In this document: in pieces, positions 1-64,000 of the stretch
Position numbering within the stretch: position 1 is the stretch's first letter
How the letters are laid out: every line of letters starts with the position of its first letter
Assembly (NCBI GenBank): GCA_963798845.1
Contig: CAWCUS010000002.1
Coordinates: forward strand, 512,001 to 576,000
Source of the DNA: an uncultured Gemmatimonadales bacterium
GTDB lineage: Bacteria; Gemmatimonadota; Gemmatimonadetes; Longimicrobiales; RSA9
Length of the DNA stretch: 64,000 nt
Direction: 5' to 3'
Program-made: the position numbers and the translations under genes
The notes under the pieces: model-generated
What the model saw: only the letters and a program-made list of their open reading frames with translations
Databases searched by the model: none
Told to the model about the DNA's origin: nothing

Positions 1-723
1 GGCGTGCTGGGCGGTGGCGAGGACGCCGCGACGGCGGAGGCGGACGCGGCGGTGCGGGCGCTGGCGGCCGGCTGTGACGCGCTCCTCTATCCCCGGCACG
101 TTGACGCGGTGGTGGAAGCGCTGGAGCGGGCGCGGACCGGCGCCGTGCCCGACGGCCGGATCGCCCGGGCGGCGGCCCGGGTGGCGGCCGCGGCAGAGCG
201 CGTGTCGGAACGCACGGGCGCGCGCGCCGCGGAGACGGACCCGACGCGCCTCTGGGGTCGCGATGGCGACGCCGAGTGGGCGCGAAACGTCGCGCTCCGG
301 GCGGTGCGCCGCGTGCGCGGGCGCCCCTCCTGCCCGCCGGCGGTGGAAGTGCTGGTCGTGGACGACGACGTGGGCGGCCCGTTCCCGGTCGTGGCGCCGC
401 GCGGAGAGCTGGCCGCCGGGCTGCGGGCGGCCGGTGTCGACGCCGTCGCCGTGCCCGCCCCGACGGGAAAGCGCCCGGTGCTGGTGGCGCTATTCGCCGA
501 CATCCGCGGCTTCAAGGGGCGCCCCGGGCTGAGCGAGGCGGCGCTGGAGACGGTGGCCTCCGCCATCGCGGCTCCGCTGGGCGCGACAGTGGTGCTCTTC
601 GGACCGCCCCGGATCGCGGAGGACGCCCCGGGCGCGCACGTGCTCCTGGCCTGGGGCGGCGAGCCGATCATGCAGCGCGCGGCCGCCGACTGGCTGACGC
701 GCCACTCCCGCCGCGAGGCCTGA
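1..723 (+). CDS. Glycoside hydrolase family 3 (beta-N-acetylhexosaminidase-like), C-terminal part; truncated by window start
   Basis: Frame open from the window edge; 'AAVRALAAGCDALLYP...RIARAAARV' resembles the end of the GH3 N-terminal barrel; neighbours are amidase and symporter genes. Confidence 0.65.
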   Translation, partial: GVLGGGEDAATAEADAAVRALAAGCDALLYPRHVDAVVEALERARTGAVPDGRIARAAARVAAAAERVSERTGARAAETDPTRLWGRDGDAEWARNVALRAVRRVRGRPSCPPAVEVLVVDDDVGGPFPVVAPRGELAAGLRAAGVDAVAVPAPTGKRPVLVALFADIRGFKGRPGLSEAALETVASAIAAPLGATVVLFGPPRIAEDAPGAHVLLAWGGEPIMQRAAADWLTRHSRREA

Positions 724-729
724 CCCGCC

Positions 730-2424
730 TTGACCGCCAGCCGGCCGCCGATCCCGACGACGGCTCCCGGGTCCGGTCCGCGCAGGCACCGGCTCGTGGT
801 AGCGGCGGCGGCGCTGGCGCTCCTGCACCTGCTCCTGGCCACGCTGGCCTTCACCGGCACGTTCGACCCGGGCGGCGACAACGCCGCCTACATCGCGCTC
901 GGTCGCTCGCTGCTCGAGCACGGCCGCTACCTCGAGCTGTGGGACCCGTCGCTCCGACCCCACCTGCAGTACCCGCCCGGCTTTCCGGCCTTCCTGGCCG
1001 CCGCCATGGCGGCCGGGATCCATGGCCGCGCGCTCAACCTGCTGATGCTCCCCGTCTCCGCCCTCGCGGTCGGCCTGAGCGTGATCTGGCTCGGACGGCG
1101 CCGGACCCCGGAGCCCCCGGGCGGCAGCGCGCTCTTCGCCGTGTGGGCACCCGGGCTGGTCCTCGCGCTCGCGCCGGGCGTGCTCGCTCTCTCGCCGCGG
1201 ATCCTCTCCGACGTGCCGTTCTGGGCGGCTGTGATGGCCGCGCTCGTGGCGTTCGAGCGCGACCGTCCCGGCGCGGGGATCGCCCTGTCGCTCGTCGCGC
1301 TGGCGCTGAGGATGGCGGCGCTCCCGCTCGTGGCGGCCGCCGCGCTGTGGCTGGCTTTCGGCCGTCGCTGGCGCGCTGTCGCGGCCATGCTGGTGGCGCT
1401 GGCCGTGGTGGTCGGGCTCTGGTGGCTGCGAGGCCGGGGCGCGGCGGTGCCGTACGTCTCCGAGATGTGGCTGGAGAACCCGTACGTGCCGGAAGGCGCG
1501 CGCATCGGAGCGCTCGGCCTGGTGCGCCGCGTGTCCGAGAATGCGCTCGCCTACGGCGTGGTGCTCCTGCCGCGAACGCTGCTGGGCGTGGAGCGCCCGG
1601 TGGCCGTGGTCGCCGTGGCGATGATGGTCGCGCTGGCGCTCGCCGGGTGGGCGTCGAGGCTGGCGCGCCCCGGCGTCGCGGAGCCGTTCGTGCCACTCTA
1701 CGTGGGGATGCTGCTCGTGTGGCCGCCCGGGTGGGCATCCGACCGCTTCCTCCTCCCCCTGCTCCCCCTGGTGCTGGGGTATGCCGCGGCCGCGGTCCTG
1801 GCCATGCCCTCGCGGCGCGTGCGCATGGTCTGGGCGCTGGCGGGCACCACCATCCTGCTGGCGCTCATGGCGAGGCCGGACGCCGCGCTCCTCCTCGATG
1901 CCGCGGGGTGCCGGACCAGGATCCGCGCCGCCGGGAGCCCGGCGGCGTGCCTGGACCCGGCGCCGCGATCGTTCATCGACCTGGCCCGGTGGTCGCGCGG
2001 CCGGCTCCCGTCCGGGGCGGTGGTGATTTCGCGGAAGCCGCGGCTGTTCTACCACTTCGCCGGCGCGCCCGGCCGGCACTACCCGTTCACGGCCGACCCG
2101 GACAGCCTTCTGGCGGAGGCGGAAGCGCTGAAGGCGAGGTACGTGGTGGTGGACGAGATCGACACGGTCAGTCCCGTGTACCTGCTTCCGGCCGTCCGCC
2201 GCCACGAAGCACGGTTCTGCGAAGTGCACCGCGTGACGGAAGGGGGGTCGTTCGCCATCCTGCTGGGCGTGCTGCCGCCGGGAGAAGCGGCCGCGTCCCC
2301 CACGGAGCTCCCCGCCGCCGGCACGACCGCGCCGCGTCAGGCTCGCAGCAGTGGCACGACCCCGGCCCACCTCCCCGGCGGCGCGCCGCGCCCTTCGTGT
2401 CCTGCCGGCTACCTGGCGTCATAG
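730..2424 (+). CDS. Multi-pass membrane protein, GT-C/ArnT-like glycosyltransferase
   Basis: 'GGDNAAYIALGRSL', 'QYPPGFP', 'SDVPF' and 'DRFLLPLLP' motifs with many hydrophobic segments. Confidence 0.65.
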   Translation: MTASRPPIPTTAPGSGPRRHRLVVAAAALALLHLLLATLAFTGTFDPGGDNAAYIALGRSLLEHGRYLELWDPSLRPHLQYPPGFPAFLAAAMAAGIHGRALNLLMLPVSALAVGLSVIWLGRRRTPEPPGGSALFAVWAPGLVLALAPGVLALSPRILSDVPFWAAVMAALVAFERDRPGAGIALSLVALALRMAALPLVAAAALWLAFGRRWRAVAAMLVALAVVVGLWWLRGRGAAVPYVSEMWLENPYVPEGARIGALGLVRRVSENALAYGVVLLPRTLLGVERPVAVVAVAMMVALALAGWASRLARPGVAEPFVPLYVGMLLVWPPGWASDRFLLPLLPLVLGYAAAAVLAMPSRRVRMVWALAGTTILLALMARPDAALLLDAAGCRTRIRAAGSPAACLDPAPRSFIDLARWSRGRLPSGAVVISRKPRLFYHFAGAPGRHYPFTADPDSLLAEAEALKARYVVVDEIDTVSPVYLLPAVRRHEARFCEVHRVTEGGSFAILLGVLPPGEAAASPTELPAAGTTAPRQARSSGTTPAHLPGGAPRPSCPAGYLAS

Positions 2425-2476
2425 CGCGCCCTTCGTGCCCTGCCCGTCACCGGGCGCTCTGGCGCGCCGCCGGCGC

Positions 2477-3163
2477 TCAGTCCTCGTCGTCGTCCCGATC
2501 GCGGCGCTTCTGGGCGTTGCGGTAGAACAGCCCCAGGCCCAGGCCGAACGCGAGGTGCGAGAGGGCGCCCGCGTCCTCGTCCACCGGGGCGGCGAGCGCC
2601 TGGAGCGGGAACTTGATGCCCCGCGTGTCGCGGGCCATCTGCACGAGCCCGCCCTGCGGCGCGGCGGCGACCTCGAGCGCCCCGAAAACGAGGCCCCGGA
2701 AGAGCGGCGGCCCGGGGATGCGCGGATAGAGCAGCGCCGCGTACCCTGCGGCCACGGCAACGCCCGCGGTCAGGCGCGCGAGGAACTCCTCCGGGTCGGC
2801 CGCGAACGGGAGCTCGCCGGGCGCGCCGCCGTCCTCGAGCGTGCGGCCGACGATGTCGGCGAGCGCGGTCGCGGCTACGCCGGCGAGGATCACGCGGGGC
2901 CAGGACACGGGCCGGGGGCGCAGGACGCGGGCGGCGAGCCACGCGGTGGCCGCGCCGGCGAGGGCGGTGCCCATTGCGTCGGCCGCGGAGCCGGCGCCGT
3001 CGTCGTCGTCGTCGAAGGGGTCCCGGTCGAGGTCGTGGACCCGGCCGGTGTCCAGGTCGTACACTGCTGCGGCCGGAGAGCGGCCGGCACCGCCCTTGCC
3101 TCGAAGCTGCGACTCGAGTCCGCCGACGGTGCGGCCAAGCTGATAGAAGTAGTCGCCTAGCAC
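2477..3163 (-). CDS. Hypothetical membrane protein
   Basis: GTG start preceded by GGAGG; 228 aa with hydrophobic C-terminal helices; fills the gap between flanking genes. Confidence 0.6.
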   Translation of the reverse strand: MLGDYFYQLGRTVGGLESQLRGKGGAGRSPAAAVYDLDTGRVHDLDRDPFDDDDDGAGSAADAMGTALAGAATAWLAARVLRPRPVSWPRVILAGVAATALADIVGRTLEDGGAPGELPFAADPEEFLARLTAGVAVAAGYAALLYPRIPGPPLFRGLVFGALEVAAAPQGGLVQMARDTRGIKFPLQALAAPVDEDAGALSHLAFGLGLGLFYRNAQKRRDRDDDED

Positions 3164-3244
3164 GGTGCCTCCTGGATGAGTGCGGCCGTGGAATGGTGGG
3201 TCGCTGGGGGCGCGGGTGCAACCGGCATGCCGGAAGGAGACGGG

Positions 3245-5112
<1,868 letters not shown>

Positions 5113-5116
<4 letters not shown>

Positions 5117-7122
5117 CCCGACGCACCGCGGTCCCCCTCGTCATGGCCCTGAGTGCTGCGTTCGCCGGCTGCGCCACAGGCCCGGCGGGCGCCCCCAGCG
5201 CAGCCGTGCCCACGCCGGGGCCGCACGCCCCATCCCCCGAGCTGCCGCCGATCCCCGACGTGAACGGTCCGCTCGACCTCCAGGTGCAGTTCCCGCCGGA
5301 CTCCGCGCACCTGGCCACGCGCGGCCGCAGCTTCATCTTCGGCTCCACCGGGAACGGCCGCGCCCGCCTCACCATCGACGGGGACTCCGTGCCGGTGGCG
5401 CCGAACGGGGCGTTCCTCGCCTTCGTCCCGGTCCCGGTGCGCGACTCGGTCTACCACCTCCGGGCGACGCTGGGCGACGAGGCCCGCACGCTCGACCTCC
5501 CCGTGTTCCCGCCGCCGCCCCCGGCGTCTCGGAACGCGAGTGCGCTGATCGTGGCCGGCTCCGGCTACCCCGCGGGCGCGTGGGTGGCCCGGCCGGACGA
5601 GCGCGTGGACGCGGGCTTCCGCGCCAGCGCGGGCGGCACCGCCTGGATCGGCTTCCCCGACGGGACGCGCGTACCGCTGGTGGAGGAGCGAGAAGCGGCG
5701 GCATTGGAAGTGAGCGATTTCGGCGTTCAGCCCGGACGGCCGGAACGTGCGGCCGGGGAGTCGGCGCCGACATTGGGACTGTCGTGGTATCGCGGCTTCT
5801 TCGCCGCCCGTCGCCTGGTCAGTCCGGACACGGCGGTGGCGTGGCCGACCCTGACCGGCGAGCCCCGGCCCGCCGCCACGGCACGCACGCTCCCGGGTGC
5901 CCCCGCCGTGGTCCCACCCGCGATGGTCCTCGTGGTCCGGGGCGACACCGTGCGCCGCCCCCTCCCGCTCAACCTCCTCCTCCTGGACCCGGACCGGCCG
6001 CGGGTGGGCAGGGCGATGGATGCGGACCCGCCGGAGCGGAACGGGGACGGGCGCGTCATCGCCCGGCCCGGGCCGGGCGGTGGTCCGTACCACTACACGT
6101 GGCGGAACGGCACGGAGCTGGAGCTGACGGGGGAGCGCAACGGCACGTACCGGGTCCGGCTCACCGACGACCTGAGCGGCTGGACGCCGGCGGGGGACAT
6201 CACGCTCCTCCCGCCGGGGACGCCGCCCCCCGCGTCGCGCGTGGACGTGGTCCGCATGGACCCGCAGCCCGGCTACATCGACGTGCACGTGGCCATGGAC
6301 CGCCGCCTCCCCTACGACGTCACCGAGGGCGACCGCTCCATCTCGCTGCGCGTCTTCGGCGCCACCAGCCGCGTCAACTTCCTCCAGCACGGGCGGCTGG
6401 ACCCGTACGTGATCCGCGGCGAATGGAGCCAGCCCGCCGACCGGCTGTTCCGCCTCGACCTCCACCTGTCCACCATCCCCTGGGGATACGAGACCTTCTG
6501 GGGCTCCGGCGGCGACCTGGTGCTGCGCCTCAAGCGCCCGCCCGCCATCGATCCGGGCCGCCCGCTGGCCGGCCTGGTGGTGGGGGTGGACCCGGGTCAC
6601 GGCGGCGAGGACCGCGCCACCCGCGGGCCCACCGGGCTCACCGAGGCCGACGCCAATCTGGGGATCGCCCTGGCGCTCCGGGACGCGCTCGAGGACGAGG
6701 GCGCGCGCGTGGTCATGACGCGCACGGCCGACGCCACGCTCTCGCTGGTCCAGCGCACGGACCTGGCCCGGTCCGAGAACGTCGACCTGTGGATCAGCGT
6801 CCACAACAACGCGTTCCCGGAAGGGGTGAACCCGTTCGAGAACAACGGCACCAGCGTGTACTACAACCACGTCAACTCGGCCGTGCTCGCGCGCGACGTC
6901 CAGCGCGAGCTCGTGGACGAGCTGGGACTGCGCGACCTCGGCTTCGGTCGCGCCGACCTGCACCAGCCCCGATTCACATGGGCCCCCGCCATCCTCACCG
7001 AGAACATGTTCATGATGATCCCCGCCCAGGAGGCCGCGCTGAAGCGCGAGGACGTCCGCCGCCGCATCGCCGCGGCCCACGTGCGGGGCATCATGGCCTG
7101 GCTGCGCAGCCTCCCCCGATGA
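5113..7122 (+). CDS. N-acetylmuramoyl-L-alanine amidase (Amidase_3), predicted lipoprotein
   Basis: Lipobox-like 'FAGC'; C-terminal 'VDPGHGG...EADANL...SVHNNA...ILTE' zinc-amidase motifs; ATGA overlap with the upstream gene. Confidence 0.9.
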
Positions 7123-10100
7123 CACGGCGCTTCCCGGCGCTCGCAGCGGGGCTGGCGCTCGCCGGCGCGCTCGCGGTCCTGGCGCGACCCGCCCCTGCCG
7201 CGGCCCAGGACCCGCCGCCGGACGGCGCGTGGCGCACGCTCGACACCGAGCACTTCCGCGTCACCTTCCAGCCACGCCTGGAGCCGCTCGCGAGGGAGGC
7301 GGGGGACGTGGCGGAGCGGGCGTACGAGGTGCTGAGCCGGGAGCTCACGGAGCCGCCGTCGGGGAAGATCGACGTCGTCGTGACGGACTTCGCCGACTTC
7401 ACCAACGGCTTCGCCACGCCCTACACGTCGAACCGCGTCGTGGTGTACGCGCGCCCGGCGATGAGCATGCCGGGGCTCGACTGGGTGCGCGACTGGATGG
7501 AGCTGGTGGTCTCGCACGAGCTGGTGCACGTCTTCCACCTCGACCGGACCGGCCCCGTGGGAAGCGCGCTGCGCACCGTGTTCGGCCGCGTGCCCCTCGA
7601 GTGGCCGCTCTTCCCCGTGGTCGGCACGCCAGGCTGGAACACGGAGGGGCTGGCCACCTACTACGAGTCCCGGCTCACGGGCGCCGGCCGCGTGCTCGGC
7701 AGCTACCACGACATGGTGGTCCGCACCGCCGCCCTCGAGCACCGCATCCCGCCCCTGGACCATGTCAGCGCCCCGAGCCCGGTGTGGCCGGGCGGGAACC
7801 GCAGCTACATCTACGGCGGCGAGCTCATGCAGTGGATCGCCGACCGCTACGGCGTCGACGCCCAGCGCCGGCTCATCCAGGCGACGACGGGGGCGATCCT
7901 CCCGACGTTCATCTTCTTCGACCCGGTCGCCAGCCACGCCCTCGGCGCCTCGTTCCACCACATCTACCGGGACTGGCGGGAGCACGCCACGGCCGCGGCC
8001 CGCGCGCTCGCCGACACCCTGGCGGGGGCCGGGCTGACGCCCATGGACACGCTGGTGCGACGCGGCCCGTACGCGGTCGCGCCCCGTATCTCACCCGACG
8101 GCCAGCGCCTCGCCTTCGCCACCGACGACTACCGCTCCGACCCGGCCACCCGGATCCTCGATCTGGCGACGGGGAGCATCGGCACCCTCTCCCGCCGCAA
8201 CCAGTTCGGCGGCATTCTCGGCCCCGCGAGCTGGATCCCGGACGGTTCGGGCCTGGTCATCGCGCAGCTCGACTACCGCGGGCCCTACCGCCTCTACAGC
8301 GACCTGTGGCACGTCGACCTGTCCGGGCACGAGCGACGCCTCACCCGCGGTCAGCGGCTCGCCAGCCCCGACGTGGCACCGGACGGCCGCCGGATCGCCG
8401 CCATCCAGGATCACGATGGCGGGCTGCGGCTCGTGGTCCACGACGCCGGCACGGGCGCCACCCGCGTGCTGGCGGATGCCGCGCCGGGCGAGGCGTACGA
8501 CGCGCCGCGCTGGAGCCCGGACGGCCGCACCATCGCCGTCGCCCGGCACGCCGGGGGGAGGGAGGACCTGGTGGCAGTGGATGTCGCCAGCGGCCGCATC
8601 ACACCCCTCACCGACGACGACGCCCTCGACCGCTCGCCCGCGTGGTCACCCGACGGACGGTGGCTCCTCTGGTCTTCCGACCGCACCGGGATCAGCGAAA
8701 TCTACGCGCTCGGCTGGGACGCCGGCGCGCCCGCGGGGCCGGTCCGCCGGGTCACCCGCGTCCTCACCGGCGCGTTCGACCCCGAAGTCTCCCGCGACGG
8801 CCACTCCCTCTACCTCTCGGTCTACCACTACGACGGGTGGCACATCGAGCGTGCCGCCCTGGATACCGCCGCCTGGCAGCCAGCGCCGCAGCCCTCGCTG
8901 CGCTTCCGCCGCGGCCTGCTCGCGCCGCCGGCGGCGGCGGTCGCCGAGGCCGCCTCAGCGGACGCCGTCCGGGGCGCGGCCGGCGCCGGCGCATCGCCCG
9001 GCTCCGCTGGCGCGGCCGGGCCGCCGCTCACCAGCGCGGACACCGCCACCGCCCGGCCGTACTCGCCGTGGGCCACCGTCCGGCCGTACTACTGGGTCCC
9101 GTCGTTCGCCACGCTGAGCACCACGTTCGGGAAGGACCTGACGTTCTTCGGCCTGGAGACGCAGGGCTGGGACGTGCTGAAGCGGCACCTGTGGTCGGCG
9201 TGGCTGGCCCGCGACTTCGATACCGGACGGAACCTGGGCAGCGCCGCGTGGACGTACCGCGGCCTCGGCGTCCCGACGCTTTCGGTCAGCGCCTCTCGGG
9301 AGTGGTCGTCGGTGGGCACGCTATACCTGAACGACACCCCCGCCGACGCCGTGCTGCTGCGCGAGGACCGCGCGGCGCTCGGCGCGCTCTTCCTCCGGCG
9401 GAGCTGGCGCCGCGCGGCCTGGCTCGGCGCCACAGCCGACGTCGTGGGGCAGGAGTACCAGGCCCGCGACCTGCGCGTCTACGACGACAGCCTTCCCGCG
9501 CTCCGCACTCGTGCCGGCATCGCCGCGGGGCCGGGCTTCTCCAGCGCCCGCGCCTACCCGATGAGCATAAGCCTCGAGGACGGGGTCACGCTTTCCGGCA
9601 CCGTGGGGCGGTGGTGGCTCACCGACACCGGCGAGAAGGCGTACGACCAGGTCCGCGGCCGCGCCGCCGGCTACCTCGGCCTCCCCCTCGGCGGCTTCGC
9701 CGACCACGTGCTCGCCGCCCGCGCCGCCGGCCTCGTGCGCGTCGGCGACCACGCGCTCCCGACCGGCGTCGGCGGCTACGACGGCATCGGCAGCGCATCC
9801 GACGTGCTCGGCGGCGCGACCGCAAACGACGCGTTCCCTGTCCGCGGCTGGCCCATCGACGCACGCACCGGCACCCGGGCCTGGGCCGCCACCGCCGAGT
9901 ACCGGTTCCCCCTCCACATGCGCGACGCGCCGCCCGCACTCCTCGGCGTCACCCTCACCTCCATCTCGGCCGCCATCTTCGCCGATGCCGGCGACGCCTG
10001 GTGCCCCGCCGGCGACGGCACCCACTTCTGCTCCGCCCCCGACGATGCCCCGCTCGCGTCGGCGGGCGCCGAGATCGCCATCGACCTCGGCCTCCTCCAC

Positions 10101-10196
10101 GGCTCCCCCACCCGCCTCCGCGCCGGCTACGCTCTCCCCCTCGGACCCGACGCCCCGGCGGGCTCGCTCTACCTCGCCCTCGGGCCAGGCTTCTGA
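7119..10196 (+). CDS. Secreted/outer-membrane protein: zincin-like HExxH domain, TolB/PD40 beta-propeller, BamA/Omp85-like C-terminus
   Basis: Signal peptide; 'HELVH' and 'EGLATY'; repeated 'P.WSPDG' motifs; C-terminal 'FPVRGW...AEYRFP' ending in F. Confidence 0.8.
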   Translation: MTRRFPALAAGLALAGALAVLARPAPAAAQDPPPDGAWRTLDTEHFRVTFQPRLEPLAREAGDVAERAYEVLSRELTEPPSGKIDVVVTDFADFTNGFATPYTSNRVVVYARPAMSMPGLDWVRDWMELVVSHELVHVFHLDRTGPVGSALRTVFGRVPLEWPLFPVVGTPGWNTEGLATYYESRLTGAGRVLGSYHDMVVRTAALEHRIPPLDHVSAPSPVWPGGNRSYIYGGELMQWIADRYGVDAQRRLIQATTGAILPTFIFFDPVASHALGASFHHIYRDWREHATAAARALADTLAGAGLTPMDTLVRRGPYAVAPRISPDGQRLAFATDDYRSDPATRILDLATGSIGTLSRRNQFGGILGPASWIPDGSGLVIAQLDYRGPYRLYSDLWHVDLSGHERRLTRGQRLASPDVAPDGRRIAAIQDHDGGLRLVVHDAGTGATRVLADAAPGEAYDAPRWSPDGRTIAVARHAGGREDLVAVDVASGRITPLTDDDALDRSPAWSPDGRWLLWSSDRTGISEIYALGWDAGAPAGPVRRVTRVLTGAFDPEVSRDGHSLYLSVYHYDGWHIERAALDTAAWQPAPQPSLRFRRGLLAPPAAAVAEAASADAVRGAAGAGASPGSAGAAGPPLTSADTATARPYSPWATVRPYYWVPSFATLSTTFGKDLTFFGLETQGWDVLKRHLWSAWLARDFDTGRNLGSAAWTYRGLGVPTLSVSASREWSSVGTLYLNDTPADAVLLREDRAALGALFLRRSWRRAAWLGATADVVGQEYQARDLRVYDDSLPALRTRAGIAAGPGFSSARAYPMSISLEDGVTLSGTVGRWWLTDTGEKAYDQVRGRAAGYLGLPLGGFADHVLAARAAGLVRVGDHALPTGVGGYDGIGSASDVLGGATANDAFPVRGWPIDARTGTRAWAATAEYRFPLHMRDAPPALLGVTLTSISAAIFADAGDAWCPAGDGTHFCSAPDDAPLASAGAEIAIDLGLLHGSPTRLRAGYALPLGPDAPAGSLYLALGPGF

Positions 10197-10301
10197 CCCG
10201 CCCGCCCCCGCCCCGGGCCGCCTCGCCGGGCACGATTCCTGTAACACTATCTCTCCGCACGCCAACTATTTAGGTGGATCACACACGAGGGGGAGGGTCA
10301 C

Positions 10302-11051
10302 ATGCCCAAGCGCCCGGACCAGTACCGGATCGACCCCAGCGAGGCCGGTTCGACCGACTACAAGTCCCGACGACAGTCCGAGGAGGGCAACCGACGCGAG
10401 TCGCCCGACCAGCTCCCGGCCAACCAGACGCCATCCGGGACCCCCAACGAGGCCATGGAGGCTTCCCGGCGCGCGTCGCAGGAAGGACGCGAGAAGGAGC
10501 TCGAGCGCGCCCGCCAGGCCCACGAGCGCAACGAGGGGCAGCACGGCAGCCCCGACGAGCGCACTTCTCCCGCCCGCGAAGGGCGTGAGGCGGGCCACGA
10601 TCGCGAGAGGAGTCAGGGTCGCGACGACGACGCCCGCCACCGCACCAGCTCGCGCGGTCACGACCGGTCCGAACGCACCGACCGCGGCACCGCCACGGTC
10701 GGGCCGGACGCGGAGCCCCTGGAACGCGGCCGCTCGCGCACCGAAGGCACCGCCGATGTCGCCGAGCGCTTCGATGCCCCCCGCGGCGACCCCGAGCGTG
10801 AGGCGGAAGAGGCGCACACCCGGGAGGTCCGCGCCGACGCCGAGCGACGACGCGACCTCGAGGCCCCCGTCTCCCCCGAAGAGACCGAGCGCCGCCAGAA
10901 GGCCCACCCCCGCGGCCGCGACCAGGTCCGCGAGCGCAAGCGCCGTGACCGCGAGGAGCTGGGGCGTCTGCCCATGGAGTCCCGCGAGCGCGAGCACCTG
11001 GAAAAGGTCACCCGCCGCCGCGACCGCGAAGCGCGCGAGAACGAACCCTAG
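10302..11051 (+). CDS. Hypothetical highly charged low-complexity protein
   Basis: RBS GGGAGG before ATG; 249 aa rich in R/E/D. Confidence 0.6.
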   Translation: MPKRPDQYRIDPSEAGSTDYKSRRQSEEGNRRESPDQLPANQTPSGTPNEAMEASRRASQEGREKELERARQAHERNEGQHGSPDERTSPAREGREAGHDRERSQGRDDDARHRTSSRGHDRSERTDRGTATVGPDAEPLERGRSRTEGTADVAERFDAPRGDPEREAEEAHTREVRADAERRRDLEAPVSPEETERRQKAHPRGRDQVRERKRRDREELGRLPMESREREHLEKVTRRRDREARENEP

Positions 11052-11120
11052 CCGAACGCCCGATCCGCCGAACGCCCGAACCGCGCGCTGGTCGCCAGTT
11101 CGGCCGTTCGGCCGTTCGGC
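11052..11120. repeat. Short inverted-repeat cluster (ccgaac(g) x3 / (c)gttcgg x3); REP-like or terminator hairpin
   Basis: Directly visible just after the stop codon at 11051. Confidence 0.45.
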
Positions 11121-11207
11121 CTCCCTCTGTGGACTCTGTGGAAAACGCCCGAACTGCAGGGAAATCCAGCGCCTCCGCGGTGTATAAGTCTGTGCAGAAA
11201 CGGAGGC

Positions 11208-11260
11208 TTGACACCCACAAGATATGGTGGCATACTTGAATCCCCGCACAACATGTGGGG
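11208..11260 (+). promoter_or_regulatory. Sigma70-type promoter of nrdJ overlapped by two tandem NrdR boxes
   Basis: TTGACA(11208)-17 bp-CATACT(11231); 16-bp boxes cccacaagatatggtg (11214-11229) and cgcacaacatgtgggg (11245-11260), 31 bp apart, resembling the NrdR consensus, upstream of an RNR gene. Confidence 0.8.
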
Positions 11261-11385
11261 CATTCCGGTGCCGAGAAGCCGCGGCGCCGCACCCTGCACG
11301 AGGCCGCCGGCCGGCGCCCGGCTGCTCTTCTGGATAGAACAGAGTTTTCCACTTGCCCGCACGCATCATTGCCAGAGGGACCATC

Positions 11386-13953
11386 ATGACGCCGCAGCCC
11401 GAGAATGCTCCGAATCCCGCCGATGTCCTGCCCGAGGACCTGCCGCCGGCGGAGCTGAGCGAGAACGCCCGAATCATCATGGGCAAGCGCTACCTCAAGA
11501 AGAACGAGGAAGGCGAGCCGATCGAAGCGCCGGAGCAGATGTTCTGGCGGGTGGCGCGGACGGTGGCGGAGGCGGACCGTGCGTACGGCGCGAGCGATGG
11601 TGCGATCGACGCGCTCGCGCGGGAGTTCTACAGGCTGATGACGAGGCGGCTGTTCGAGCCGAACTCGCCGACGCTGATGAACGCGGGGCGACCGCTGGGG
11701 CAGCTGAGCGCGTGCTTCGTGCTGCCGGTGGAGGATTCGCTGTCGAACGGGAAGAACGGGATCTACGACACGCTGCGTGCGATGGCGCTGGTGCACCAGA
11801 GCGGGGGCGGGACGGGGTTCGCGTTCAGCCGGCTGCGTCCGAAGAACGACGTGGTCAAGTCGACCATGGGGGTGGCGAGCGGGCCGGTGAGCTTCATGAA
11901 GCTGTACGACGGCTCGACGGAGGTGGTGAAGCAGGGCGGGACGCGGCGGGGCGCGAACATGGGGATCCTCCGGGTGGACCATCCGGACATCCGGGAGTTC
12001 ATCACGTGCAAGGCGGACGTGACGAAGGTGACGAACTTCAACATCAGCGTCGCCATCACGGACGCTTTCATGGAGGCGGTGAGGAACGGGGAGCGGTACG
12101 AGCTGAAGACCCCGCGCACGGGGGAGGTGGTGGGGACGGAGGACGCGAACGAGATCTTCGACCTGATCATCCACGGCGCGTGGGCCACGGGTGAGCCGGG
12201 CGTGTTCTTCGTGGATGAGGCGAACCGGTACAACCCGGTTCCGAAGCTGGGCAGCTACGAAGCGACGAACCCGTGCGGGGAGCAGCCGCTGCTGGCGTAC
12301 GACGTGTGCAACCTGGGGAGCGTGAACGTGGGGGTGTTCGCCCGCACGGACGCCGCGGCGGGCGCGGGCATCGATGATCGGATCGACTGGGAGGCGTTCC
12401 GCAACACGGTGCACCTGGCGACGCATTTCCTGGACAACGTGATCGACGCGAACAACTATCCGCTTCCGGAGATCGAGGCGCTGGCCGGGAAGATCCGCCG
12501 CATCGGGCTCGGCATCATGGGGTGGGCCGACCTGCTCATCCGCGTGGGCGTCCCCTACGACAGCGACGAGGCGATCGCGCTCGCCCGCAGGGTCATGGGC
12601 TTCGTGGACGACGAGGCGAAGAGCGCGTCGGAGAAGCTGGCCGAGGTCCGCGGCACGTTCCCGGCCTGGAAGCACAGCATCTGGGGCCCGGACCGTACCG
12701 CGGCCAGGGTGGACGGGGAGCGCGTCCGTCCGATGCGGAAGCTGCGCAACTCGAACATCACCACCGTCGCGCCCACGGGGACCATCTCCATCTTCGCCGA
12801 CTGCTCCGGCGGGATCGAGCCGCTGTTCGCGGTCGCCTTCATGCGCAACCAGGCGGGCGCGCTCATGCCGGACGTGAACGGGGACTTCGTCCGCATGGCG
12901 AGGAAGGACGGGTGGTACAGCGACGGGCTGATGGAGCGCATCGCCGGGGAGGGGCACATCCACTTCGACGACGTCCCGGCCGACGTCCAGCGCCTGTTCG
13001 TGACGTCCCACGACGTCACGCCGGACTGGCACATCCGCATGCAGGCGGCCTTCCAGGAGCACACGGACAGCGCCATCAGCAAGACCTGCAACTTCCCGCA
13101 GCAGGCCGGCGAGGAGGACGTGCGGGAGATCTACCTGAAGGCGCACGCGCTGCACTGCAAGGGGGTCACCGTGTACCGGGACGGATCCCGCCCCATGCAG
13201 GTGCTGAGCACGGGCAAGACCGGGAAGGAGGCCGCGGCCGGTGCTCCGGGCGCCGCGACGTCGCCCAAGACGGCGGACCTCGAGGCCGCCCTCGCCGACA
13301 CGCGCGAGGAGAACCACCGGCTCACGCACGAGAAGGCGGGGGTGGAGGAGCGCCTCCGCGAGCTGGAGATCAAGCAGCAGAAGCGGCTGCGCAAGCGCAA
13401 GCGACCCGACGTGCTCACGGGCACCACGCGCAAGATGCGCAGCCCGCTCGGCGACATGTACGTCACCGTGAACGAGGACGAGGAAGGCCGGCCGTTCGAG
13501 GTCTTCACGACGCTCGGCAAGGCCGGCGGCGCCGCGATGGCCGACGCCGAGGCCATCGGCCGGCTCATCTCCCTGGCCCTGCGCAGCGGCATCCCGCTCC
13601 TGGACATCATCGGCCAGCTGCGCGGCATCTCCTGCGACCGCGCGGTCGGCATCGGCCCCAACAAGGTGCTCAGCGTCCCCGACGCCATCGGCCAGGTGCT
13701 CCAGGCGCACATGATGGAGAAGGAAGGAATCCAGGAGGAGCTCCCGATCGGAAGCCACGGCGCTCGCAAGAACCCCGTGGTCGCCCCCAGGGTGGCGCCG
13801 CCGGCGGCTGCGCAGACCCAGGTCCAGGCCAACCTGGACTACTACGACCCGGGCGACTCCTTTCTCGGCACCTGCCCCGAGTGCAGCAGTGATCTGCAGT
13901 TCGCAGAAGGGTGCGTGAAGTGCCTGAGCTGCGGCTACTCGGAGTGCGGGTGA
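11386..13953 (+). CDS. nrdJ: Vitamin B12-dependent (class II) ribonucleotide reductase with C-terminal TSCPD/Zn-ribbon domain
   Basis: 'PNSPTLMNAG', 'QLSACFV', 'ATNPCGEQ', 'TTVAPTGTIS' and C-terminal 'CPEC...EGCVKCLSCGYSECG'. Confidence 0.95.
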   Translation: MTPQPENAPNPADVLPEDLPPAELSENARIIMGKRYLKKNEEGEPIEAPEQMFWRVARTVAEADRAYGASDGAIDALAREFYRLMTRRLFEPNSPTLMNAGRPLGQLSACFVLPVEDSLSNGKNGIYDTLRAMALVHQSGGGTGFAFSRLRPKNDVVKSTMGVASGPVSFMKLYDGSTEVVKQGGTRRGANMGILRVDHPDIREFITCKADVTKVTNFNISVAITDAFMEAVRNGERYELKTPRTGEVVGTEDANEIFDLIIHGAWATGEPGVFFVDEANRYNPVPKLGSYEATNPCGEQPLLAYDVCNLGSVNVGVFARTDAAAGAGIDDRIDWEAFRNTVHLATHFLDNVIDANNYPLPEIEALAGKIRRIGLGIMGWADLLIRVGVPYDSDEAIALARRVMGFVDDEAKSASEKLAEVRGTFPAWKHSIWGPDRTAARVDGERVRPMRKLRNSNITTVAPTGTISIFADCSGGIEPLFAVAFMRNQAGALMPDVNGDFVRMARKDGWYSDGLMERIAGEGHIHFDDVPADVQRLFVTSHDVTPDWHIRMQAAFQEHTDSAISKTCNFPQQAGEEDVREIYLKAHALHCKGVTVYRDGSRPMQVLSTGKTGKEAAAGAPGAATSPKTADLEAALADTREENHRLTHEKAGVEERLRELEIKQQKRLRKRKRPDVLTGTTRKMRSPLGDMYVTVNEDEEGRPFEVFTTLGKAGGAAMADAEAIGRLISLALRSGIPLLDIIGQLRGISCDRAVGIGPNKVLSVPDAIGQVLQAHMMEKEGIQEELPIGSHGARKNPVVAPRVAPPAAAQTQVQANLDYYDPGDSFLGTCPECSSDLQFAEGCVKCLSCGYSECG

Positions 13954-14069
13954 CGGGCGCGGCCTGACGCAGGGCCGGCGGCCCGACGACGACGCCGGGT
14001 GCAGCGACGATGCTGCCGCGGCGTCGCGGCCTGCCGGCTGGACGCAGCCTCGGGTGCGGTGCTCCCATG

Positions 14070-14350
14070 CGAAGGCGGACGGCTCCGGGACCCCTTCAAT
14101 CCGGCGACGGCGCGGCCGGTCCCCGTGATCGCGTTCCACGCACCGCCGATCCGCGAGTCCCGTACGAAGGCGGACGGCTCCGGGACCCCTTCAATCCGGC
14201 GAAGCCGGTGTTCCCGGCCGTCCGCGACTTCGTGGCAGGGTGGGCGGAGAGGAACGGGTGTGCGGCGGACCCGGACACCGTGGGTGGGGCGGACCACCCA
14301 CGGCATCGACGCAACGCGGGAGATGTGGAGGTTCTTCTCGGCGCACCCCC
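14070..14350 (+). pseudogene. Fragment of a PHB-depolymerase/LpqC-like esterase gene with an internal 38-bp duplication
   Basis: Across frameshifts reads 'RPVPVIAFH-(G)TADPRVPYEGG...WAERNGC...IDATREMWRFF'; identical 38-mer at 14070-14107 and 14165-14202. Confidence 0.6.
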
Positions 14351-14380
14351 GGGAGTCGCCCCGGGAGTCGCCCCGGGAGG

Positions 14381-15481
14381 TCACCCGTCGGGCAGCAGCA
14401 GCGCGGGCAGCCCGCCGAACTGGAAGCTGATACCGCCCACGGCGAGGAGCGGCGAGCGGGTCTCTCCGGCCCGCTCGTTGTCCTGGCCGAACGACGCGTA
14501 CAGGTGCGTCATCCCGCTCAGCCGGTAATCGACCTGGCCGACGAGCCGGCCGCTGGAGCGGAAGCGGGTGGAGGCGGAAGCGGTCCCGGATCTCGCGTCG
14601 AGCGCCACGCGGCGCACGCCTTCGATGGAGAGGACGAGCCGGTCGGTGTCCCACAGCCAGCGTCCGCCCACGTCCAGCACACTCTGGTCCGCGGCGCGGG
14701 TGTTGTTGATGAAGCGGCCGAGCGCCAGGACCTGGAACTGCGGGTTCTCGAGCCGGTAGCCGAGGGTGGTCCAGGCCGCCCACGCGGCGTTGCGGCCGGA
14801 CCCGAACGCGGCGGTCGGGAACGTCCACGTGGCGGCGAGCGCCACGTCGACGCTCCACCCCACCGGCTCCTGGTGGCGCTGGAGCTCGTCCACCCACGCC
14901 CGCGCCGAGTCGGCCAGCCGGTCGATCTCCCCGCCCAGGGAGTCCGCCTGCGACGGGCGCTCCTGCCGCTCCGCCCTCCGCCGCTCCGCGCTCAGGTGCG
15001 TCATCGTGCGCTGGATGGCGCGCAGCCCGGCGCGCGCGGCTTCCGCCCCGCTGCTCTCGTGACCCACCACCGGCTGAAAGCGGAGGCCCAGCCCCAGGTC
15101 GGACGCGTCCGACGCGGCGTCCGGCGGCGACGTGGCCACCGAGAGCGCCAGCGTGCGGAGGCTGGAGGCCACCACGCCCGCGTCGTAGTAGTCCCGGTAG
15201 CCCAGCAGCGGGTGCGGCCGCAGCCAGTAGGGCGCGACTTCCAGCGCCCACGCATCCGGCGGCACCGACAGTCCCTGCGCCGCCGACAGGAGCGAGGCCG
15301 CGAACGCCCGCGGCGTGGACGGGCGCTCCACCGCGACCGGGGTGATCCCCATGAGCGCGAACGCCGGCGACAGCGGCGTCCGCAGCGTCACGAGCGAGTC
15401 CACCGACGGCACGCTCTGCCCGCGCAGGGCCCCCGCCAACAGCAGCAGCGCGATGGCGGCGAGCGGGCTCCGCATCCTCAT
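14381..15481 (-). CDS. Hypothetical secreted protein
   Basis: N-terminal signal peptide, central coiled-coil-like segment, beta-rich C-terminus; overlaps the upstream gene by 4 nt. Confidence 0.7.
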   Translation of the reverse strand: MRMRSPLAAIALLLLAGALRGQSVPSVDSLVTLRTPLSPAFALMGITPVAVERPSTPRAFAASLLSAAQGLSVPPDAWALEVAPYWLRPHPLLGYRDYYDAGVVASSLRTLALSVATSPPDAASDASDLGLGLRFQPVVGHESSGAEAARAGLRAIQRTMTHLSAERRRAERQERPSQADSLGGEIDRLADSARAWVDELQRHQEPVGWSVDVALAATWTFPTAAFGSGRNAAWAAWTTLGYRLENPQFQVLALGRFINNTRAADQSVLDVGGRWLWDTDRLVLSIEGVRRVALDARSGTASASTRFRSSGRLVGQVDYRLSGMTHLYASFGQDNERAGETRSPLLAVGGISFQFGGLPALLLPDG

Positions 15482-15900
15482 GATCCACCCCCGCCGTCCG
15501 TGGCTCCGGCGCCGGCACCCTGGCCGCCGCTGGCTTCCGTGCCGTCGGTGAACCGGATCGTGCCCTCATAGATCAGCGTGTCGCCGAGCGCCGACAGCTG
15601 GCGCGCGCCCGGATACTGCTGCGTCCGCCCCGCCTGCGTCATGATGATGGTGACGGCCGTGCGCGTGGTGGCCGGGTTCGTGACCGTGACGGTGGTGTCG
15701 GTGTAGAGGGTGCGGCCGCGCAGGTCGCCCGGGTCGCCGACCGGGTGCTCTTCGATCCTCTCTCCCTCGACCACGTCGGTGTCGTCGAAGCTCACGAGGG
15801 AGTACCCCTGCTGCATCTCGCCCACGACCACGGACACGCGGACCTCGCCGGCGGCGAGCTGGAACTCGCCTTCGATCGGCACACGCGGTACTCCGTTCAT
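15478..15900 (-). CDS. Hypothetical beta-rich protein
   Basis: 140-aa ORF tightly coupled between two same-strand genes. Confidence 0.6.
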   Translation of the reverse strand: MNGVPRVPIEGEFQLAAGEVRVSVVVGEMQQGYSLVSFDDTDVVEGERIEEHPVGDPGDLRGRTLYTDTTVTVTNPATTRTAVTIIMTQAGRTQQYPGARQLSALGDTLIYEGTIRFTDGTEASGGQGAGAGATDGGGGS

Positions 15901-15913
15901 CGACCGCCTCCGT

Positions 15914-16840
15914 TCAGCTGAGGGTCAGCTTCTGGTCCGTGGCCGCGCCGGCGGCCACGGTGGCCGAAACCTGCGCCCTCCTTTCCGCGGCGCCGATCCT
16001 CCCGATCACCTCCAGCACGTGGAGGCCCGGCGGCAGGTCCCGGAGGGTGGCCATCTGACCGGCCTGGTGGACGACCACTCCGTCGTCCACCGTGACGTCC
16101 CAGCCGGCGTCGCACTGATCGCCGTTGGTCACGGTCAGGTTCACGGCCCCCGGCTGCGCGGCGGCCCGCCGGGCGTCGGCTTCCGACGCGCGGGCGCGCA
16201 GGGCGTCGTTGATCTGCGTGATGCTGCGGCGGAACTCCTCCACCCACGCGGACGTCTCGTCCTCGACAATGGCGTTGACCGCGGTGGCGAACGCCCTCGC
16301 CCGCGCGAGCATCGCCTGCACTTCGTCCGGCGTCGGCGCCCGCCCTCCTCTCAGGGCTCGCTCCCCCTCCCATTCCAGCTCGAAGTTCTCGAGCGTGGTC
16401 CGGATCCTGTGCTCGCTCTGGATGTAGCGGATCCAGCCGCTCGAGGCGCCGTAGAACCGGTCGAAGCCCAGCGCGCCGGCCCCCACGGCCACCAGGATCG
16501 ACACCCAGATCGCCGGCACGTGGGGCGCGCCGCCCCCCATCTGGGCGACGACGACCTCGACCAGGGGCAGGATTCCCGCCGCGCCCAGCAGGAAGACGGC
16601 GAGGAACCGGGTGGCGACCGCGAGCCGCCGCTTCGGCACCCGCGCCCGCCTGTACCACCGGATCGCCTCCAGCGCGTCGCTCTGCACGTGCCCGTAGACC
16701 GCGGCGAGCGAAGCCTCGCAGTCCTCGGGCGCCCAGGAGAGCCCTTCGAGACCCGGTGCCCGGATGTCGCCCCGCTGCCGGCGCCGCGGCGGAGTCGTGG
16801 TCTTCGCGCTCGCCGCGGCGGAGATGTCGTCGTTGCTCAT
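15914..16840 (-). CDS. SLATT-domain (SLATT_2-like) two-TM protein with C-terminal beta-sandwich extension
   Basis: 'AIRWYRRARVPKRR', two TM helices, 'DRFYGASSGWIRY' pattern typical of SLATT_2. Confidence 0.7.
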   Translation of the reverse strand: MSNDDISAAASAKTTTPPRRRQRGDIRAPGLEGLSWAPEDCEASLAAVYGHVQSDALEAIRWYRRARVPKRRLAVATRFLAVFLLGAAGILPLVEVVVAQMGGGAPHVPAIWVSILVAVGAGALGFDRFYGASSGWIRYIQSEHRIRTTLENFELEWEGERALRGGRAPTPDEVQAMLARARAFATAVNAIVEDETSAWVEEFRRSITQINDALRARASEADARRAAAQPGAVNLTVTNGDQCDAGWDVTVDDGVVVHQAGQMATLRDLPPGLHVLEVIGRIGAAERRAQVSATVAAGAATDQKLTLS

Positions 16841-17108
16841 GAGAACGGCCTCACGGGACGTGAGGGTGGAAGCACGAGTCCCGAAGCCGGCGGCCCCGGC
16901 AAGGCCAGGGCGGCGGATTCGGGAGCGGAGGTGTGAAGCTCGCAGCGGCGCCAGCCGACGCGGCGCAGGAAAGTATTGCATCCCGGCCCGGCGGAGGTCC
17001 AGAGTCTCGGTCCCGGGTCTGCTTCCGCCCCGCCGACCCGGCTCCACGGCAGGGCGGAGGCGGGGCCCGCTCTGCCGGGGCGCCGGTCCGGGATGGCCCC
17101 GGTCCTGC

Positions 17109-18627
17109 ATGCGCGCCGCCCGAGACGGCGCCGCTCCTGCATCCGCGCCGCCCCGCGCTGGCGCAGCCCTCCTTCCGAGAGGCCTCCCTGAAGCGATTCC
17201 CGAACCCCCTCGTCCTCCTTTTCATCGGCGTGGTCCTGGCCGCGGCCATGACCTGGGTGCTGCCGGCCGGCCGCTACGACCGCCAGGCGGATCCCGCCAC
17301 CGGACGCCAGGTCGTCGTGAGCGGCAGCTACCACGCAGTCGCGCCCGATCCGGTGGGGCCGTTCGAGACCATCGTCGCCCTCCCGCGCGGGATGGAGGCG
17401 GCCGGCGACGTCATCTTCCTCGTGTTCCTGGTGGGCGGCGCGTTCACCGTGATCGACCGGACGGGCGCGTTCCATGGCGGGTTCGACCGGCTGGTGCGTG
17501 TGCTGGGCCGGCACGAGCTGCTGGTCATCCCCATCGCGTGCTACGTTTTCGGCGCGGCGGGCGCGCTCGAGAACATGCAGGAGGAGTTCATCGCGCTGGT
17601 GCCGGTGCTGCTGCTCCTCACCTCCCGGCTCGGCTTCGACACCGTCGTGGCCGTGGCCATCTCCCTGGGCGCCGCGTCCGTCGGCGCCGCCTTCAGCCCC
17701 ATCAACCCGTTCCAGGTCGGGATCGCACAGAAGATCGCGGGCGTCCCGCTGCTCGACCACGCCGCTTTCCGCTCCGCGTTCCTCCTGGTCGCGCTCGCGC
17801 TGTGGAGCTGGGGCACTGCCCGCTACGCACGTCGGACCAGAACCGCCCCGGGCGTCCCGCCCTCCGGGCCCCTCGAGGAAGACGAAGCAGCTTCGCGCGC
17901 TCCGGGCCGGCAGCTCCGCGAGGAGCCCGGTCACGTTCCCGGCGCGGCGGCGTCCACGCCCGGCGTCGCCCCGCACGAGGTCCGGATGACGGGGGCGCAC
18001 GCGCTGATCCTGGCGCTGGCCGTGCTCGCGTTCGGCATCTACGTCGTCGGCGTGATGCGGCTCGACTGGGGCTTCAACGAGATGTCCGCGCTCTTCCTCC
18101 TGCTCGGCGTGGTCGCCGGGCTCGTGGGCCGGCTCGGCGTCAGCGGCACCGCCGAAGCGTTCATCGAAGGCTTCCGGGCCATGGCCTTCGCCGCCATCCT
18201 CATCGGCTTCGCCCGCGCCATCTTCGTCGTGCTCGACGACGGCCGCGTGATCGACACCATCGTCCACGGCCTCTTCCAGCCCATCCAGGGACTCCCGCCC
18301 GCCCTCGCCGCCATCGGCATGGTCGCCGTCCACACCGCCGTCCACGTCCCCGTCCCCAGCGTGAGCGGCCAGGCCGTCCTCACCATGCCCATCCTCGCCC
18401 CCCTCGCCGACCTGCTCGGCCTCTCCCGCGACGTCGCCATCCTCGCCTTCCAGTACGGCGCCGGCATGTGCGAGATCCTCACCCCCACCAACGGCGCCCT
18501 CATGGCCGTCCTCGCGGCGGCGGGCGTGCGCTACGAGCGCTGGCTCGCCTTCGCGCTCCGGATGTGGGCCATGCTCGTGGCGCTCGGGATCGCGTCCATC
18601 CTGGTCGGGATCTGGATCGGGATGTAG
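17109..18627 (+). CDS. YfcC/DcuC-like transporter (start codon uncertain)
   Basis: 'FPNPLVLLF...TWVLPAGRYDR', 'INPFQVGIAQ', 'VPSVSGQAVLTMP', 'LAFQYGAG...PTNGALMA'. Confidence 0.85.
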
Positions 18628-18703
18628 GGGCGGCAACCGGCGACTTCGTATGTCGGCCCATCCCGGCATGGCCATGCCCGGGCCTCCGACTCAGAGTTGC
18701 CCC

Positions 18704-19783
18704 ATGACGGACGCCGTGCGGGTCACGGACGCGGCAACGCGGATCGAAGTCCGGTTCCCCTACGACGCGGAGCTGGTCGGCCACATCCGCTCGATACCGG
18801 GCCGGCGCTGGGACCCGGGCCGATCGGCGTGGCTGCTCCCGCGCACCGAGGACGCCCTCAACGCGCTGCTCCGGGCGCCCGACGCGAGCTTCCGCGTCGA
18901 CCGCGGTCTCATGCACCTGGTCCGCGTCCCGTTCCGCCGGGGCAGCGGAACCGATCCGGCGGCGGCGCTCCTCCAGCGCCTCTCGGAAGAGCTCCGGCTC
19001 CAGGGATACAGTCCGCGCACGCGGAAGAACTACGTCGGCCACGTCCGTCGGTTCTTCGGAGCTTTCCCGAAGGCCGCGACCGAGCTGTCGACGGAGCACG
19101 TCCGCGCTCACCTGCTCCGCCTCCAGGCCGACGACCGCTCCGTCTCCTACCAGCACCAGGCGATCAGCGCCATCCAGTTCGCGGCCCGGCTCGTCGATCG
19201 GCCGCTCGCGCTGGAGCCGATCCGCCGCCCGAAGCGGGAGCGCCAGCTCCCCGCCGTTCTCTCACGCGAGGAAGTGCGCCGCATCCTCAATGCCCCCGCC
19301 AACCCGACCCACCGGCTGGCCCTGATGCTCGCGTACTCCGCCGGACTCCGCGTCGGCGAGGTCGTACGCCTCAGCGCCGGCGACGTGGATTCCGGGCGAG
19401 GGCTGATCCGGGTCCGCGCCGGGAAGGGAAGGAAGGACCGCTATACGCTGCTGGCCGATGCCGCGGCCGCCGCCCTCGACCCCGTCCTCGCCCGCCTCGA
19501 CGCCGACGCCTGGATCTTCCCCGGTGCCCGCCCCGGCCGCCACCTGACGACACGCTCCGTGCAGAAGACCTTCGAGCGCGCCCTGGTCCGGTCCGGCGTA
19601 CGCAAGCACGCCACCGTGCACACGCTCCGCCACAGCTTCGCCACCCACCTCCTCGAGGCCGGCGTCAACCTCCGCTACATCCAGGAGCTCCTCGGCCACA
19701 CGAGCCCCCGCACCACCCAGATATACACCCACGTCAGCCGCGGCGATCTTACCCGGATCGTGAACCCGCTCGACGCAGCGTGA
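18704..19783 (+). CDS. Tyrosine recombinase, integron-integrase-like (N-terminal HARP-like domain, SAM-like domain, catalytic domain) lacking the IntI-specific insertion
   Basis: 'YSPRTRKNY', 'YSAGLRVGE', 'GKGRKDR', 'HTLRHSFATHLLEAG', 'IQELLGH', 'TTQIYTHV'; sits directly upstream of the cassette array. Confidence 0.92.
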   Translation: MTDAVRVTDAATRIEVRFPYDAELVGHIRSIPGRRWDPGRSAWLLPRTEDALNALLRAPDASFRVDRGLMHLVRVPFRRGSGTDPAAALLQRLSEELRLQGYSPRTRKNYVGHVRRFFGAFPKAATELSTEHVRAHLLRLQADDRSVSYQHQAISAIQFAARLVDRPLALEPIRRPKRERQLPAVLSREEVRRILNAPANPTHRLALMLAYSAGLRVGEVVRLSAGDVDSGRGLIRVRAGKGRKDRYTLLADAAAAALDPVLARLDADAWIFPGARPGRHLTTRSVQKTFERALVRSGVRKHATVHTLRHSFATHLLEAGVNLRYIQELLGHTSPRTTQIYTHVSRGDLTRIVNPLDAA

Positions 19784-19982
19784 GGGGGAAGCGGCCGTCG
19801 GCCGCTCGAATCAGCCCCGTGCAAACGGCCGTGCTGAGCCCCTGTACAAGGTCATTGCTTCTGAACAAGAATGGCCCCAAATAGAGATGATTCGGGTCAG
19901 GCGGCCGGGGTGGGTGGCTCCGACAATCTGATAAGGACCTTTCCCGAACGACCGGCGCAAACATCCGGCCCGCCGACATCCT

Positions 19983-20016
19983 ACCGAACACGAGTTCGGT
20001 AACGCAGTAGTTAAGT
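19983..20016 (+). other. Candidate attI-like primary recombination site (TAAC-N6-GTTA) with adjacent palindrome
   Basis: GTTAAGTGC at 20010 is the reverse complement of the first cassette's R'' (GCACTTAAC, 20186-20194); no attC arm upstream; palindrome accgaac-acga-gttcggt at 19983-20000. Confidence 0.75.
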
Positions 20017-20194
20017 GCCATGCGCGCAACGGATCATTCGGGCGGGTACTGTGCTCGCCAGCGGCTGGTTCAGGAAAGCTCCAGGCCTCGAGCTGAGCTA
20101 AGATTGCCCCGCCCCGCCCGGGGAGGGCTAGGGGGGAGAGGCCCAGCAGCTAGAACGAAAGGGAAGACAGGGCAAGGCGCGCACAGCACTTAAC
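20010..20194 (+). other. Cassette 1: gene-less/micro-ORF cassette type A (57-codon ORF 20020-20193, no RBS)
   Basis: Bounded by complementary GTTAAGTGC/GCACTTAAC; ends similar to type B cassette. Confidence 0.7.
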
Positions 20195-20337
20195 ACACGG
20201 TTGCCGCCTCCGCTCGCTTCGCGAGCTCCGGAGTACCCGGCGGATTAGCGAACGGAGTTCGGGAAGTATCCGGACGGGGGAGGGGAAACGAGCAATCGAG
20301 GGGGCGGACGCCGGGTCGCCCACCTGAAACGTTAGCC
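20188..20337 (+). repeat. attC-like site 1
   Basis: ACTTAAC...acccggcg...cgccgggt...GTTAGCC. Confidence 0.85.
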
Positions 20338-20509
20338 GCCATGCGCGCGGAGGAGGCTCTTGGGTGTTGCGCCCGAAATCGGCCGAGCAGGAAAGGGAAG
20401 AGCTTCGTTCTGAGGATTGGCTGCCCCACCCCACCCAAGAGGCCCAGATTCGTGAAGGGCTTGGAGCTTTGGTTTGCGAGGGCAGGGCAGGGCGCACACA
20501 GCGGCTAAC
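20331..20509 (+). other. Cassette 2: gene-less/micro-ORF cassette type B, copy 1
   Basis: GTTAGCCGC...GCGGCTAAC; near-identical copies at 21400 and 28536. Confidence 0.85.
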
Positions 20510-20654
20510 AACACGGTTGCCGCCTGCGCTCGCTGCGCTCGCTCCGGAGAACCCGGCGGATTAGCGAACTCGTGTTCGGAAAAGCGGCGGTGGATTGAAG
20601 CTACTGTGCACTCGGATCGCTGGACCGCCGGGTCGGCAACCGGAAACGTTATGC
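20503..20654 (+). repeat. attC-like site 2
   Basis: GGCTAAC...cggttgccg...cggcaaccg...GTTATGC. Confidence 0.9.
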
Positions 20655-20670
20655 GGCATCCGCTTCAGAG

Positions 20671-20940
20671 CTACAGGCGCTTCAAGAGTTGGTCATAGTC
20701 GGCGTGTGAGCCGATCCAGAACCAGATCCAGTCATCGTCGGCGCGGCGGGCCAAGGCTCTGTAGTGGAGCGATATGCGGGCTGAGAAGATCGGCTCGGTC
20801 GCGTGAACCTGCTTGAACTGCAGGCTCGGATGAGCCGGATTGGCGGAGAAGAGGTCGAAGGCCTCGCGAGCCCGCTCCTGGACGTCGGTAGGAAGTGAGG
20901 AATAGGCCTTCCGAAAAGATGAAGTGGTGCGGGAGGTCAA
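20671..20940 (-). CDS. RelE/ParE-superfamily toxin (cassette 3, inverted relative to array)
   Basis: 'NPAHPSLQFK...SARISLHYRAL...WFWIGSHADYD'. Confidence 0.85.
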   Translation of the reverse strand: MTSRTTSSFRKAYSSLPTDVQERAREAFDLFSANPAHPSLQFKQVHATEPIFSARISLHYRALARRADDDWIWFWIGSHADYDQLLKRL

Positions 20941-21155
20941 AGCTTGGACGGGTCGAGGTTTTCCGTCTCACCTCGTGCGTCTTCGGCGAGGGCTTCGTTC
21001 GCGAGCTTCGCCAAGTCGTCCTGGGAGTTTTCAAAGGTCCGATCCCAGTTTCGATCGGACTCGAGCTCCTCCAGGAGTAGAGCGGCGATGGCGTCCTGCT
21101 GCTCGCTGGGGAGCTTGGACGCTTCGTCGAAAGCCTTCTTGAGTAGTTCGGTCAT
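20937..21155 (-). CDS. Cognate antitoxin (cassette 3)
   Basis: 72-aa acidic ORF 'MTELLKKAFDEASKLP...', RBS AAGGAGG, 4-nt overlap with the toxin. Confidence 0.85.
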   Translation of the reverse strand: MTELLKKAFDEASKLPSEQQDAIAALLLEELESDRNWDRTFENSQDDLAKLANEALAEDARGETENLDPSKL

Positions 21156-21173
21156 GAGATCCTCCTTGGCCGG

Positions 21174-21203
21174 ATGATACCCAGGAGGGGATCGGCAGTT
21201 CAA
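21174..21203 (-). promoter_or_regulatory. Putative promoter of the cassette 3 TA operon
   Basis: Minus strand TTGAAC-18 bp-TATCAT just upstream of the RBS. Confidence 0.55.
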
Positions 21204-21250
21204 GAGCGAGAGGCGGTTTGCGGAGCGAAAGGCCTGGATTTGCGGACACC

Positions 21251-21406
21251 GCATAACAAACGGTTGGCGCCTGCGGTCGCTTCGCTCCCTCCGGAGAACC
21301 CCGCGATCAAGATCGTGGCGCCGGTCGAAGGGGCGGGGCAGTTTCGAAGGATGCTGCGCCGGGAAAAGCAGTGGCAGGCGGGGTCGCCAACCTGGAAACG
21401 TTAGCC
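21251..21406 (+). repeat. attC-like site 3
   Basis: GCATAAC aaacggttggcg...cgccaacctggaaac GTTAGCC. Confidence 0.9.
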
Positions 21407-21578
21407 GCCATGCGCGCGGAGGAGGCTCTTGGGTGTTGCGCCCGAAATCGGCGGAGCAGGAAAGGGAAGAGCTTCGTTCTGAGGATTGGCTGCCCCACCC
21501 CACCCAAGAGGCCCAGATTTGTGAAGGGCTTGGAGCTTTGGTTTGCGAGGGCAGGGCAGGGCGCACACAGCGGCTAAC
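21400..21578 (+). other. Cassette 4: gene-less/micro-ORF cassette type B, copy 2
   Basis: Two substitutions relative to copy 1. Confidence 0.85.
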
Positions 21579-21679
21579 AACACGGTTGCCGCCTGCGCTC
21601 GCTGCGCTCGCTCCGGAGAACCCGGCGGATTAGCGAACTCGTGTTCGGAAAAGCGGCGGTGGATGAAGAAACGTTAAGC
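21572..21679 (+). repeat. attC-like site 4, internally deleted (right arm lost)
   Basis: Matches site 2 up to 'ggtggat', then jumps to 'gaaacGTTAAGC'. Confidence 0.8.
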
Positions 21680-21712
21680 GCAATTGACGCAGCGTACTCG
21701 AAGGGAGGCTGG

Positions 21713-22714
21713 ATGAGGCTGTCCAGCAGAACGATCAGTGATCTTGCCGAACTGATCTGCGGTGCTAGCGGTGGCGGTGGCGGCTATGACTGGTCACACT
21801 TCCCATACAGATCCAGCTCCCGTCTCACCGAATTCTTCAGGAACTGCGACCTTGATTACGTTCATCAAGGTGAGACTAGGAAGTGGTGGGTCGAAGAGGT
21901 CCTTACGGAGCTCAACAAAGCACCTGCCTCCACTCCCCACCTCCCACCGGGCGGCATCATTCGAGTGCTCCAGGAGCTGCTGGACCCGCTGGACTATAAA
22001 CGGGCCGAACTAGATCAGTCCGCGGCGCTGAAGGACCTAAACGCGGTCGTCTCTCGGGATGGTTTGGAGGTTTACCTCGACGGGTCGCGTCGCGCGCATG
22101 TGAGGAATCGCGACACTGAGGCGACCTCTGCCAACCTTAAAATCCAGTCCCGCCCTCTGACCAAGGAAGAGTTGGAGAAGAGACGCAAGGCTGAGGAATT
22201 TCTCGAGAAAGCTTCGGAAGACGAGATAATCGAGGAGCTGCTTGTACCGTTGTTTCGACAGTTGAATTTTCTGCGAGTGAGTCCGACAGGGCACCGGGAC
22301 AGATCGCTGGAGTTCGGCAAGGACTTGTGGATGAAGTTCCAGCTGCCGACCGGTCACTTCATCTACTTCGGCGCTCAAGTCAAGCGAGACAAGATCGACG
22401 CCGCTGGAAGGGATGTCACCAAGAATATCAGCGGTATCATCGCCCAAGCAGAGATGATGCTAGACCACCCGGTTTTCGACCCAGAGAGCAACCGCAAGCA
22501 TCTCCTTGACCACGTCTTCATCATTTCAGGCGGGGAAATAACGAAGCAAGCGAGATCACTGATCGTGGAGAACCTGGACCGAGAGGCGCGCCGACATCTG
22601 ATCTTCATGGATCGAGACGAACTTCTTGATCTGGTGGTCCTTACGGGCACACGGATACCTGAAGAGGAAGCTGAGGCTGCGAGTTCGCCGATCGATGATG
22701 ACCTGCCATTCTAG
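21713..22714 (+). CDS. Cassette 5: putative PD-(D/E)xK / Mrr-like restriction endonuclease with helical N-terminal domain
   Basis: 'LLVPLFRQLNF...EFGKD...GAQVK' fits an Mrr-type D...QxK active site; RBS GGGAGG. Confidence 0.65.
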   Translation: MRLSSRTISDLAELICGASGGGGGYDWSHFPYRSSSRLTEFFRNCDLDYVHQGETRKWWVEEVLTELNKAPASTPHLPPGGIIRVLQELLDPLDYKRAELDQSAALKDLNAVVSRDGLEVYLDGSRRAHVRNRDTEATSANLKIQSRPLTKEELEKRRKAEEFLEKASEDEIIEELLVPLFRQLNFLRVSPTGHRDRSLEFGKDLWMKFQLPTGHFIYFGAQVKRDKIDAAGRDVTKNISGIIAQAEMMLDHPVFDPESNRKHLLDHVFIISGGEITKQARSLIVENLDREARRHLIFMDRDELLDLVVLTGTRIPEEEAEAASSPIDDDLPF

Positions 22715-22744
22715 GCGGGTGGACAGTGAAGGGGCGTCAACTGC

Positions 22745-22893
22745 GCTTAACAAACGGTTGGCGCCTGCGCGGCCTGCGGCCGCTCCGGAGAACCCGCCGC
22801 GGCCGTGTTGAAGCTGGTGAGAGGATCGCAGTTTCGAAGGTGATGCGCACTGGAGGTTGTGGCGCGGCGGGTCGCCAACCTGGAACGTTATCT
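22745..22893 (+). repeat. attC-like site 5
   Basis: GCTTAAC...GTTATCT with consensus arms. Confidence 0.9.
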
Positions 22894-23286
22894 GCAATTG
22901 GCTCAACGACTGAGGGAGGGTGAATGGACCTCAAGCGCGTCCTCGAAGAAATCTCTGATCATCTCGCGCCGAAGCTGGACACCTATGAGCACGCCCTCTA
23001 CACGTACCTGTTCCGCAACACGGTGCTGCGAGGAGAACCAGAGGCTGTAATCGGCTTCAAATCTGCGCGCCACGAGTTGCCGAGGGGAATCGGGACCGCA
23101 GGAACGGCAATGGCCGAGGGGACATGCTATGAGAAGCTCAGGTCCTTAGAAGCCAAGGGCTGCATCAAGGTGTTGGGTACAGAACGGCAAGGAACGCGGG
23201 TGCGGCTGTTCTTGCCGAGTGATATTGTGGGTTCTCTGAACTATGTCCGGTTAATTCTCGAAATTCTGGCCGGCCGGGAGCGTGAG

Positions 23287-24062
23287 CTAGGCGGCTTCAG
23301 AGTCCGGGGTCTCCTCCTGTTTGAGATGGCGGGTGCGGTAGGAGCGGCCGCGGAGCACGAAGTGAGTGCCGCGCTCCAGGAGCCGGTCGAGGATCGCCTC
23401 CGCAAGATCGGCATCATGCAGCACCTGACCGAGGGCGGCCAGAGGCTTATTGGTGGTGACGATCATGGGTCGGTGCCTGAGGTAGCGGTCGTTGACCACC
23501 CGGTAGAGCACGTTGGCGGCATCGGCGGCATAGCTCTGATAGCCGAGCTCGTCGATGATCAGGACGTGGGGGTGGACGTAGGGTTCGAGCGCCTCGTCCA
23601 GCCGTCCCTCAGTGGCCGCGTTGGAGAGGGCGCCGATCAGCTCATCCGCGGTGGTGAATCGGGCCTCGAATCCGTTCTGGATCGCTCGGTAGCCGATGGC
23701 TACCCCCATGTGGGTCTTCCCTCGACCCGGCGGGCCGCTGAAATGGCGCACCGGCCTTCGCTCACCAGCTCCGGCCCCAGCAGCGTGCCGAGCATCTGGA
23801 GGCGGACGCTGGTCTGGAAGGTGAAGTCGAATTCCTCAATGGTGCGGAGGAAGGGGAAGCGGGCCTTGCGGACGGACCGGGTGATCCGGGTCTGCGCCCG
23901 GTGAGCGATCTCCTCGGCCACCAGCAGCTCGAGGAAGGTGCGGTAGCTCATGCCCTCCTCCTCGGCCCGGATCGCCAGGTCCGGATACAGGCGCCGGATG
24001 GTCGGCATGTGGAGGCGCTTGAGCATGGCGTCGAGGTCGTCCAGCGGCACCGGAGTCTTCAT
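23287..24062 (-). pseudogene. istB: IstB ATPase with 1-bp deletion frameshift near 23742
   Basis: gctgaaatgg here versus gctgaagatgg in the intact copy; could be a sequencing error. Confidence 0.85.
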
Positions 24063-25468
24063 GAGGCCACCTCCTTCGCCGCCAGCCCGATCACGTACTC
24101 AGCTCCGATCAGCCGCTGGAAGAGCGCGCGCTGGAGCAGGCGGAGGAAGCGCTCCTGGCCGAGCTCCTCGAGCAGGGCGAAGAGGCGCTCCACGTCTCCT
24201 TTCCATGTGTGGGGTCGGGCGTGGATGAGCTCCGTCAGGTAGCCCTCTCCTACGGGCCCCAGCTCCAGGATTCGCTCCCGCATGAAGTAGAGGCGCTTCC
24301 GTGCACCGGCCACGGCCGCCAGCTGCTCGGCCCGCTGGCCGGGCAGGTAGCTGGTGTTTCCGATCTTTGGAAACCTGGGGTGGGTGGCCTCGAAGCGGGC
24401 GCCGGTGGTGACGATCCGGAGCCGGTCCGGGTACAGGTGGAGCGTGGCCGGGATCCCGCACGCACCCGCCGGCATGGCGTAGCGCACGCCCTGGAAGTCC
24501 ACGAGCGCGGTGGGTCCCACGTGGACAGCGTAACGCAGACCGTACTCGGCCGGCGGGATGGCCAGCGGCTTCATCCGCGCCTGCTCTGCGGTCAGCCGGA
24601 TCTTGGGGATCTCCTTCGTGGCCCGGGATGGCCGCTCCTCATTCCCCCCGATCAGCCAGTCCAGGAGCTGACGGGGGAGGTCCTGGTCGAGCTCAGCGAA
24701 GCGGCGGGCCCGGAAGAAGCTCCGCTTCACCCACCCCACCAGATTCTCCACCGATCCCTTCTGCTGCGGGCTCCTGGGCGTGCACAGCCCGATCGTGAAG
24801 CCATAGTCGATGGCGACCTGGGCCAGCGTGGAATTCCAGATCGGCCGGCCCCGGTCGTCGCGGCCCACCACCACCGTCTTCGGATTGTCGAAGACCACCC
24901 GGAGCGGCACCCCGCCCGAATGCTCGAAGCCGGCCAGGAGTGCCCGGACGAGTGACTCGATCCGCTCGTCCGGCACGATCACCACCCACACCCACCGCGA
25001 GTACTTCAGACGGTACGCCGCGAAGTGAACTCGCTTCTTCCGTCCATCCAGCAGCCGGACGTCGGCCTGACCGAAATCGAACTGGGCGAACTCCCCGGCC
25101 ACCCCCTCGAACCGCACCATCAGCTCCGCCGGCAGCTTCCCCTTCTCCAACCGGAAGACCCGGTAGAAGGTGCTCTCCGCCAGCTCCGCCCCCTCCTCCC
25201 GAAGCTGACGCAGGTATTCCAGGGGTGGAGCCTCGGGATCCTCCGCGATCAGATCCACCAGCCGGCGCTTCACCGCCTCCGGCACCGCGGGACGCCCGAT
25301 CCCCCGGCGCTTCCTCTCCGCCGCATCGTCTCCCTCCGCCACCGGCGGCTCCTTCGAGATCCGACGGACAGACCGCTCCGAGATCCCCAGCTGCCTCGCG
25401 ATTTCCGTCTGCTTCTGCCCCGCCTCCAGCAGCGCATGCACCGCATGTCGATCGATCACCCTGAGCAT
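24059..25468 (-). CDS. istA: IS21 transposase IstA
   Basis: N-terminal HTH, 'FAQFDFG', 'VFDNPKT', 'KGSVENLV'. Confidence 0.95.
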   Translation of the reverse strand: MLRVIDRHAVHALLEAGQKQTEIARQLGISERSVRRISKEPPVAEGDDAAERKRRGIGRPAVPEAVKRRLVDLIAEDPEAPPLEYLRQLREEGAELAESTFYRVFRLEKGKLPAELMVRFEGVAGEFAQFDFGQADVRLLDGRKKRVHFAAYRLKYSRWVWVVIVPDERIESLVRALLAGFEHSGGVPLRVVFDNPKTVVVGRDDRGRPIWNSTLAQVAIDYGFTIGLCTPRSPQQKGSVENLVGWVKRSFFRARRFAELDQDLPRQLLDWLIGGNEERPSRATKEIPKIRLTAEQARMKPLAIPPAEYGLRYAVHVGPTALVDFQGVRYAMPAGACGIPATLHLYPDRLRIVTTGARFEATHPRFPKIGNTSYLPGQRAEQLAAVAGARKRLYFMRERILELGPVGEGYLTELIHARPHTWKGDVERLFALLEELGQERFLRLLQRALFQRLIGAEYVIGLAAKEVAS

Positions 25469-26021
25469 CCTCCCCCGCCTCCATCTGACAGGAACTCCAT
25501 CCTGCCCGGGACGGGACTACAGTATTCTACGGAGGCTCCTCAGCCGGCCAGATTTTCGAGAGATCAGCGGTCAGAATTCGGGGAACTCACAGATATCGAC
25601 GGCGTCGTCCCAGTTGTTGGGGAAGAGCAGCGGCCCCGCCTAGAAGATCTGGACTTTTTCAATAATGCCTCAAATCGCGAGGCTATCCTGCGGCGAGAGG
25701 ATGGCCGCTGCTTCTATTGCCTTCGGCAGGTTGATGGATCGAATCATGTGATCGAACACCTTACGGCACGGCGGGAGGGAGGCAACGGATACACCAACGT
25801 GGTCGCCGCCTGTCGAGAGTGTAACAATAGGAAGGGGGCAGGCAGTCCTGAGGACCATCTTCGGCGGCTCTATAGGAGTGGTCTCCTGAACGCCGACGAA
25901 ATGGAAGGTCGTTTGGCCGCCCTTGATCTGGTCAGGACGGGCCAGCTAAAGCCGACGCTCGCGGATTTTGAGGATGCGGAGGTTGCCTAGGCGAGTGGAC
26001 CTCGGACGGGGAGCCAACTGC

Positions 26022-26172
26022 AGATGACAAACGGTTGGCGCCTGCGCGGCCTGCGGCCGCTCCGGAGAACCCGCCGCGACCGTGCCGAAGCTGGTGAGGT
26101 GTTCGCAGTTTCGAAGGTGATCGCGCGCCTGAGGTTGTGGCGCGGCGGGTCGCCAACCTGGAAACGTTAGAC
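26022..26172 (+). repeat. attC-like site 6 (R'' variant AGATGAC)
   Basis: Consensus arms; ends GTTAGAC. Confidence 0.88.
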
Positions 26173-26200
26173 GGCATTCCTTTGGAGCGGGAAAGGTCTG

Positions 26201-27297
26201 ATGGCGGATTCTGACCAGCTCGATCTCGAAGCTGCTATTGAGGAAGCCGAAGAAGCTGACCTCGAGAAAGAGCGTGATGCAGTTCTTGCCGCGGTGTCAG
26301 CCAGCCGGCTGGATACGCTGCAAAAGAGGGTTGCATGGGTTCTGAACCATTACCCGGATGCCAGAGATTCCGATGTTGCTCTGTACATACGTTATTGGCG
26401 TGAGTTTGAAGGCGAGCATGTCGAAGGGGAGTACGTCAAGCTCAAGAACATTACCGTCTGACTCGGCCGGCGTCGCTTACCCGAGCCCGAGCCAAGCTTC
26501 AGAACGAGTACAGGTTATTCCTGGCGAGTGACGAAGTCAGAAAACACCGCGGAACACTGTCGGAGGAGGAAAAGGAAAAGGCGGTTAGTCAAAGGCCCAC
26601 GTTCCCAATGTACACGGCCTATGCCGATGAGAGCGGAAAGACCGACAACTTCTTAGTGGTTGGAGCCGTTTGGTTTCTGAACGGTCCGGAGATCATCGAG
26701 GTGACCCAAGAGGTGGAGAGGCTTGCCAAGGCGCGCGGCATTTCCGCCGAACTCCACTTCAGAGAGATCGACTACTCTACGTTGGACTTCTACAAGGAAG
26801 TGGCTGCGTTGGTACTGGCTCGTTCAGCAACCATTTCATTCACTTCGATCAGCGTCGAGCGAAGAGGCCACAAGCGAGTGGACGATGCCATTGCTAACCT
26901 GTATGAGCATCTGCTTCTCCGAGGGGTGGAGTACCACGACTCCACGAACAGAGCGCCACTGCCACGGAGCCTTAGCGTCTTCAAGGATCGCGAAGAAGTA
27001 GGCCGAGACAAGCTACTGATGGCGAATCTCGAAGAGTCGCTCAGACAGGCGAGTGAGGCGCGGCTGGAGGGAAAGCTGTACGTCGACAGGCTGGCGGCCG
27101 TTGACTCCGAGGAGAACATCCCGGTTCAGCTTGGCGATCTGTACACCAGCAGCGTCGCCAGAGTCTTGAACGCCACGGGCAAGCGCAACTCAGCACGAGA
27201 TGATTTCGCGGATTTCTTCTTAGGAGAGCTGGGGATCCCCAATGGTCCAGCCGCGGAAGAGCGGGTGGGGGACATGGTGGCTCACGTGGCCTTGTGA
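26201..27297 (+). pseudogene. Cassette 7: DUF3800-like (RNase H-fold) protein with N-terminal extension; frameshift near 26450
   Basis: 'AYADESG...ELHF...QLGDL'; ORFs 26201-26461 and 26452-27297 join with a 1-nt correction. Confidence 0.7.
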
Positions 27298-27318
27298 TAT
27301 CCCTCATGGAGGAACGCC

Positions 27319-27469
27319 GTCTAACAAACGGTTGGCGCCTGCGCGGCCTGCGGCCGCTCCGGAGAACCCGCCGCGGCGGCTTGGAAGCTGGTGAGGTTCG
27401 TGTGATTTCGAAGGTGATCATGCGCTGGAGATAGTGGCGCGGCGGGTCGCCAACCTGGAAACGTTAGGC
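27319..27469 (+). repeat. attC-like site 7
   Basis: GTCTAAC...GTTAGGC. Confidence 0.9.
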
Positions 27470-27496
27470 GCCACGCTCTACGAGAGGAGGCGGATC

Positions 27497-27951
27497 ATGT
27501 ACTGTGATGTCGTTCGAGCGCTGGTTGTTGCGGGCGTACTGATTGGCAGCACCGCCTGTTTAAGTACTAGCGCCGTCGATTCGCCCGTCGAAGTTGGCGT
27601 TGACATCGATAAACATCAGTCAGCGTCGGAGACACGGTGGTGTTCACCACAGCCGTCCACAACCCCACGGATCGGCGAATTCAAGTCGGAGTGGAATGCG
27701 GGCCCAGCCTAGACGTTCAGCTTCGGAGGCCCGACGGTTCAAGCCTTTCGGTGTTGAGCCGCATTGTCGGAGGTGGTGCGTTCACGTGCGAATTGGCGGA
27801 ACACCATTTCGCCGATCCCGGAGAAACGGAACGGCTGACGCTTCGGTGGAAGGCTGAAGCTCCGAGAGGGACGTACTTGGCCGTTGCTCAAACCAGGTGC
27901 GGGGAGGACCAGTGTCCCACGAGCGACCCCGTGACTTTTGTCGTGAAGTAG
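27497..27951 (+). pseudogene. Cassette 8: small Ig-like lipoprotein, frameshift near 27615
   Basis: RBS GAGGAGG, signal peptide ending 'STAC'; second frame 'SVGDTVVFTTAVHNPT...PGETERLTLRW'. Confidence 0.6.
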
Positions 27952-27972
27952 GTGATATGGCGCTCGCGCAGC

Positions 27973-28128
27973 GCCTAACAAACGGCTGGCGCCTCCGCGG
28001 ACTGCGGCCGCTCCGGAGAAACCCGGCGCGACCGTTTCTGAGCAGTCGAAGGCTCGTGTAGTTTCGAAGGCTGTGGAGCTGGTGAGTTCATGGTGAGCGC
28101 CGGGTTCGCCAGCCTGGAAACGTTAAGC
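27973..28128 (+). repeat. attC-like site 8
   Basis: GCCTAAC...ggctggcg...cgccagcc...GTTAAGC. Confidence 0.88.
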
Positions 28129-28158
28129 GCCAGAGCCCGCAATCTGGAGGAGGCAATA

Positions 28159-28287
28159 TTGACTCGTCGCGAACTGTCGCAGACCGGATGCCGAAACGTC
28201 TTGGCGCTGATGGGGATTGCCTCGTTGGGCTTGTTAACGATAGGCCTGACAGGATTCGATTCTTTCGACACCGGGTGGATCAGGTAG
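28159..28287 (+). CDS. Cassette 9: small hydrophobic peptide, possibly truncated
   Basis: GGAGGAGG RBS then TTG; one TM-like stretch. Confidence 0.4.
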   Translation: MTRRELSQTGCRNVLALMGIASLGLLTIGLTGFDSFDTGWIR

Positions 28288-28392
28288 GGGCTGCGCGCGG
28301 TCTGGACAGGGGGGATGGCCGTGGCCGTTTGGACAATCGGTCGTGCGGCCCGGAAGGCGATCGAACTGCTTGAGGACGTGGCCAGCTCCGGC

Positions 28393-28542
28393 GCTTAACA
28401 CACGGCCGCCGCCTTCGCTCGCTGCGCGAGCTCCGGAGAACCCGGCGTCAAGCGCACCGCCCTCGAGGAGAGCATTGAACCACTGGTAGACAGGCGGTAT
28501 GGAGGGATGTGCCGCCGGGTCGGCGGCCTAGAAACGTTAGCC
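28393..28542 (+). repeat. attC-like site 9
   Basis: GCTTAAC...ggccgccg...cggcggcc...GTTAGCC; arms covary relative to consensus. Confidence 0.88.
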
Positions 28543-28714
28543 GCCATGCGCGCGGAGGAGGCTCTTGGGTGTTGCGCCCGAAATCGGCCGAGCAGAAAAG
28601 GGAAGAGCTTCGTTCTGAGGATTGGCTGCCCCACCCCACCCAAGAGGCCCAGATTCGTGAAGGGCTTGGAGCTTTGGTTTGCGAGGGCAGGGCAGGGCGC
28701 ACACAGCGGCTAAC
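28536..28714 (+). other. Cassette 10: gene-less/micro-ORF cassette type B, copy 3
   Basis: One substitution relative to copy 1. Confidence 0.85.
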
Positions 28715-28859
28715 AACACGGTTGCCGCCTGCGCTCGCTGCGCTCGCTCCGGAGAACCCGGCGGATTAGCGAACTCGTGTTCGGAAAAGCGGCGGTGGAT
28801 TGAAGCTACTGTGCACTCGGATCGCTGGACCGCCGGGTCGGCAACCGGAAACGTTAACC
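28708..28859 (+). repeat. attC-like site 10 (same as site 2)
   Basis: GGCTAAC...GTTAACC. Confidence 0.9.
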
Positions 28860-28925
28860 GCCATGTTCCACTCGGCGTTTCTGTAGCAGATTAGGAGCAA
28901 GGGACTTCAGGGAAGGAGCTTGCGG

Positions 28926-29150
28926 ATGTCGAGTGTACCAATCGAGGAACTGCTCAAGCTGTCGGTCGCTGAGCGGATTCAGTTGGTGGAGGACCTGTGG
29001 GACAGCATCGCTACGGACGCGGACGCCTATCCATTAACTGAGGCCCAGAAGGCGGAACTGGACCGTAGGCTGGCAGAACATGAAGCGGACCCGGATTCTG
29101 CTATTCCCTGGGAGGAAGTCCGGGAGCGGTTGTACAAGAAGTACGGGTGA
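28926..29150 (+). CDS. Cassette 11: addiction-module antitoxin
   Basis: 'LSVAERIQLVEDLWDSI...ELDRRL...IPWEEVR'. Confidence 0.88.
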   Translation: MSSVPIEELLKLSVAERIQLVEDLWDSIATDADAYPLTEAQKAELDRRLAEHEADPDSAIPWEEVRERLYKKYG

Positions 29151-29443
29151 GCCGCCGCTTCGTTGTTCGCCCTGCGGCCGACGCCGAACTCGAGGAAGCC
29201 GCAGCGTGGTATTCGGAGCGTTCCTTGGGCTTGGGAGCGGAATTCGTCCGCGTCATCGATGCGGCTTTCTCAGCGATCCAGCGGAATCCTCTCCGATTTC
29301 CCATTCTGTATCGGGATGTCCGGAGGGCCGTTGTTCGGCGATTCCCATATGCCATTCTCTTCAGAGCGAGCGCGGAAGAGATCGTGGTACTCTCCGTTTT
29401 CCATTCCCGCCGCGATCCGAAGCGTTGGCAGGCCCGGAGGTGA
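29147..29443 (+). CDS. Cassette 11: RelE/ParE family toxin
   Basis: 'AELEEAAAWY...LGAEF...RRFPYAILF...FHSRRDP'; GTGA overlap. Confidence 0.88.
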   Translation: MSRRFVVRPAADAELEEAAAWYSERSLGLGAEFVRVIDAAFSAIQRNPLRFPILYRDVRRAVVRRFPYAILFRASAEEIVVLSVFHSRRDPKRWQARR

Positions 29444-29535
29444 CGTCCGCCAGGCTGCGGGCAGAATGTCAATGCCGGACGAAAACAGCACAGATGTGGC
29501 GCTCGAAAATGCCACACTCGAGGGGGGACGAGCCC

Positions 29536-30375
29536 TCAGGTTGTCGTAGCCTCCAGACGGGCACGTCGCCGTGGTTTGGGTGAAGGCTCTTCCTCCAGGT
29601 CGGGGGTGTGGAGCGCCTGCCAGACCTCGGAGTGCCGACGAAGGCGATAGCTGTTGCCCCGGATGTTGACAATGTGGCAATGGTGAAGCAGCCGGTCGAT
29701 CAGCGCCGCGGCCATGACTTCATCGCCGAAGATGGCGCCCCATTCTTCAAAGCTCTTGTTCGAGGTCAGGACCGTCGACGCCCGCTCATAGCGCCGGTTC
29801 ACGAGCTGGAAGAAGAGCATGGCTCCGGTGTGGCTGACCGGGAGGTAGCCGATCTCGTCCACCACCAGGAGCGAGGGGTGGCTCAGGACGCTCATCCGTT
29901 GCTTGAGCATGCCCGCCGCTTTGGCTTCCTCGAGAGACGAGATCAGATCTGCCAGGGTCCCGTAGTAGACGCGACGCCCGTGCTCGGCGGCGGCGATGGC
30001 GAGGCTGATGGCCAGGTGCGTTTTCCCGACTCCAGGAGGGCCGAGGAAGATCACGTTCTCCTTTCGCTCAATGAAGCCGAGTTCGTGGAGGCTCTCAATC
30101 TGCTCTCGCTTGATCGAGGGCTGGAATGAGAAATCGAAATCGGTGAGCAGCTTCACCGCCGGAAGCCGGCTCGAGCGCATGGCGGCCTGCAGACGTCGGT
30201 TGTTGCGGAGTTGGATCTGAGCTCCGAGGAGCTGCTCGATAGCCTCGCTTGGCGTGACCTCGCCACCATCGACGGCGGAAAGAATGGAGTCCAGGGCCTC
30301 CAGGGCCCCCGGCATCTTCAGGTCGGCCAGCATGGACCGGATGTGATCACGACGGGACACCTTGGCCCCTCTCAT
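29536..30375 (-). CDS. istB: IS21 helper ATPase IstB
   Basis: 'GPPGVGKTHLA', 'LLVVDEIGY', 'IDRLLHH'. Confidence 0.95.
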   Translation of the reverse strand: MRGAKVSRRDHIRSMLADLKMPGALEALDSILSAVDGGEVTPSEAIEQLLGAQIQLRNNRRLQAAMRSSRLPAVKLLTDFDFSFQPSIKREQIESLHELGFIERKENVIFLGPPGVGKTHLAISLAIAAAEHGRRVYYGTLADLISSLEEAKAAGMLKQRMSVLSHPSLLVVDEIGYLPVSHTGAMLFFQLVNRRYERASTVLTSNKSFEEWGAIFGDEVMAAALIDRLLHHCHIVNIRGNSYRLRRHSEVWQALHTPDLEEEPSPKPRRRARLEATTT

Positions 30376-31406
30376 TGGCCACCTGCCGCGATGCGGGCGT
30401 AGGTGGAGAGCGAGCGGCGCTGCACCGCAATCGCGGGGAGGAGCGACCGATCTCTCACCTCCTGCTTGCGCTCCATGGGGATGACCAGCGAGCGGTAGGA
30501 CCGCTCGGCCAGCGGAAGGAGGTGCTCCCGCTCCCTCTCGAAGCGCGCCACCGGCTGTTCCTTTGTGGTGCCGTGGATCCGGACGTTCGCCGTTTTCTCC
30601 AGCCACTGCTCGAGGCGAGCGTCCAGATCCTCGTCCCCGACAAACTCGCGGCCGTAGACGAAATTGCGGCGCACGTAGCTCACCGGCCGCTCGACCTTGC
30701 CTTTCGTCCGGGCTCGATAGGCTCTACAGGCGCGGATGTCGAAGCCCCAGTGAGCAGCGAAGCGCAGAAACTCCTCGTTCTTCAGGAGCTCACCTCCTTC
30801 CAGCCGCCGATCGTCCAGGATCACGTTCTTGAGCTGGTCGAAGAGGAGGTGCTGCGGTACTCCACCGAAGAAGCGGAAGGCCGCTTCCAGCCCCTCGTAC
30901 AGCGCCCCCGTGGTCTTCCGCGGGAAGTAGCGCACCCAGAGGAGTCTGGAGAAGCCGAGCACGACCAGAAGCGCATACCGCTTGCCCCACGGAAATCTGA
31001 AGTCCGCGAAGTCCACCTGAGCCTGCCGGCCCGGCGGAGTCTCGAAGCGGATCACCGGCTCCTCCGGCAATCGAGGGCGGACCTGCCTCACGTACACCTT
31101 CACCTGCGTGTAGCCCCCGTCGTAGCCGGCGGCCTTCACCTCCTCGAAGAGCCGCACGGCCGAGAGTTCCGGATACTCCTTCAGCCGCTGTCCGATGATC
31201 GCCTTGTACGGCTCGAGCTTCCACGGCACCGCAGGCCGCGGCCCGTACCGCACCGGGTCCTGATCCAGATCCCGGTCCAACTGGCCCCTCCGGATCCACC
31301 GATAGATCGTGGTCCGATCGACGCCGAGCATCTCGGCAATGGCCGCCTTCGGCAGCCCCTGCTCGAGGTAGTGTCGCAACAGCACACGCTGCTCCCTTCC
31401 ATGCAT
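30372..31406 (-). CDS. istA: IS21 transposase IstA
   Basis: 'RFETPPGRQAQVDF', 'KGKVERPVSYVR'. Confidence 0.95.
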   Translation of the reverse strand: MHGREQRVLLRHYLEQGLPKAAIAEMLGVDRTTIYRWIRRGQLDRDLDQDPVRYGPRPAVPWKLEPYKAIIGQRLKEYPELSAVRLFEEVKAAGYDGGYTQVKVYVRQVRPRLPEEPVIRFETPPGRQAQVDFADFRFPWGKRYALLVVLGFSRLLWVRYFPRKTTGALYEGLEAAFRFFGGVPQHLLFDQLKNVILDDRRLEGGELLKNEEFLRFAAHWGFDIRACRAYRARTKGKVERPVSYVRRNFVYGREFVGDEDLDARLEQWLEKTANVRIHGTTKEQPVARFEREREHLLPLAERSYRSLVIPMERKQEVRDRSLLPAIAVQRRSLSTYARIAAGGQ

Positions 31407-31560
31407 GGCGCCTCCACGGTGGGCGTGAAGACGCCAAGGTGGGATCGGAGCCGCACCTCCTGCGAGAGCTTCAGCGCGGCTCAGGGACGATCAGCGAGTG
31501 TCGCATTTTCGCCCGCCACATTCTGTGGAATTTTCGGCCGCCGCTAACACAGAACACGGC

Positions 31561-31711
31561 GGTTAACAAACGGTTGGCGCCTGCGCGGCCTGCGGCCGCT
31601 CCGGAGAACCCGCCGCGACCGTGTTGAAGCTGGTGAGGCTGCCGCTGTTTCGAAGGTGATCGCGTGCTAGAGGTATCGGCGCGGCGGGTCGCCAACCTGG
31701 AGACGTTAGCC
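31561..31711 (+). repeat. attC-like site 11
   Basis: GGTTAAC...GTTAGCC. Confidence 0.9.
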
Positions 31712-31740
31712 GCCATTGGGCCCGGAGAGGAAGGAACACG

Positions 31741-32256
31741 GTGCTACCGCAAGACACAGCGCAGGTAACAGCGCCATTGTCATGGATGGATTGGGCAGGG
31801 GGCGTTGAGAGCGTGCTGACCAGTTTGGCGATCGTGATCGGAGCAGTATGGACCTACTTCAAGTTCTTCCGTGGCCGCACCTTTCATGAGCGCCTTGGAG
31901 CCAGCGTGTCCGCATCTCGCAGAGACGCTGTGGGAATGCAATTCCTTGACGCCAGGGTGACGGTAGCCAATGTAGGGTTGTCGAAGGTTCCCCTCGTGCA
32001 AGAGGGCGCTGGGTTGCGGGTTCTTTCAACGAACGGCGCGAGCACGCAGCAGACAGATGAAGTAACGGTCGTCGAATGGGAGTGGATTGCAACTGTACCC
32101 ATTTTGGAAGACCATCGTTGGATTGAGCCAGGGGAGACAATTGTTGACAACATCATCTTCAACATTCCCGCCCCGATTCAGGGACCACTCAGACTCGAAT
32201 TAGTCGTTGCGTCAAAGAAGTACTCGTGGTGCGCGAGTTCAGTGTCAGTTCCATGA
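31741..32256 (+). CDS. Cassette 12: hypothetical protein with N-terminal TM helix
   Basis: 171-aa ORF with purine-rich RBS, fills most of the cassette. Confidence 0.75.
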   Translation: MLPQDTAQVTAPLSWMDWAGGVESVLTSLAIVIGAVWTYFKFFRGRTFHERLGASVSASRRDAVGMQFLDARVTVANVGLSKVPLVQEGAGLRVLSTNGASTQQTDEVTVVEWEWIATVPILEDHRWIEPGETIVDNIIFNIPAPIQGPLRLELVVASKKYSWCASSVSVP

Positions 32257-32264
32257 GGAGAGGA

Positions 32265-32399
32265 ATGATGGCGGAAAAGGGCGGTTCCAAGGAGAGGAAG
32301 CTGGTCACGGAACAAAAGAAGAAGTCCAAGGACCAAGTGCGTAGGATCGAGACGGAAAAGCAAAAGACCAAAGACAAAGCTGGCAAAGGCAAGCAGTAA
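32265..32399 (+). CDS. Cassette 12: small Lys-rich peptide
   Basis: RBS GAGGAG; 'MMAEKGGSKERKLVTEQKKKSKD...'. Confidence 0.45.
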   Translation: MMAEKGGSKERKLVTEQKKKSKDQVRRIETEKQKTKDKAGKGKQ

Positions 32400-32464
32400 G
32401 TTCTCGACATGCCTGCCCGTTGGCGCGTTGAAGCGCTGGGCTGGTCTGAGGAGGGCCCAACAGC

Positions 32465-32617
32465 AGATAACAAACGGTTGGCGCCTGCGCTCGCTTTGCT
32501 CGCTCCGGAGAACCCCGCATTAACGTCCTGGCGCCGGTTGAGCGAGAGCGTAGTCTCGATGGGAGCGGCGCCTGGTTAGGTCGCGGAGGCGGGGTCGCCA
32601 ACCTGGAAACGTTATCT
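32465..32617 (+). repeat. attC-like site 12
   Basis: AGATAAC...GTTATCT. Confidence 0.88.
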
Positions 32618-32823
32618 GAAAGCCACTGCCCGAACGGCAACTCGCCGGGAAGCACCTTGGACCGGACTATCGTTCGGTAGGCATAGCATGTTGAGTGACA
32701 ATCAACTTGACGTGTCCGAAGCCCGGCAGGCACTTTGACCGTCGTTGTTTGCAGTCGAGAGCGAGTTGGACGTCACACTACATTGGCGGCTGATTTCGAA
32801 ATGCCAGCCGCGCCAGGAGTGAC

Positions 32824-33285
32824 ATGGAGAAGCGCGAGGCCAAATGGAAAATGGTGGGGTCGGTTCTTGGGGGATTGGGCGTCATCGGATCGCTTGTATT
32901 CGTTGCGCTCGAGATCCGTCAGAACACCGAGGCCGTGCGCAGCGCAACGATACAGGCTATCTCGGAGCAATCATTCACAGCAGTAGCCCAGCTTGTTGAG
33001 AATGCCGATCTCCGCACGGCTTACGAGGCGGCGAGCACAGGAGCGACTCTCACTCCGGAACAACGTTTCCAGCTGAAGATGTTCTACCTCGGGATCATGC
33101 GGCTCCAGCAGAACCGGTATCTCCAATCTCAGCTGGGCGTACTCGATATGAACACGCTCCTTTTCGTCGGTGGGCGGGGTGGCGCGTACGATTTGCCATT
33201 CTTCGCTGAGTATTGGGCCGAAGATCGCGACCAATATCCCCCTGAGTTCCAAGACTTCGTTGAGCGCGTACTGCTTCCGCAATAA
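32824..33285 (+). CDS. Cassette 13: hypothetical membrane-anchored protein
   Basis: RBS AGGAG; 'LGVIGSLVFVALEIRQNT'; similar to 39192-39719. Confidence 0.8.
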   Translation: MEKREAKWKMVGSVLGGLGVIGSLVFVALEIRQNTEAVRSATIQAISEQSFTAVAQLVENADLRTAYEAASTGATLTPEQRFQLKMFYLGIMRLQQNRYLQSQLGVLDMNTLLFVGGRGGAYDLPFFAEYWAEDRDQYPPEFQDFVERVLLPQ

Positions 33286-33524
33286 GGGGGCTCTCCGTGA
33301 GCGTCAATGGAGTTGTGTTGCCCTGGCCTAGCGGCGCCGGTTGGCATGAAGTCGGTGCTGCCGCAATCCTTTCGCGGCAGATCGCTGCGGTCGCTGGCGG
33401 TTGCCAAGCTGTGGCAGCAGACTTCGGAGTCGTTAGAGATCGCTCTGGGATCCAATCCACGTACACAGAACGGGTTGGCACGGCGTCCAAGTAGATAGCC
33501 ATGCCGGCACGGGCAGTGGCCATC

Positions 33525-33693
33525 AGATCACTCCGCATGGCCGTTTGCTCGCTTCGCTCGCACACCAGCCGGAGTTGCGAGAGGATCTGAACGGAAAGAG
33601 CTTGGGCCGGCTGGACGCGCCCTCTAGCGGAGGTCGCCGCCTGCGGCGGCTCGCTCCGCCGCCGGGCGCGTCGGCCATGCTTTTTCGTTATGT
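33525..33693 (+). repeat. attC-like site 13, divergent sequence type
   Basis: AGATCAC...gcatggccg...cggccatgc...GTTATGT. Confidence 0.7.
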
Positions 33694-33757
33694 GCCAGCT
33701 CCGACGGCTGGTTGTTAGATTAGAGGGAGCAGGAATACCCCCTTTGTCGAGGTGCTC

Positions 33758-33985
33758 ATGCCGAACGTGGATCTCTCCGAAATTCTGCGACTGCCGGTGT
33801 CGGAGCGAATCGACGTTGTCCAGCAGATCTGGGACAGCGTCGCCGCGGATGCAGACGCGGTGCCGGTAAAGCCCGAACAGCGAGAGGAGTTGGATCGGCG
33901 GCTGAAGGAGCATCAGGAGAACCCGGATGACGTCGTGGAGTGGAACGAGGTTGAGAAACGGATCCGCTCCCGTCACAACCTGTGA
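33758..33985 (+). CDS. Cassette 14: addiction-module antitoxin
   Basis: 'LPVSERIDVVQQIWDSV...ELDRRL'; homologous to 28926-29150. Confidence 0.88.
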   Translation: MPNVDLSEILRLPVSERIDVVQQIWDSVAADADAVPVKPEQREELDRRLKEHQENPDDVVEWNEVEKRIRSRHNL

Positions 33986-34275
33986 AGGTCATCCTTCGCA
34001 GCATTGCAGAACAGGATGTCGCGGCAGCAGTCGGATGGTACGAAGAGCAGAGCTCAGGTCTGGGTGATCGCTTTCTGCTGAACGTCCGTGCTGCACTCGA
34101 GCGGATCGGAGAACATCCGGAGGCGTACCCCCTGGTGCACCCTCCGCACCTACGACGGATCTTGCTGTCGGATTTCCCCTACGGGTTGTTCTACCTGATG
34201 GAGCTGGACCGAGCTGTGGTCACGGCGTGCTTCCACGTGCGGCAGAATCCGAAGCGCTGGAGCAGTCGTGGCTGA
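33982..34275 (+). CDS. Cassette 14: RelE/ParE family toxin
   Basis: 'VGWYEEQSSGLGDRF...FPYGLFY...FHVRQNP'. Confidence 0.88.
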   Translation: MKVILRSIAEQDVAAAVGWYEEQSSGLGDRFLLNVRAALERIGEHPEAYPLVHPPHLRRILLSDFPYGLFYLMELDRAVVTACFHVRQNPKRWSSRG

Positions 34276-34297
34276 AAGGGCGCTGCGCTCCGCCGGC

Positions 34298-34450
34298 ACA
34301 TAACAAACGGTTGGCGCCTGCGCTCCCTGCGGTCGCTCCGGGGAACCCGGCGAATGACCTGTTGGCTGGAGGAAGGGCTGCGGGTAATTCAGAAGATGGG
34401 GCGCGATCCGGCGAATTGGACGCCGGGTCGCTCACCTGGAAACGTTAGGC
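34298..34450 (+). repeat. attC-like site 14
   Basis: ACATAAC...GTTAGGC. Confidence 0.88.
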
Positions 34451-34469
34451 GCCACTGCTGGTGGTTCAT

Positions 34470-34844
34470 ATGCCCAAGAAGGAGCAGTACAGGAAGAAGC
34501 AGATGCGGGATCTGGCTCGGGTTGCGTATGAGCGTGAACTCGAGGCGGGGCTCGAACAGCTACGCGAGCCGTTCCATGCCTGGGAGAACGGGGACATGGA
34601 CGCGAGTGAGTTGTCGCTGCGGATATCGTTCTTCTCGATGGATGCGCAGAAGCGGATTGAAGGGGTCTACTCCGGCTTGGACAAACGTACCCTGGTCGCG
34701 CGGGGCGTCGCGCTGGGTTTGCTGGAAGAGGCAGACCTTCCGCCGAAGCTGAAGGAAGAACTCACCGGGGCCATCGATTTCTTCAGGTCGCAATCCCAAC
34801 GTGAGGCAGAGGAGGACGCGGCCAAGAAGGGCAGCGGCGCCTAA
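34470..34844 (+). CDS. Cassette 15: hypothetical helical protein; stop codon lies inside R''
   Basis: ORF spans the cassette and ends at the TAA of GCCTAAC. Confidence 0.8.
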   Translation: MPKKEQYRKKQMRDLARVAYERELEAGLEQLREPFHAWENGDMDASELSLRISFFSMDAQKRIEGVYSGLDKRTLVARGVALGLLEEADLPPKLKEELTGAIDFFRSQSQREAEEDAAKKGSGA

Positions 34845-34990
34845 CAAACGGTTGGCGCCTGCGCGGCCTGCGGCCGCGCCGGAGAACCCGCCGCGGCCGC
34901 CTGGGAGCTGGTAAGGTTCGTGTGGCTTCGAATGGTGATCGCGCTCTGGAGGTTTCGGCGCGGCGGGTCGCCAACCTGGAAACGTTAGAC
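34839..34990 (+). repeat. attC-like site 15
   Basis: GCCTAAC...GTTAGAC. Confidence 0.9.
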
Positions 34991-35510
34991 GCCATGCTTG
35001 CGGTGTGGTGATGAGATAAGGTGCAGGTCGGTCGTCTTTGGAAGAGAAGCGAGCGCATGAGCACGAAAGCAGTACCCATGATCCATGTGCCTGATGTCCG
35101 TGCGGCGGTCGAGTGGTACAAAATGGTGGGCTTTCGATTCTTGGAAGGGCATGAGGAGGATGGGGAAATGACGTGGGCGGCGCTCTCGCTGGGGTCAAGT
35201 GAGTTGATGCTTAACGCCGGCGGCCGCGCTAGTGACGCCGAGCGCAGGGACGTCGATCTCTACGTCTACTCTGAGGATGTCGCAGAAGTCTTCGAGCGCC
35301 TCAAAGGAAGGGTAGATATCATTGCACCGATCAGTGACACGTTCTACGGGAATAGGGAATTCATTGTCCGGGATCTCAACGGCTTCTTGTGAGTTCCCCG
35401 AATTCTGACCGCTGATCTCTCGAAAATCTGGCCGGCTGAGGAGCCTCCGTAGAATACTGTAGTCCCGTCCCGGGCAGGATGGAGTTCCTGTCAGATGGAG
35501 GCGGGGGAGG

Positions 35511-36920
35511 ATGCTCAGGGTGATCGATCGACATGCGGTGCATGCGCTGCTGGAGGCGGGGCAGAAGCAGACGGAAATCGCGAGGCAGCTGGGGATCTCG
35601 GAGCGGTCTGTCCGTCGGATCTCGAAGGAGCCGCCGGTGGCGGAGGGAGACGATGCGGCGGAGAGGAAGCGCCGGGGGATCGGGCGTCCCGCGGTGCCGG
35701 AGGCGGTGAAGCGCCGGCTGGTGGATCTGATCGCGGAGGATCCCGAGGCTCCACCCCTGGAATACCTGCGTCAGCTTCGGGAGGAGGGGGCGGAGCTGGC
35801 GGAGAGCACCTTCTACCGGGTCTTCCGGTTGGAGAAGGGGAAGCTGCCGGCGGAGCTGATGGTGCGGTTCGAGGGGGTGGCCGGGGAGTTCGCCCAGTTC
35901 GATTTCGGTCAGGCCGACGTCCGGCTGCTGGATGGACGGAAGAAGCGAGTTCACTTCGCGGCGTACCGTCTGAAGTACTCGCGGTGGGTGTGGGTGGTGA
36001 TCGTGCCGGACGAGCGGATCGAGTCACTCGTCCGGGCACTCCTGGCCGGCTTCGAGCATTCGGGCGGGGTGCCGCTCCGGGTGGTCTTCGACAATCCGAA
36101 GACGGTGGTGGTGGGCCGCGACGACCGGGGCCGGCCGATCTGGAATTCCACGCTGGCCCAGGTCGCCATCGACTATGGCTTCACGATCGAGCTGTGCACG
36201 CCCAGGAGCCCGCAGCAGAAGGGATCGGTGGAGAATCTGGTGGGGTGGGTGAAGCGGAGCTTCTTCCGGGCCCGCCGCTTCGCTGAGCTCGACCAGGACC
36301 TCCCCCGTCAGCTCCTGGACTGGCTGATCGGGGGGAATGAGGAGCGGCCATCCCGGGCCACGAAGGAGATCCCCAAGATCCGGCTGACCGCAGAGCAGGC
36401 GCGGATGAAGCCGCTGGCCATCCCGCCGGCCGAGTACGGTCTGCGTTACGCTGTCCACGTGGGACCCACCGCGCTCGTGGACTTCCAGGGCGTGCGCTAC
36501 GCCATGCCGGCGGGTGCGTGCGGGATCCCGGCCACGCTCCACCTGTACCCGGACCGGCTCCGGATCGTCACCACCGGCGCCCGCTTCGAGGCCACCCACC
36601 CCAGGTTTCCAAAGATCGGAAACACCAGCTACCTGCCCGGCCAGCGGGCCGAGCAGCTGGCGGCCGTGGCCGGTGCACGGAAGCGCCTCTACTTCATGCG
36701 GGAGCGAATCCTGGAGCTGGGGCCCGTAGGAGAGGGCTACCTGACGGAGCTCATCCACGCCCGACCCCACACATGGAAAGGAGACGTGGAGCGCCTCTTC
36801 GCCCTGCTCGAGGAGCTCGGCCAGGAGCGCTTCCTCCGCCTGCTCCAGCGCGCGCTCTTCCAGCGGCTGATCGGAGCTGAGTACGTGATCGGGCTGGCGG
36901 CGAAGGAGGTGGCCTCATGA
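35511..36920 (+). CDS. istA: IS21 transposase IstA
   Basis: Same protein as copy 1 except one residue (IEL versus IGL). Confidence 0.95.
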   Translation: MLRVIDRHAVHALLEAGQKQTEIARQLGISERSVRRISKEPPVAEGDDAAERKRRGIGRPAVPEAVKRRLVDLIAEDPEAPPLEYLRQLREEGAELAESTFYRVFRLEKGKLPAELMVRFEGVAGEFAQFDFGQADVRLLDGRKKRVHFAAYRLKYSRWVWVVIVPDERIESLVRALLAGFEHSGGVPLRVVFDNPKTVVVGRDDRGRPIWNSTLAQVAIDYGFTIELCTPRSPQQKGSVENLVGWVKRSFFRARRFAELDQDLPRQLLDWLIGGNEERPSRATKEIPKIRLTAEQARMKPLAIPPAEYGLRYAVHVGPTALVDFQGVRYAMPAGACGIPATLHLYPDRLRIVTTGARFEATHPRFPKIGNTSYLPGQRAEQLAAVAGARKRLYFMRERILELGPVGEGYLTELIHARPHTWKGDVERLFALLEELGQERFLRLLQRALFQRLIGAEYVIGLAAKEVAS

Positions 36921-37693
36921 AGACTCCGGTGCCGCTGGACGACCTCGACGCCATGCTCAAGCGCCTCCACATGCCGACCATCCGGCGCCTGTATGCGGAC
37001 CTGGCGATCCGGGCCGAGGAGGAGGGCATGAGCTACCGCACCTTCCTCGAGCTGCTGGTGGCCGAGGAGATCGCTCACCGGGCGCAGACCCGGATCACCC
37101 GGTCCGTCCGCAAGGCCCGCTTCCCCTTCCTCCGCACCATCGAGGAATTCGACTTCACCTTCCAGACCAGCGTCCGCCTCCAGATGCTCGGCACGCTGCT
37201 GGGGCCGGAGCTGGTGAGCGAAGGCCGGTGCGCCATCTTCAGCGGCCCGCCGGGTCGAGGGAAGACCCACATGGGGGTAGCCATCGGCTACCGAGCGATC
37301 CAGAACGGATTCGAGGCCCGATTCACCACCGCGGATGAGCTGATCGGCGCCCTCTCCAACGCGGCCGCGGAGGGACGGCTGGACGAGGCGCTCGAACCCT
37401 ACGTCCACCCCCACGTCCTGATCATCGACGAGCTCGGCTATCAGAGCTATGCCGCCGATGCCGCCAACGTGCTCTACCGGGTGGTCAACGACCGCTACCT
37501 CAGGCACCGACCCATGATCGTCACCACCAATAAGCCTCTGGCCGCCCTCGGTCAGGTGCTGCATGATGCCGATCTTGCGGAGGCGATCCTCGACCGGCTC
37601 CTGGAGCGCGGCACTCACTTCGTGCTCCGCGGCCGCTCCTACCGCACCCGCCATCTCAAACAGGAGGAGACCCCGGACTCTGAAGCCGCCTAG
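36917..37693 (+). CDS. istB: IS21 helper ATPase IstB
   Basis: 'GPPGRGKTH', 'LIIDELGY', 'ILDRLL'. Confidence 0.95.
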   Translation: MKTPVPLDDLDAMLKRLHMPTIRRLYADLAIRAEEEGMSYRTFLELLVAEEIAHRAQTRITRSVRKARFPFLRTIEEFDFTFQTSVRLQMLGTLLGPELVSEGRCAIFSGPPGRGKTHMGVAIGYRAIQNGFEARFTTADELIGALSNAAAEGRLDEALEPYVHPHVLIIDELGYQSYAADAANVLYRVVNDRYLRHRPMIVTTNKPLAALGQVLHDADLAEAILDRLLERGTHFVLRGRSYRTRHLKQEETPDSEAA

Positions 37694-37849
37694 CTCACGC
37701 TCCCGGCCGGCCAGAATTTCGAGAATTAACCGGACATAGTTCAGAGAACCCACATGGCTGACGTTTGGACAGCAACTCGAGGCCGCAGAGCAATCGGATG
37801 CTACTCCGAGCGTCTGAGGCCCAGCGTCTAGAGGGGCGCAATCACGGCG

Positions 37850-38955
37850 CTTGAAGTCAACTTTGAAGTGCAACGTTCATAGTGTTGATCCGGGCTGATT
37901 CTCATATATCTCCGCGGGGGTGAGGAAGCCGAGCCGCTTGCGGGGTCGGTGGTTGAGGGCGGCAGCGATCCGGTCACAGTGGATCTGGGTGACTCGAGCC
38001 ATGCTCTGACGCTTCGGGAGATACTGCCGGATGAGGCCGTTCGTGTTCTCGCAGGTGCCTCGCTCCCAGGAGTGGTGGGGAGCGGCGAAGTAGACCGTGG
38101 CGCCGGTGGCCTTCTCCAGGGCTTTGTAGCCGTGGAACTCGGTCCCATTGTCGAGGGTGACGGTTCGGATGCGGCGGCCGGCGTTGCGGATCAGGGAAGT
38201 GGCGCACCGGTTCGTGGCGTCGGCGGTCCGGCCGCGCAGCTTGCCGAGGAGCAGGTAGCCGGTCTTCCGGTCCACCAGGGTGAGGACGCAGTGGCGGTCG
38301 GAGGATCCGATGACCGTGTCTCCTTCAAGGTGGCCCACGCGCGAGCGGTTCTCTGCGCCGGGCGGTCGCTCGGAAATGGGACGCTTGCCGGCAAGACGGC
38401 CGCGGCTGTCGTAGCTGCGGTAGCGCTTCCACTTCTTCTTCCTCGCGCCGCGCAGGTACTGATAGAGGAGGCCGCCCCTGCGGCGGTCCTCCCAGACGTA
38501 GCGATAAATGGTCTCGTGGCTGATGCGGAGCACGCCCGCCCGGGCGAGTCGGCCAGTGATCTGCTCGGGGCTCCACAGCTGCTGGAGCAGCGAACAGACC
38601 AGGGCCCAGTCATCGCCGCGGAAGCGTCGGTTCCGTCGGGATCGCGTGCGGCGGCCGCGGGTCATCTCGTCGGCCACCGCCGGCCGGTAGGCGCGGTCCT
38701 GTCTCGAGTTGCGCGTGATCTCCCGGCTGATCGTGCTCGGACTTCGGTCCAGCGCGCGGGCAATGCCGGCCTGACTGAAGCCTTGTTTTCTGAGCGCCGA
38801 GAGTGCATGTCGTTCACCTGAGGTGAGCTGGTGATATCCCATGAGCCCCTCCTATTTCTTGGTCGAAACAGGAAGCTCTGGGGTGTCCCAGCTCATCTCA
38901 ACCCCGGCACTCCTTCGAGCGGAGTCGAGCGTTGCACTTAGTTTGTGAATCCAAG
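37850..38955 (-). mobile_element. IS30-family insertion sequence
   Basis: Imperfect 26-bp IRs cttgaagtca...aagtgcaacg / cgttgcactt...gaatccaag; GCG on both flanks. Confidence 0.88.
37877..38842 (-). CDS. IS30 family transposase
   Basis: 'WSPEQI', 'SHETIY', 'GHLEGDTV', 'TLDNGTEF', 'WERGTCENTNGLIRQYLPK'. Confidence 0.95.
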   Translation of the reverse strand: MGYHQLTSGERHALSALRKQGFSQAGIARALDRSPSTISREITRNSRQDRAYRPAVADEMTRGRRTRSRRNRRFRGDDWALVCSLLQQLWSPEQITGRLARAGVLRISHETIYRYVWEDRRRGGLLYQYLRGARKKKWKRYRSYDSRGRLAGKRPISERPPGAENRSRVGHLEGDTVIGSSDRHCVLTLVDRKTGYLLLGKLRGRTADATNRCATSLIRNAGRRIRTVTLDNGTEFHGYKALEKATGATVYFAAPHHSWERGTCENTNGLIRQYLPKRQSMARVTQIHCDRIAAALNHRPRKRLGFLTPAEIYENQPGSTL

Positions 38956-38957
38956 GC

Positions 38958-39109
38958 GTATAATAAACGGCTGGCGCCTGCGCGGCCTTCGGCCGCTCCG
39001 GAGAAACCCGGCGCAGCCGTCCTTGAGCGGTCCGACTGACATGTAGTTTCGAAGGTTGTTGAGCCGGGGAGGCCTGGCGCGGCGGGTCGCCAGCCTGGAA
39101 ACGTTATCG
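38958..39109 (+). repeat. attC-like site 16 (degenerate R'' GTATAAT)
   Basis: aaacggctggcg...cgccagcctggaaac GTTATCG. Confidence 0.82.
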
Positions 39110-39191
39110 GCCAGCGCAGAGACGGATGGTCCGACGCAGAATATTGTTGAGTACGAATCTCCTGCGACCGTAGACTGCGAGGTTACCTCTG

Positions 39192-39719
39192 GTGAACTGG
39201 AATGCGATACAAGCCGTTGCCGAGCTCGTCGCGGCGTTTGGGGTCCTCGCGAGCCTGCTCTATTTGGCGTCGCAGGTGCGGGACGCCTCTCTCGAGGGAC
39301 AACGGTCCAGGTACAACGAGTTGTCCGCGAGGGTTACGGACATTTCCAGAGACTGGGCAATCAACGACACACTGTCGGACATCATGTTCCGCGGGCTCCG
39401 CAACCCCTCCGACCTCGGACCCGCCGAGATCTTCCGGCTGTACTCGTCGATCTACGGGACCATGAAGGTCTGGGAGGCATCCTATCACTACTCGCTCCAG
39501 CGTGGCGTACATGCCTGGGGAGCCAGTGGACTCCGAGCGACAATGTCGTCCCTGATGGCGTTCCCGGGGATGCAGCATTACTGGAGGTCACGACGTTCGT
39601 GGTTCTCGAGCGACTTCCAGGACGAGGTAGATCGAGTAGTCGAGTTGGGAGCTCCCCGGATGGATGAGGACTACGGTGATTCGGTGGAGTCGGCGGCACC
39701 TCATGCACGGCCCAGCTGA
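39192..39719 (+). CDS. Cassette 17: hypothetical membrane-anchored protein
   Basis: 'AELVAAFGVLASLLYLASQVR'; similar to 32824-33285. Confidence 0.8.
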   Translation: MNWNAIQAVAELVAAFGVLASLLYLASQVRDASLEGQRSRYNELSARVTDISRDWAINDTLSDIMFRGLRNPSDLGPAEIFRLYSSIYGTMKVWEASYHYSLQRGVHAWGASGLRATMSSLMAFPGMQHYWRSRRSWFSSDFQDEVDRVVELGAPRMDEDYGDSVESAAPHARPS

Positions 39720-39759
39720 TCCTCCAAGCGTGGCGACGTCGACCGATGGCGGCGCCGGC

Positions 39760-39935
39760 CGATAACACAGTTTCGATCGGACTCGAGCTCCTTGAGGAGC
39801 AGAGAAGCAATGGCGTCCGGGATCGGCAGTTCAAGGCCGGCGTTCCTGGGCCTCTGGTGAGGAGATTGCAGTTTCGAAGGTGGCCGCGCGCTGGAGCTTT
39901 CGGCGCGGCGGGTCGCCAACCTGGAAACGTTAAGT
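39760..39935 (+). repeat. attC-like site 17, chimeric (left arm replaced by antitoxin-derived sequence)
   Basis: R'' CGATAAC matches the cassette start; right arm is consensus; 39768-39832 resembles 21046-21095. Confidence 0.75.
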
Positions 39936-39995
39936 GCCATCACGTTGGCTCGCCCCAAGCGTTAGATTGAGGCGGCTACCAACGGGAGGAACTCA

Positions 39996-40202
39996 ATGAA
40001 GTACCGCGTGCTGATCGAGCAGGACGAGGCCGGTTTTTTCGTGGCTGAGGTGCCGGCTCTGCCTGGGTGTGTGAGTCAGGGCGATACGCGGCGGGAGGCG
40101 CTCGCCAACATCCGAGAGGCGATCGCGGGTTATCTGGAGAGCCTCGAGGATCACCAGGAGCCGGTGCCTCCCTCGATCCATGAGGAGATCGTGGAGGTGT
40201 AG
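39996..40202 (+). CDS. hicB: Cassette 18: HicB family antitoxin
   Basis: 'VAEVPALPGCVSQGDTRREALANIREAI'. Confidence 0.9.
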   Translation: MKYRVLIEQDEAGFFVAEVPALPGCVSQGDTRREALANIREAIAGYLESLEDHQEPVPPSIHEEIVEV

Positions 40203-40427
40203 GTGGCCGAGCTGCCAGTCGTCTCGGGACGCGAGGCAGTGAAGGCGTTCGGCAGGATTGGCTACGGTGTCGATCGCCAGCGTGGAAGTCACATCATTCT
40301 GAGACAGGCGGAACCCCCTCATCGCCGCCTGACGATTCCGGACCACAAAGAACTTCGGAAGGGAACGTTACGGGCTCTGATCCGACAGGCTGGATTGTCG
40401 GTGGATGAGTTCGCCGCGTTGCTCTAG
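40203..40427 (+). CDS. hicA: Cassette 18: HicA family toxin
   Basis: 'RQRGSHIIL...TIPDHKELRKGTLRALIRQAGL'. Confidence 0.9.
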   Translation: MAELPVVSGREAVKAFGRIGYGVDRQRGSHIILRQAEPPHRRLTIPDHKELRKGTLRALIRQAGLSVDEFAALL

Positions 40428-40482
40428 AAACAGCGAAACCGCTCGTTCGGTCAGCATCTCGAAGCTGGTTGGGCGTGACGGC

Positions 40483-40633
40483 AATAGACAAACGGTTGGC
40501 GCCTGCGCGGCCTGCGGCCACTCCGGAGAACCCGCCCCGATTAGCTGGACTCTGGTGAGATTCGTGCAGTTTCGAAGGTGATCGCGCGCTGAAGGTTTCG
40601 GCGTGGCGGGTCGCCAGCCTGTGAACGCTGAGC
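40483..40633 (+). repeat. attC-like site 18, degenerate at both R boxes
   Basis: AATAGAC aaacggttggcg...cgccagcctgtgaac GCTGAGC. Confidence 0.75.
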
Positions 40634-40767
40634 GAAAGGTGCCTTTGGAATCCCAATGGGACGTCAGACAAGGGAGAGAAGGAGGGATGCTGGAGGAGAC
40701 GTGGCGATGTAACTGAAGTGAATAGGGCGGACGGCTGGCGACGCCCGAAATATCAAGCGGAGGCGCG

Positions 40768-41265
40768 ATGCGAAGAAACCCCTCAGCGACGGTGACGGAA
40801 TTCCTCGAGAGTCTTCCGGGTGACCGGCAGAGGACCGTGGAGGCAGTACGGGCCCTGATTCGGCGACACCTGCCCCATGGATACGAGGAGGTGGTGGCGA
40901 AGAATATGCTGGTCTACCAGGTGCCGTTGAGCCGGTATGCGGATACGTACAATGGCTATCCGTTGTGGTATGTGGCCTTGGCGTCGGAGAAGTCGTATCT
41001 CTCGCTTCACCTGATGCCGGTCTACGGGAGCGCTATCTACGCGGATCGCCTAAGGGAGGGCTTCCGGAAGGAAGGCAAGCGCCTGAACATGGGTAAGGCA
41101 TGCGTGCGGTTCCGCAAGATCGAGGACCTAGCCCTCGATCCGATCGGTGAACTGGTTGGAAGCGTGTCGGTTGATCGTTGGGTGGAGATTGCCCAAAGTG
41201 CGCGATCTGGAAGGTCGCGGGACGGGTCCGCTGCTCGCGCGACAGCCCGTGGGAGGGACGGATAG
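40768..41265 (+). CDS. Cassette 19: DUF1801 (YdhG-like) protein
   Basis: 'YQVPLSRYADTYNGYPLWYVALASEKSYLSLHL...MGKACVRF'. Confidence 0.8.
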   Translation: MRRNPSATVTEFLESLPGDRQRTVEAVRALIRRHLPHGYEEVVAKNMLVYQVPLSRYADTYNGYPLWYVALASEKSYLSLHLMPVYGSAIYADRLREGFRKEGKRLNMGKACVRFRKIEDLALDPIGELVGSVSVDRWVEIAQSARSGRSRDGSAARATARGRDG

Positions 41266-41460
41266 ACGCGGTGGGGAAGCGTTGGTTGGGGATTGTCCCC
41301 GCCGAGGTGGTGCGGCGACGATCGCCTGGTTGGTCGGCGATCGATCGCCGCTCCAGCGTCATCGGGGCTGATGATCAACCACCGGATGCGGAATCAGGAC
41401 GCCATGCTTGCCGAGCTTCGTGCTGCCGGGGCGGAGGTGGAGCACCCGCTCGAAAGTTAG

Positions 41461-41482
41461 CGCCGACCTGGAAACGTCAAGC
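41461..41482 (+). repeat. attC-like site 19 remnant (right end only, GTC core)
   Basis: cgccgacctggaaacGTCAAGC. Confidence 0.65.
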
Positions 41483-41524
41483 GCCATTCCCAACCAGAGG
41501 AACGCGCGTGTCGAAAGCGGCGGC

Positions 41525-42037
41525 ATGATCGACGGTCCCCACATCGAGGTGGCGGACGGCATGGCCGTCGTAGGTATTCATTGTCCCATGAGCTTCACCG
41601 AGCCGATGATGCGGGAGCTGTGGCAAGAGTTTCGGCCAAGGGTCAAGGATGTAAAAGGCAGAGCATCGGACAGCTTCATCTCGATGCGCGTCTATGACGA
41701 ACCGGTGGGAGCGGCGCCCGCTCCGGGATCGAAATTCGAGCAGTGGGCGGCGGTCGAGGTGGACGCATCAGCGGAGGTACCGCAGGGAATGGACTCTCAC
41801 AGGCTCGCGGGTGGGCTGTACGCAGTATTCACCCACCGCGGTCGAGCGGACGCGTTCGGAGATGTGGTACGTTACATCTACGGAGACTGGCTGCCGAGAT
41901 CAGAGTTCGAGCTGGCAGATCGTGAGTTTTTCGAAGTGTTGGGGCCTTCGTATCGTCCGGATGATCCGGAGGCGAGCGAGACGATCTGGATTCCTGTCCA
42001 GGAACGAGGCAGGCCCGGAGATCGGAACGGCGCTTGA
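41525..42037 (+). CDS. Cassette 20: GyrI-like small-molecule-binding protein
   Basis: 'FEQWAAVEV...GGLYAVFTHRG...YIYGDWLP...ETIWIPV'; stop inside R''-like GCTTGAC. Confidence 0.85.
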   Translation: MIDGPHIEVADGMAVVGIHCPMSFTEPMMRELWQEFRPRVKDVKGRASDSFISMRVYDEPVGAAPAPGSKFEQWAAVEVDASAEVPQGMDSHRLAGGLYAVFTHRGRADAFGDVVRYIYGDWLPRSEFELADREFFEVLGPSYRPDDPEASETIWIPVQERGRPGDRNGA

Positions 42038-42071
42038 CAGACGGTTTCACATCCCTGCCCCGGGGGCAAAG

Positions 42072-42719
42072 ATGACTCGTGTACGTGTCCACAATTTCAC
42101 GATCTCGCTCGACGGCTACGGAGCCGGGCCGCGCCAGACTCGCGAGGATCCGCTCGGCGTGGGTGGTGAGGAATTGCACGACTGGTACATCCCGACGCGC
42201 ACCTTCCAGCGCATGGGTGGGAAGACCGGCGGCACCACCGGCGTCGATGATGATTTCGCGGCGCGATTCGGGCAGGACGTCGGCGCGTGGATAATGGGAC
42301 GCAACATGTTCGGCCCGATTCGCGGTCCGTGGCCGGACGACGCCTGGCGCGGCTGGTGGGGAAAGAACCCGCCCTATCACGGCCCGGTCTTCGTGCTGAC
42401 CCATCATGCCCGCCCGCCGGCCGAGATGGAAGGCGGTACGGTCTTCCACTTCGTCACGGGCGGTATCCGTGAGGCGCTGGAGCGCGCCACTGCGGCTGCG
42501 GCCGGGAAGGACGTGGAGATCGGAGGCGGCGTGGCGACGGTCCGCCAGTACCTCGAAGCGGAGCTCATCGACGAGCTGCACGTGGCGATCGCGCCGAGGT
42601 TGCTCGGATCGGGCGAGCATCTCCTGTACGGCCTCGATCTCACGGCCCTGGGCTATGAGTGCACCACCCACGTGCCGACCGCCGGCGCAACCCATGTCGT
42701 GCTGACAAGAAAGGAGTGA
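42072..42719 (+). CDS. Dihydrofolate reductase/RibD C-terminal family protein
   Basis: 'ISLDGYGAGP', 'GAWIMGRNMF', 'PVFVLTHH', 'IDELHVAIAPRLLGSG'. Confidence 0.88.
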   Translation: MTRVRVHNFTISLDGYGAGPRQTREDPLGVGGEELHDWYIPTRTFQRMGGKTGGTTGVDDDFAARFGQDVGAWIMGRNMFGPIRGPWPDDAWRGWWGKNPPYHGPVFVLTHHARPPAEMEGGTVFHFVTGGIREALERATAAAAGKDVEIGGGVATVRQYLEAELIDELHVAIAPRLLGSGEHLLYGLDLTALGYECTTHVPTAGATHVVLTRKE

Positions 42720-42849
42720 CTGGGGAGGGACCAGAATGTGCAGGCGCTGCGACGGATCGCTGGGTGCTGAGGCTGTGAGACTGCGGCTCCGGCGAACCCG
42801 GCGCTACCGGGGACGTCGGGTCGCCGGGCATCGCTCATGCCCACGGAAG

Positions 42850-42945
42850 CGTCGTGTGGAAGCGTACGAGTACGGGCGCTTCGGCTGGGTGCGAGATCCG
42901 GAGGGAAACAGGTTCGAGTTTTGGGAGCCCGCGGCGCGCGTGTAG
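42850..42945 (+). pseudogene. C-terminal fragment of a VOC/glyoxalase gene, preceded by an attC-like remnant (about 42780-42830)
   Basis: 'YEYGRFGWVRDPEGNRFEFWEP'; upstream 'gctccggcgaacccggcg...cgggtcgcc' resembles attC arms. Confidence 0.5.
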
Positions 42946-42964
42946 GGGGCGAGGAGACTGCGTC

Positions 42965-43612
42965 GTGTGCCACGAGGCCATCATCGACCTTTATGAACGC
43001 CACGCTCGCGACTATGACCGGGATCGCAGCCGTGGGCTTCAGGAGCGAGCATGGCTCGATCGATTCCTGGCATTGGTCGATCCGACGGCGCCGGTTCTCG
43101 ACCTCGGCTGCGGAGTCGGTGAGCCGATCGCCCGCTACCTGATCGAGCGTGGATGCGAGATCGTCGGGGTGGACTCGTCGCCCAGTATGGTTGAGATCTG
43201 CCGCGCTCGCTTTCCGGCGACCAGGTGGCTGGTGGGCGACATGCGGCACCTACGCTTCGACCACCGGTTCGCGGGTGTTGTCGCCTGGGACAGCTTCTTC
43301 CATCTGCACATGGATGACCAGCGCAGGATGTTTCGACGTTTTGCCGCCCATGCACTGCCCGGCGCTCCCCTGCTGTTCACGAGCGGGACGTCGGAGGGAG
43401 AGGCGATGGGTTCGTATCACGGCGAACCGCTGTACCATGCCAGCCTGGATCCGGCGGAATACCGGTCCCTGCTGAGCGCCAACGGCTTCGCGGTCCAGGC
43501 TCACACCATGGAGGATCCCGAGTGCGGGAAGCACACGATCTGGCTCGCCACGAAGGCCGCGCCGAGAGGGAAAGGCGCAGATCACGCTGGGCGTGACGGT
43601 TCCCACGGATGA
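42965..43612 (+). CDS. Class I SAM-dependent methyltransferase
   Basis: 'VLDLGCGVG', 'GVDSS', 'AWDSFFHL'; RBS GAGGAG before GTG. Confidence 0.88.
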   Translation: MCHEAIIDLYERHARDYDRDRSRGLQERAWLDRFLALVDPTAPVLDLGCGVGEPIARYLIERGCEIVGVDSSPSMVEICRARFPATRWLVGDMRHLRFDHRFAGVVAWDSFFHLHMDDQRRMFRRFAAHALPGAPLLFTSGTSEGEAMGSYHGEPLYHASLDPAEYRSLLSANGFAVQAHTMEDPECGKHTIWLATKAAPRGKGADHAGRDGSHG

Positions 43613-44028
43613 TCTCGCCGCTGAGGTGGAGGGGTTCTTCGGTGAGCACGCCGTTGATCCAGTCGACCAACGCTCGGCGGGTGGTGCTGAGCGCCGCGGT
43701 GCTCGTGTTGACGGCGCTGGCCTGGGGAGCGCTCTACGGGGGGATCCGTCAGCTGCCCCGCGCAGAGACCGTTGGCCAGCGAGTGGAGACCTGGATCCAG
43801 ATCGCAGGGGGGGTCCTGAGTGCGGTCACCGTCCTCACCTGCTTTCGGCATCACGAGTGGACGCGCTGGCTCCGGGCGGTCTGGGCGACATCCCTGGTGC
43901 TGGCGGCGGGGCTTTCCGGACTCGTGTGGGGTCCACCAATGCCTCTCATCGCACTGCTCCTGGCTACAGGGGCGCTATTCGTCGTCCTTGTCCTCGCGTG
44001 GGCCATGCGCGCCGGAGGCGTCCGGTGA
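43609..44028 (+). CDS. Hypothetical membrane protein
   Basis: Four hydrophobic segments; start uncertain. Confidence 0.6.
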   Translation: MISPLRWRGSSVSTPLIQSTNARRVVLSAAVLVLTALAWGALYGGIRQLPRAETVGQRVETWIQIAGGVLSAVTVLTCFRHHEWTRWLRAVWATSLVLAAGLSGLVWGPPMPLIALLLATGALFVVLVLAWAMRAGGVR

Positions 44029-44177
44029 AGGCTCGTGGGCGGCATTGATGCGGGCATCGCCGCCGGGCGGGCATCCGGCTCAGGGGTGGGGTGCCGCGGG
44101 TGTCCCGGGGATGTCCTCGATGCGCGTGTGGCGCTCCGGGCCACTCCGGAGCGCCACACGTGCCGGCCTTCGCGGCG

Positions 44178-46415
<2,238 letters not shown>

Positions 46416-46709
46416 TCAGCGAGTGGTGTGTTCAGCGTCGGATACGACCGAGCCCCGGCCGGGCGCCTGGAGGCGCACGCACCGCGGCGTCGTCGCGTGA
46501 GGACGGGCGGTGCGGCGGCGCAGGGGGTACTGTGGCCACAATGCCCCGGCCCGGACGCCGACGCAAGGGCTCGCGGCCGGCGCTGGCCCAGTGGTCCCGG
46601 GGCCGGGATCCCCGGCGCCGGGGGTCGGCTGGTCGGCCATCGAGCGGGCGCCGCCTCTGCCACAAGACCCTGTCCCCGGTACGCGGCGCCCTGTATAGTC
46701 TACGGACCC

Positions 46710-47371
46710 ATGCCCCCCGCCCTGGTCTCCCTGGCTACAGCCCTCGCAGGCCGCTACACCGTCGGCGACGCCATCGGCGCCGGTGGCATGGCGACCGTGT
46801 CCGTGCCCGCGACGGGAAGCACGGCCGCGACGTCGCGCTCAAGGTGCTCCGCCCGGAGCTGGTGGAGGCGCTGTGGCGCGAGCGGTTCCTGCGCGAGATC
46901 CGCCTGGCGGCCAGCCTCACGCACCCGAACATCCTGCCGTTCCACGATTCGGGCGATGCGGACGGCGTGCTCTGGTTCACCATGCCGCTCGTCGAGGGTG
47001 ACACGCTGCGGGACCGCCTGGAGCGGGAAGGACGGCTCGCGGAGAACGCGGCGGCGCTGCCTTACACGGCGCAGCTCCGGGCGCTGCTGGCCGCCGTGTC
47101 CGGGCGGCGCGAAGAGGCGCTCGAGATCCTCGCCACCGTGGACGAGTCGGCGCTGGACGGCCACCACACCTTTCACCTGGCCGAGTCGTACGCCGTGGCC
47201 GGTGCGCACGAGCGCGCCGTCGCGCTCCTCGATCGGGCCGTGACGCTCGGGTTCTACCCCCACGACTACTACAGCCGGCTCTGCCCGTTCCACGATGCGC
47301 TGAGGGGCCGTGACGATTTCGCCCGGGTCGCCGCGCGCGCGGCGGAGCGGTCCGCGGCGTTCCGGGCGTAG
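46710..47371 (+). pseudogene. Ser/Thr protein kinase remnant (frameshift plus large internal deletion)
   Basis: 'IGAGGMATV', frameshift, 'VALKVL...RFLREI...HPNIL'; no HRD or DFG motifs; joins directly to a TPR-like tail. Confidence 0.8.
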
Positions 47372-47521
47372 CCAGCGCTCGCGTCGACGCCGGCGCGCCC
47401 GCTCCAGGAGTCCGGATCCCGCCCATCCCGGCAGAGCAGGAAAGCGCGATGCCGTTGACGCGAAAGGACGCTCCGACACATGCTCCCCCCACACCCTGCC
47501 ACGCGAGGCTCACCGCCGGAC

Positions 47522-48928
47522 ATGACGCCCATGATCGACCGTCTCGCCGCGCTTCCGCGGCTGGCCGAAGTCCCCCGCGAGCAGCTCCAGTGGCTGCTGG
47601 ACCACGCCGAGTTTCAGCGCGGGGAGGATGGCGCGACCTACCACGGTGTGGGCGCCAACGAGCTCGTGGGCCTCTTCCTGCTGGTCTCCGGCCGGTTCTC
47701 CATCCGGATGACCAGGGGCGGTGTGGAGCGGGAGATCCGGGAGATCCTGCCGGGCGCCGTCACGGGGTTCCTGCCCTACTCGCGGATGAAGGACCCGGAG
47801 GGCTACGTGGTGGCGGACGGTCCGGTGGAGTTCGTTTTCCTGCGGATCGAGGACCTGCCGGCGCTGGCGACGCACTGCTACGAGCTCACGGCGATCTGCG
47901 TGCACGAGATGCTGGACCGGGTGCGGGTGTTCAAGTCAGAGGACAAGCGCCAGGAGAAGATGGCGGCGCTCGGCCGGCTCTCCGCCGGGCTCGCGCACGA
48001 GCTGAACAACCCGGCGTCTGCGGCGGCGCGGGCGGCGAGAGGGCTGGACGCGGCGCGCCGTGAGCTGGTGGTGGCGTCGCGGGAGCTCGGCGCGGCAGGT
48101 CTCGGAGAAGCCGGACTGCGAGGGCTGGAGCAGCTGCAGGCGACGGCGCGGCGGTCTGTCGCGGACGGGATCTCGCCCACGGCGAGAGCGGCGCTGGAGG
48201 ACCGGATCGGGGCGTGGCTGGGGGAGCGCGGAATCGAAGCGGGACTCGCGTTCCCGCTCGCGGAGCACGGGATCACGGTGGCCGAGCTCGAGGCCGCCGC
48301 TCCCGCGTTCGATGGGATGCAGCTCGGTTCGGTGCTCCGCTACCTCGCCGCGGACTGCGAGCTGCGGGCGCTGGCCGCGGACATCGTGTCGGCGGCGGAG
48401 CGGATCGACGCGCTCGTGGCCGCTGTCAAGAAGCACACGCACATGGACCGCGGGCGCGGGATCGAGCCGATCCGGCTGGCCGAGCACCTGGCGGATACCG
48501 TGACGCTCATGCGCTCGAAAGCGGCCCTGAAGGGGGCCTCCCTGGAGCTCAGCGTCGGGCCGGACCTGCCGCCGGTGGACGGGTCGGTGTCGGAGCTGAA
48601 CCAGGTATGGATGCACCTGGTGGACAACGCCATCGACGCCGTGGCGGAGTCGGGCCGGATCGAGATCGACGCGACAGTGGAAGGCGGCTACGTCGTCGTC
48701 CGGGTCGTCGACGACGGTCCCGGGATCCCCGAGGAGCTGCAGGAGCGCGTGTTCGACCCGTTCTTCACCACCAAGGAGGTCGGGGAGGGACGCGGGCTGG
48801 GACTCGACATCGTTCGGACCGTGGTGGGCAGCCACCACGGCACGGTGCGGCTGCGGTCCGTTCCCGGCCGAACGGAGTTCCGCGTGGCGCTGCCCGCGGG
48901 CGGGACCGGCGGCGAGATCGTCCGGTGA
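47522..48928 (+). CDS. Sensor histidine kinase with N-terminal cNMP-binding-like domain
   Basis: 'LAHELNNP', 'LVDNAIDA', 'DDGPGIP', 'FFTTKEVGEGRGLGL'. Confidence 0.92.
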   Translation: MTPMIDRLAALPRLAEVPREQLQWLLDHAEFQRGEDGATYHGVGANELVGLFLLVSGRFSIRMTRGGVEREIREILPGAVTGFLPYSRMKDPEGYVVADGPVEFVFLRIEDLPALATHCYELTAICVHEMLDRVRVFKSEDKRQEKMAALGRLSAGLAHELNNPASAAARAARGLDAARRELVVASRELGAAGLGEAGLRGLEQLQATARRSVADGISPTARAALEDRIGAWLGERGIEAGLAFPLAEHGITVAELEAAAPAFDGMQLGSVLRYLAADCELRALAADIVSAAERIDALVAAVKKHTHMDRGRGIEPIRLAEHLADTVTLMRSKAALKGASLELSVGPDLPPVDGSVSELNQVWMHLVDNAIDAVAESGRIEIDATVEGGYVVVRVVDDGPGIPEELQERVFDPFFTTKEVGEGRGLGLDIVRTVVGSHHGTVRLRSVPGRTEFRVALPAGGTGGEIVR

Positions 48929-49503
48929 AGGGGAAGGATGGCCGCCCCGTCATGGCGTTCCGCGACCGTGCCGCCTGGGCGCAGTGGCTCGAAGCGAACC
49001 ACGACCGCTCCCCCGGGCTGTGGCTGAAGCTGGCGAAGAAGGGGAGCGGCGTGCCGAGCGTCAGCCGGGAGGAGGCGCTGGGAGTGGCGCTCTGCTACGG
49101 GTGGATCGACGGCCAGGCGGCGGCGCTGGATGAGCAGCACTGGCTCCAGCGCTACACGCCCCGCACCGGCCGCAGCAAGTGGTCGCGGCGAAACCGCGAG
49201 GCCGCGCTCCGGCTGATCGAGGCGGGAGTAATGCGGCCTCCCGGGCTGGCGGCGGTGGAGGCGGCGCGGGCGGACGGCCGCTGGGACGCCGCGTACGCCC
49301 CCCAGAGCGAGATCACCGTCCCGCCGGACCTGGCGGCTGCGCTCGATCGGCACCCGGCGGCGCGGGCGCGCTTCGAGGAGCTGGACAGCCGGAACCGCTA
49401 CTCGATCCTCTACCGCATCGGCGACGCGAAGAAGCCGGAAACCCGGCGGCGCCGGATCGACACGTTCGTGGAAATGCTGCGCCGGGGAGAGACGATCCAC
49501 TAG
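48925..49503 (+). CDS. YdeI/OmpD-associated family protein
   Basis: 'ALCYGWIDG', 'SKWSRRN', 'AKKPETRRRRI'. Confidence 0.88.
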   Translation: MKGKDGRPVMAFRDRAAWAQWLEANHDRSPGLWLKLAKKGSGVPSVSREEALGVALCYGWIDGQAAALDEQHWLQRYTPRTGRSKWSRRNREAALRLIEAGVMRPPGLAAVEAARADGRWDAAYAPQSEITVPPDLAAALDRHPAARARFEELDSRNRYSILYRIGDAKKPETRRRRIDTFVEMLRRGETIH

Positions 49504-49538
49504 CCGGCCAGACGCTCGCCCGCTCACAGGAGACAGCC

Positions 49539-50696
49539 ATGCGACTCCGGCCCACGCTCCTTCTCGGTCTCGCCGCCTGCGGCGCCGCACCATCCGCGAC
49601 GCAGGGGCCGACGTTCGACATCCGGCGCATCGACAGGGGCAGCGGCTCGGGGTCGCTCCTGACGCTGGCGGACGAGGACGGGGACGGGCACGTGGACATC
49701 CTGGCGGGGGGCGAAGGGAGCGTGACGGTGCTGCGGGGGGACGGCCGCGGCGGGTTCGCGGCGCCGGTGCGGTTGGCCGCCGGCGAGAACCCGGTGTGCG
49801 CGGCGGTCGGGGACCTGGACGGAGACGGTCGGCTGGACGCGGTCGTCGCCAACCACGACACGCACTACGTCACGCTCCTGTTCGGCGGCGAGCAGGGCCT
49901 CGCGTCGCGGCGCCAGGTGCGCGTGCCGGTGGAGCTGGAGCCGCACCCCCACGCGGTGGCGGTGGCGGACCTCGACGAGGATGGTCACCTCGATTTCGTG
50001 GTGGACGACCGGCAGGGGGAGCGCCTGCTCGCGTTCCGCGGCGCGGGGGACGGTACGTTCGAGGTCGCCCGCCCGGTCCCGGTCGGCGGCGACCCGTACC
50101 GGGGCATGGCCCTGGCCGACGTGAACGGGGACGGCCACATGGACGTGGTCACGCCGAACCCGCGCACCGTTGCGGTCCAGCTCGGCGACGGCCGGGGCGG
50201 CTTCACCCCGGGCGCGCGCCTGGACGCATCGGACGTGCGCCCCTTCAGCGTGGCGGTGGGCGATTTCGACGGCGACGGCGTGGCCGACGTGGCGGCGGCC
50301 AGCGGCGAGCAGGTGGGGCTGCTGGGCGTGTGGCGCGGGACGGGGGGCGGGGCGTTCGAGCCGGCGCCGGGCTCGCCGTTCACCATCGCGCAGGGACCGG
50401 CCACGGTGGTCGCCGCGGACGTCACGGGCGACGGCGTGGACGACCTCCTGGTGACCAGCTACGCCGGCGCCGAGCTGGCCATCTTCCCGGGCTCCGCCGA
50501 CGAGGGCATGGGGGCCGCGGGTGGCGCGTTCCAGGGCGCGACCGGCCCCACGCGCATCGCGATCGCGGACGGCCCGTGGGGCCTCGCTGCCGGGGACGTG
50601 AACGGGGACGGCCGGGCGGACATCGTCGTCGCCAGCGATGGCGCCACGACGCTCACCGTGCTGCTCGCGCGGGGCACGGACGCGGGACGCGAATGA
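49539..50696 (+). CDS. FG-GAP/VCBS repeat lipoprotein
   Basis: Repeated 'DxDGDGxxD' motifs; 'LAAC' lipobox. Confidence 0.88.
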   Translation: MRLRPTLLLGLAACGAAPSATQGPTFDIRRIDRGSGSGSLLTLADEDGDGHVDILAGGEGSVTVLRGDGRGGFAAPVRLAAGENPVCAAVGDLDGDGRLDAVVANHDTHYVTLLFGGEQGLASRRQVRVPVELEPHPHAVAVADLDEDGHLDFVVDDRQGERLLAFRGAGDGTFEVARPVPVGGDPYRGMALADVNGDGHMDVVTPNPRTVAVQLGDGRGGFTPGARLDASDVRPFSVAVGDFDGDGVADVAAASGEQVGLLGVWRGTGGGAFEPAPGSPFTIAQGPATVVAADVTGDGVDDLLVTSYAGAELAIFPGSADEGMGAAGGAFQGATGPTRIAIADGPWGLAAGDVNGDGRADIVVASDGATTLTVLLARGTDAGRE

Positions 50697-51211
50697 AGGA
50701 GAGGCGCATGGCGATCCTGTTCCGGACGCTGGTCTACGGCTCGCTGTTCGTGGCGGCGCTGCTGGTGCTCCTTCCCGCTCGGCTGCTCGAGTGGTCGGGG
50801 ATCGGTCGCCCGTCGCACGTCGGCGCGGTCCAGGTCGCGGGGCTGGTCGTGCTCGGGATCGGCGCCGTGCTCGCCGCGTGGTGCGTCCTGGCCTTCCCGC
50901 TGGTGGGGCGGGGCACGCCCGCGCCGTTCGACCCGCCTCGCCGCCTGGTGACCTCGGGGCCGTACCGCTGGGTGCGGAACCCGATGTACGTGGGCGCGGT
51001 CCTCTCGCTCACCGGGGCTGCGCTCTACTACGGCTCCATCGTCCTGGCCGCGTACGGCGTGGCGTTCCTCCTGGCGGCGCACCTGTTCGTGACCGCGTAC
51101 GAGGAGCGCGCCCTCCAGCGCACGTTCGGCGCCGAATACGAGGCGTACCGCGCCCGCGTCGGCCGCTGGCTGCCCCGCCTGCCTCGCCTGCCTCGCCCTC
51201 GCCGCGGCTGA
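50693..51211 (+). CDS. Isoprenylcysteine carboxyl methyltransferase/PEMT family membrane protein
   Basis: 'LVTSGPYRWVRNPMY', 'YEERALQRTFGAEYEAYRARVGRW'. Confidence 0.88.
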   Translation: MKERRMAILFRTLVYGSLFVAALLVLLPARLLEWSGIGRPSHVGAVQVAGLVVLGIGAVLAAWCVLAFPLVGRGTPAPFDPPRRLVTSGPYRWVRNPMYVGAVLSLTGAALYYGSIVLAAYGVAFLLAAHLFVTAYEERALQRTFGAEYEAYRARVGRWLPRLPRLPRPRRG

Positions 51212-51351
51212 CCGGCTTCCCCCCGCAAGCCGGGGCGGGCGGTGGAAGCAGGCGCCCGGGATCGGGCGCGCCCGACCGACAGGGCTGGTGCCGGCGGCCG
51301 CCGGCCACCTACTTTCCGACCAGCCCCTTCAGACCCACCGGACCCTCCGCC

Positions 51352-51714
51352 ATGGACCCCACGACGATTGTCGCGCCAGAGCTTCCCCGTCTTGTCACCG
51401 GGCGCCTCGAGCTGCGCTCCTTCACGCTGGACGACGCCGCGCGGCTGCGGGAGCACGCGGGCGACGCCCGGGTGGCCGGCACCACGCTCCGCATCCCGCA
51501 CCCCTACGAGGAGGGGATGGCGGAGGAGTTCATCCGCGCCATGCCCGCGGCCCGACTCGGAGGCCAGCTGACCTGGGCCGTCGCCCGACCGGAGGAAGGG
51601 CTGCTTCGCCAGCACGTCGTGGCCCGCGGGAAAGTGGAGGACCTGGTGGTGTGCGGCGCGCTGCGGTCGGACTGGACCGGCATGACGGGGACGCGGAACG
51701 GCGGGCCGCCATGA
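51352..51714 (+). pseudogene. RimJ/RimL-type GNAT acetyltransferase with internal deletion
   Basis: N-terminal 'TGRLELRSF...IPHPY' fused directly to C-terminal 'EEGLLRQHV...EDL'; acetyl-CoA-binding core absent. Confidence 0.7.
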
Positions 51715-53429
51715 GAGACACGCCCATGCCGTCGCGCGATCTCATTCGCCGCACGCCGCGCTTCCTGCCGGACCCGCGGGCGGCCATTCTCGGCGCGCTC
51801 GGCGCCCTGCTGGTGGCGGGTCTCGGGGCGGCGAGACCCCGCGTCGCCTCGGCGCAGGCGGCGCGGGTCGTGGACGGGCTGCTGATCCAGGGCGGCGTGG
51901 CGGTGCGCCGCGAGGCGCCGGACGAGGCGGTGGACATCCTGCTGGAGCACGGCGACGACTTCCTGTTGCTGCGCGGCGCGGTCGAACCCGGCGGGTACGA
52001 GACCACGGACACGCTGGACGCGGCGGGGCTGTTCATCCACTCCGCGAACCCGTTCCTCGCCGAGGCACGCCTGGCGCCGTCGCCGAATCCCGTGGACCGG
52101 ACCAGCGCCATGTACGTGCTCCGGACGGGGGCGAGCCCGGCGTCGCCGGCCCGGTGGCTCGTCGGACCGTACGGGTGGCGCCGGGTGGAGGCCGCCGAGA
52201 ACCACCCGGCGGGACCCGTGGACGGGCGAGCGGGGTGCTACGCGCTGACCACGGGAGAGTGGGGCGAGCCGGGCTTCGTCCTGAATCGCACCGGGGCGTG
52301 GTTCCCGGACTCCCTGCGGCTCACCTGGCAGTACCAGTGGCCGTACGGCACGTCGCCGTTCCTGGTGGCGACGGACGGGCGGGGCCGCGTGCGCGGGAAG
52401 CGCATCACCTACTACGGCTGGAAGACCCCGGCTCCCGACTCCCTGGAAGTCATGTTCAGCACCGGATTCCAGATGGCCTGGTTCCTGGGCACGCGGGCCG
52501 CCGACACGGAAAGCGCGGGACGGCGGACCGGGGCGGCGCCGCACCGCGACGGCGGCTCCGCCGACTTCACGGGTGAGCTGGCCTACCTCACCGACGGCGG
52601 CACCGACATCCGGGCGACGGCGCGGCTCACGAGGATCCCTTGCCCCGAGAGCTCGGCGGCCGACCGTTCGCCCCCCGGCCGCGCCAGGAGCGTCGCCGGC
52701 GAGAGGCCGGACGGGGACGCGGAGCAGGCGTCTCCTGCCCCGTCGTCGCCCCGCTGGTCCGTCGAGCTGGAGGGCGGCCCGGTCTGGCAGAGCTACAACG
52801 ACGTCGAGATCCCGAACGACGGCTCCGCCACCCGGTTCTCCCTCTACGACCTCGCCGGCGCGGGCCCGTGGGCGGCGGGCCGCGTGTACGTCACGTGGAA
52901 CTTCGCCGGGCGACACGGCCTGCGACTGCTGCTGGCCCCGCTGACCGTCCGGGCGACGGGGGTGCCGGCGTCGCCGATCTCGTTCGCGGGCGAGGACTAC
53001 GCGGCCGGGATGGCCACGGAGGCGACGTACACGTTCAATTCGTACAGGCTCACGTACCGCTACCGGTTCCACGAAGGCGCGCGGACGCGGGCGTGGATCG
53101 GGTTCACCGCGAAGGTCCGCGACGCCGTGATCTCGCTGGAGCAGGGCGCGACGACGAGCGAGAAGACCGATCTCGGCTTCGTCCCGCTGCTCCACCTGGC
53201 CGGCGACTGGCGCGTCGCCCCGCGCTGGACGGCCGGCGTCGACATCGATGCCCTCGCGGGCGGCCCGGGGCGGGCCGAGGACGCATCGCTGAAGCTGGGC
53301 TACGACCTGGCGGACCGCTGGAGCGTCCGCGTGGGCTATCGCATGGTGGAGGGCGGCGCGGACGTCGAGCCGGTGTACACGTTCGCGTGGCTGCACTACG
53401 CCGTGGCGTCGGTGGTGCTGCGGCTGTAG
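51711..53429 (+). CDS. Hypothetical secreted protein with C-terminal beta-barrel-like domain
   Basis: Signal-like N-terminus; C-terminal alternating aromatic strands. Confidence 0.6.
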   Translation: MRDTPMPSRDLIRRTPRFLPDPRAAILGALGALLVAGLGAARPRVASAQAARVVDGLLIQGGVAVRREAPDEAVDILLEHGDDFLLLRGAVEPGGYETTDTLDAAGLFIHSANPFLAEARLAPSPNPVDRTSAMYVLRTGASPASPARWLVGPYGWRRVEAAENHPAGPVDGRAGCYALTTGEWGEPGFVLNRTGAWFPDSLRLTWQYQWPYGTSPFLVATDGRGRVRGKRITYYGWKTPAPDSLEVMFSTGFQMAWFLGTRAADTESAGRRTGAAPHRDGGSADFTGELAYLTDGGTDIRATARLTRIPCPESSAADRSPPGRARSVAGERPDGDAEQASPAPSSPRWSVELEGGPVWQSYNDVEIPNDGSATRFSLYDLAGAGPWAAGRVYVTWNFAGRHGLRLLLAPLTVRATGVPASPISFAGEDYAAGMATEATYTFNSYRLTYRYRFHEGARTRAWIGFTAKVRDAVISLEQGATTSEKTDLGFVPLLHLAGDWRVAPRWTAGVDIDALAGGPGRAEDASLKLGYDLADRWSVRVGYRMVEGGADVEPVYTFAWLHYAVASVVLRL

Positions 53430-53591
53430 CGGGGGATATCGCGGCGGGCGTCGTGGCAGCCGTGGCGGTGGGGCCGACCACCTCGGGGCCGCACGGTGAA
53501 GGGTGCCGCCTCGGCGGCCGTACGGCGGCCACGGGCGGCCCGGGCCCCACGGGCCGCCGCGGGCCAAACGACCACACCACACGCTGACCTC

Positions 53592-54050
53592 ATGTATCGG
53601 CACACGCAGACCGGAACCTGGCTGGTGGCGGCGATCCTCACCGGGCTGGTCGGCATGGCCGCGGCCCTGGTCGTGGCTCCCCTCGAGGACGCGGGGCGCC
53701 CCGCGCTATGGGCCGCGCTGCCCGGCCTGGTGCTGATGGGGGGCGCCGCCATCGTCTTCCGCTCCCTCACCGTGACCTTGCAGTCGGGCGTGCTCGGCTG
53801 GCGCTTCGGCCCCGGCGTGTTCGGGAGCTCGGTCCACGTCGCCGACATTGACGCAGTCGAGCCCGCGCGCACCTCGCTCATGGCCGGATGGGGCATCCAC
53901 TGGACCCGGCGCGGCTGGCTGTACAACGTGAGCGGCCGCGACGCCGTGCTCGTGCGGATGCGCAACGGCAGGTCCTTCCTGCTGGGCACCGACGAGCCCG
54001 ATCGGCTGGTCCGGGCCATCCGCGACGCCATGGCTGTCGCCAAGCGCTGA
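53592..54050 (+). CDS. Hypothetical membrane protein
   Basis: 'GWGIHW...WLYNVSG...LGTDEPD'; two TM segments. Confidence 0.7.
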   Translation: MYRHTQTGTWLVAAILTGLVGMAAALVVAPLEDAGRPALWAALPGLVLMGGAAIVFRSLTVTLQSGVLGWRFGPGVFGSSVHVADIDAVEPARTSLMAGWGIHWTRRGWLYNVSGRDAVLVRMRNGRSFLLGTDEPDRLVRAIRDAMAVAKR

Positions 54051-54109
54051 GCCCCGCGGATGCCGGCCGCCCCGGCACCCGCGCCGCGCCTTCGCGTTCC
54101 CTGGGCGCC

Positions 54110-54335
54110 GGGTGCCTCCCCGCGCGCAATGACGCTGCTTCGGCGAGGGGTGCCTCCTCGCGCGCAATGACGCTGCTTCGGCGACGGGTGCCTCCTCGCG
54201 CGCATGACGCTGCTTCGGCGAGCGGGTGCCTCCTTGCGCGCAATGACGCTGCTTCGCGGGCGCTGCCTCCTTCAGGGCCCTGACGCTGCTTCGGCCGCGG
54301 GTGCCTCCTTGCGCGCCATAACGCTGCTTCGCGGG
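54110..54335. repeat. Six tandem ~38-bp repeats (gggtgcctcctcgcgcgcaatgacgctgcttcggcga)
   Basis: Units start near 54110, 54148, 54186, 54223, 54261 and 54299; no spacers. Confidence 0.85.
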
Positions 54336-54340
54336 CAGTC

Positions 54341-54575
54341 CCGTCGCCAGGACGTCCGCTGCCGCCATGGCGGTGCCCCGGCTCGGGGTGCCGTCGCCAG
54401 GATGTCCGCTGCCGCCATGGCGGTGCCCCGGCGCGCAACCCACCGTCATTTCGCAAGCCAGCCGCCAGCCGCCAGCCGCCGGCTGCCAGCCGCCAGCCGC
54501 GCCAGACGCCAGCCGGAGGGCCGCCAGCCCGCCCGCCAGCCGGCCAGCCGGCCAGCCGGCCAGCCCGCCAGCTGC
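54341..54575. repeat. Two ~42-bp direct repeats followed by a gccagcc microsatellite-like tract
   Basis: ccgtcgccagga(c/t)gtccgctgccgccatggcggtgccccggc at 54341 and 54391. Confidence 0.7.
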
Positions 54576-54779
54576 GCGCGCAGCCCGCTCGGGCAAAGCG
54601 CCGGTCTCGCGCGTGTGGTCGGGGCGAGTCGGGCGTTTCCCGGCCACTGTGAGGCAGACGCCCGGGGCGACAGGGAAGGCGAGGAGGGCTTGGGGGTTTG
54701 CGGGACGATACGGGCACAACGCCCGCCGGCCCCCGATCGGGCGCGCGGCAACGGGGGTTTGCTGGGCGAGGAGGGGAGC

Positions 54780-55703
54780 ATGGATGCGGACGCGGTCATC
54801 GCGGCGTTGGCGGCGCGACAGCATGGCGTGGTCACCCGGGCCCAGCTCGGAGAGGCGGGAGTGGCGCCGCACCTGGTGGACTGGCGGATGTCCCGTGGGC
54901 GGCTGCGTCGCGTGCACCGGGGCGTCTTCCTGGTTGGGCCGGTCGAGGTGCCGCGGGCGAGGGAGATGGCGGCGGCGCTGGCGTGCGGGCCGGCGGCGGT
55001 GGTGAGCCATCGAAGCGGGGCGTCGCTCTGGGGGCTGATCGATGGAAGGGCCCGGCCCGCGCAGGCGGAAGTGATCGATCCGGTCGGCGACTGCCGTCGT
55101 CCGGGGATCACGGTTCACCACATCCGGACGCTCCGACGCGAGGAGGTGACCCGGCTGGAGGGGATTCGCGTCACCACGCCGGAGCGGACGCTGTACGATC
55201 TCGCCGGCGTCGCGAGCGCGCGGGAGCTCGAGCGTTGGGTGGCGGAGGCACTGGCGCGGGGGCTGACGCGTGAGCGCCGTATCCAGCGTCTGCTGGAGCG
55301 GCACCCGCGCGGCCCCGGTTCACGACTCCTGCGCGACCTGCTGGACGAAGGCGCGCCGGCCCGGACCCGCTCGGAGGCGGAAGAGCGGTTCCTGGCGCTG
55401 GTTCGAACGGCGGGCCTGCCACGGCCGGAGGTCAACGTCCGCGTGGCCGGCCTCGAGGTCGACGTCCACGCGGCCGGCCTGGAGGTGGACTTCCTCTGGC
55501 GGGCGGCGCGGCTGGTGGTGGAGGTGGACGGACGCGCCTATCACGGCCGCGGTCGAGCGTTCGAGCGCGACCGCCTTCGCGACGCGACGCTCGCCGCGGT
55601 CGGCCTGCGCGTGGTTCGGGTGACGTGGGGGCAGCTGACGAGGGAGCCGCTGGCGGTGGTCGCCCGGGTCGCCGGAGCGCTCGCCGCCGGACGGACCGGC
55701 TGA
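54780..55703 (+). CDS. AbiEi-like HTH plus DUF559 (Vsr-like endonuclease) protein
   Basis: 'RQHGVVTRAQL', 'VTTPERTLYDLA', 'EVDFLW...VVEVDG..YH...DRLRD'. Confidence 0.85.
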   Translation: MDADAVIAALAARQHGVVTRAQLGEAGVAPHLVDWRMSRGRLRRVHRGVFLVGPVEVPRAREMAAALACGPAAVVSHRSGASLWGLIDGRARPAQAEVIDPVGDCRRPGITVHHIRTLRREEVTRLEGIRVTTPERTLYDLAGVASARELERWVAEALARGLTRERRIQRLLERHPRGPGSRLLRDLLDEGAPARTRSEAEERFLALVRTAGLPRPEVNVRVAGLEVDVHAAGLEVDFLWRAARLVVEVDGRAYHGRGRAFERDRLRDATLAAVGLRVVRVTWGQLTREPLAVVARVAGALAAGRTG

Positions 55704-55778
55704 GCACGAGCGGCTGTAGCCCGGACTCCCGGCTGAGCGCACAGCGCCCGGGCGGCGCTTGCCCCCTGGCCGGGGGGG

Positions 55779-55827
55779 CGGCCCGCGAGGATCACCTTCC
55801 CGCCCCCGCCGCCTGCGGCCAATTTGC
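55779..55827 (+). promoter_or_regulatory. 49-bp element duplicated at 58510-58558; putative promoter
   Basis: One mismatch between copies; contains TT(G/C)CCG-17 bp-CAATTT. Confidence 0.55.
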
Positions 55828-55892
55828 CGGCCGACAGCCCCCTCGGACGTATGCGTGGCGGGCGTCGCCGCGGCGCCCTACCTTCCGCGCCC

Positions 55893-56669
55893 ATGTCGTC
55901 GGAGATCCTGGTGTACCTGCGACTCGGTCTCGAGCACATCCTCGACCCGCGCGGCTACGACCATATCCTCTTCCTGGTGGCGCTGACCGCCGTGTACGCG
56001 CCGCGGGAGTGGCTGCGGGTGGTGGTTCTGGTGACCGCGTTCACGGTGGGGCACACGATCACGCTCGTCCTGGCGACGCTGGACCTGGTCCGCGTCCCGT
56101 CCGACCTGGTCGAGCTCCTCATCGCCCTCACCATCCTCTCAACCGCCCTCCTCAACGCCGCGGAGCTGCGCTGGACGGCCACGCACCGCGTGCGAAGCGA
56201 CGGCCGCGCCCGCGACGGCCGCGCCCGCAGGCCTGCGCGTGGGTCCGACCGGCTGCGAGCCGTCGAGCGGCGGCGAGCTTTCGCGGCCGGTGGAGCGGGC
56301 GGATCCGGGGCCGCCGCCGTGGCCACCGCCGTGGCCGCCGCCGGGGCCGCCACGGCGGACACCCTGGAGCCGCCCGGGGCACGATCAGCCAAGTACGCCC
56401 TCGCCCTCTGCTTCGGGCTGATCCACGGGCTGGGCTTTTCCACCTTCCTGCGCGCCGCGCTGGGCGCGGAAGTGCGCATCGTCCTGCCGCTGCTGTCTTT
56501 CAACGTGGGGCTGGAGCTGGGGCAGATCGCCATCGTGGCGTCGATCATGGCGCTCGCCGGGCTGGCCACGGGCAGCCTGAGGGTCCCCCGCCGCGGCTGG
56601 ACGCTGCTGCTGTCCGGCGCGGCGGGCGTGGTCGCGCTCGGCCTCGTGATCGAGCGGCTGCCGGGGTAG
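55893..56669 (+). CDS. HupE/UreJ family membrane protein
   Basis: 'LGLEHIL...GYDHILFL', 'TAFTVGHTITL', 'FGLIHGLGF', 'FNVGLELGQ'. Confidence 0.9.
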   Translation: MSSEILVYLRLGLEHILDPRGYDHILFLVALTAVYAPREWLRVVVLVTAFTVGHTITLVLATLDLVRVPSDLVELLIALTILSTALLNAAELRWTATHRVRSDGRARDGRARRPARGSDRLRAVERRRAFAAGGAGGSGAAAVATAVAAAGAATADTLEPPGARSAKYALALCFGLIHGLGFSTFLRAALGAEVRIVLPLLSFNVGLELGQIAIVASIMALAGLATGSLRVPRRGWTLLLSGAAGVVALGLVIERLPG

Positions 56670-56791
56670 GGACGCCGCTCCGCTCGCCGCTCCGCTCGCC
56701 GCCGCTCGCCCCGCCGCTCGCCGCTCCGCCGCTCCGCCGCTCCGCCGCTCCGCCGCTCCGCCTCGCCGCTCGCCGCCCGCCGCCCCGCCGC
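56670..56791. repeat. Low-complexity (ccgct/cgccgct)n tract between convergent genes
   Basis: Directly visible. Confidence 0.7.
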
Positions 56792-58354
56792 TCAGGCCAC
56801 CACGATCCCGGCCACCAGGTACAGCACGGCCGCTGCTGCTGCCGCCGCCAGCCCCAGCGGCAGCTGGCTGAGTGTGTGGTCCATGAGGTCGGCGCCGGTG
56901 GAGAGGGAGGCGAGGATGGTGCTGTCGCTCAGGGGCGAGCAGTGGTCGCCGAACACGGCGCCGCCCACCACGGCACCGAAGCACAGCGACAGGAACGTGG
57001 GGTCCGGGTGGACGGCCCAGGCCAGCGGCATGGCCAGGGGGAACACCACGGCGAAGGTGCTGAACGAGCTGCCGATGGCGAACGAGGCGGCCATGCACAC
57101 GACGAACAGGGCCGCGGGGAGGATGGCGCCCGGCAGGGCGGTGGCGGTGGTCTCCACCAGGTAGGCGGCGGCGCCGACGGAGCGGGAGACCTCCCCGAGC
57201 GTCACGGCCAGCCCGAGCACCACGGCGCCGATGGTCACGCCCTTGATCCCATCGATGACGCCGTCCACGGCGTGGGTGAGGCGCATGCCGCGCAGAAGCG
57301 CCAGCAGGAACGCCACGGCTACGGCCAGCAGGAACGCTTCGGCGATGGGCACCCGGATCGAGCCCAGGTCGCCGCGCACCAGCGGCGGCACCACGCCGGA
57401 GGCCGCGACGGCGAGGAGCGCGCCCAGGGGGAGGAGGAAGTCCACGATCGACGGCCGGTAGCCGTCGGGAACGCGCCCACCCTCGAGCTCGGCGGACGAC
57501 AGCGGCGAGGCGCCGGGGCGGTCCAGCCCGCCGCCGGCGCGGGAGCGCTCGCGGGCCGCGCGCAGACGCCGCCCCTCCCACGGCAGCACCTCGAGGGCGA
57601 AAAGGAGCGCCGCGGCCACGACCAGGAGGGCGTAGAAGTTGGCGGGAATCGAGCGGAAGAAGAAGGAGACGGCCTGGCCCTGCGTCGCCAGGAGCGGCGT
57701 GGTCCCGGCCACCAGCCCGGCCACGTAGAGCGGCCACGCGTTCAGCGGGACCAGCGACGCAACGGGCGACCCCGTGGTGTCGGCCAGGAACGACGCCTCC
57801 TCGTGCGACACGGCCGCCCCTTCCAGCACCGGCCGCGCCGTGGTCCCCGTGAGCACCGCCGAGATGGTCCCGCCCTGGTGGATCACGAGCCCCAACGCCC
57901 ACGTGAACAGCTTGGCCGAGCGCGGCCCCCGCACCAGGCGACGACCGGCCCACGCCGCGAACCGCGCCGCACCGCCCGTCCGGCCCCAGAGCCCGATGAG
58001 CCCGCCCAGCCCCCAGAAGTAGACCAGGATGATGACCGCGAACGACTCCGTCGCCAGCGCCGGGACGAAGAACGCGGCGACGACGTTGGCGCGCCCGACC
58101 ACCACGCCGCCCACCACGATGCCGAACGCCAGCGCGCTCACCACCTCCCGCGTGGCGAACGCCAGCGCCAGCGCCGAGAGGGCGGGGACGAGCGACGCCC
58201 AGCCGTAGTGGGCCGCGGTGCCGACGGGGCCCGTGCCGCCGGCGCCGGCCCACGTGCCCGCGCGGACCGCCTCGCCCGCGCCGCCGCCCAGCGAGGCCGC
58301 CACCACCGCACCCGCCACGATGACGGCGGCTGCAGCCGCTCGTCGCCTGCCCAT
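56792..58354 (-). CDS. Na+/H+ antiporter NhaC family protein
   Basis: 'LADTTGSPVASLVP', 'GAVFGDHCSPLSDSTILAS...DHTLSQLP'. Confidence 0.9.
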   Translation of the reverse strand: MGRRRAAAAAVIVAGAVVAASLGGGAGEAVRAGTWAGAGGTGPVGTAAHYGWASLVPALSALALAFATREVVSALAFGIVVGGVVVGRANVVAAFFVPALATESFAVIILVYFWGLGGLIGLWGRTGGAARFAAWAGRRLVRGPRSAKLFTWALGLVIHQGGTISAVLTGTTARPVLEGAAVSHEEASFLADTTGSPVASLVPLNAWPLYVAGLVAGTTPLLATQGQAVSFFFRSIPANFYALLVVAAALLFALEVLPWEGRRLRAARERSRAGGGLDRPGASPLSSAELEGGRVPDGYRPSIVDFLLPLGALLAVAASGVVPPLVRGDLGSIRVPIAEAFLLAVAVAFLLALLRGMRLTHAVDGVIDGIKGVTIGAVVLGLAVTLGEVSRSVGAAAYLVETTATALPGAILPAALFVVCMAASFAIGSSFSTFAVVFPLAMPLAWAVHPDPTFLSLCFGAVVGGAVFGDHCSPLSDSTILASLSTGADLMDHTLSQLPLGLAAAAAAAVLYLVAGIVVA

Positions 58355-58509
58355 GCGCTCCGTCACGTCGGTCCACTCCCCGTGTGCGGTTTGGCCGGCC
58401 CGCAGGCAATTCCGGTTGCCGCCCCCGGACAGCGCAACCCCGGCGCACCGCGGCGCCGCTCCGTCCGTGCCCGCGTCCATCGGGGCCGGCCTGGCAGCGC
58501 TCCACGAGC

Positions 58510-58558
58510 CGGCCCGCGAGGATCACCTTGCCGCCCCCGCCGCCTGCGGCCAATTTGC
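58510..58558 (+). promoter_or_regulatory. Second copy of the 49-bp element, upstream of the M1 peptidase operon
   Basis: TTGCCG-17 bp-CAATTT, about 50 bp before the ATG. Confidence 0.55.
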
Positions 58559-58608
58559 GCAATCCGTTTCGGCGAACAGCCCCGCCAGACAAACCCAGGA
58601 ACAAACCC

Positions 58609-60747
58609 ATGCGCATTTCGCCGTCGCCGGCGCTCCGCCGTATCGCTTTCCGCCTTGCCATGTGCGCGCTGGCCGCGCCAGCGCTCATGCCCGCCCCCGC
58701 TGCCGCGCAGCACTGGCTGCACGACGACGGGAGCAAGACGAACAGGTCCATGTTCCGTCCGGTCGAGCAGTGGCCGGACCCGAACGAGTACCGCAACGCC
58801 GCGGGCGCGCCCGGGCACGCCTACTGGCAGCAGAAGGCGGACTACGTCATCGAGGCGACGCTGGACACGGCGAAGCACGCGCTCACGGGAACGGAGCGGA
58901 TCACCTACCACAACAACTCGCCGGACGCGCTGCCCTTCCTCTGGCTCCAGCTCGATCAGAACGTGCGCTCGATCGAGCACAGCCGGACGTACCCGATGCA
59001 GGGCGCGCTGCCCGAGCGGGTGAGCGAAGGCTTCCGCCGCTACGTGGGGCTGAGCCAGTTCGACGGCGGGGACCGGATCGAGCGGGTGCAGGTCGTCGCC
59101 GGCAGCGGCCGGCTGGTGGATGCGCCGCACCGGATCAACAACACGATCATGCGCGTGGACCTGCCTGAGCCGCTGGAGCCGGGCGGCCAGGTGCAGCTCG
59201 AGATCGACTGGAGCTACGCCATCCCGGACCGCGGACGGGGCGGGAAGGAGCTGGTGAGCGACGGGTGGATCTACGAGATGTCGCAGTGGTTCCCCCGCAT
59301 GTCCGTCTACGACGACGTGAACGGCTGGCAGACCGACCAGTTCCTCGGCCGCGGCGAGTTCTACCTCAACTTCGGCGACTACGACGTCACCCTCACCGTC
59401 CCGTGGAACCACATCGTCGACGGCACCGGCCTGCTCCAGAACCCGGAGCAGGTGCTGACCGCCACGCAGCGCCAGCGGCTCGAGCGCGCGTACACGAGCG
59501 AGACGCCCGTTTTCATCCGCACCGCCGACGAAGTCGACGACCCGTCCAGCCGCCCCGTGCAGAAGGGGATGCTGACGTGGCACTTCAAGGCGCAGAACGT
59601 CCGCGACTTCGCCTGGGTGAGCTCGAAGACGTACGTGTGGGACGCGGCCGGCTTCCGCTACGCCGACGACGCCGGCCGCCTCATCCGCGTCCACTCCCTC
59701 TACCCGCGCGACGCCATGCCGCTGTGGGACAAGGTGAGCACGCGGGCCACGCTCCAGACGCTCAAGACCTACGGCCGCATGGCGTTCGAGTTCCCCTACC
59801 CGAAGGCGGTGAACGCCAACGGCCCCGCAGGCGGGATGGAGTACCCCATGATCGCGTTCTGCGGCGCCCGGCCCCAGCCGGACGGGACCTACTCGGACCG
59901 CACCGAGCAGGCGCTGATCAGCGTCACGGTGCACGAGGTGGGGCACAACTGGTTCCCCATGATCGTGGCCAGCGACGAGCGGAAGTGGACGTGGATGGAC
60001 GAGGGGCTGAACACGTTCCTCCAGTACTATGGTGAGCAGGATTACGCGAAGACGTACTGCGGAAAGGAGTGGACGCAGAACGATAGCTGCACGTTCCCGG
60101 GCGAGCGCGGGCCGGCGCCGGCGATCGTCGGCTACATGCGGGACCCGGACCAGGAGCCGATCATGACGGAGTCCGACCTGATCGCCAAGGACTTCGGCAA
60201 CAACGGCTACGCCAAGCCGGCCACGGGGCTGCACATGCTCCGCGAGACGATCCTGGGGCAGCAGGCGTTCGACCAGGCGTTCAGCGGGTACGCGAAGGCG
60301 TGGGAGTTCAAGCACCCGCAGCCGGCCGACTTCTTCCGCTCCATGGACGAGGGCGCGGGCGAGAACATGGCGTGGTTCTGGCGCGGCTGGTTCTACACCA
60401 CGCACGCCAACGACCAGGCCATCAAGGGGGTGAGCGCCCAGGACGCGAAGGAGCTCCTTGGCGGCGACGCGGCCGCTGGCCACTACTACCGCATCACCGT
60501 CGAGAACAAGGGCGGGCTGATCATGCCGCTCCAGATCCAGGCCAGCTTCACCGACGGCAGCACGCAGCGCTTCGACCTGCCGGTGGACGTCTGGCGCGGG
60601 AACGAGCTGGAGTTCACCGAGGGGTTCTTCTCCGACAAGGACCTGGTGAGCGTGGTGCTCGACCCCGACGAGGCGTTCGCGGACGTGGACCGGGACAACA
60701 ACACGTGGACCGCCAAGGCCGTGGAGGGGAATGCGGGGCGGCGGTAG
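58609..60747 (+). CDS. M1 family zinc metallopeptidase, secreted
   Basis: 'GGMEYP', 'HEVGHNWF...WMDEG'. Confidence 0.93.
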   Translation: MRISPSPALRRIAFRLAMCALAAPALMPAPAAAQHWLHDDGSKTNRSMFRPVEQWPDPNEYRNAAGAPGHAYWQQKADYVIEATLDTAKHALTGTERITYHNNSPDALPFLWLQLDQNVRSIEHSRTYPMQGALPERVSEGFRRYVGLSQFDGGDRIERVQVVAGSGRLVDAPHRINNTIMRVDLPEPLEPGGQVQLEIDWSYAIPDRGRGGKELVSDGWIYEMSQWFPRMSVYDDVNGWQTDQFLGRGEFYLNFGDYDVTLTVPWNHIVDGTGLLQNPEQVLTATQRQRLERAYTSETPVFIRTADEVDDPSSRPVQKGMLTWHFKAQNVRDFAWVSSKTYVWDAAGFRYADDAGRLIRVHSLYPRDAMPLWDKVSTRATLQTLKTYGRMAFEFPYPKAVNANGPAGGMEYPMIAFCGARPQPDGTYSDRTEQALISVTVHEVGHNWFPMIVASDERKWTWMDEGLNTFLQYYGEQDYAKTYCGKEWTQNDSCTFPGERGPAPAIVGYMRDPDQEPIMTESDLIAKDFGNNGYAKPATGLHMLRETILGQQAFDQAFSGYAKAWEFKHPQPADFFRSMDEGAGENMAWFWRGWFYTTHANDQAIKGVSAQDAKELLGGDAAAGHYYRITVENKGGLIMPLQIQASFTDGSTQRFDLPVDVWRGNELEFTEGFFSDKDLVSVVLDPDEAFADVDRDNNTWTAKAVEGNAGRR

Positions 60748-60772
60748 GCGGGGCAGCTCGAGGGCCGGAGCA

Positions 60773-61363
60773 ATGCTCCGCTTCGTGCTCGGCGTCGTTT
60801 TCTTGCTCGGCTCACCGGTTCTGGCGTCGGGGGGCCGGCCCGCGGCCGCGCCGGGAGCGGTCTCGGGCGGCGAGGACATGGCCGTGCCGTCCGGGTACGC
60901 GCACGACCTCCACATCGCCTACGGCGACATGGCCATCGAGGGCGACGTCGTCGCCGGCCGCATCCGCATGTTCACGAACGACCTGGAGAAGGCGCTCGGT
61001 CCGCTGGTGAACGCGGACGCCATGACGCTGGACGCCGGGCCCGAAGCGGACGCGCTGGTCCTGCGCTATATCCGGGAGCACCTCGTGATCGAGGTGCCCG
61101 GTGCGACGGCGGATGCGCCGGCGGTCACACTCGATCCGAAACTGCTGGAGAGCGGCGAGGACGAGCTCGACCGGGAACCCGTCTGGTGGGTCATCGTGGA
61201 GTACCGGGCGCCGCGGGATGTGGGCGAGATCCACGTCCGCAACACACTGCTGTTCGAGCTGTTCAAGGACCAGCGGAACATCATGAAGTTCGTGCGCTTC
61301 CCCGAGCAGAAGCAGAAGACGTTCTACTTCGCCCGCGGCGAGGAGCACGCGGTGGTGAAGTAG
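60773..61363 (+). CDS. Hypothetical secreted protein (DUF6702-like)
   Basis: 'HDLHIA...RIRMFTNDLE...NTLLFELFKDQRNI'; follows the M1 peptidase. Confidence 0.7.
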   Translation: MLRFVLGVVFLLGSPVLASGGRPAAAPGAVSGGEDMAVPSGYAHDLHIAYGDMAIEGDVVAGRIRMFTNDLEKALGPLVNADAMTLDAGPEADALVLRYIREHLVIEVPGATADAPAVTLDPKLLESGEDELDREPVWWVIVEYRAPRDVGEIHVRNTLLFELFKDQRNIMKFVRFPEQKQKTFYFARGEEHAVVK

Positions 61364-61371
61364 GGGAGCGA

Positions 61372-63123
61372 ATGTCGCAACGGACCCGGCGCGGTCTCTG
61401 GCCGCTGGCCCTCCTCCTGTTCGCGACCGCGTGCATCCACAACCCGATCGGCGGTCGCCCGGTGCCGACGACCCTCCGCTATCCCGTGGTCCCGCTGCCC
61501 CGACGCGTGATCCCGATGGAAGGCACCTTCCGACTGGATGCGGGCACGCGCATCGTCCTGGCCGACAGCGGGGATGCCGAGCTGCGGCAGATCGCCGATC
61601 TGTTCGCGGCCCCGCTCCGGGAGGCGTCCGGCCTGCCGCTCCCCGTCCTGGCCGGGACCGGCTCCGCGGATGCGGCAGCCGGACATGCGATCTCTCTGGG
61701 ACTGGATGCGGACGAGGACTGGCCGTCGCCGGAGGCCTACCGCCTCGAGGTTACCGCGGTCGGCGTCACTCTCACGGCTCCAACGCCCACGGGACTGTTC
61801 CGGGGCACGCAGACGCTGCGGCAGCTGCTACCCGCGTCGCTGGAATGGTCGGCAGCGGCAGGAACGGCGGCGGGAAGCGGCGCGGAGGGCGGGCCGGGGA
61901 CGGGCTCGGCCCGGGCCTGGACCGTGGCGGCGGGCATCATCGAGGACGCGCCGCGCTTCCCGTATCGCGGCATGCACCTGGACGTGGCGCGGCACGTGTT
62001 CCCGGTGCCGTTCATCAAGAAGTACATCGACCTGCTGGCGCTCTACAAGTTCAACACGTTCCACTGGCACCTCACCGATGACCAGGGCTGGCGCCTGGAG
62101 ATCCGGAAGTACCCGCGGCTCACCGAGGTGGGGGCGTGGCGCGCGGAGACGCAGGTGGGGCGGGAGTCGGACCCCTTCGTTGGAGACTCGACGCCGTACG
62201 GCGGCTACTACACGCAGGCGCAGGTCCGCGACATCGTGGCGTACGCTGCAGCGCGGCACATCGCCATCATCCCCGAGATCGAGATGCCGGGCCACGCGCT
62301 CGCGGCGCTGGCGTCGTACCCCGGACTGGGGTGCGGGCCGGGGCCGTACGAGGTCGGCACGCACTGGGGGGTCTACGAGGACATCTTCTGCCCGAAGGAA
62401 GCGACCTTCGCCTTCCTGGAGAACGTGCTACTGGAGGTGATGGAGCTGTTCCCGGGGCCGTACATCCACGTCGGCGGAGACGAAGCGCCGAAGGATGCGT
62501 GGGAGCGGAGCGACACGGCGCAGGCGGTGATCCGTCGCGAGGGGCTGGCCGGCGAGACGGAGCTCCAGAGCTGGTTCATCCGCCGCATCGAGCGGTTCCT
62601 GGGCGCCCACGGCCGCAGGCTGATCGGCTGGGACGAGATCCTCGAGGGCGGCCTCGCCCCCGCGGCCACTGTCATGTCGTGGCGCGGAATGGAAGGCGGA
62701 ATCGAGGCGGCGCTCGCGGGGCACGACGTGATCATGACGCCCACCAGCCACCTGTACTTCGACTACTACCAGGGCGACCGCGCGACCGAGCCGCTGGCCA
62801 TCGGCGGCTTCACGCCGCTTCGGAAAGTGTACGCGTTCGACCCGGTGCCGGCCGCGCTGAGCGGCGATGCCGCTCGCCACGTCCTGGGAGCTCAGGGGAA
62901 TGTCTGGACCGAGTACATCACCACGCCGGAACAGGTGGAGTACATGGCCGTGCCGCGGATGCTGGCGCTCGCCGAAGTCGTATGGTCGCCGGCGTCGGCC
63001 CGCGACTGGGACGACTTCTCCGTCCGCCTGCGGGCGCAGCTCGAGCGGCTGCACGCGCTGGGCGTCCATTATCGGGCCCCGGATTCCGCTCCCGCGGCCG
63101 AGGCGGCGCCGCTCGAGCGGTGA
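61372..63123 (+). CDS. Beta-N-acetylhexosaminidase, GH20
   Basis: 'DAPRFPYRGMHLDVARH', 'HWHLTDDQGWR', 'HVGGDEA'. Confidence 0.95.
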   Translation: MSQRTRRGLWPLALLLFATACIHNPIGGRPVPTTLRYPVVPLPRRVIPMEGTFRLDAGTRIVLADSGDAELRQIADLFAAPLREASGLPLPVLAGTGSADAAAGHAISLGLDADEDWPSPEAYRLEVTAVGVTLTAPTPTGLFRGTQTLRQLLPASLEWSAAAGTAAGSGAEGGPGTGSARAWTVAAGIIEDAPRFPYRGMHLDVARHVFPVPFIKKYIDLLALYKFNTFHWHLTDDQGWRLEIRKYPRLTEVGAWRAETQVGRESDPFVGDSTPYGGYYTQAQVRDIVAYAAARHIAIIPEIEMPGHALAALASYPGLGCGPGPYEVGTHWGVYEDIFCPKEATFAFLENVLLEVMELFPGPYIHVGGDEAPKDAWERSDTAQAVIRREGLAGETELQSWFIRRIERFLGAHGRRLIGWDEILEGGLAPAATVMSWRGMEGGIEAALAGHDVIMTPTSHLYFDYYQGDRATEPLAIGGFTPLRKVYAFDPVPAALSGDAARHVLGAQGNVWTEYITTPEQVEYMAVPRMLALAEVVWSPASARDWDDFSVRLRAQLERLHALGVHYRAPDSAPAAEAAPLER

Positions 63124-63232
63124 AGCACCGCCAGCCGCTGCCGCTCAGACGGCAACAATGGCCCGCTCGCGGGTATCCGGTCGTGAGCGGGCTGCCACCC
63201 GGGCCCCGCGCCAACCTCGACACCCCTGACGT

Positions 63233-64000
63233 ATGAAGCGCTATCATCTGCCGCTCCTGATCGCGGCCGGCCTGGCCGCGTGCACCTCCGCGCCTCCGCC
63301 CGCGTCACCGGTCCCGGCGACCGCGCCCCGCGACGGCGCCGTCGACACGCAGCGGGCCGGCACCGCCCCCACACCCGTCCCGGAGGCCTCGCCCGCACCG
63401 TCGTCTCCCGGTGCGCCCTCGGCCGCGCCCGTTCCGCCGTCGGCGCCGGCGGGCTGGTGGCTTGCCGACGCCACCGGGGACGCTCCGGGTGCCGGGGTGG
63501 AGGCGGCGTACCGGGCGCTGGCGGGGAAGGAGCCGAAGCGGACGGTCGTGGTCGGCGTGATCGATTCTGGCGTCGACACTTCGCACGTGGACCTGCACGC
63601 GAACCTGTGGACGAACCCCGGCGAGGTGCCGGGGAACGGGGTGGACGATGACGGGAACGGGTATGTCGACGACGTGCGCGGCTGGGACTTCATCGGCGGC
63701 GCCGGCGGCGACGTGGACGAAGACACGTACGAGGTGACCCGGCTGTACGCGGCGTGTCAGGCGCAGCCGGCGGGCGAGGACCGGGTCGTGGCCGGAGACG
63801 TGTCGTGCGCGACGATCGACTCGGCGTTCGACGCCCAGGTCCGGCAGACCCGGCAGCAGCTGGCGCAGGTCCAGAACGTGGGCGCGGCCGCCCAGCGCGC
63901 CACCGACATGCTCCGGGACCAGGTCGGCGGCGACAGTCTGACCGTGGATGCGGTCCGGGCCCTGGTGCCGATGCGCTCCGACGTCCGCCAGGCCCAGACG
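63233..64000 (+). CDS. S8 subtilisin-like serine peptidase, lipoprotein; truncated by window end
   Basis: 'LAAC' lipobox; 'VVGVIDSGVD..H.DL', 'NGVDDDGNGYVDDVRGWDF'. Confidence 0.9.
   Translation, partial: MKRYHLPLLIAAGLAACTSAPPPASPVPATAPRDGAVDTQRAGTAPTPVPEASPAPSSPGAPSAAPVPPSAPAGWWLADATGDAPGAGVEAAYRALAGKEPKRTVVVGVIDSGVDTSHVDLHANLWTNPGEVPGNGVDDDGNGYVDDVRGWDFIGGAGGDVDEDTYEVTRLYAACQAQPAGEDRVVAGDVSCATIDSAFDAQVRQTRQQLAQVQNVGAAAQRATDMLRDQVGGDSLTVDAVRALVPMRSDVRQAQT

Follow-up and report, generated by a model that had tools for sequence, protein, structure and literature searches.

The window (the whole stretch of 64,000 nucleotides analysed, from the genome referred to below as G000) carries a tyrosine recombinase gene and, 3′ of it, a row of about 19 cassettes at 20010–42825. 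Their boundaries are folded sites of about 150 nt with AAC/GTT boxes, 17 of them clear and 2 decayed. The folded-repeat cassette array described in an earlier note on this DNA is thereby confirmed. We trained a covariance model (R1) on 14 of these attC sites; in the window it returned 17 matches at E<=0.01 and also matched the decayed remnants (41322–41485 and 42763–42825), with every site on the + strand. The sole R1 matches in the rest of the genome were two sites at C5:360203–361122. The G+C content of the array is 58–66% and that of its flanks 70–77%, and four IS elements lie within cassettes. The features are listed below; all attC entries are R1 matches.

18704..19783, +, tyrosine recombinase of 359 aa (start at ATG 18704; 377 aa if translation begins further upstream, at the in-frame ATG 18650)
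18704..18990, +, HARP-like N-terminal domain of the recombinase (predicted), five strands and two helices; G-R-x-W...W invariant in the family
19960..20012, +, attI; the crossover falls on the first base of GTT (G, 20010), 227 nt 3′ of the recombinase stop codon
20186..20340, +, attC 1 (119 bits); cassette 1 (20010–20331) has no clear ORF
20501..20657, +, attC 2 (121 bits); cassette 2 is copy A of a triplicated cassette
21249..21409, +, attC 3; cassette 3 (20648–21400) encodes a ParE-like toxin (20671–20940, −) and a small partner ORF (20937–21155, −)
21570..21682, +, attC 4, internal deletion (56 bits); cassette 4 (273 nt) is copy B of the triplicated cassette
22743..22896, +, attC 5; cassette 5 has an ORF without family match (21713–22714)
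26020..26175, +, attC 6; cassette 6 (22887–26166) has a gene whose 3′ part encodes an HNH domain; the gene is interrupted by an IS21-family element (23225–25482)
27317..27472, +, attC 7; cassette 7 encodes a DUF3800 protein (26608–27297)
27971..28131, +, attC 8
28391..28545, +, attC 9
28706..28862, +, attC 10; cassette 10 is copy C of the triplicated cassette
31559..31714, +, attC 11; cassette 11 (28853–31705) is enlarged by an IS21-family element (about 29467–31549)
32463..32620, +, attC 12
34296..34453, +, attC 13; cassette 13 includes a ParE toxin (33982–34275)
34837..34993, +, attC 14
38956..39112, +, attC 15; cassette 15 (34984–39103) has a glyoxalase-family gene (35021–35392) interrupted by an IS21-family element (35497–37754), and an IS30-like transposase (37877–38842, −)
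39799..39938, +, attC 16, degenerate left half (39.5 bits)
40481..40636, +, attC 17, R boxes mutated; cassette 17 encodes HicB (39996–40202) and HicA (40203–40427)
41322..41485, +, attC 18, decayed (16.6 bits, E 0.0036); cassette 18 encodes a DUF1801 protein (40768–41265)
42763..42825, +, last attC remnant, decayed (15.2 bits, E 0.008, partial model); 5′ of it are genes of the GyrI-like/Cass2 (end at 42037) and RibD_C (42072–42719) kinds

Cassette heads and the attC fold

In 11 of the 16 testable cassettes, the head and the inner box (R″) of the same cassette are exact reverse complements over 9–10 nt, and in cassette 6 nine of ten positions match. The rule fails in cassettes 12, 13, 15 and 17, and cassettes 16 and 18 are without an identifiable R″. 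As a control for those 11 cassettes, the head of the next cassette was compared with the same R″ and matched it over 4–5 nt only. The signature recurs in the arrays of three related genomes (G001, G013 and G010), whose attC sequence family differs. The earlier note had counted such matches in 13 of 18 cassettes; the pattern is real but that count is slightly high, while both pairs quoted as examples (20648/21249 and 28853/31558) were confirmed as given. This complementarity between a head and its own R″ is, however, no unusual trait but the classical signature of integron cassettes, which corrects the note. We also found, as had been claimed, one cassette present three times, at 20331–20648, 21400–21673 (with a truncated attC) and 28536–28853. 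The identity of the copies spans from GTT box to GTT box, and therefore each attC belongs to the cassette on its left.

The sites are imperfect inverted repeats (R″–L″...L′–R′) with conserved AAC and GTT, and they are predicted to fold into hairpins, as expected of attC. An alignment of 53 sites from seven genomes, which was fitted to the model and has two rows from the unpublished genome G017, had 92.7% of its cells paired, with compensatory changes in 22 of the 28 pairs. None of 500 shuffles reached the observed support, and slid controls were 24–42% paired. According to the predicted fold, the L stem is a continuous helix of 8–9 bp with no single-base bulge inside. Asymmetry would instead come from a spacer of 4 versus 7 nt, with a possible single bulged T, and from a side hairpin on the L″ arm. 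This hairpin is conserved, also in the divergent sites of G010 and G013, and would create a three-way junction on that arm.

attI and cassette turnover

Ahead of the GTT at 20010 lie a small inverted repeat and the motif TAAC-6 nt-GTTA. Read from 20010, the first 9 nt are reverse-complementary to the R″ in cassette 1. The distance from the stop codon to the first cassette head is 227 nt in G000, 236 in G001, 106 in G005 and 94 in G013. The attI motif is kept in G001 and G005, and partly in G013. Sequence comparison thus finds the hallmarks of an integron: an attI adjoining the integrase gene, insertion with crossover in the GTT box, and a head complementary to its own R″.

Homology between G000 and G001, two genomes of the same genus, runs at 93% identity and ends exactly at the attI G|TT (20009/20010). 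The first cassettes differ, and the shared cassettes are 99–100% identical on a backbone of 93%. Cassettes 3 and 11, for example, are 99% identical in the two genomes at different positions, with flanks of 78–93% identity, and the IS21-family element of cassette 11 is missing from the 99%-identical G001 copy. Weak evidence comes also from one metagenome contig that skips precisely cassette 4 (273 nt). The sequences show the cassette anatomy, the position of attI and the turnover between the two congeneric genomes. The homology break at attI, the moved 99%-identical cassettes and the triplicated cassette indicate that the array has recently been active.

A recombinase distinct from IntI and Xer

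Pfam assigns a SAM-like domain to residues 107–177 and a catalytic domain to residues 203–363 (numbering of the 377-aa form). Across 26 homologues at 44–91% identity, the catalytic residues R234, K259/K262, H324, R327, H350 and Y359 do not vary, and neither does the N-terminal motif. The best-scoring family is TIGR02249, the NCBIfam model of IntI, but its 204 bits are below the cut-off of 265, and it matches in two stretches with profile positions 180–234 skipped. The recombinase has 26 residues where the solved integrase VchIntIA (2a3v) has 68, and the spacing from GKGxKxR to HxLRH is 66 residues versus 106–108 in canonical IntI. The same gap was seen in all clade members checked. The missing insertion is reportedly necessary for IntI activity, a result said to come from Messier and Roy in 2001.

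In a midpoint-rooted tree from a quick method, with sequences chosen for their similarity to the query, 13 IntI sequences were monophyletic (support 100), with the clade of the window recombinase placed outside them as their sister (joint support 97). The genome's own Xer proteins formed a separate group, split from the window recombinase by a branch with support 99. Moreover, the scores of all three Xer models were below their cut-offs (XerA NF040815, 195 versus 220 bits; XerC, 173 versus 335; XerD, 163 versus 330). Consequently, we rejected both the assignment to IntI (score below cut-off, insertion absent, position outside the IntI clade) and that to Xer or XerA (scores below cut-offs, separate on the tree). 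The former agrees with the earlier note, according to which the enzyme is not a standard IntI; the motif spacing speaks for this as well.

The N-terminal domain

Pfam HARP (PF07443) matches this region below threshold (17 bits versus 25), and 8 of the 26 homologues match it at E<=0.01. An AF2 model of the recombinase has pLDDT >87 over residues 1–70. The best Foldseek match was the HARP domain of SMARCAL1 (4o66; E 0.03, prob 0.96). With VIA it was the N-terminal domain of T4 UvsW (rmsd 1.8 Å over 60 residues), at a Z of 7.3, which is in the range often reached by chance with such models; 4o66 had a Z of 4.3. Five strands and two helices are also the HARP layout given in a passage of PMC4666394. 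Together, these sub-threshold or middling scores suggest a HARP-like domain.

Arrays in related genomes and canonical IntI

In 11 published related genomes, which are kin and not independent of each other, relatives of the window recombinase stand at the head of co-oriented arrays. Co-oriented R1 matches lie directly 3′ of homologues in G001, G005, G013 and G010 (two loci). Among nine further loci with at least 15 kb of downstream sequence, six have an array (G296, G405, G276, G381, G327 and G313), with 79 of 79 R1 matches in this second set on the strand of the recombinase; no array was seen in G266, G325 (gene fragment only) or G389 (ambiguous). Farther away, no repeat array was found 3′ of a Psychroserpens homologue (32% identity), and at 19 more distant metagenome loci a strict detector gave 0, and a relaxed one a chain of at least 3 cassettes in only 6. 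The check proposed in the earlier note, a custom covariance model combined with co-occurrence, thus came out in its favor: far from being unassociated with arrays, which was one half of a refuting condition in the note, homologues are consistently followed by co-oriented ones.

The genome also encodes a canonical intI at C2:1322–2267, 510 kb off, split in two frames by a frameshift that might be a long-read assembly error. This gene stands at the head of a separate array, whose attC sites are of another type and unmatched by R1. The other half of the refuting condition in the earlier note was a canonical intI elsewhere that serves the array; such a gene does exist, but it is its own, different sites that it heads. 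It is co-oriented with them, so co-orientation is not, as the note had supposed, special to the platform studied here. Canonical IntI genes are present in G001, G381 and G327 too, and for G000 action in trans is therefore conceivable. On the other hand, seven of the 11 published array-bearing genomes, one of them closed, have no IntI match over the cut-off (G276, 1 contig; G313, 3; G013, 5; G405; G296; G005; G010), and in the comparison only two of nine array-bearing genomes had a canonical IntI over it. The recombinase clade is thus repeatedly paired with co-oriented arrays, including in genomes without canonical IntI.

Interpretation and alternatives

On evidence that is comparative throughout, we consider it probable, at roughly 0.75, that the locus is a sedentary, chromosomal, integron-like gene-capture platform run by the recombinase at 18704–19783. 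This enzyme, rather than another, would perform the chemistry: it would insert circular cassettes at attI, 227 nt 3′ of its own gene, and excise or shuffle cassettes between the attC-like sites of about 150 nt. Strand exchange would take place within the conserved GAAACGTTA box, most likely at G|TT as in classical integrons. The attC may act as a folded single strand, and the HARP-like domain, presumably junction-binding, may recognise the side hairpin branching from the inner (L″) arm, hairpin and domain together replacing the role of the extrahelical bases and the I2 helix of classical integrons. We did not find a published description of such a platform in the literature.

Could the array instead be a CALIN-type cluster that a canonical IntI (that of C2:1322–2267, or another since lost) built and maintains, with the neighboring recombinase a bystander that has another job? 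We regard this as unlikely. An insertion-bearing intI is indeed present in this genome, three relatives have canonical IntI genes, and according to a passage in Cury et al. (2016) attC-adjacent recombinases without intI_Cterm are not IntI. However, that intI heads a separate array whose attC sites are of another type, seven of the 11 published array-bearing genomes show no such gene, attI lies 94–236 nt past the stop codon of this very recombinase in four genomes, with the G000/G001 homology breaking there, and all 79 matches in six further arrays follow its strand.

Still less probable is that the recombinase is an inactive, degenerate IntI that lost its insertion and left fossil arrays. Its favor rests on TIGR02249 being the top-scoring family, on the decayed distal sites and on the four IS elements within cassettes. 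Against it, the catalytic residues and the N-terminal motif do not vary among the 26 homologues, the clade stands outside a monophyletic IntI group and is not nested there, the first cassettes differ on a 93% backbone, and the shared ones are closer than their flanks. Least credible of all are ordinary REP- or MITE-like intergenic repeats beside a chance-adjacent Xer-type or mobile-element integrase. The sites resemble many repeat families in their length (150 nt), their richness in G+C and their close similarity within the genome, but each box matches the head of the unit it belongs to and not that of the next, the units vary between congeners at one fixed locus, the array differs in G+C from its flanks, and the Xer homologues are encoded elsewhere and group apart.

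A broader reading may be put forward, although we rate its chances as clearly below even. Integron-type capture would need no I2 insertion; an older, insertion-less lineage would be sister to IntI, with the HARP-like domain reading the attC three-way junction instead of extrahelical bases; IntI would be a later offshoot that swapped to I2; and many 'CALIN' arrays and 'integron-free' phyla would hold complete platforms missed by current tools. Both the literature and the standard detection tool, as described in part of Cury et al. (2016), define integron integrases by an insertion reported to be necessary for activity. A complete, recently active cassette platform with an insertion-less integrase sister to IntI would widen that definition, provide a natural experiment on folded-attC recognition and strand choice, and bear on how integrons arose from Xer-like ancestors. 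Surveys of where integrons occur and of cassette gene pools would also be undercounting, here in Gemmatimonadota. As a canonical and a non-canonical platform with different attC types coexist in one genome, orthogonality is directly testable.

Comparison with known systems

The recombinase shares with Xer recombinases (XerC/XerD and archaeal XerA) a core of SAM-like N-terminal and catalytic domains without insertion. Unlike them, it scores below the XerA cut-off, has no pairing with a single dif site and carries a HARP-like domain, and the genome has separate Xer genes. The best structural matches of this domain are the HARP or substrate-recognition domains of SMARCAL1 and T4 UvsW and the damage-recognition domain of XPB, with the same five-strand, two-helix layout. 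Here, however, its fusion partner is a tyrosine recombinase in place of a helicase or translocase motor, and the sequence similarity to HARP is sub-threshold.

Closest are classical integrons, especially sedentary chromosomal ones with a co-oriented intI. Shared features are a tyrosine recombinase gene beside attI, the recombinase being in the sister group of IntI; mostly promoterless, co-oriented cassettes ending in a folded imperfect AAC...GTT inverted repeat; crossover in the GTT box; heads complementary to their own inner box; attC sites homogeneous within the array; toxin–antitoxin cassettes (ParE, HicAB) and a Cass2-family gene; and a fixed chromosomal locus at which cassettes turn over between relatives. 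The differences are the absence of the IntI insertion of about 35–40 residues near patch III (I2, intI_Cterm), with TIGR02249 below its cut-off, the additional HARP-like N-terminal domain, an attI past the 3′ end of the gene, and attC sites of 150 nt with a predicted continuous 8–9-bp L stem and a predicted side hairpin that would form a three-way junction on the L″ arm. By the operational definition of CALIN in a passage of Cury et al. (2016), namely no nearby protein with PF00589 and intI_Cterm, the array would be called a CALIN, provided that the attC model detects its sites. Yet a dedicated recombinase and attI stand at its head, and this pairing recurs in relatives, which argues for a complete platform and not an orphan CALIN.

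The array and its attC-like sites

The cassette array downstream of the tyrosine recombinase gene (18704–19783, + strand) is a genuine, recently active integron-like platform. The window is positions 512001–576000 of contig C2 in the source genome (G000; 4.26 Mb, 70% G+C, 6 contigs), whose composition changes here, with 58–66% G+C across 20–42 kb versus 70–77% in the flanks. Direct-repeat analysis and an alignment of 14 sites delimited an attC-like element of about 150 nt. It begins with TAAC, a short spacer, an 8–9-nt L'' arm, a small GC-rich hairpin and a second stem, and continues through a variable middle and complementary arms to GAAACGTTA. In predicted folds the R boxes are paired, the spacer is unpaired and the L stem runs continuously for 8–9 bp, with a side hairpin off the L'' arm and a second stem of 7–10 bp.

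The 14 aligned sites of the window were used to build a covariance model, R1 (156 positions, 28 pairs). When 53 sites from 7 genomes (related sequences, two rows coming from the unpublished genome G017) were fitted to R1, pairing held in 92.7% of cells, with compensatory changes in 22 of the 28 pairs. None of 500 shuffles did as well, and slid controls reached 24–42%. An Rfam scan of the window at gathering thresholds returned 0 matches, and Rfam holds no matching attC family. A search of all of G000 with R1 detected 19 sites, of which 17, every one on the + strand, belong to the window array and two lie on another contig, C5. The outermost features and the distant pair are as follows.

41322–41485 and 42763–42825: decayed attC remnants, detected by R1 with filters off
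41420–42037: GyrI-like gene of the last recognisable cassette (the 19th), which follows the decayed attC 18
C5:360203–361122 (8204–9123 of extracted locus L010), − strand: pair of window-type attC sites separated by 764 nt, remote from every recombinase of the clade formed by the window enzyme and its insertion-less relatives

With the remnants included, the array extends from 20010 to about 42825, with decay towards the end distal to the recombinase. The C5 pair forms a small satellite cluster, and comparable satellites were seen in four compared genomes (G001, G276, G313 and G013). The stretch 42072–47500, from the last attC remnant to the point where synteny with G001 resumes, encodes a RibD_C protein, a methyltransferase and others. 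These genes were not found in the compared G001 stretch (L103); they may be old cassettes with decayed sites. A promoter and terminator consensus scan of 18300–20700 found nothing, such a consensus being uninformative for Gemmatimonadota.

Cassette heads, orientation and content

The earlier note had proposed that the head of a cassette is the exact reverse complement of its own R'' box in 13 of the first 18 cassettes. We reverse-complemented the R'' of each cassette and set it against the 12 nt that begin with the GTT of the site before that cassette. The rule stood, at a lower count than claimed: exact matches of 9–10 nt were found in 11 of 16 testable cassettes. Cassette 6 matched at 9 of 10 positions, with a single substitution, and the match failed in cassettes 12, 13, 15 and 17. 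For those 11 cassettes, the head of the following cassette agreed with the same R'' box over only 4–5 nt.

Since head/R'' complementarity is equal whichever box holds the crossover, orientation was tested separately. Taken alone, the complementarity is also compatible with a mirror-image model that puts the crossover in the left-hand AAC box and reads the array on the − strand. The cassette reported earlier as present three times with its own attC is informative here. Its three copies are indeed identical over the interval between one GTT box and the next, but are preceded on the left by attC bodies that differ. Each attC must therefore be part of the cassette to its left, which places the crossover in the right-hand of the two boxes (GAAACGTTA on the + strand). 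These boundaries, together with the decay of right-hand sites and the position of attI, rule out the mirror-image model.

Cassette products include ParE-like and ParE toxins, HicAB, an HNH protein, DUF3800, DUF1801, a glyoxalase-family protein and the GyrI-like protein of the last cassette, which also matches the Pfam family Cass2, 'integron-associated effector binding protein'; many ORFs had no family match. Several cassettes have in turn received insertions, three of the IS21 family and one IS30-like. The IS21-family elements are:

29467–31549, − strand: element in cassette 11, with IstA-like (30372–31406) and IstB-like (29536–30606) genes
23225–25482 and 35497–37754: second element, about 2.26 kb, in two diverged inverted copies

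The insertion in cassette 11 is recent, as the 99%-identical cassette of G001 lacks it. The two copies of the second element interrupt the HNH-containing and glyoxalase-family cassette genes, respectively, and the IstB gene of the 23225–25482 copy is shortened to 120 aa. G001 has one copy of this element, at 85% identity.

The attI region and cassette turnover

A 9-nt head matching the R'' of the first cassette lies 227, 236, 106 and 94 nt past the recombinase stop codon in G000, G001, G005 and G013, respectively. In three further genomes (G405, G381 and G327), the first head is about 230, 460 and 760 nt past the stop. Before GTT, G000, G001 and G005 have a conserved sequence in which TAAC-6 nt-GTTA comes after a small inverted repeat. 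In G001 (L103), about 236 nt past the stop, the 10-nt motif preceding the attI crossover is tandemly duplicated relative to G000.

Over the upstream gene and the recombinase, as far as window position 20009, G000 and G001 share 93% identity, and their cassettes differ from 20010 onwards. Downstream, the flanks are syntenic again from about 47.5 kb, at 73–90% identity. Cassettes 3 and 11 (the latter minus its IS21 element) occur in G001 at 99% identity, and one attC at 100%, but at other positions. Thus, the shared cassettes are more alike than the backbone and differ in order.

Among sequencing runs, only three metagenome runs of one study contained 12–15% of the sampled words, solely as contigs, the uncovered parts being uninformative. 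They gave hints of rearrangement, each from a single contig at a depth of 2–3. One join skips exactly cassette 4 (273 nt), a second returns from where cassette 5 ends to where cassette 4 begins, and three different continuations directly follow the GTTA at 27466.

The recombinase

The recombinase ORF (with an alternative upstream ATG at 18650) encodes Pfam SAM-like and catalytic domains. The best NCBIfam model is that of integron integrases, TIGR02249, at 204 bits against a cut-off of 265. The match falls into two stretches and omits profile positions 180–234; the XerA model comes second with 195 bits. Alignment with the solved structure of VchIntIA (2a3v) is likewise in two pieces, with 26 residues standing against 68 of the integrase. 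The spacing between the GKGxKxR and HxLRH motifs is 63–67 residues in the clade, 70–76 in Xer-type proteins and 106–108 in canonical IntI. The earlier view that this enzyme is not a standard IntI is therefore upheld by its subthreshold score, the skipped profile segment and the short motif spacing. Among 26 full-length homologues (44–91% identity), the catalytic residues are invariant.

These homologues also share a conserved N-terminal domain of about 80 residues with an invariant G-R-x-W...W signature. Pfam HARP scores 17 bits on the recombinase, below its cut-off of 25, and matches 8 of the 26 homologues at E ≤ 0.01. An AF2 model of the domain, based on 19 sequences, has pLDDT above 87 over residues 1–70 and contains five strands and two helices. 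A Foldseek search of the PDB gave no match at E ≤ 0.001; the top match was the SMARCAL1 HARP domain (4o66; E 0.03, probability 0.96). VIA ranked the N-terminal domain of T4 UvsW first (Z 7.3, rmsd 1.8 Å over 60 residues), with the XPB damage-recognition domain next (Z 5.9), and gave 4o66 Z 4.3. UvsW is described as having a single N-terminal HARP domain of five strands and two helices (PMC4666394), the fold seen in our model. The predicted structure thus points to a domain that is likely HARP-like, a grading that reflects the middling scores.

A canonical intI in the same genome

TIGR02249 has two further matches in G000, at C2:1322–1831 (profile 1–170, 197 bits) and C2:1827–2267 (profile 169–315, 216 bits), in different frames. 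Together they make up a canonical, insertion-bearing intI whose reading frame is broken, either by a true frameshift or by mis-assembly.

C2:1240–8200 (L009): canonical intI and its array, with the frame switch near 1827–1831

The short downstream array (C2:3454–8195) is co-oriented with this gene and contains seven or eight shorter attC of another sequence type, among which R1 detected no site. G000 thus has two platforms that differ in their attC family. A canonical intI elsewhere in the genome, which the earlier note had considered as a possible integrase for the window array, is therefore present, but it comes with its own attC type, unseen by R1. The co-oriented layout described for the window array is real, but as a distinguishing trait it does not hold, the canonical intI of G000 being co-oriented likewise.

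Association in related genomes

Of 41 related genomes, 12 (G000 included) encode homologues whose match runs unbroken through the point where IntI has its insertion. R1 matches lie directly downstream and co-oriented in G001, G005 and G013 (recombinase identity 89%, 70% and 53%), and lower-scoring co-oriented matches were found at two G010 loci (47% and 53%) and in G017. At E ≤ 1, 41 of 43 matches are on the strand of the recombinase. A sample of 401 genomes from the phylum yielded a clade member at E ≤ 1e-55 in 22 genomes. Nine new loci had at least 15 kb downstream, and six of them (G296, G405, G276, G381, G327 and G313) carry large co-oriented arrays. All 79 R1 matches in these arrays are on the recombinase's strand, bearing out the co-occurrence that the earlier note had suggested checking with a custom covariance model. 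The other three loci gave no array (G266), a gene fragment only (G325) and an ambiguous result (G389). Array length exceeds 24 kb in G405, 30 kb in G313 and 32 kb in G296. Genome-wide, most R1 matches fall in the array beside the recombinase, with a few small satellite clusters elsewhere. The head/R'' rule also applies to the arrays of G001, G013 and G010; in G010 the sites are of another sequence family but keep the architecture, side hairpin included.

Of nine array-bearing genomes checked, only G381 and G327 have a canonical IntI above the TIGR02249 cut-off. In G276, G313, G296, G405, G013, G005 and G010, strong TIGR02249 matches were to insertion-less genes only. G276 is a single contig and 97% complete; G405 also has a fragment of 100 aa that matches profile positions 232–311. 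The recombinase–array association is thus shown for the Gemmatimonadota clade.

One G010 locus (L107; C22:158619–162685) encodes two identical 300-aa clade members that lack the N-terminal domain and are 3.2 kb apart, with no clear array after them. The small HARP-less subclade to which they belong also includes a Marinobacter protein that adjoins a canonical IntI (L078).

The wider family

More than 4,600 proteins match the recombinase at E ≤ 1e-30. Most of the best 120 cover the N-terminal domain and, by source names, come from several phyla; one close homologue is labelled Longimicrobiales (Gemmatimonadota) by its source. Outside the Gemmatimonadota clade, the association with arrays is only suggested. 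A first cassette-chain detector, based on head/R'' k-mers only, was dropped after shuffled windows reached chains of 3–5. A strict detector, for which the L stem had to be perfect over 7 bp, detected no array in 80 genome-contig loci or in 19 metagenome loci that had 3 kb or more after the recombinase, but it also misses the canonical attC of L009 and the true array of metagenome locus L138. A k-mer repeat detector was positive in one of the 19 metagenome loci (L138). A relaxed, strand-blind detector found chains of at least 3 in six of the 19 (31–46% identity) versus none of 19 shuffles.

On inspection, L138 (2742–8160 of a low-G+C contig) has the full layout. About 80 nt past a 46%-identical recombinase there is a GTT head matching the inner box of the first cassette, followed by three 140-nt AAC...GTT sites. 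The layout recurs here in an organism that is evidently different and AT-rich. In another metagenome contig (L158), a 34%-identical homologue with the N-terminal domain precedes a chain of nine candidate sites, linked by head and inner box and too little conserved for k-mer detection. In the 10 kb that follow the Psychroserpens homologue (L027), there is no repeat array.

Relationship to known integrons

A quick IQ-TREE phylogeny (79 sequences, LG+C20, 289 columns, midpoint root) excluded two partial IntI, sequences shorter than 250 aa and some 30 Xer-like loci matching the query only after residue 140. A branch with support 99 parts classical Xer, including that of G000 itself, from IntI, the window clade and other insertion-less proteins, which come from Bacteroidota, Patescibacteria and DPANN archaea. 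IntI (n = 13) is monophyletic with support 100 and groups with the window clade (25 sequences) at 97. Because the outgroups are insertion-less, the insertion is most simply read, within the limits of sampling and rooting, as a gain on the stem of IntI.

A full-text search of papers available without subscription found no published account of cassette arrays with an insertion-less or HARP-fused recombinase. Gemmatimonadota are among the phyla reported to have integrons (Ghaly et al. 2021). Fifty PF00589 proteins without intI_Cterm have been noted near attC and judged not to be IntI (Cury et al. 2016). In integrons, extrahelical bases and the IntI-specific I2 helix govern strand choice and single strand exchange (Escudero et al. 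2016). For the window recombinase, we infer both its role in the platform and its mode of attC recognition. Set beside these systems, the probable integrase of the platform is an insertion-less sister of IntI fused to a likely HARP-like domain.

Follow-up and report, generated by a model that had tools for sequence, protein, structure and literature searches.

Branched, bulge-free attC-type sites beside a tyrosine recombinase without the IntI-specific additional domain in an integron-like array

The 64,000-nt stretch of DNA analysed here (the window) carries a sedentary chromosomal integron-like array, in which the repeats are attC-type, cassette-associated recombination sites. Either single strand of these sites is able to fold into a three-way junction free of bulged bases, and the neighbouring gene encodes a tyrosine recombinase, P0001, that lacks the additional (I2) domain of integron integrases. 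We consider it probable that P0001, a sister of IntI, acts on the sites, and that structural cues in the folded DNA take the place of extrahelical bases. Because bulge-free, branched sites are found together with an integrase without the bulge-reading domain, the system looks like a second, undescribed integron design.

The array spans 20.0-41.5 kb, directly 3' of the recombinase gene and on the same strand. Fifteen complete and three partial sites of about 150 nt each lie on the + strand between 20188 and 41480. They are listed here with their scores under our site model R1, after the recombinase gene and the candidate attI.

18650..19783, +: tyrosine recombinase P0001, 377 aa; its domains, from the N-terminus, are a putatively HARP-like one (about residues 20-100), a SAM-like core-binding one and the catalytic one
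19985..20013, +: candidate attI, palindrome CGAACACGAGTTCG (19985-19998) followed by the crossover GTTA (20010-20013)
20188..20337, +: site 1, 107.3 bits, side hairpin GCTCGC-TTC-GCGAGC, mismatches in L'
20503..20654, +: site 2, 107.7 bits, closes a cassette of about 316 bp present three times in the array
21251..21406, +: site 3, 122.8 bits
21573..21679, +: internally deleted site, 46.2 bits, left half fused straight to the R' end
22745..22893, +: site 4, the site of the original prediction, 151.3 bits, both strands folded
26022..26172, +: site 5, 157.9 bits
27319..27469, +: site 6, 162.3 bits
27973..28128, +: site 7, 128.3 bits, L stem GGCTGGCG/CGCCAGCC
28393..28542, +: site 8, 115.5 bits, L stem GGCCGCCG/CGGCGGCC
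28708..28859, +: site 9, a copy of site 2, 112.2 bits
31561..31711, +: site 10, 162 bits
32465..32617, +: site 11, 134.7 bits
34298..34450, +: site 12, 119.9 bits
34839..34990, +: site 13, 156.2 bits
38958..39109, +: site 14, 130.4 bits
39802..39935, +: right half of a site, left half gone, 31.5 bits
40483..40633, +: site 15, R' degenerate (GAACGCTGAG), 134.9 bits
41461..41480, +: remnant of an R' end (CGCCGACCTGGAAACGTCAA), the final trace of the array, repeat family D7

The cassette genes are for the most part on the + strand, and several IS insertions are present. The left-end motif of the sites occurs 13 times against 3.93 expected, a number reached in none of 100 shuffles. An Rfam scan of positions 18000-42500 returned no matches at E values up to 1.

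Site 4 illustrates the architecture, with all elements on the + strand.

22745-22751, +: R'' box GCTTAAC
22752-22755, +: left spacer AAAC
22756-22763, +: L'', GGTTGGCG
22764-22791, +: 28-nt side branch CCTGCGCGGCCTGCGGCCGCTCCGGAGA on the R''/L'' arm
22769-22783, +: hairpin GCGGCC-TGC-GGCCGC within the side branch, loop TGC at 22775-22777
22789-22791, +: linker AGA, end of the side branch
22792-22801 and 22863-22872, +: main stem ACCCGCCGCG and its partner CGCGGCGGGT
22873-22880, +: L', CGCCAACC
22881-22886, +: right spacer TGGAAC
22887-22893, +: R' box GTTATCT

The sequence reads exactly as the layout proposed for this site in the original prediction, including a branch of about 28 nt with its own hairpin on the left arm. 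For comparison across sites we use 105 distinct sites from the window and nine relatives (10 genomes). The site ends carry inverse core boxes, RYYYAAC (R'') and GTTRRRY (R'), for example GCTTAAC...GTTAGCC, GTTAGAC or GTTAAGC, and their AAC and GTT are paired in 93-100 of the 105 sites (alignment columns 4-8). Between the R''/R' stem and the L stem lies an asymmetric bubble, with unpaired spacers of 4 and 7 nt in 79/105 sites and of 4 and 6 nt in 16/105. The right spacer, usually TGGAAAC, is immediately 5' of the G|TT crossover. The predicted asymmetry of the spacers stands, with lengths corrected to 4 and 6-7 unpaired nucleotides because one further G-C pair lengthens the L stem; the predicted right-hand interval AAC-N8-GTT applies to most sites and not to site 4, which has AAC-N7-GTT.

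The L stem had been expected to pair without a single extra base. All eight pairs are formed in 77 of the 105 sites and at least seven in 95, and the folds of the window sites contain no single-base bulges. The side branch leaves the R''/L'' arm right after L'', is 28 nt long in 69/105 sites and has many invariant columns. Beyond a 3-nt linker, the main stem continues the L stem and varies in length. Site lengths range from 93 to 163 nt; the main stem accounts for the variation, while the side branch is kept in sequence and place, and even in short variants (93-121 nt) the branch is retained and the main stem alone is shortened. The L-stem sequence of the window sites differs from site to site (compare sites 7 and 8). 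The resulting three-way junction consists of the R''/R' stem, the bubble, the L stem, the side hairpin and the main stem.

The recombinase is atypical, as had been predicted. Its reading frame is intact, it matches Pfam Phage_integrase (2.2e-42) and Phage_int_SAM_4, and the catalytic residues R234, K259, H324, R327, H350 and Y359 are invariant in 12/12 family members. The additional domain defines IntI and is used for calling integrons in genome surveys (PMC9668308). P0001 does not have it: against TIGR02249 it scores 204 bits, below the cutoff of 265, with matches confined to model positions 1-179 and 235-314 and positions 180-234 unmatched, and the comparison with VchIntIA (2a3v) finds 26 residues in place of 68. 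The K and HxxRH motifs are 63-66 residues apart in the P0001 family (66 in P0001); canonical IntI has a spacing of 106-108 residues and Xer proteins one of 72-76. VchIntIA is the best match of P0001 in both sequence and fold, and P0001 stays under the cutoffs of the Xer models (XerA 195 vs 220, XerC 173 vs 335, XerD 163 vs 330).

Phylogenetic analysis places the P0001 clade as sister to canonical IntI and outside the IntI clade. In an IQ-TREE tree of 39 rows, from which L083_+_9970 (a long branch) and 14 Xer-like rows were left out, the P0001 clade has support of 98/95, the IntI clade 100/100 and the node joining both 99/98. This tree supersedes a quick one of 54 rows, in which the sister relationship had an SH-aLRT of only 90 and one row was long.

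The genome itself provides an internal control in the form of a textbook integron, located outside the window (G000 contig C2, 1322-8198). It shares with the array described here the host, the co-orientation of integrase and cassettes and the R-box consensus. Its canonical IntI is frameshifted; a match to TIGR02249 positions 169-315 shows that the additional domain is present. The attC sites of this integron, six in number, are short (66-121 nt); 6/6 show two bulged single bases on the R''/L'' arm, and they carry no side hairpin. With filters off, model R1 detects none of these six sites, and each array is free of the other's site type.

This control bears on the possibility that we are looking at ordinary attC sites with a branched terminal structure, served in trans by a canonical IntI, with the adjacent recombinase a bystander. 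Points in its favour are the canonical R boxes, the cassette-like layout, the variable terminal structures of chromosomal attC sites, which may branch (PMC5027507), and the existence of canonical integrases that could act in trans, the frameshifted one here and two intact copies in the congener G001. The canonical IntI, however, has its own array of short bulged sites, with no site type common to both, and the branch of the sites described here is not variable but constant in both sequence and position. Moreover, a P0001 orthologue lies directly 5' of an array, on the same strand, in nine genomes (G000, G001, G005, G013, G032, G033, G036, G040 and G093), and arrays persist in four of them, G032 (a single contig), G036, G040 and G033, where no TIGR02249 match above cutoff is found. 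Taken together, we regard action of a canonical IntI on these sites as unlikely.

In a broader tally, which takes in the unpublished genomes G020, G016 and G017, an orthologue is present in 13/20 genomes with sites and in 16/81 without; the seven site-bearing genomes in which no orthologue was found have fragmented assemblies and one or two sites each. One further genome (G010) contains a divergent array with the same plan and the same hairpin motif.

The proposed pairing is supported by covariation. In an alignment of 14 window sites, 89.1% of the cells are paired and both sides have changed in 14 of 34 pairs, which none of 500 shuffles matches; slid controls give 30-43% paired. Among the 105 distinct sites, 88.8% of the cells are paired and compensatory changes occur in 30 of the 34 modelled pairs (0/500 shuffles equal this), in an alignment (A2) that was fitted to the structure model, which biases its pair counts in favour of the structure. 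Every helix shows covariation. The L stem, for which covariation between sites had been anticipated, is 96% paired with both-side changes in 7/8 pairs, and in the main stem 10/10 pairs have changed on both sides. Folding of both strands reveals no canonical extrahelical bases; of the 15 minimum-energy folds of the top strand, 12 include the L stem and 7 a six-pair side hairpin.

The side hairpin has a strand-specific signature. On the top strand its loop is T-N-C in 88/105 sites, about 30% of the sites have T.C or C.T mismatches in it, and its mismatches comprise 84 Y.Y and 7 R.R, counts that do not represent independent events since many of the 105 sites are akin by descent. In the other helices the ratio of Y.Y to R.R mismatches is near 1:1 (57:62, 11:11 and 29:36). 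Read on the bottom strand, the loops become C(GNA)G triloops and the mismatches tandem G.A pairs in about 30% of the sites. d(GNA) loops with C-G closure are very stable (PMC3201870). These features point indirectly to the bottom strand as the folding one. Two other strand tests were set aside: G.T and A.C counts (111 vs 80 on the top strand) display no bottom-strand bias, and whole-site folding energies are alike for both strands and do not decide.

The same observations weigh against Xer- or Cre-like action of P0001 on double-stranded DNA, in which the enzyme would use the simple site on the right (CGCCAAC-N8-GTTAGCG) and the hairpin-forming remainder would be, say, a terminator or cruciform. 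L' and R' do form an inverted repeat around an 8-bp spacer, and 8 bp is a typical overlap length for tyrosine recombinases. P0001 also lacks I2, which, with the extrahelical bases it reads, is held to be the innovation for single-strand recombination that turned an Xer-like enzyme into an integron integrase (PMC7790495). Yet pairing in L''/L', the main stem and the side hairpin is preserved through compensatory sequence changes, which argues for selection on intrastrand pairing and not on a fixed double-stranded binding sequence, and the loop and mismatch patterns of the side hairpin differ between the strands. We judge double-stranded action improbable.

A single GTTA is found 105-445 nt 3' of the integrase stop codon in 6/6 genomes compared, and in the window it belongs to the candidate attI. 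The genome described here (G000) and its congener G001 are identical through ...GCAGTAGTTA and diverge directly past the attI GTTA, so that the first cassettes of the two congeners differ from the same attI point on. Within the array there are three copies of the unit of about 316 bp, and sequence identity between the one closed by site 2 and that at 28597-28856 ends right past GTTA. The public data consist of three metagenome runs from one study, which hold 12-15% of the words and were used as contigs; stretches that they leave uncovered carry no information. Three of the contigs match up to 27466-27467, just past the GTTA of site 6, and continue with other sequence. In one contig 21394-21668 is missing, and 9 letters within GAAACGTTA are ambiguous. 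Both observations are weak evidence, as they come from single contigs at 90% likeness. A joint that goes back from 22883 to 21397 (one contig, side 37) was not used as evidence, because a cassette circle, a duplication or the gene order of another strain could each produce it.

That the array is an inactive relic whose site features stem from decay or drift, as several IS insertions, three truncated sites and the degenerate R' at 40483-40633 might indicate, is hardly credible given the compensatory changes over 105 sites in 10 genomes, the different first cassettes of the congeners at one attI point, and a recombinase with an intact frame and six invariant catalytic residues.

In our proposal, the adjacent P0001, and not a canonical IntI, would act on the sites, with recombination at G|TT in R' and at the GTTA of attI. 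The folded substrate would be the bottom strand, as in known integrons. The protruding hairpin and the asymmetric spacers may replace the extrahelical bases, marking strand and arm and stabilising the synapse. Another region of the protein, perhaps the N-terminal domain, would recognise them in place of I2.

The predicted structure of this domain (pLDDT 90.8) bears a tentative resemblance to HARP, UvsW-N and XPB-DRD domains, which are binders of branched DNA. In VIA-align comparisons, in which all Z scores are below 8, its fold matches the N-domain of T4 UvsW with a Z of 7.0 (rmsd 1.8, 60 residues aligned), XPB with 5.6-5.8 and HARP with 4.0. In Foldseek the HARP domain of SMARCAL1 (4o66) ranks first, with an E value of 0.047. 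The Pfam HARP model matches P0001 at an E value of 0.0045 and 17 bits, under its cutoff of 25, and gives sub-threshold matches in 5/12 family members (E up to 1). The link between this domain and the hairpin is weak, because the integrases of three relatives (L165, L191 and L032) have the domain and their sites lack such a GC-rich side hairpin.

Homologues of P0001 are numerous: of 8000 scored candidates, 3581 have E values up to 1e-40. They are named generically, for example 'tyrosine-type recombinase/integrase' or 'XerD'. Model R1 is lineage-specific: on 29 distant loci it gave no useful match, with one at an E value of 0.13. The repeats at two loci (L028 and L029) were rejected as sites since they are not attC-like, those of L029 being coding paralogues. 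The L029 contig stops 230 nt past the integrase. A generic scan of 160 loci for AAC-N3-9-8mer...8mer-N3-10-GTT, for which a shuffled window segment gave 0-4 matches, found 19 loci with at least three matches, scattered and mostly in AT-rich DNA, and was not used as evidence.

We tentatively entertain the wider idea of a second, widespread class of integrons, with integrases that are sisters of IntI and never gained I2. Polarity and strand choice might then lie in the asymmetric bubble and, in the family described here, in a bottom-strand mini-hairpin, with the HARP/UvsW-like N-domain perhaps reading the structure. In that case, folded single strands would have served cassette recombination before I2 or independently of it, and such elements would be missed by tools that require the signature domain of IntI. 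A literature search, thin on subscription journals, turned up no account of attC arrays that depend on an integrase lacking the additional domain. With an IntI sister clade without I2 and covarying, folded, bulge-free sites side by side, the origin of single-strand attC recognition becomes directly testable, and nature supplies another grammar in which structure-specific recombination sites can be written. A further implication is that environmental bacteria, those like Gemmatimonadota among them, may hold more cassette arrays than have been counted.

Among known systems, the sites are most readily compared with canonical attC sites (59-base elements; V. cholerae repeats, attCaadA7). Common to both are the R boxes, the G|TT crossover, an L''/L' stem past an unpaired spacer and a variable distal stem. 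The present sites differ in having no extrahelical bases in or beside L'', in spacers of 4 and 7 nt where those of attC are usually 5-6 nt per arm (PMC5027507), and in a sequence-conserved side hairpin of 28 nt at a fixed position. Branching as such is not unusual; the unusual feature is a branch that is conserved in sequence, fixed in place and replaces the bulged bases. As in canonical integrons with IntI, mostly co-oriented cassettes lie by an attI and a tyrosine recombinase. In VchIntIA, the I2 domain reads the extrahelical bases (PMC7790495), whereas P0001 lacks this domain and has an extra one at the N-terminus.

Xer recombinases (XerC/XerD and archaeal XerA) resemble P0001 in that its catalytic domain has the length of a protein without I2 and can be aligned end to end with the XerA structures 4a8e and 5hxy. 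Xer can also act on a folded single strand, as on the single-stranded hairpins of CTX phage that mimic dif (PMC7790495). Unlike Xer, P0001 falls below the Xer model cutoffs, groups with IntI and not with XerC/D-like proteins, and is tied to cassette arrays instead of a single dif site; the genome has separate Xer-like genes.

Integrases of the lambda Int type are heterobivalent: an arm-binding domain at the N-terminus precedes the core-binding and catalytic domains. P0001 recalls this arrangement through its extra N-terminal domain, and its sites do so through a conserved accessory DNA element next to the core site. In contrast to lambda Int, the N-domain of P0001 is predicted to be HARP/UvsW-N/XPB-like, and the accessory element would be a hairpin in a folded single strand rather than a distant double-stranded arm site.

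The site at 22745-22893 has the sequence that the original prediction described, and it is one member of a larger family. We counted 13 copies of the left-end motif AAC-N5-GKYKSCG in the window, where 3.93 are expected; 0 of 100 shuffles had as many. The + strand from 20.2 to 41.5 kb is tiled by repeat families. Fuzzy end searches followed by inspection yielded 15 complete sites of 149-156 nt in the window and three partial ones:

21573-21679, + strand: partial site with an internal deletion
39802-39935, + strand: partial site, right half
41461-41480, + strand: partial site, R' remnant

A covariance model of these branched sites (R1), trained on 14 of the 15 complete copies, matched 17 times in the window and just twice more elsewhere in the 4.26-Mb genome. 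The latter two (161 and 145 bits) form an integrase-less cluster on another contig (C5, 360206-361120, - strand; locus L153), far from recombinase genes.

Five parts make up the model structure: the R and L stems, a CC/GG-closed side hairpin and the two segments of a main stem. With DNA parameters, we read the 8-bp L stem in the top-strand minimum-energy folds of 12 of the 15 sites and the six-pair side hairpin in seven, and the bottom strand gives the mirror-image fold. Among the 14 window sites 89.1% of cells are paired, compared with 30-43% in slid-partner controls, and 14 of 34 pairs are altered on both sides (0 of 500 shuffles match). After addition of the arrays of nine relatives, R1 aligned 107 sites, 105 of them distinct; here the paired fraction is 88.8% of cells, and compensatory changes affect 30 of the 34 pairs (again 0 of 500 shuffles), in an alignment that is fitted to the model and leans towards structure. 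The predicted interruption of the left arm by about 28 nt with its own hairpin recurs as a branch of exactly 28 nt in 69 of the 105 sites, and the L stem, said to be bulge-free and covarying, is fully paired in 77 and has at least seven pairs in 95. In short variants (93-121 nt) the branch persists and the distal main stem alone is shortened, and one subclass has two mini-hairpins within the branch. Most of the proposed layout stands, with its intervals of five and usually eight nucleotides adjusted: the right interval is N7 at 22745-22893, and the unpaired spacers measure 4 and 6-7 nt. Site dimensions are remarkably constant: 98 of the 105 sites have a left spacer of 4 nt, and the right one measures 7 nt in 83 sites, 6 nt in 18, and reads TGGAAAC in 52. 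Alignment of all sites and folding of both strands thus confirmed the structure, with extrahelical bases absent from the sites. The original observation is real, with these small corrections, and extends across a bacterial family.

Whole-site folding energies of top and bottom strands were uninformative on which strand folds, as were the counts of G.T versus A.C (111 versus 80). In these related sites, which share ancestry and do not record independent events, the side-hairpin loop is T-N-C, closed by C-G, in 88 of 105 cases (TGC 43, TTC 34, TAC 10, TCC 1), and top-strand mismatches in the side hairpin are pyrimidine-pyrimidine 84 times versus purine-purine seven times, the ratio being about 1:1 in the other three helices. 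On the bottom strand the loop becomes C(GNA)G, and C-G-closed GNA loops are described as very stable in portions of two papers (PMC3201870, PMC13037366). The pairs flanking the constant side-hairpin mismatch covary. The common variant GCTCGC/GCTCGC gives tandem G.A on the bottom strand in a C-GA-G context, in which such pairs are stable. Because both the loops and the pyrimidine-pyrimidine excess favour the bottom strand, we infer that this strand is probably the folded substrate, as in known integrons.

The repeats behave as cassette sites, and the system works like an integron. In the window sites the R boxes match RYYYAAC and GTTRRRY, and the genes between sites (DUF3800, glyoxalase, HNH) lie mostly on the + strand. 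One cassette is oriented oppositely, which is frequent for toxin-antitoxin cassettes of chromosomal integrons, and several IS elements have inserted into the array:

20671-21160, - strand, the reverse of the other cassettes: toxin-antitoxin pair of a ParE-like toxin gene and a small ORF upstream of it
24059-25468, - strand, and 35511-36920, + strand: two oppositely oriented copies of an IS encoding a 469-aa transposase with rve and Mu-transposase C-terminal domains
29536-31406, - strand: IS21-type element, IstB-like ATPase (1.4e-80) and rve transposase
37877-38842, - strand: IS30-like transposase (HTH_38 and rve)

A fragment related to the toxin cassette recurs at 39768-39818. A unit of about 316 bp is present three times, each copy beginning at the R' box of a different upstream site, and the identity of two copies stops directly after GTTA. 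A single GTTA lies 3' of the recombinase gene in each of six genomes compared; the source genome and its congener G001 have the same sequence up to it and differ beyond, as expected of an attI with different first cassettes. Metagenome contigs from three runs of one study may also reflect cassette behaviour: they carry these sites and continue with other sequence past 27466-27467 (single contigs, 90% likeness), and one lacks 21394-21668, with its joint within GAAACGTTA (a single contig, 90% likeness). One contig links 22883 back to 21397, both in R' boxes, with seven ambiguous letters; a circle formed by cassette excision, a duplication in tandem or the different gene order of a related strain could each account for this joint. 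Elsewhere in the window, a 38-nt unit (GGGTGCCTCCYCGCGCGCAATGACGCTGCTTCGGCGA) is repeated head to tail about six times at 54085-54332; the copies have no spacers, which rules out a CRISPR array.

Just upstream of the array lies the gene of a tyrosine recombinase, P0001, itself preceded by a gene for a protein with SLATT_2, a two-helix membrane effector domain tied to nucleotide-signalling defence systems:

15914-17110, - strand: 398-aa protein with SLATT_2 domain (2.3e-20), just upstream of the recombinase gene
18650-19783, + strand: P0001, tyrosine recombinase

Of the family models, that of integron integrases (TIGR02249) fits P0001 best, but its 204 bits fall short of the cutoff of 265, and the match is split in two, leaving model positions 180-234 uncovered. 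Alignment with VchIntIA (2a3v) covers 111-270 and 297-375, with 26 residues between these blocks versus 68 in the VchIntIA chain, and the gap corresponds to the region of the IntI-specific additional domain. P0001 aligns end to end with archaeal XerA. P0001 and its relatives space the GK.K and H..RH motifs by 63-66 residues; the figure is 72-76 for Xer-like proteins and 106-108 for canonical IntI. All six catalytic residues are invariant across 12 family members. The closest match of the AlphaFold model (pLDDT 81.7) is 2a3v (E 1.7e-16), with XerA next. An unrooted tree of 39 rows groups the clade of P0001 (98/95) with that of canonical IntI (100/100) at a support of 99/98 and separates both from XerC/D-like proteins. 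The tree ignores any column occupied in under 30% of rows and hence the insert itself, and one long-branch row and 14 Xer-like rows of an earlier quick tree were left out. As all outgroups lack the insert, the most economical reading of this unrooted tree would be a single gain on the IntI stem. Scoring of 8000 candidates yielded 3581 homologues (E<=1e-40) that cover more than 90% of P0001. Their source names are 'tyrosine-type recombinase/integrase', 'XerD' and, once, 'site-specific tyrosine recombinase/integron integrase', and among the named ones are members of Longimicrobiales, Gemmatimonadota, Dehalococcoidia, Latescibacteria, Clostridiales and other groups.

Enzyme and sites are linked across genomes. 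R1 sites occur in 20 of 101 related genomes, a tally that takes in the unpublished genome G020 (17 of 60 in family f1, 2 of 20 in f2, 0 of 20 in f3), and a P0001 orthologue in 29 of 101, including the unpublished G016 and G017; both are found together in 13. In the source genome (G000) and in G001, G005, G013, G032, G033, G036, G040 and G093, the orthologue immediately precedes the array and shares its strand. A canonical IntI above the TIGR02249 cutoff was detected in G001 only; G033, G036, G040 and the single-contig genome G032 gave no hit above it. G010, negative under strict filters, has at least nine divergent sites of about 146 nt behind its orthologue, with the same plan and a shared hairpin motif, GCGGCC-TGC-GGCCGC or GCTCGC-TTC-GCTCGC.

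The source genome also contains a textbook integron, which served as an internal control:

contig C2, 1322-8198, outside the window (locus L154): IntI and six attC sites on the same strand

Its IntI retains the additional domain (model positions 169-315 matched), the gene being split by a frameshift near 1827-1831, and a HigB/HigA-like pair lies upstream. In all six attC sites (66-121 nt) the R''/L'' arm is interrupted by two single-base bulges, and a side hairpin is absent. None of them was matched by R1 with filters off, and their start motif is absent throughout the window. In G001 the same short site type adjoins the intact IntI genes. That one genome holds two site grammars with two enzymes speaks for separate specificities.

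A domain predicted with confidence (pLDDT 90.8) spans residues ~20-100 of P0001 and bears the conserved motif IPGRRW...W..P. It resembles the N-terminal domains of T4 UvsW (Z 7.0, rmsd 1.8, 60 aligned residues) and XPB (Z 5.6-5.8); the HARP domain of SMARCAL1 ranks first in Foldseek (E 0.047; VIA-align Z 4.0), and Pfam HARP is hit below threshold in 5 of 12 family members. All three are related to one another and bind DNA that is forked or branched. We tentatively regard the domain as HARP/UvsW-N/XPB-like, all scores lying in a range where a common fold arrangement is possible, and hypothesize that it may read the side branch. Other P0001-like integrases carry the domain as well:

L165 (metagenome contig), 5428-6799, and L191 (metagenome contig), 1120-3287: integrases 35-38% identical to P0001, with the N-terminal domain; three attC-like sites adjoin each
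L032 (Psychroserpens sp. AS72), 85-8185 and 9940-11007: distant P0001-like integrase, 32% identical, without the I2 insert (the additional domain); array divergently oriented

Their sites share with the window sites a bulge-free L stem and a longer R'-side spacer, and have no GC side hairpin, which argues against a strict link between domain and hairpin. Those of L165 and L191 have spacers of 3 and 7 nt, GAAAC or GGAAC just before GTT, and long bulge-free stems with G.T/A.C strand asymmetry. The L032 array comprises at least five sites of ~135-200 nt with spacers of 0 and 6 nt; flanking boxes pair across cassette boundaries, and one strand folds clearly better, via G.T pairs.

In a full-text literature search that covered few subscription journals, we found no description of an attC-type array paired with an I2-less integrase. 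Passages of one paper (PMC5027507) place extrahelical bases near L'' and a central spacer of 5-6 nt on each arm of attC, and allow for possibly branched variable terminal structures in chromosomal integrons. The additional domain is named as the defining feature of IntI in part of PMC9668308, and sections of PMC7790495 state that I2 recognises attC with extrahelical bases as landmarks and view its acquisition as having taken recombination from double to single strands. Like the canonical integron, the P0001 system is integron-like in its working, but it departs from it in two defining features: its sites carry no extrahelical bases and P0001 has no I2. The original proposal that strand choice may be encoded differently here is reasonable and finds indirect support, and we consider the system a variant of the integron.
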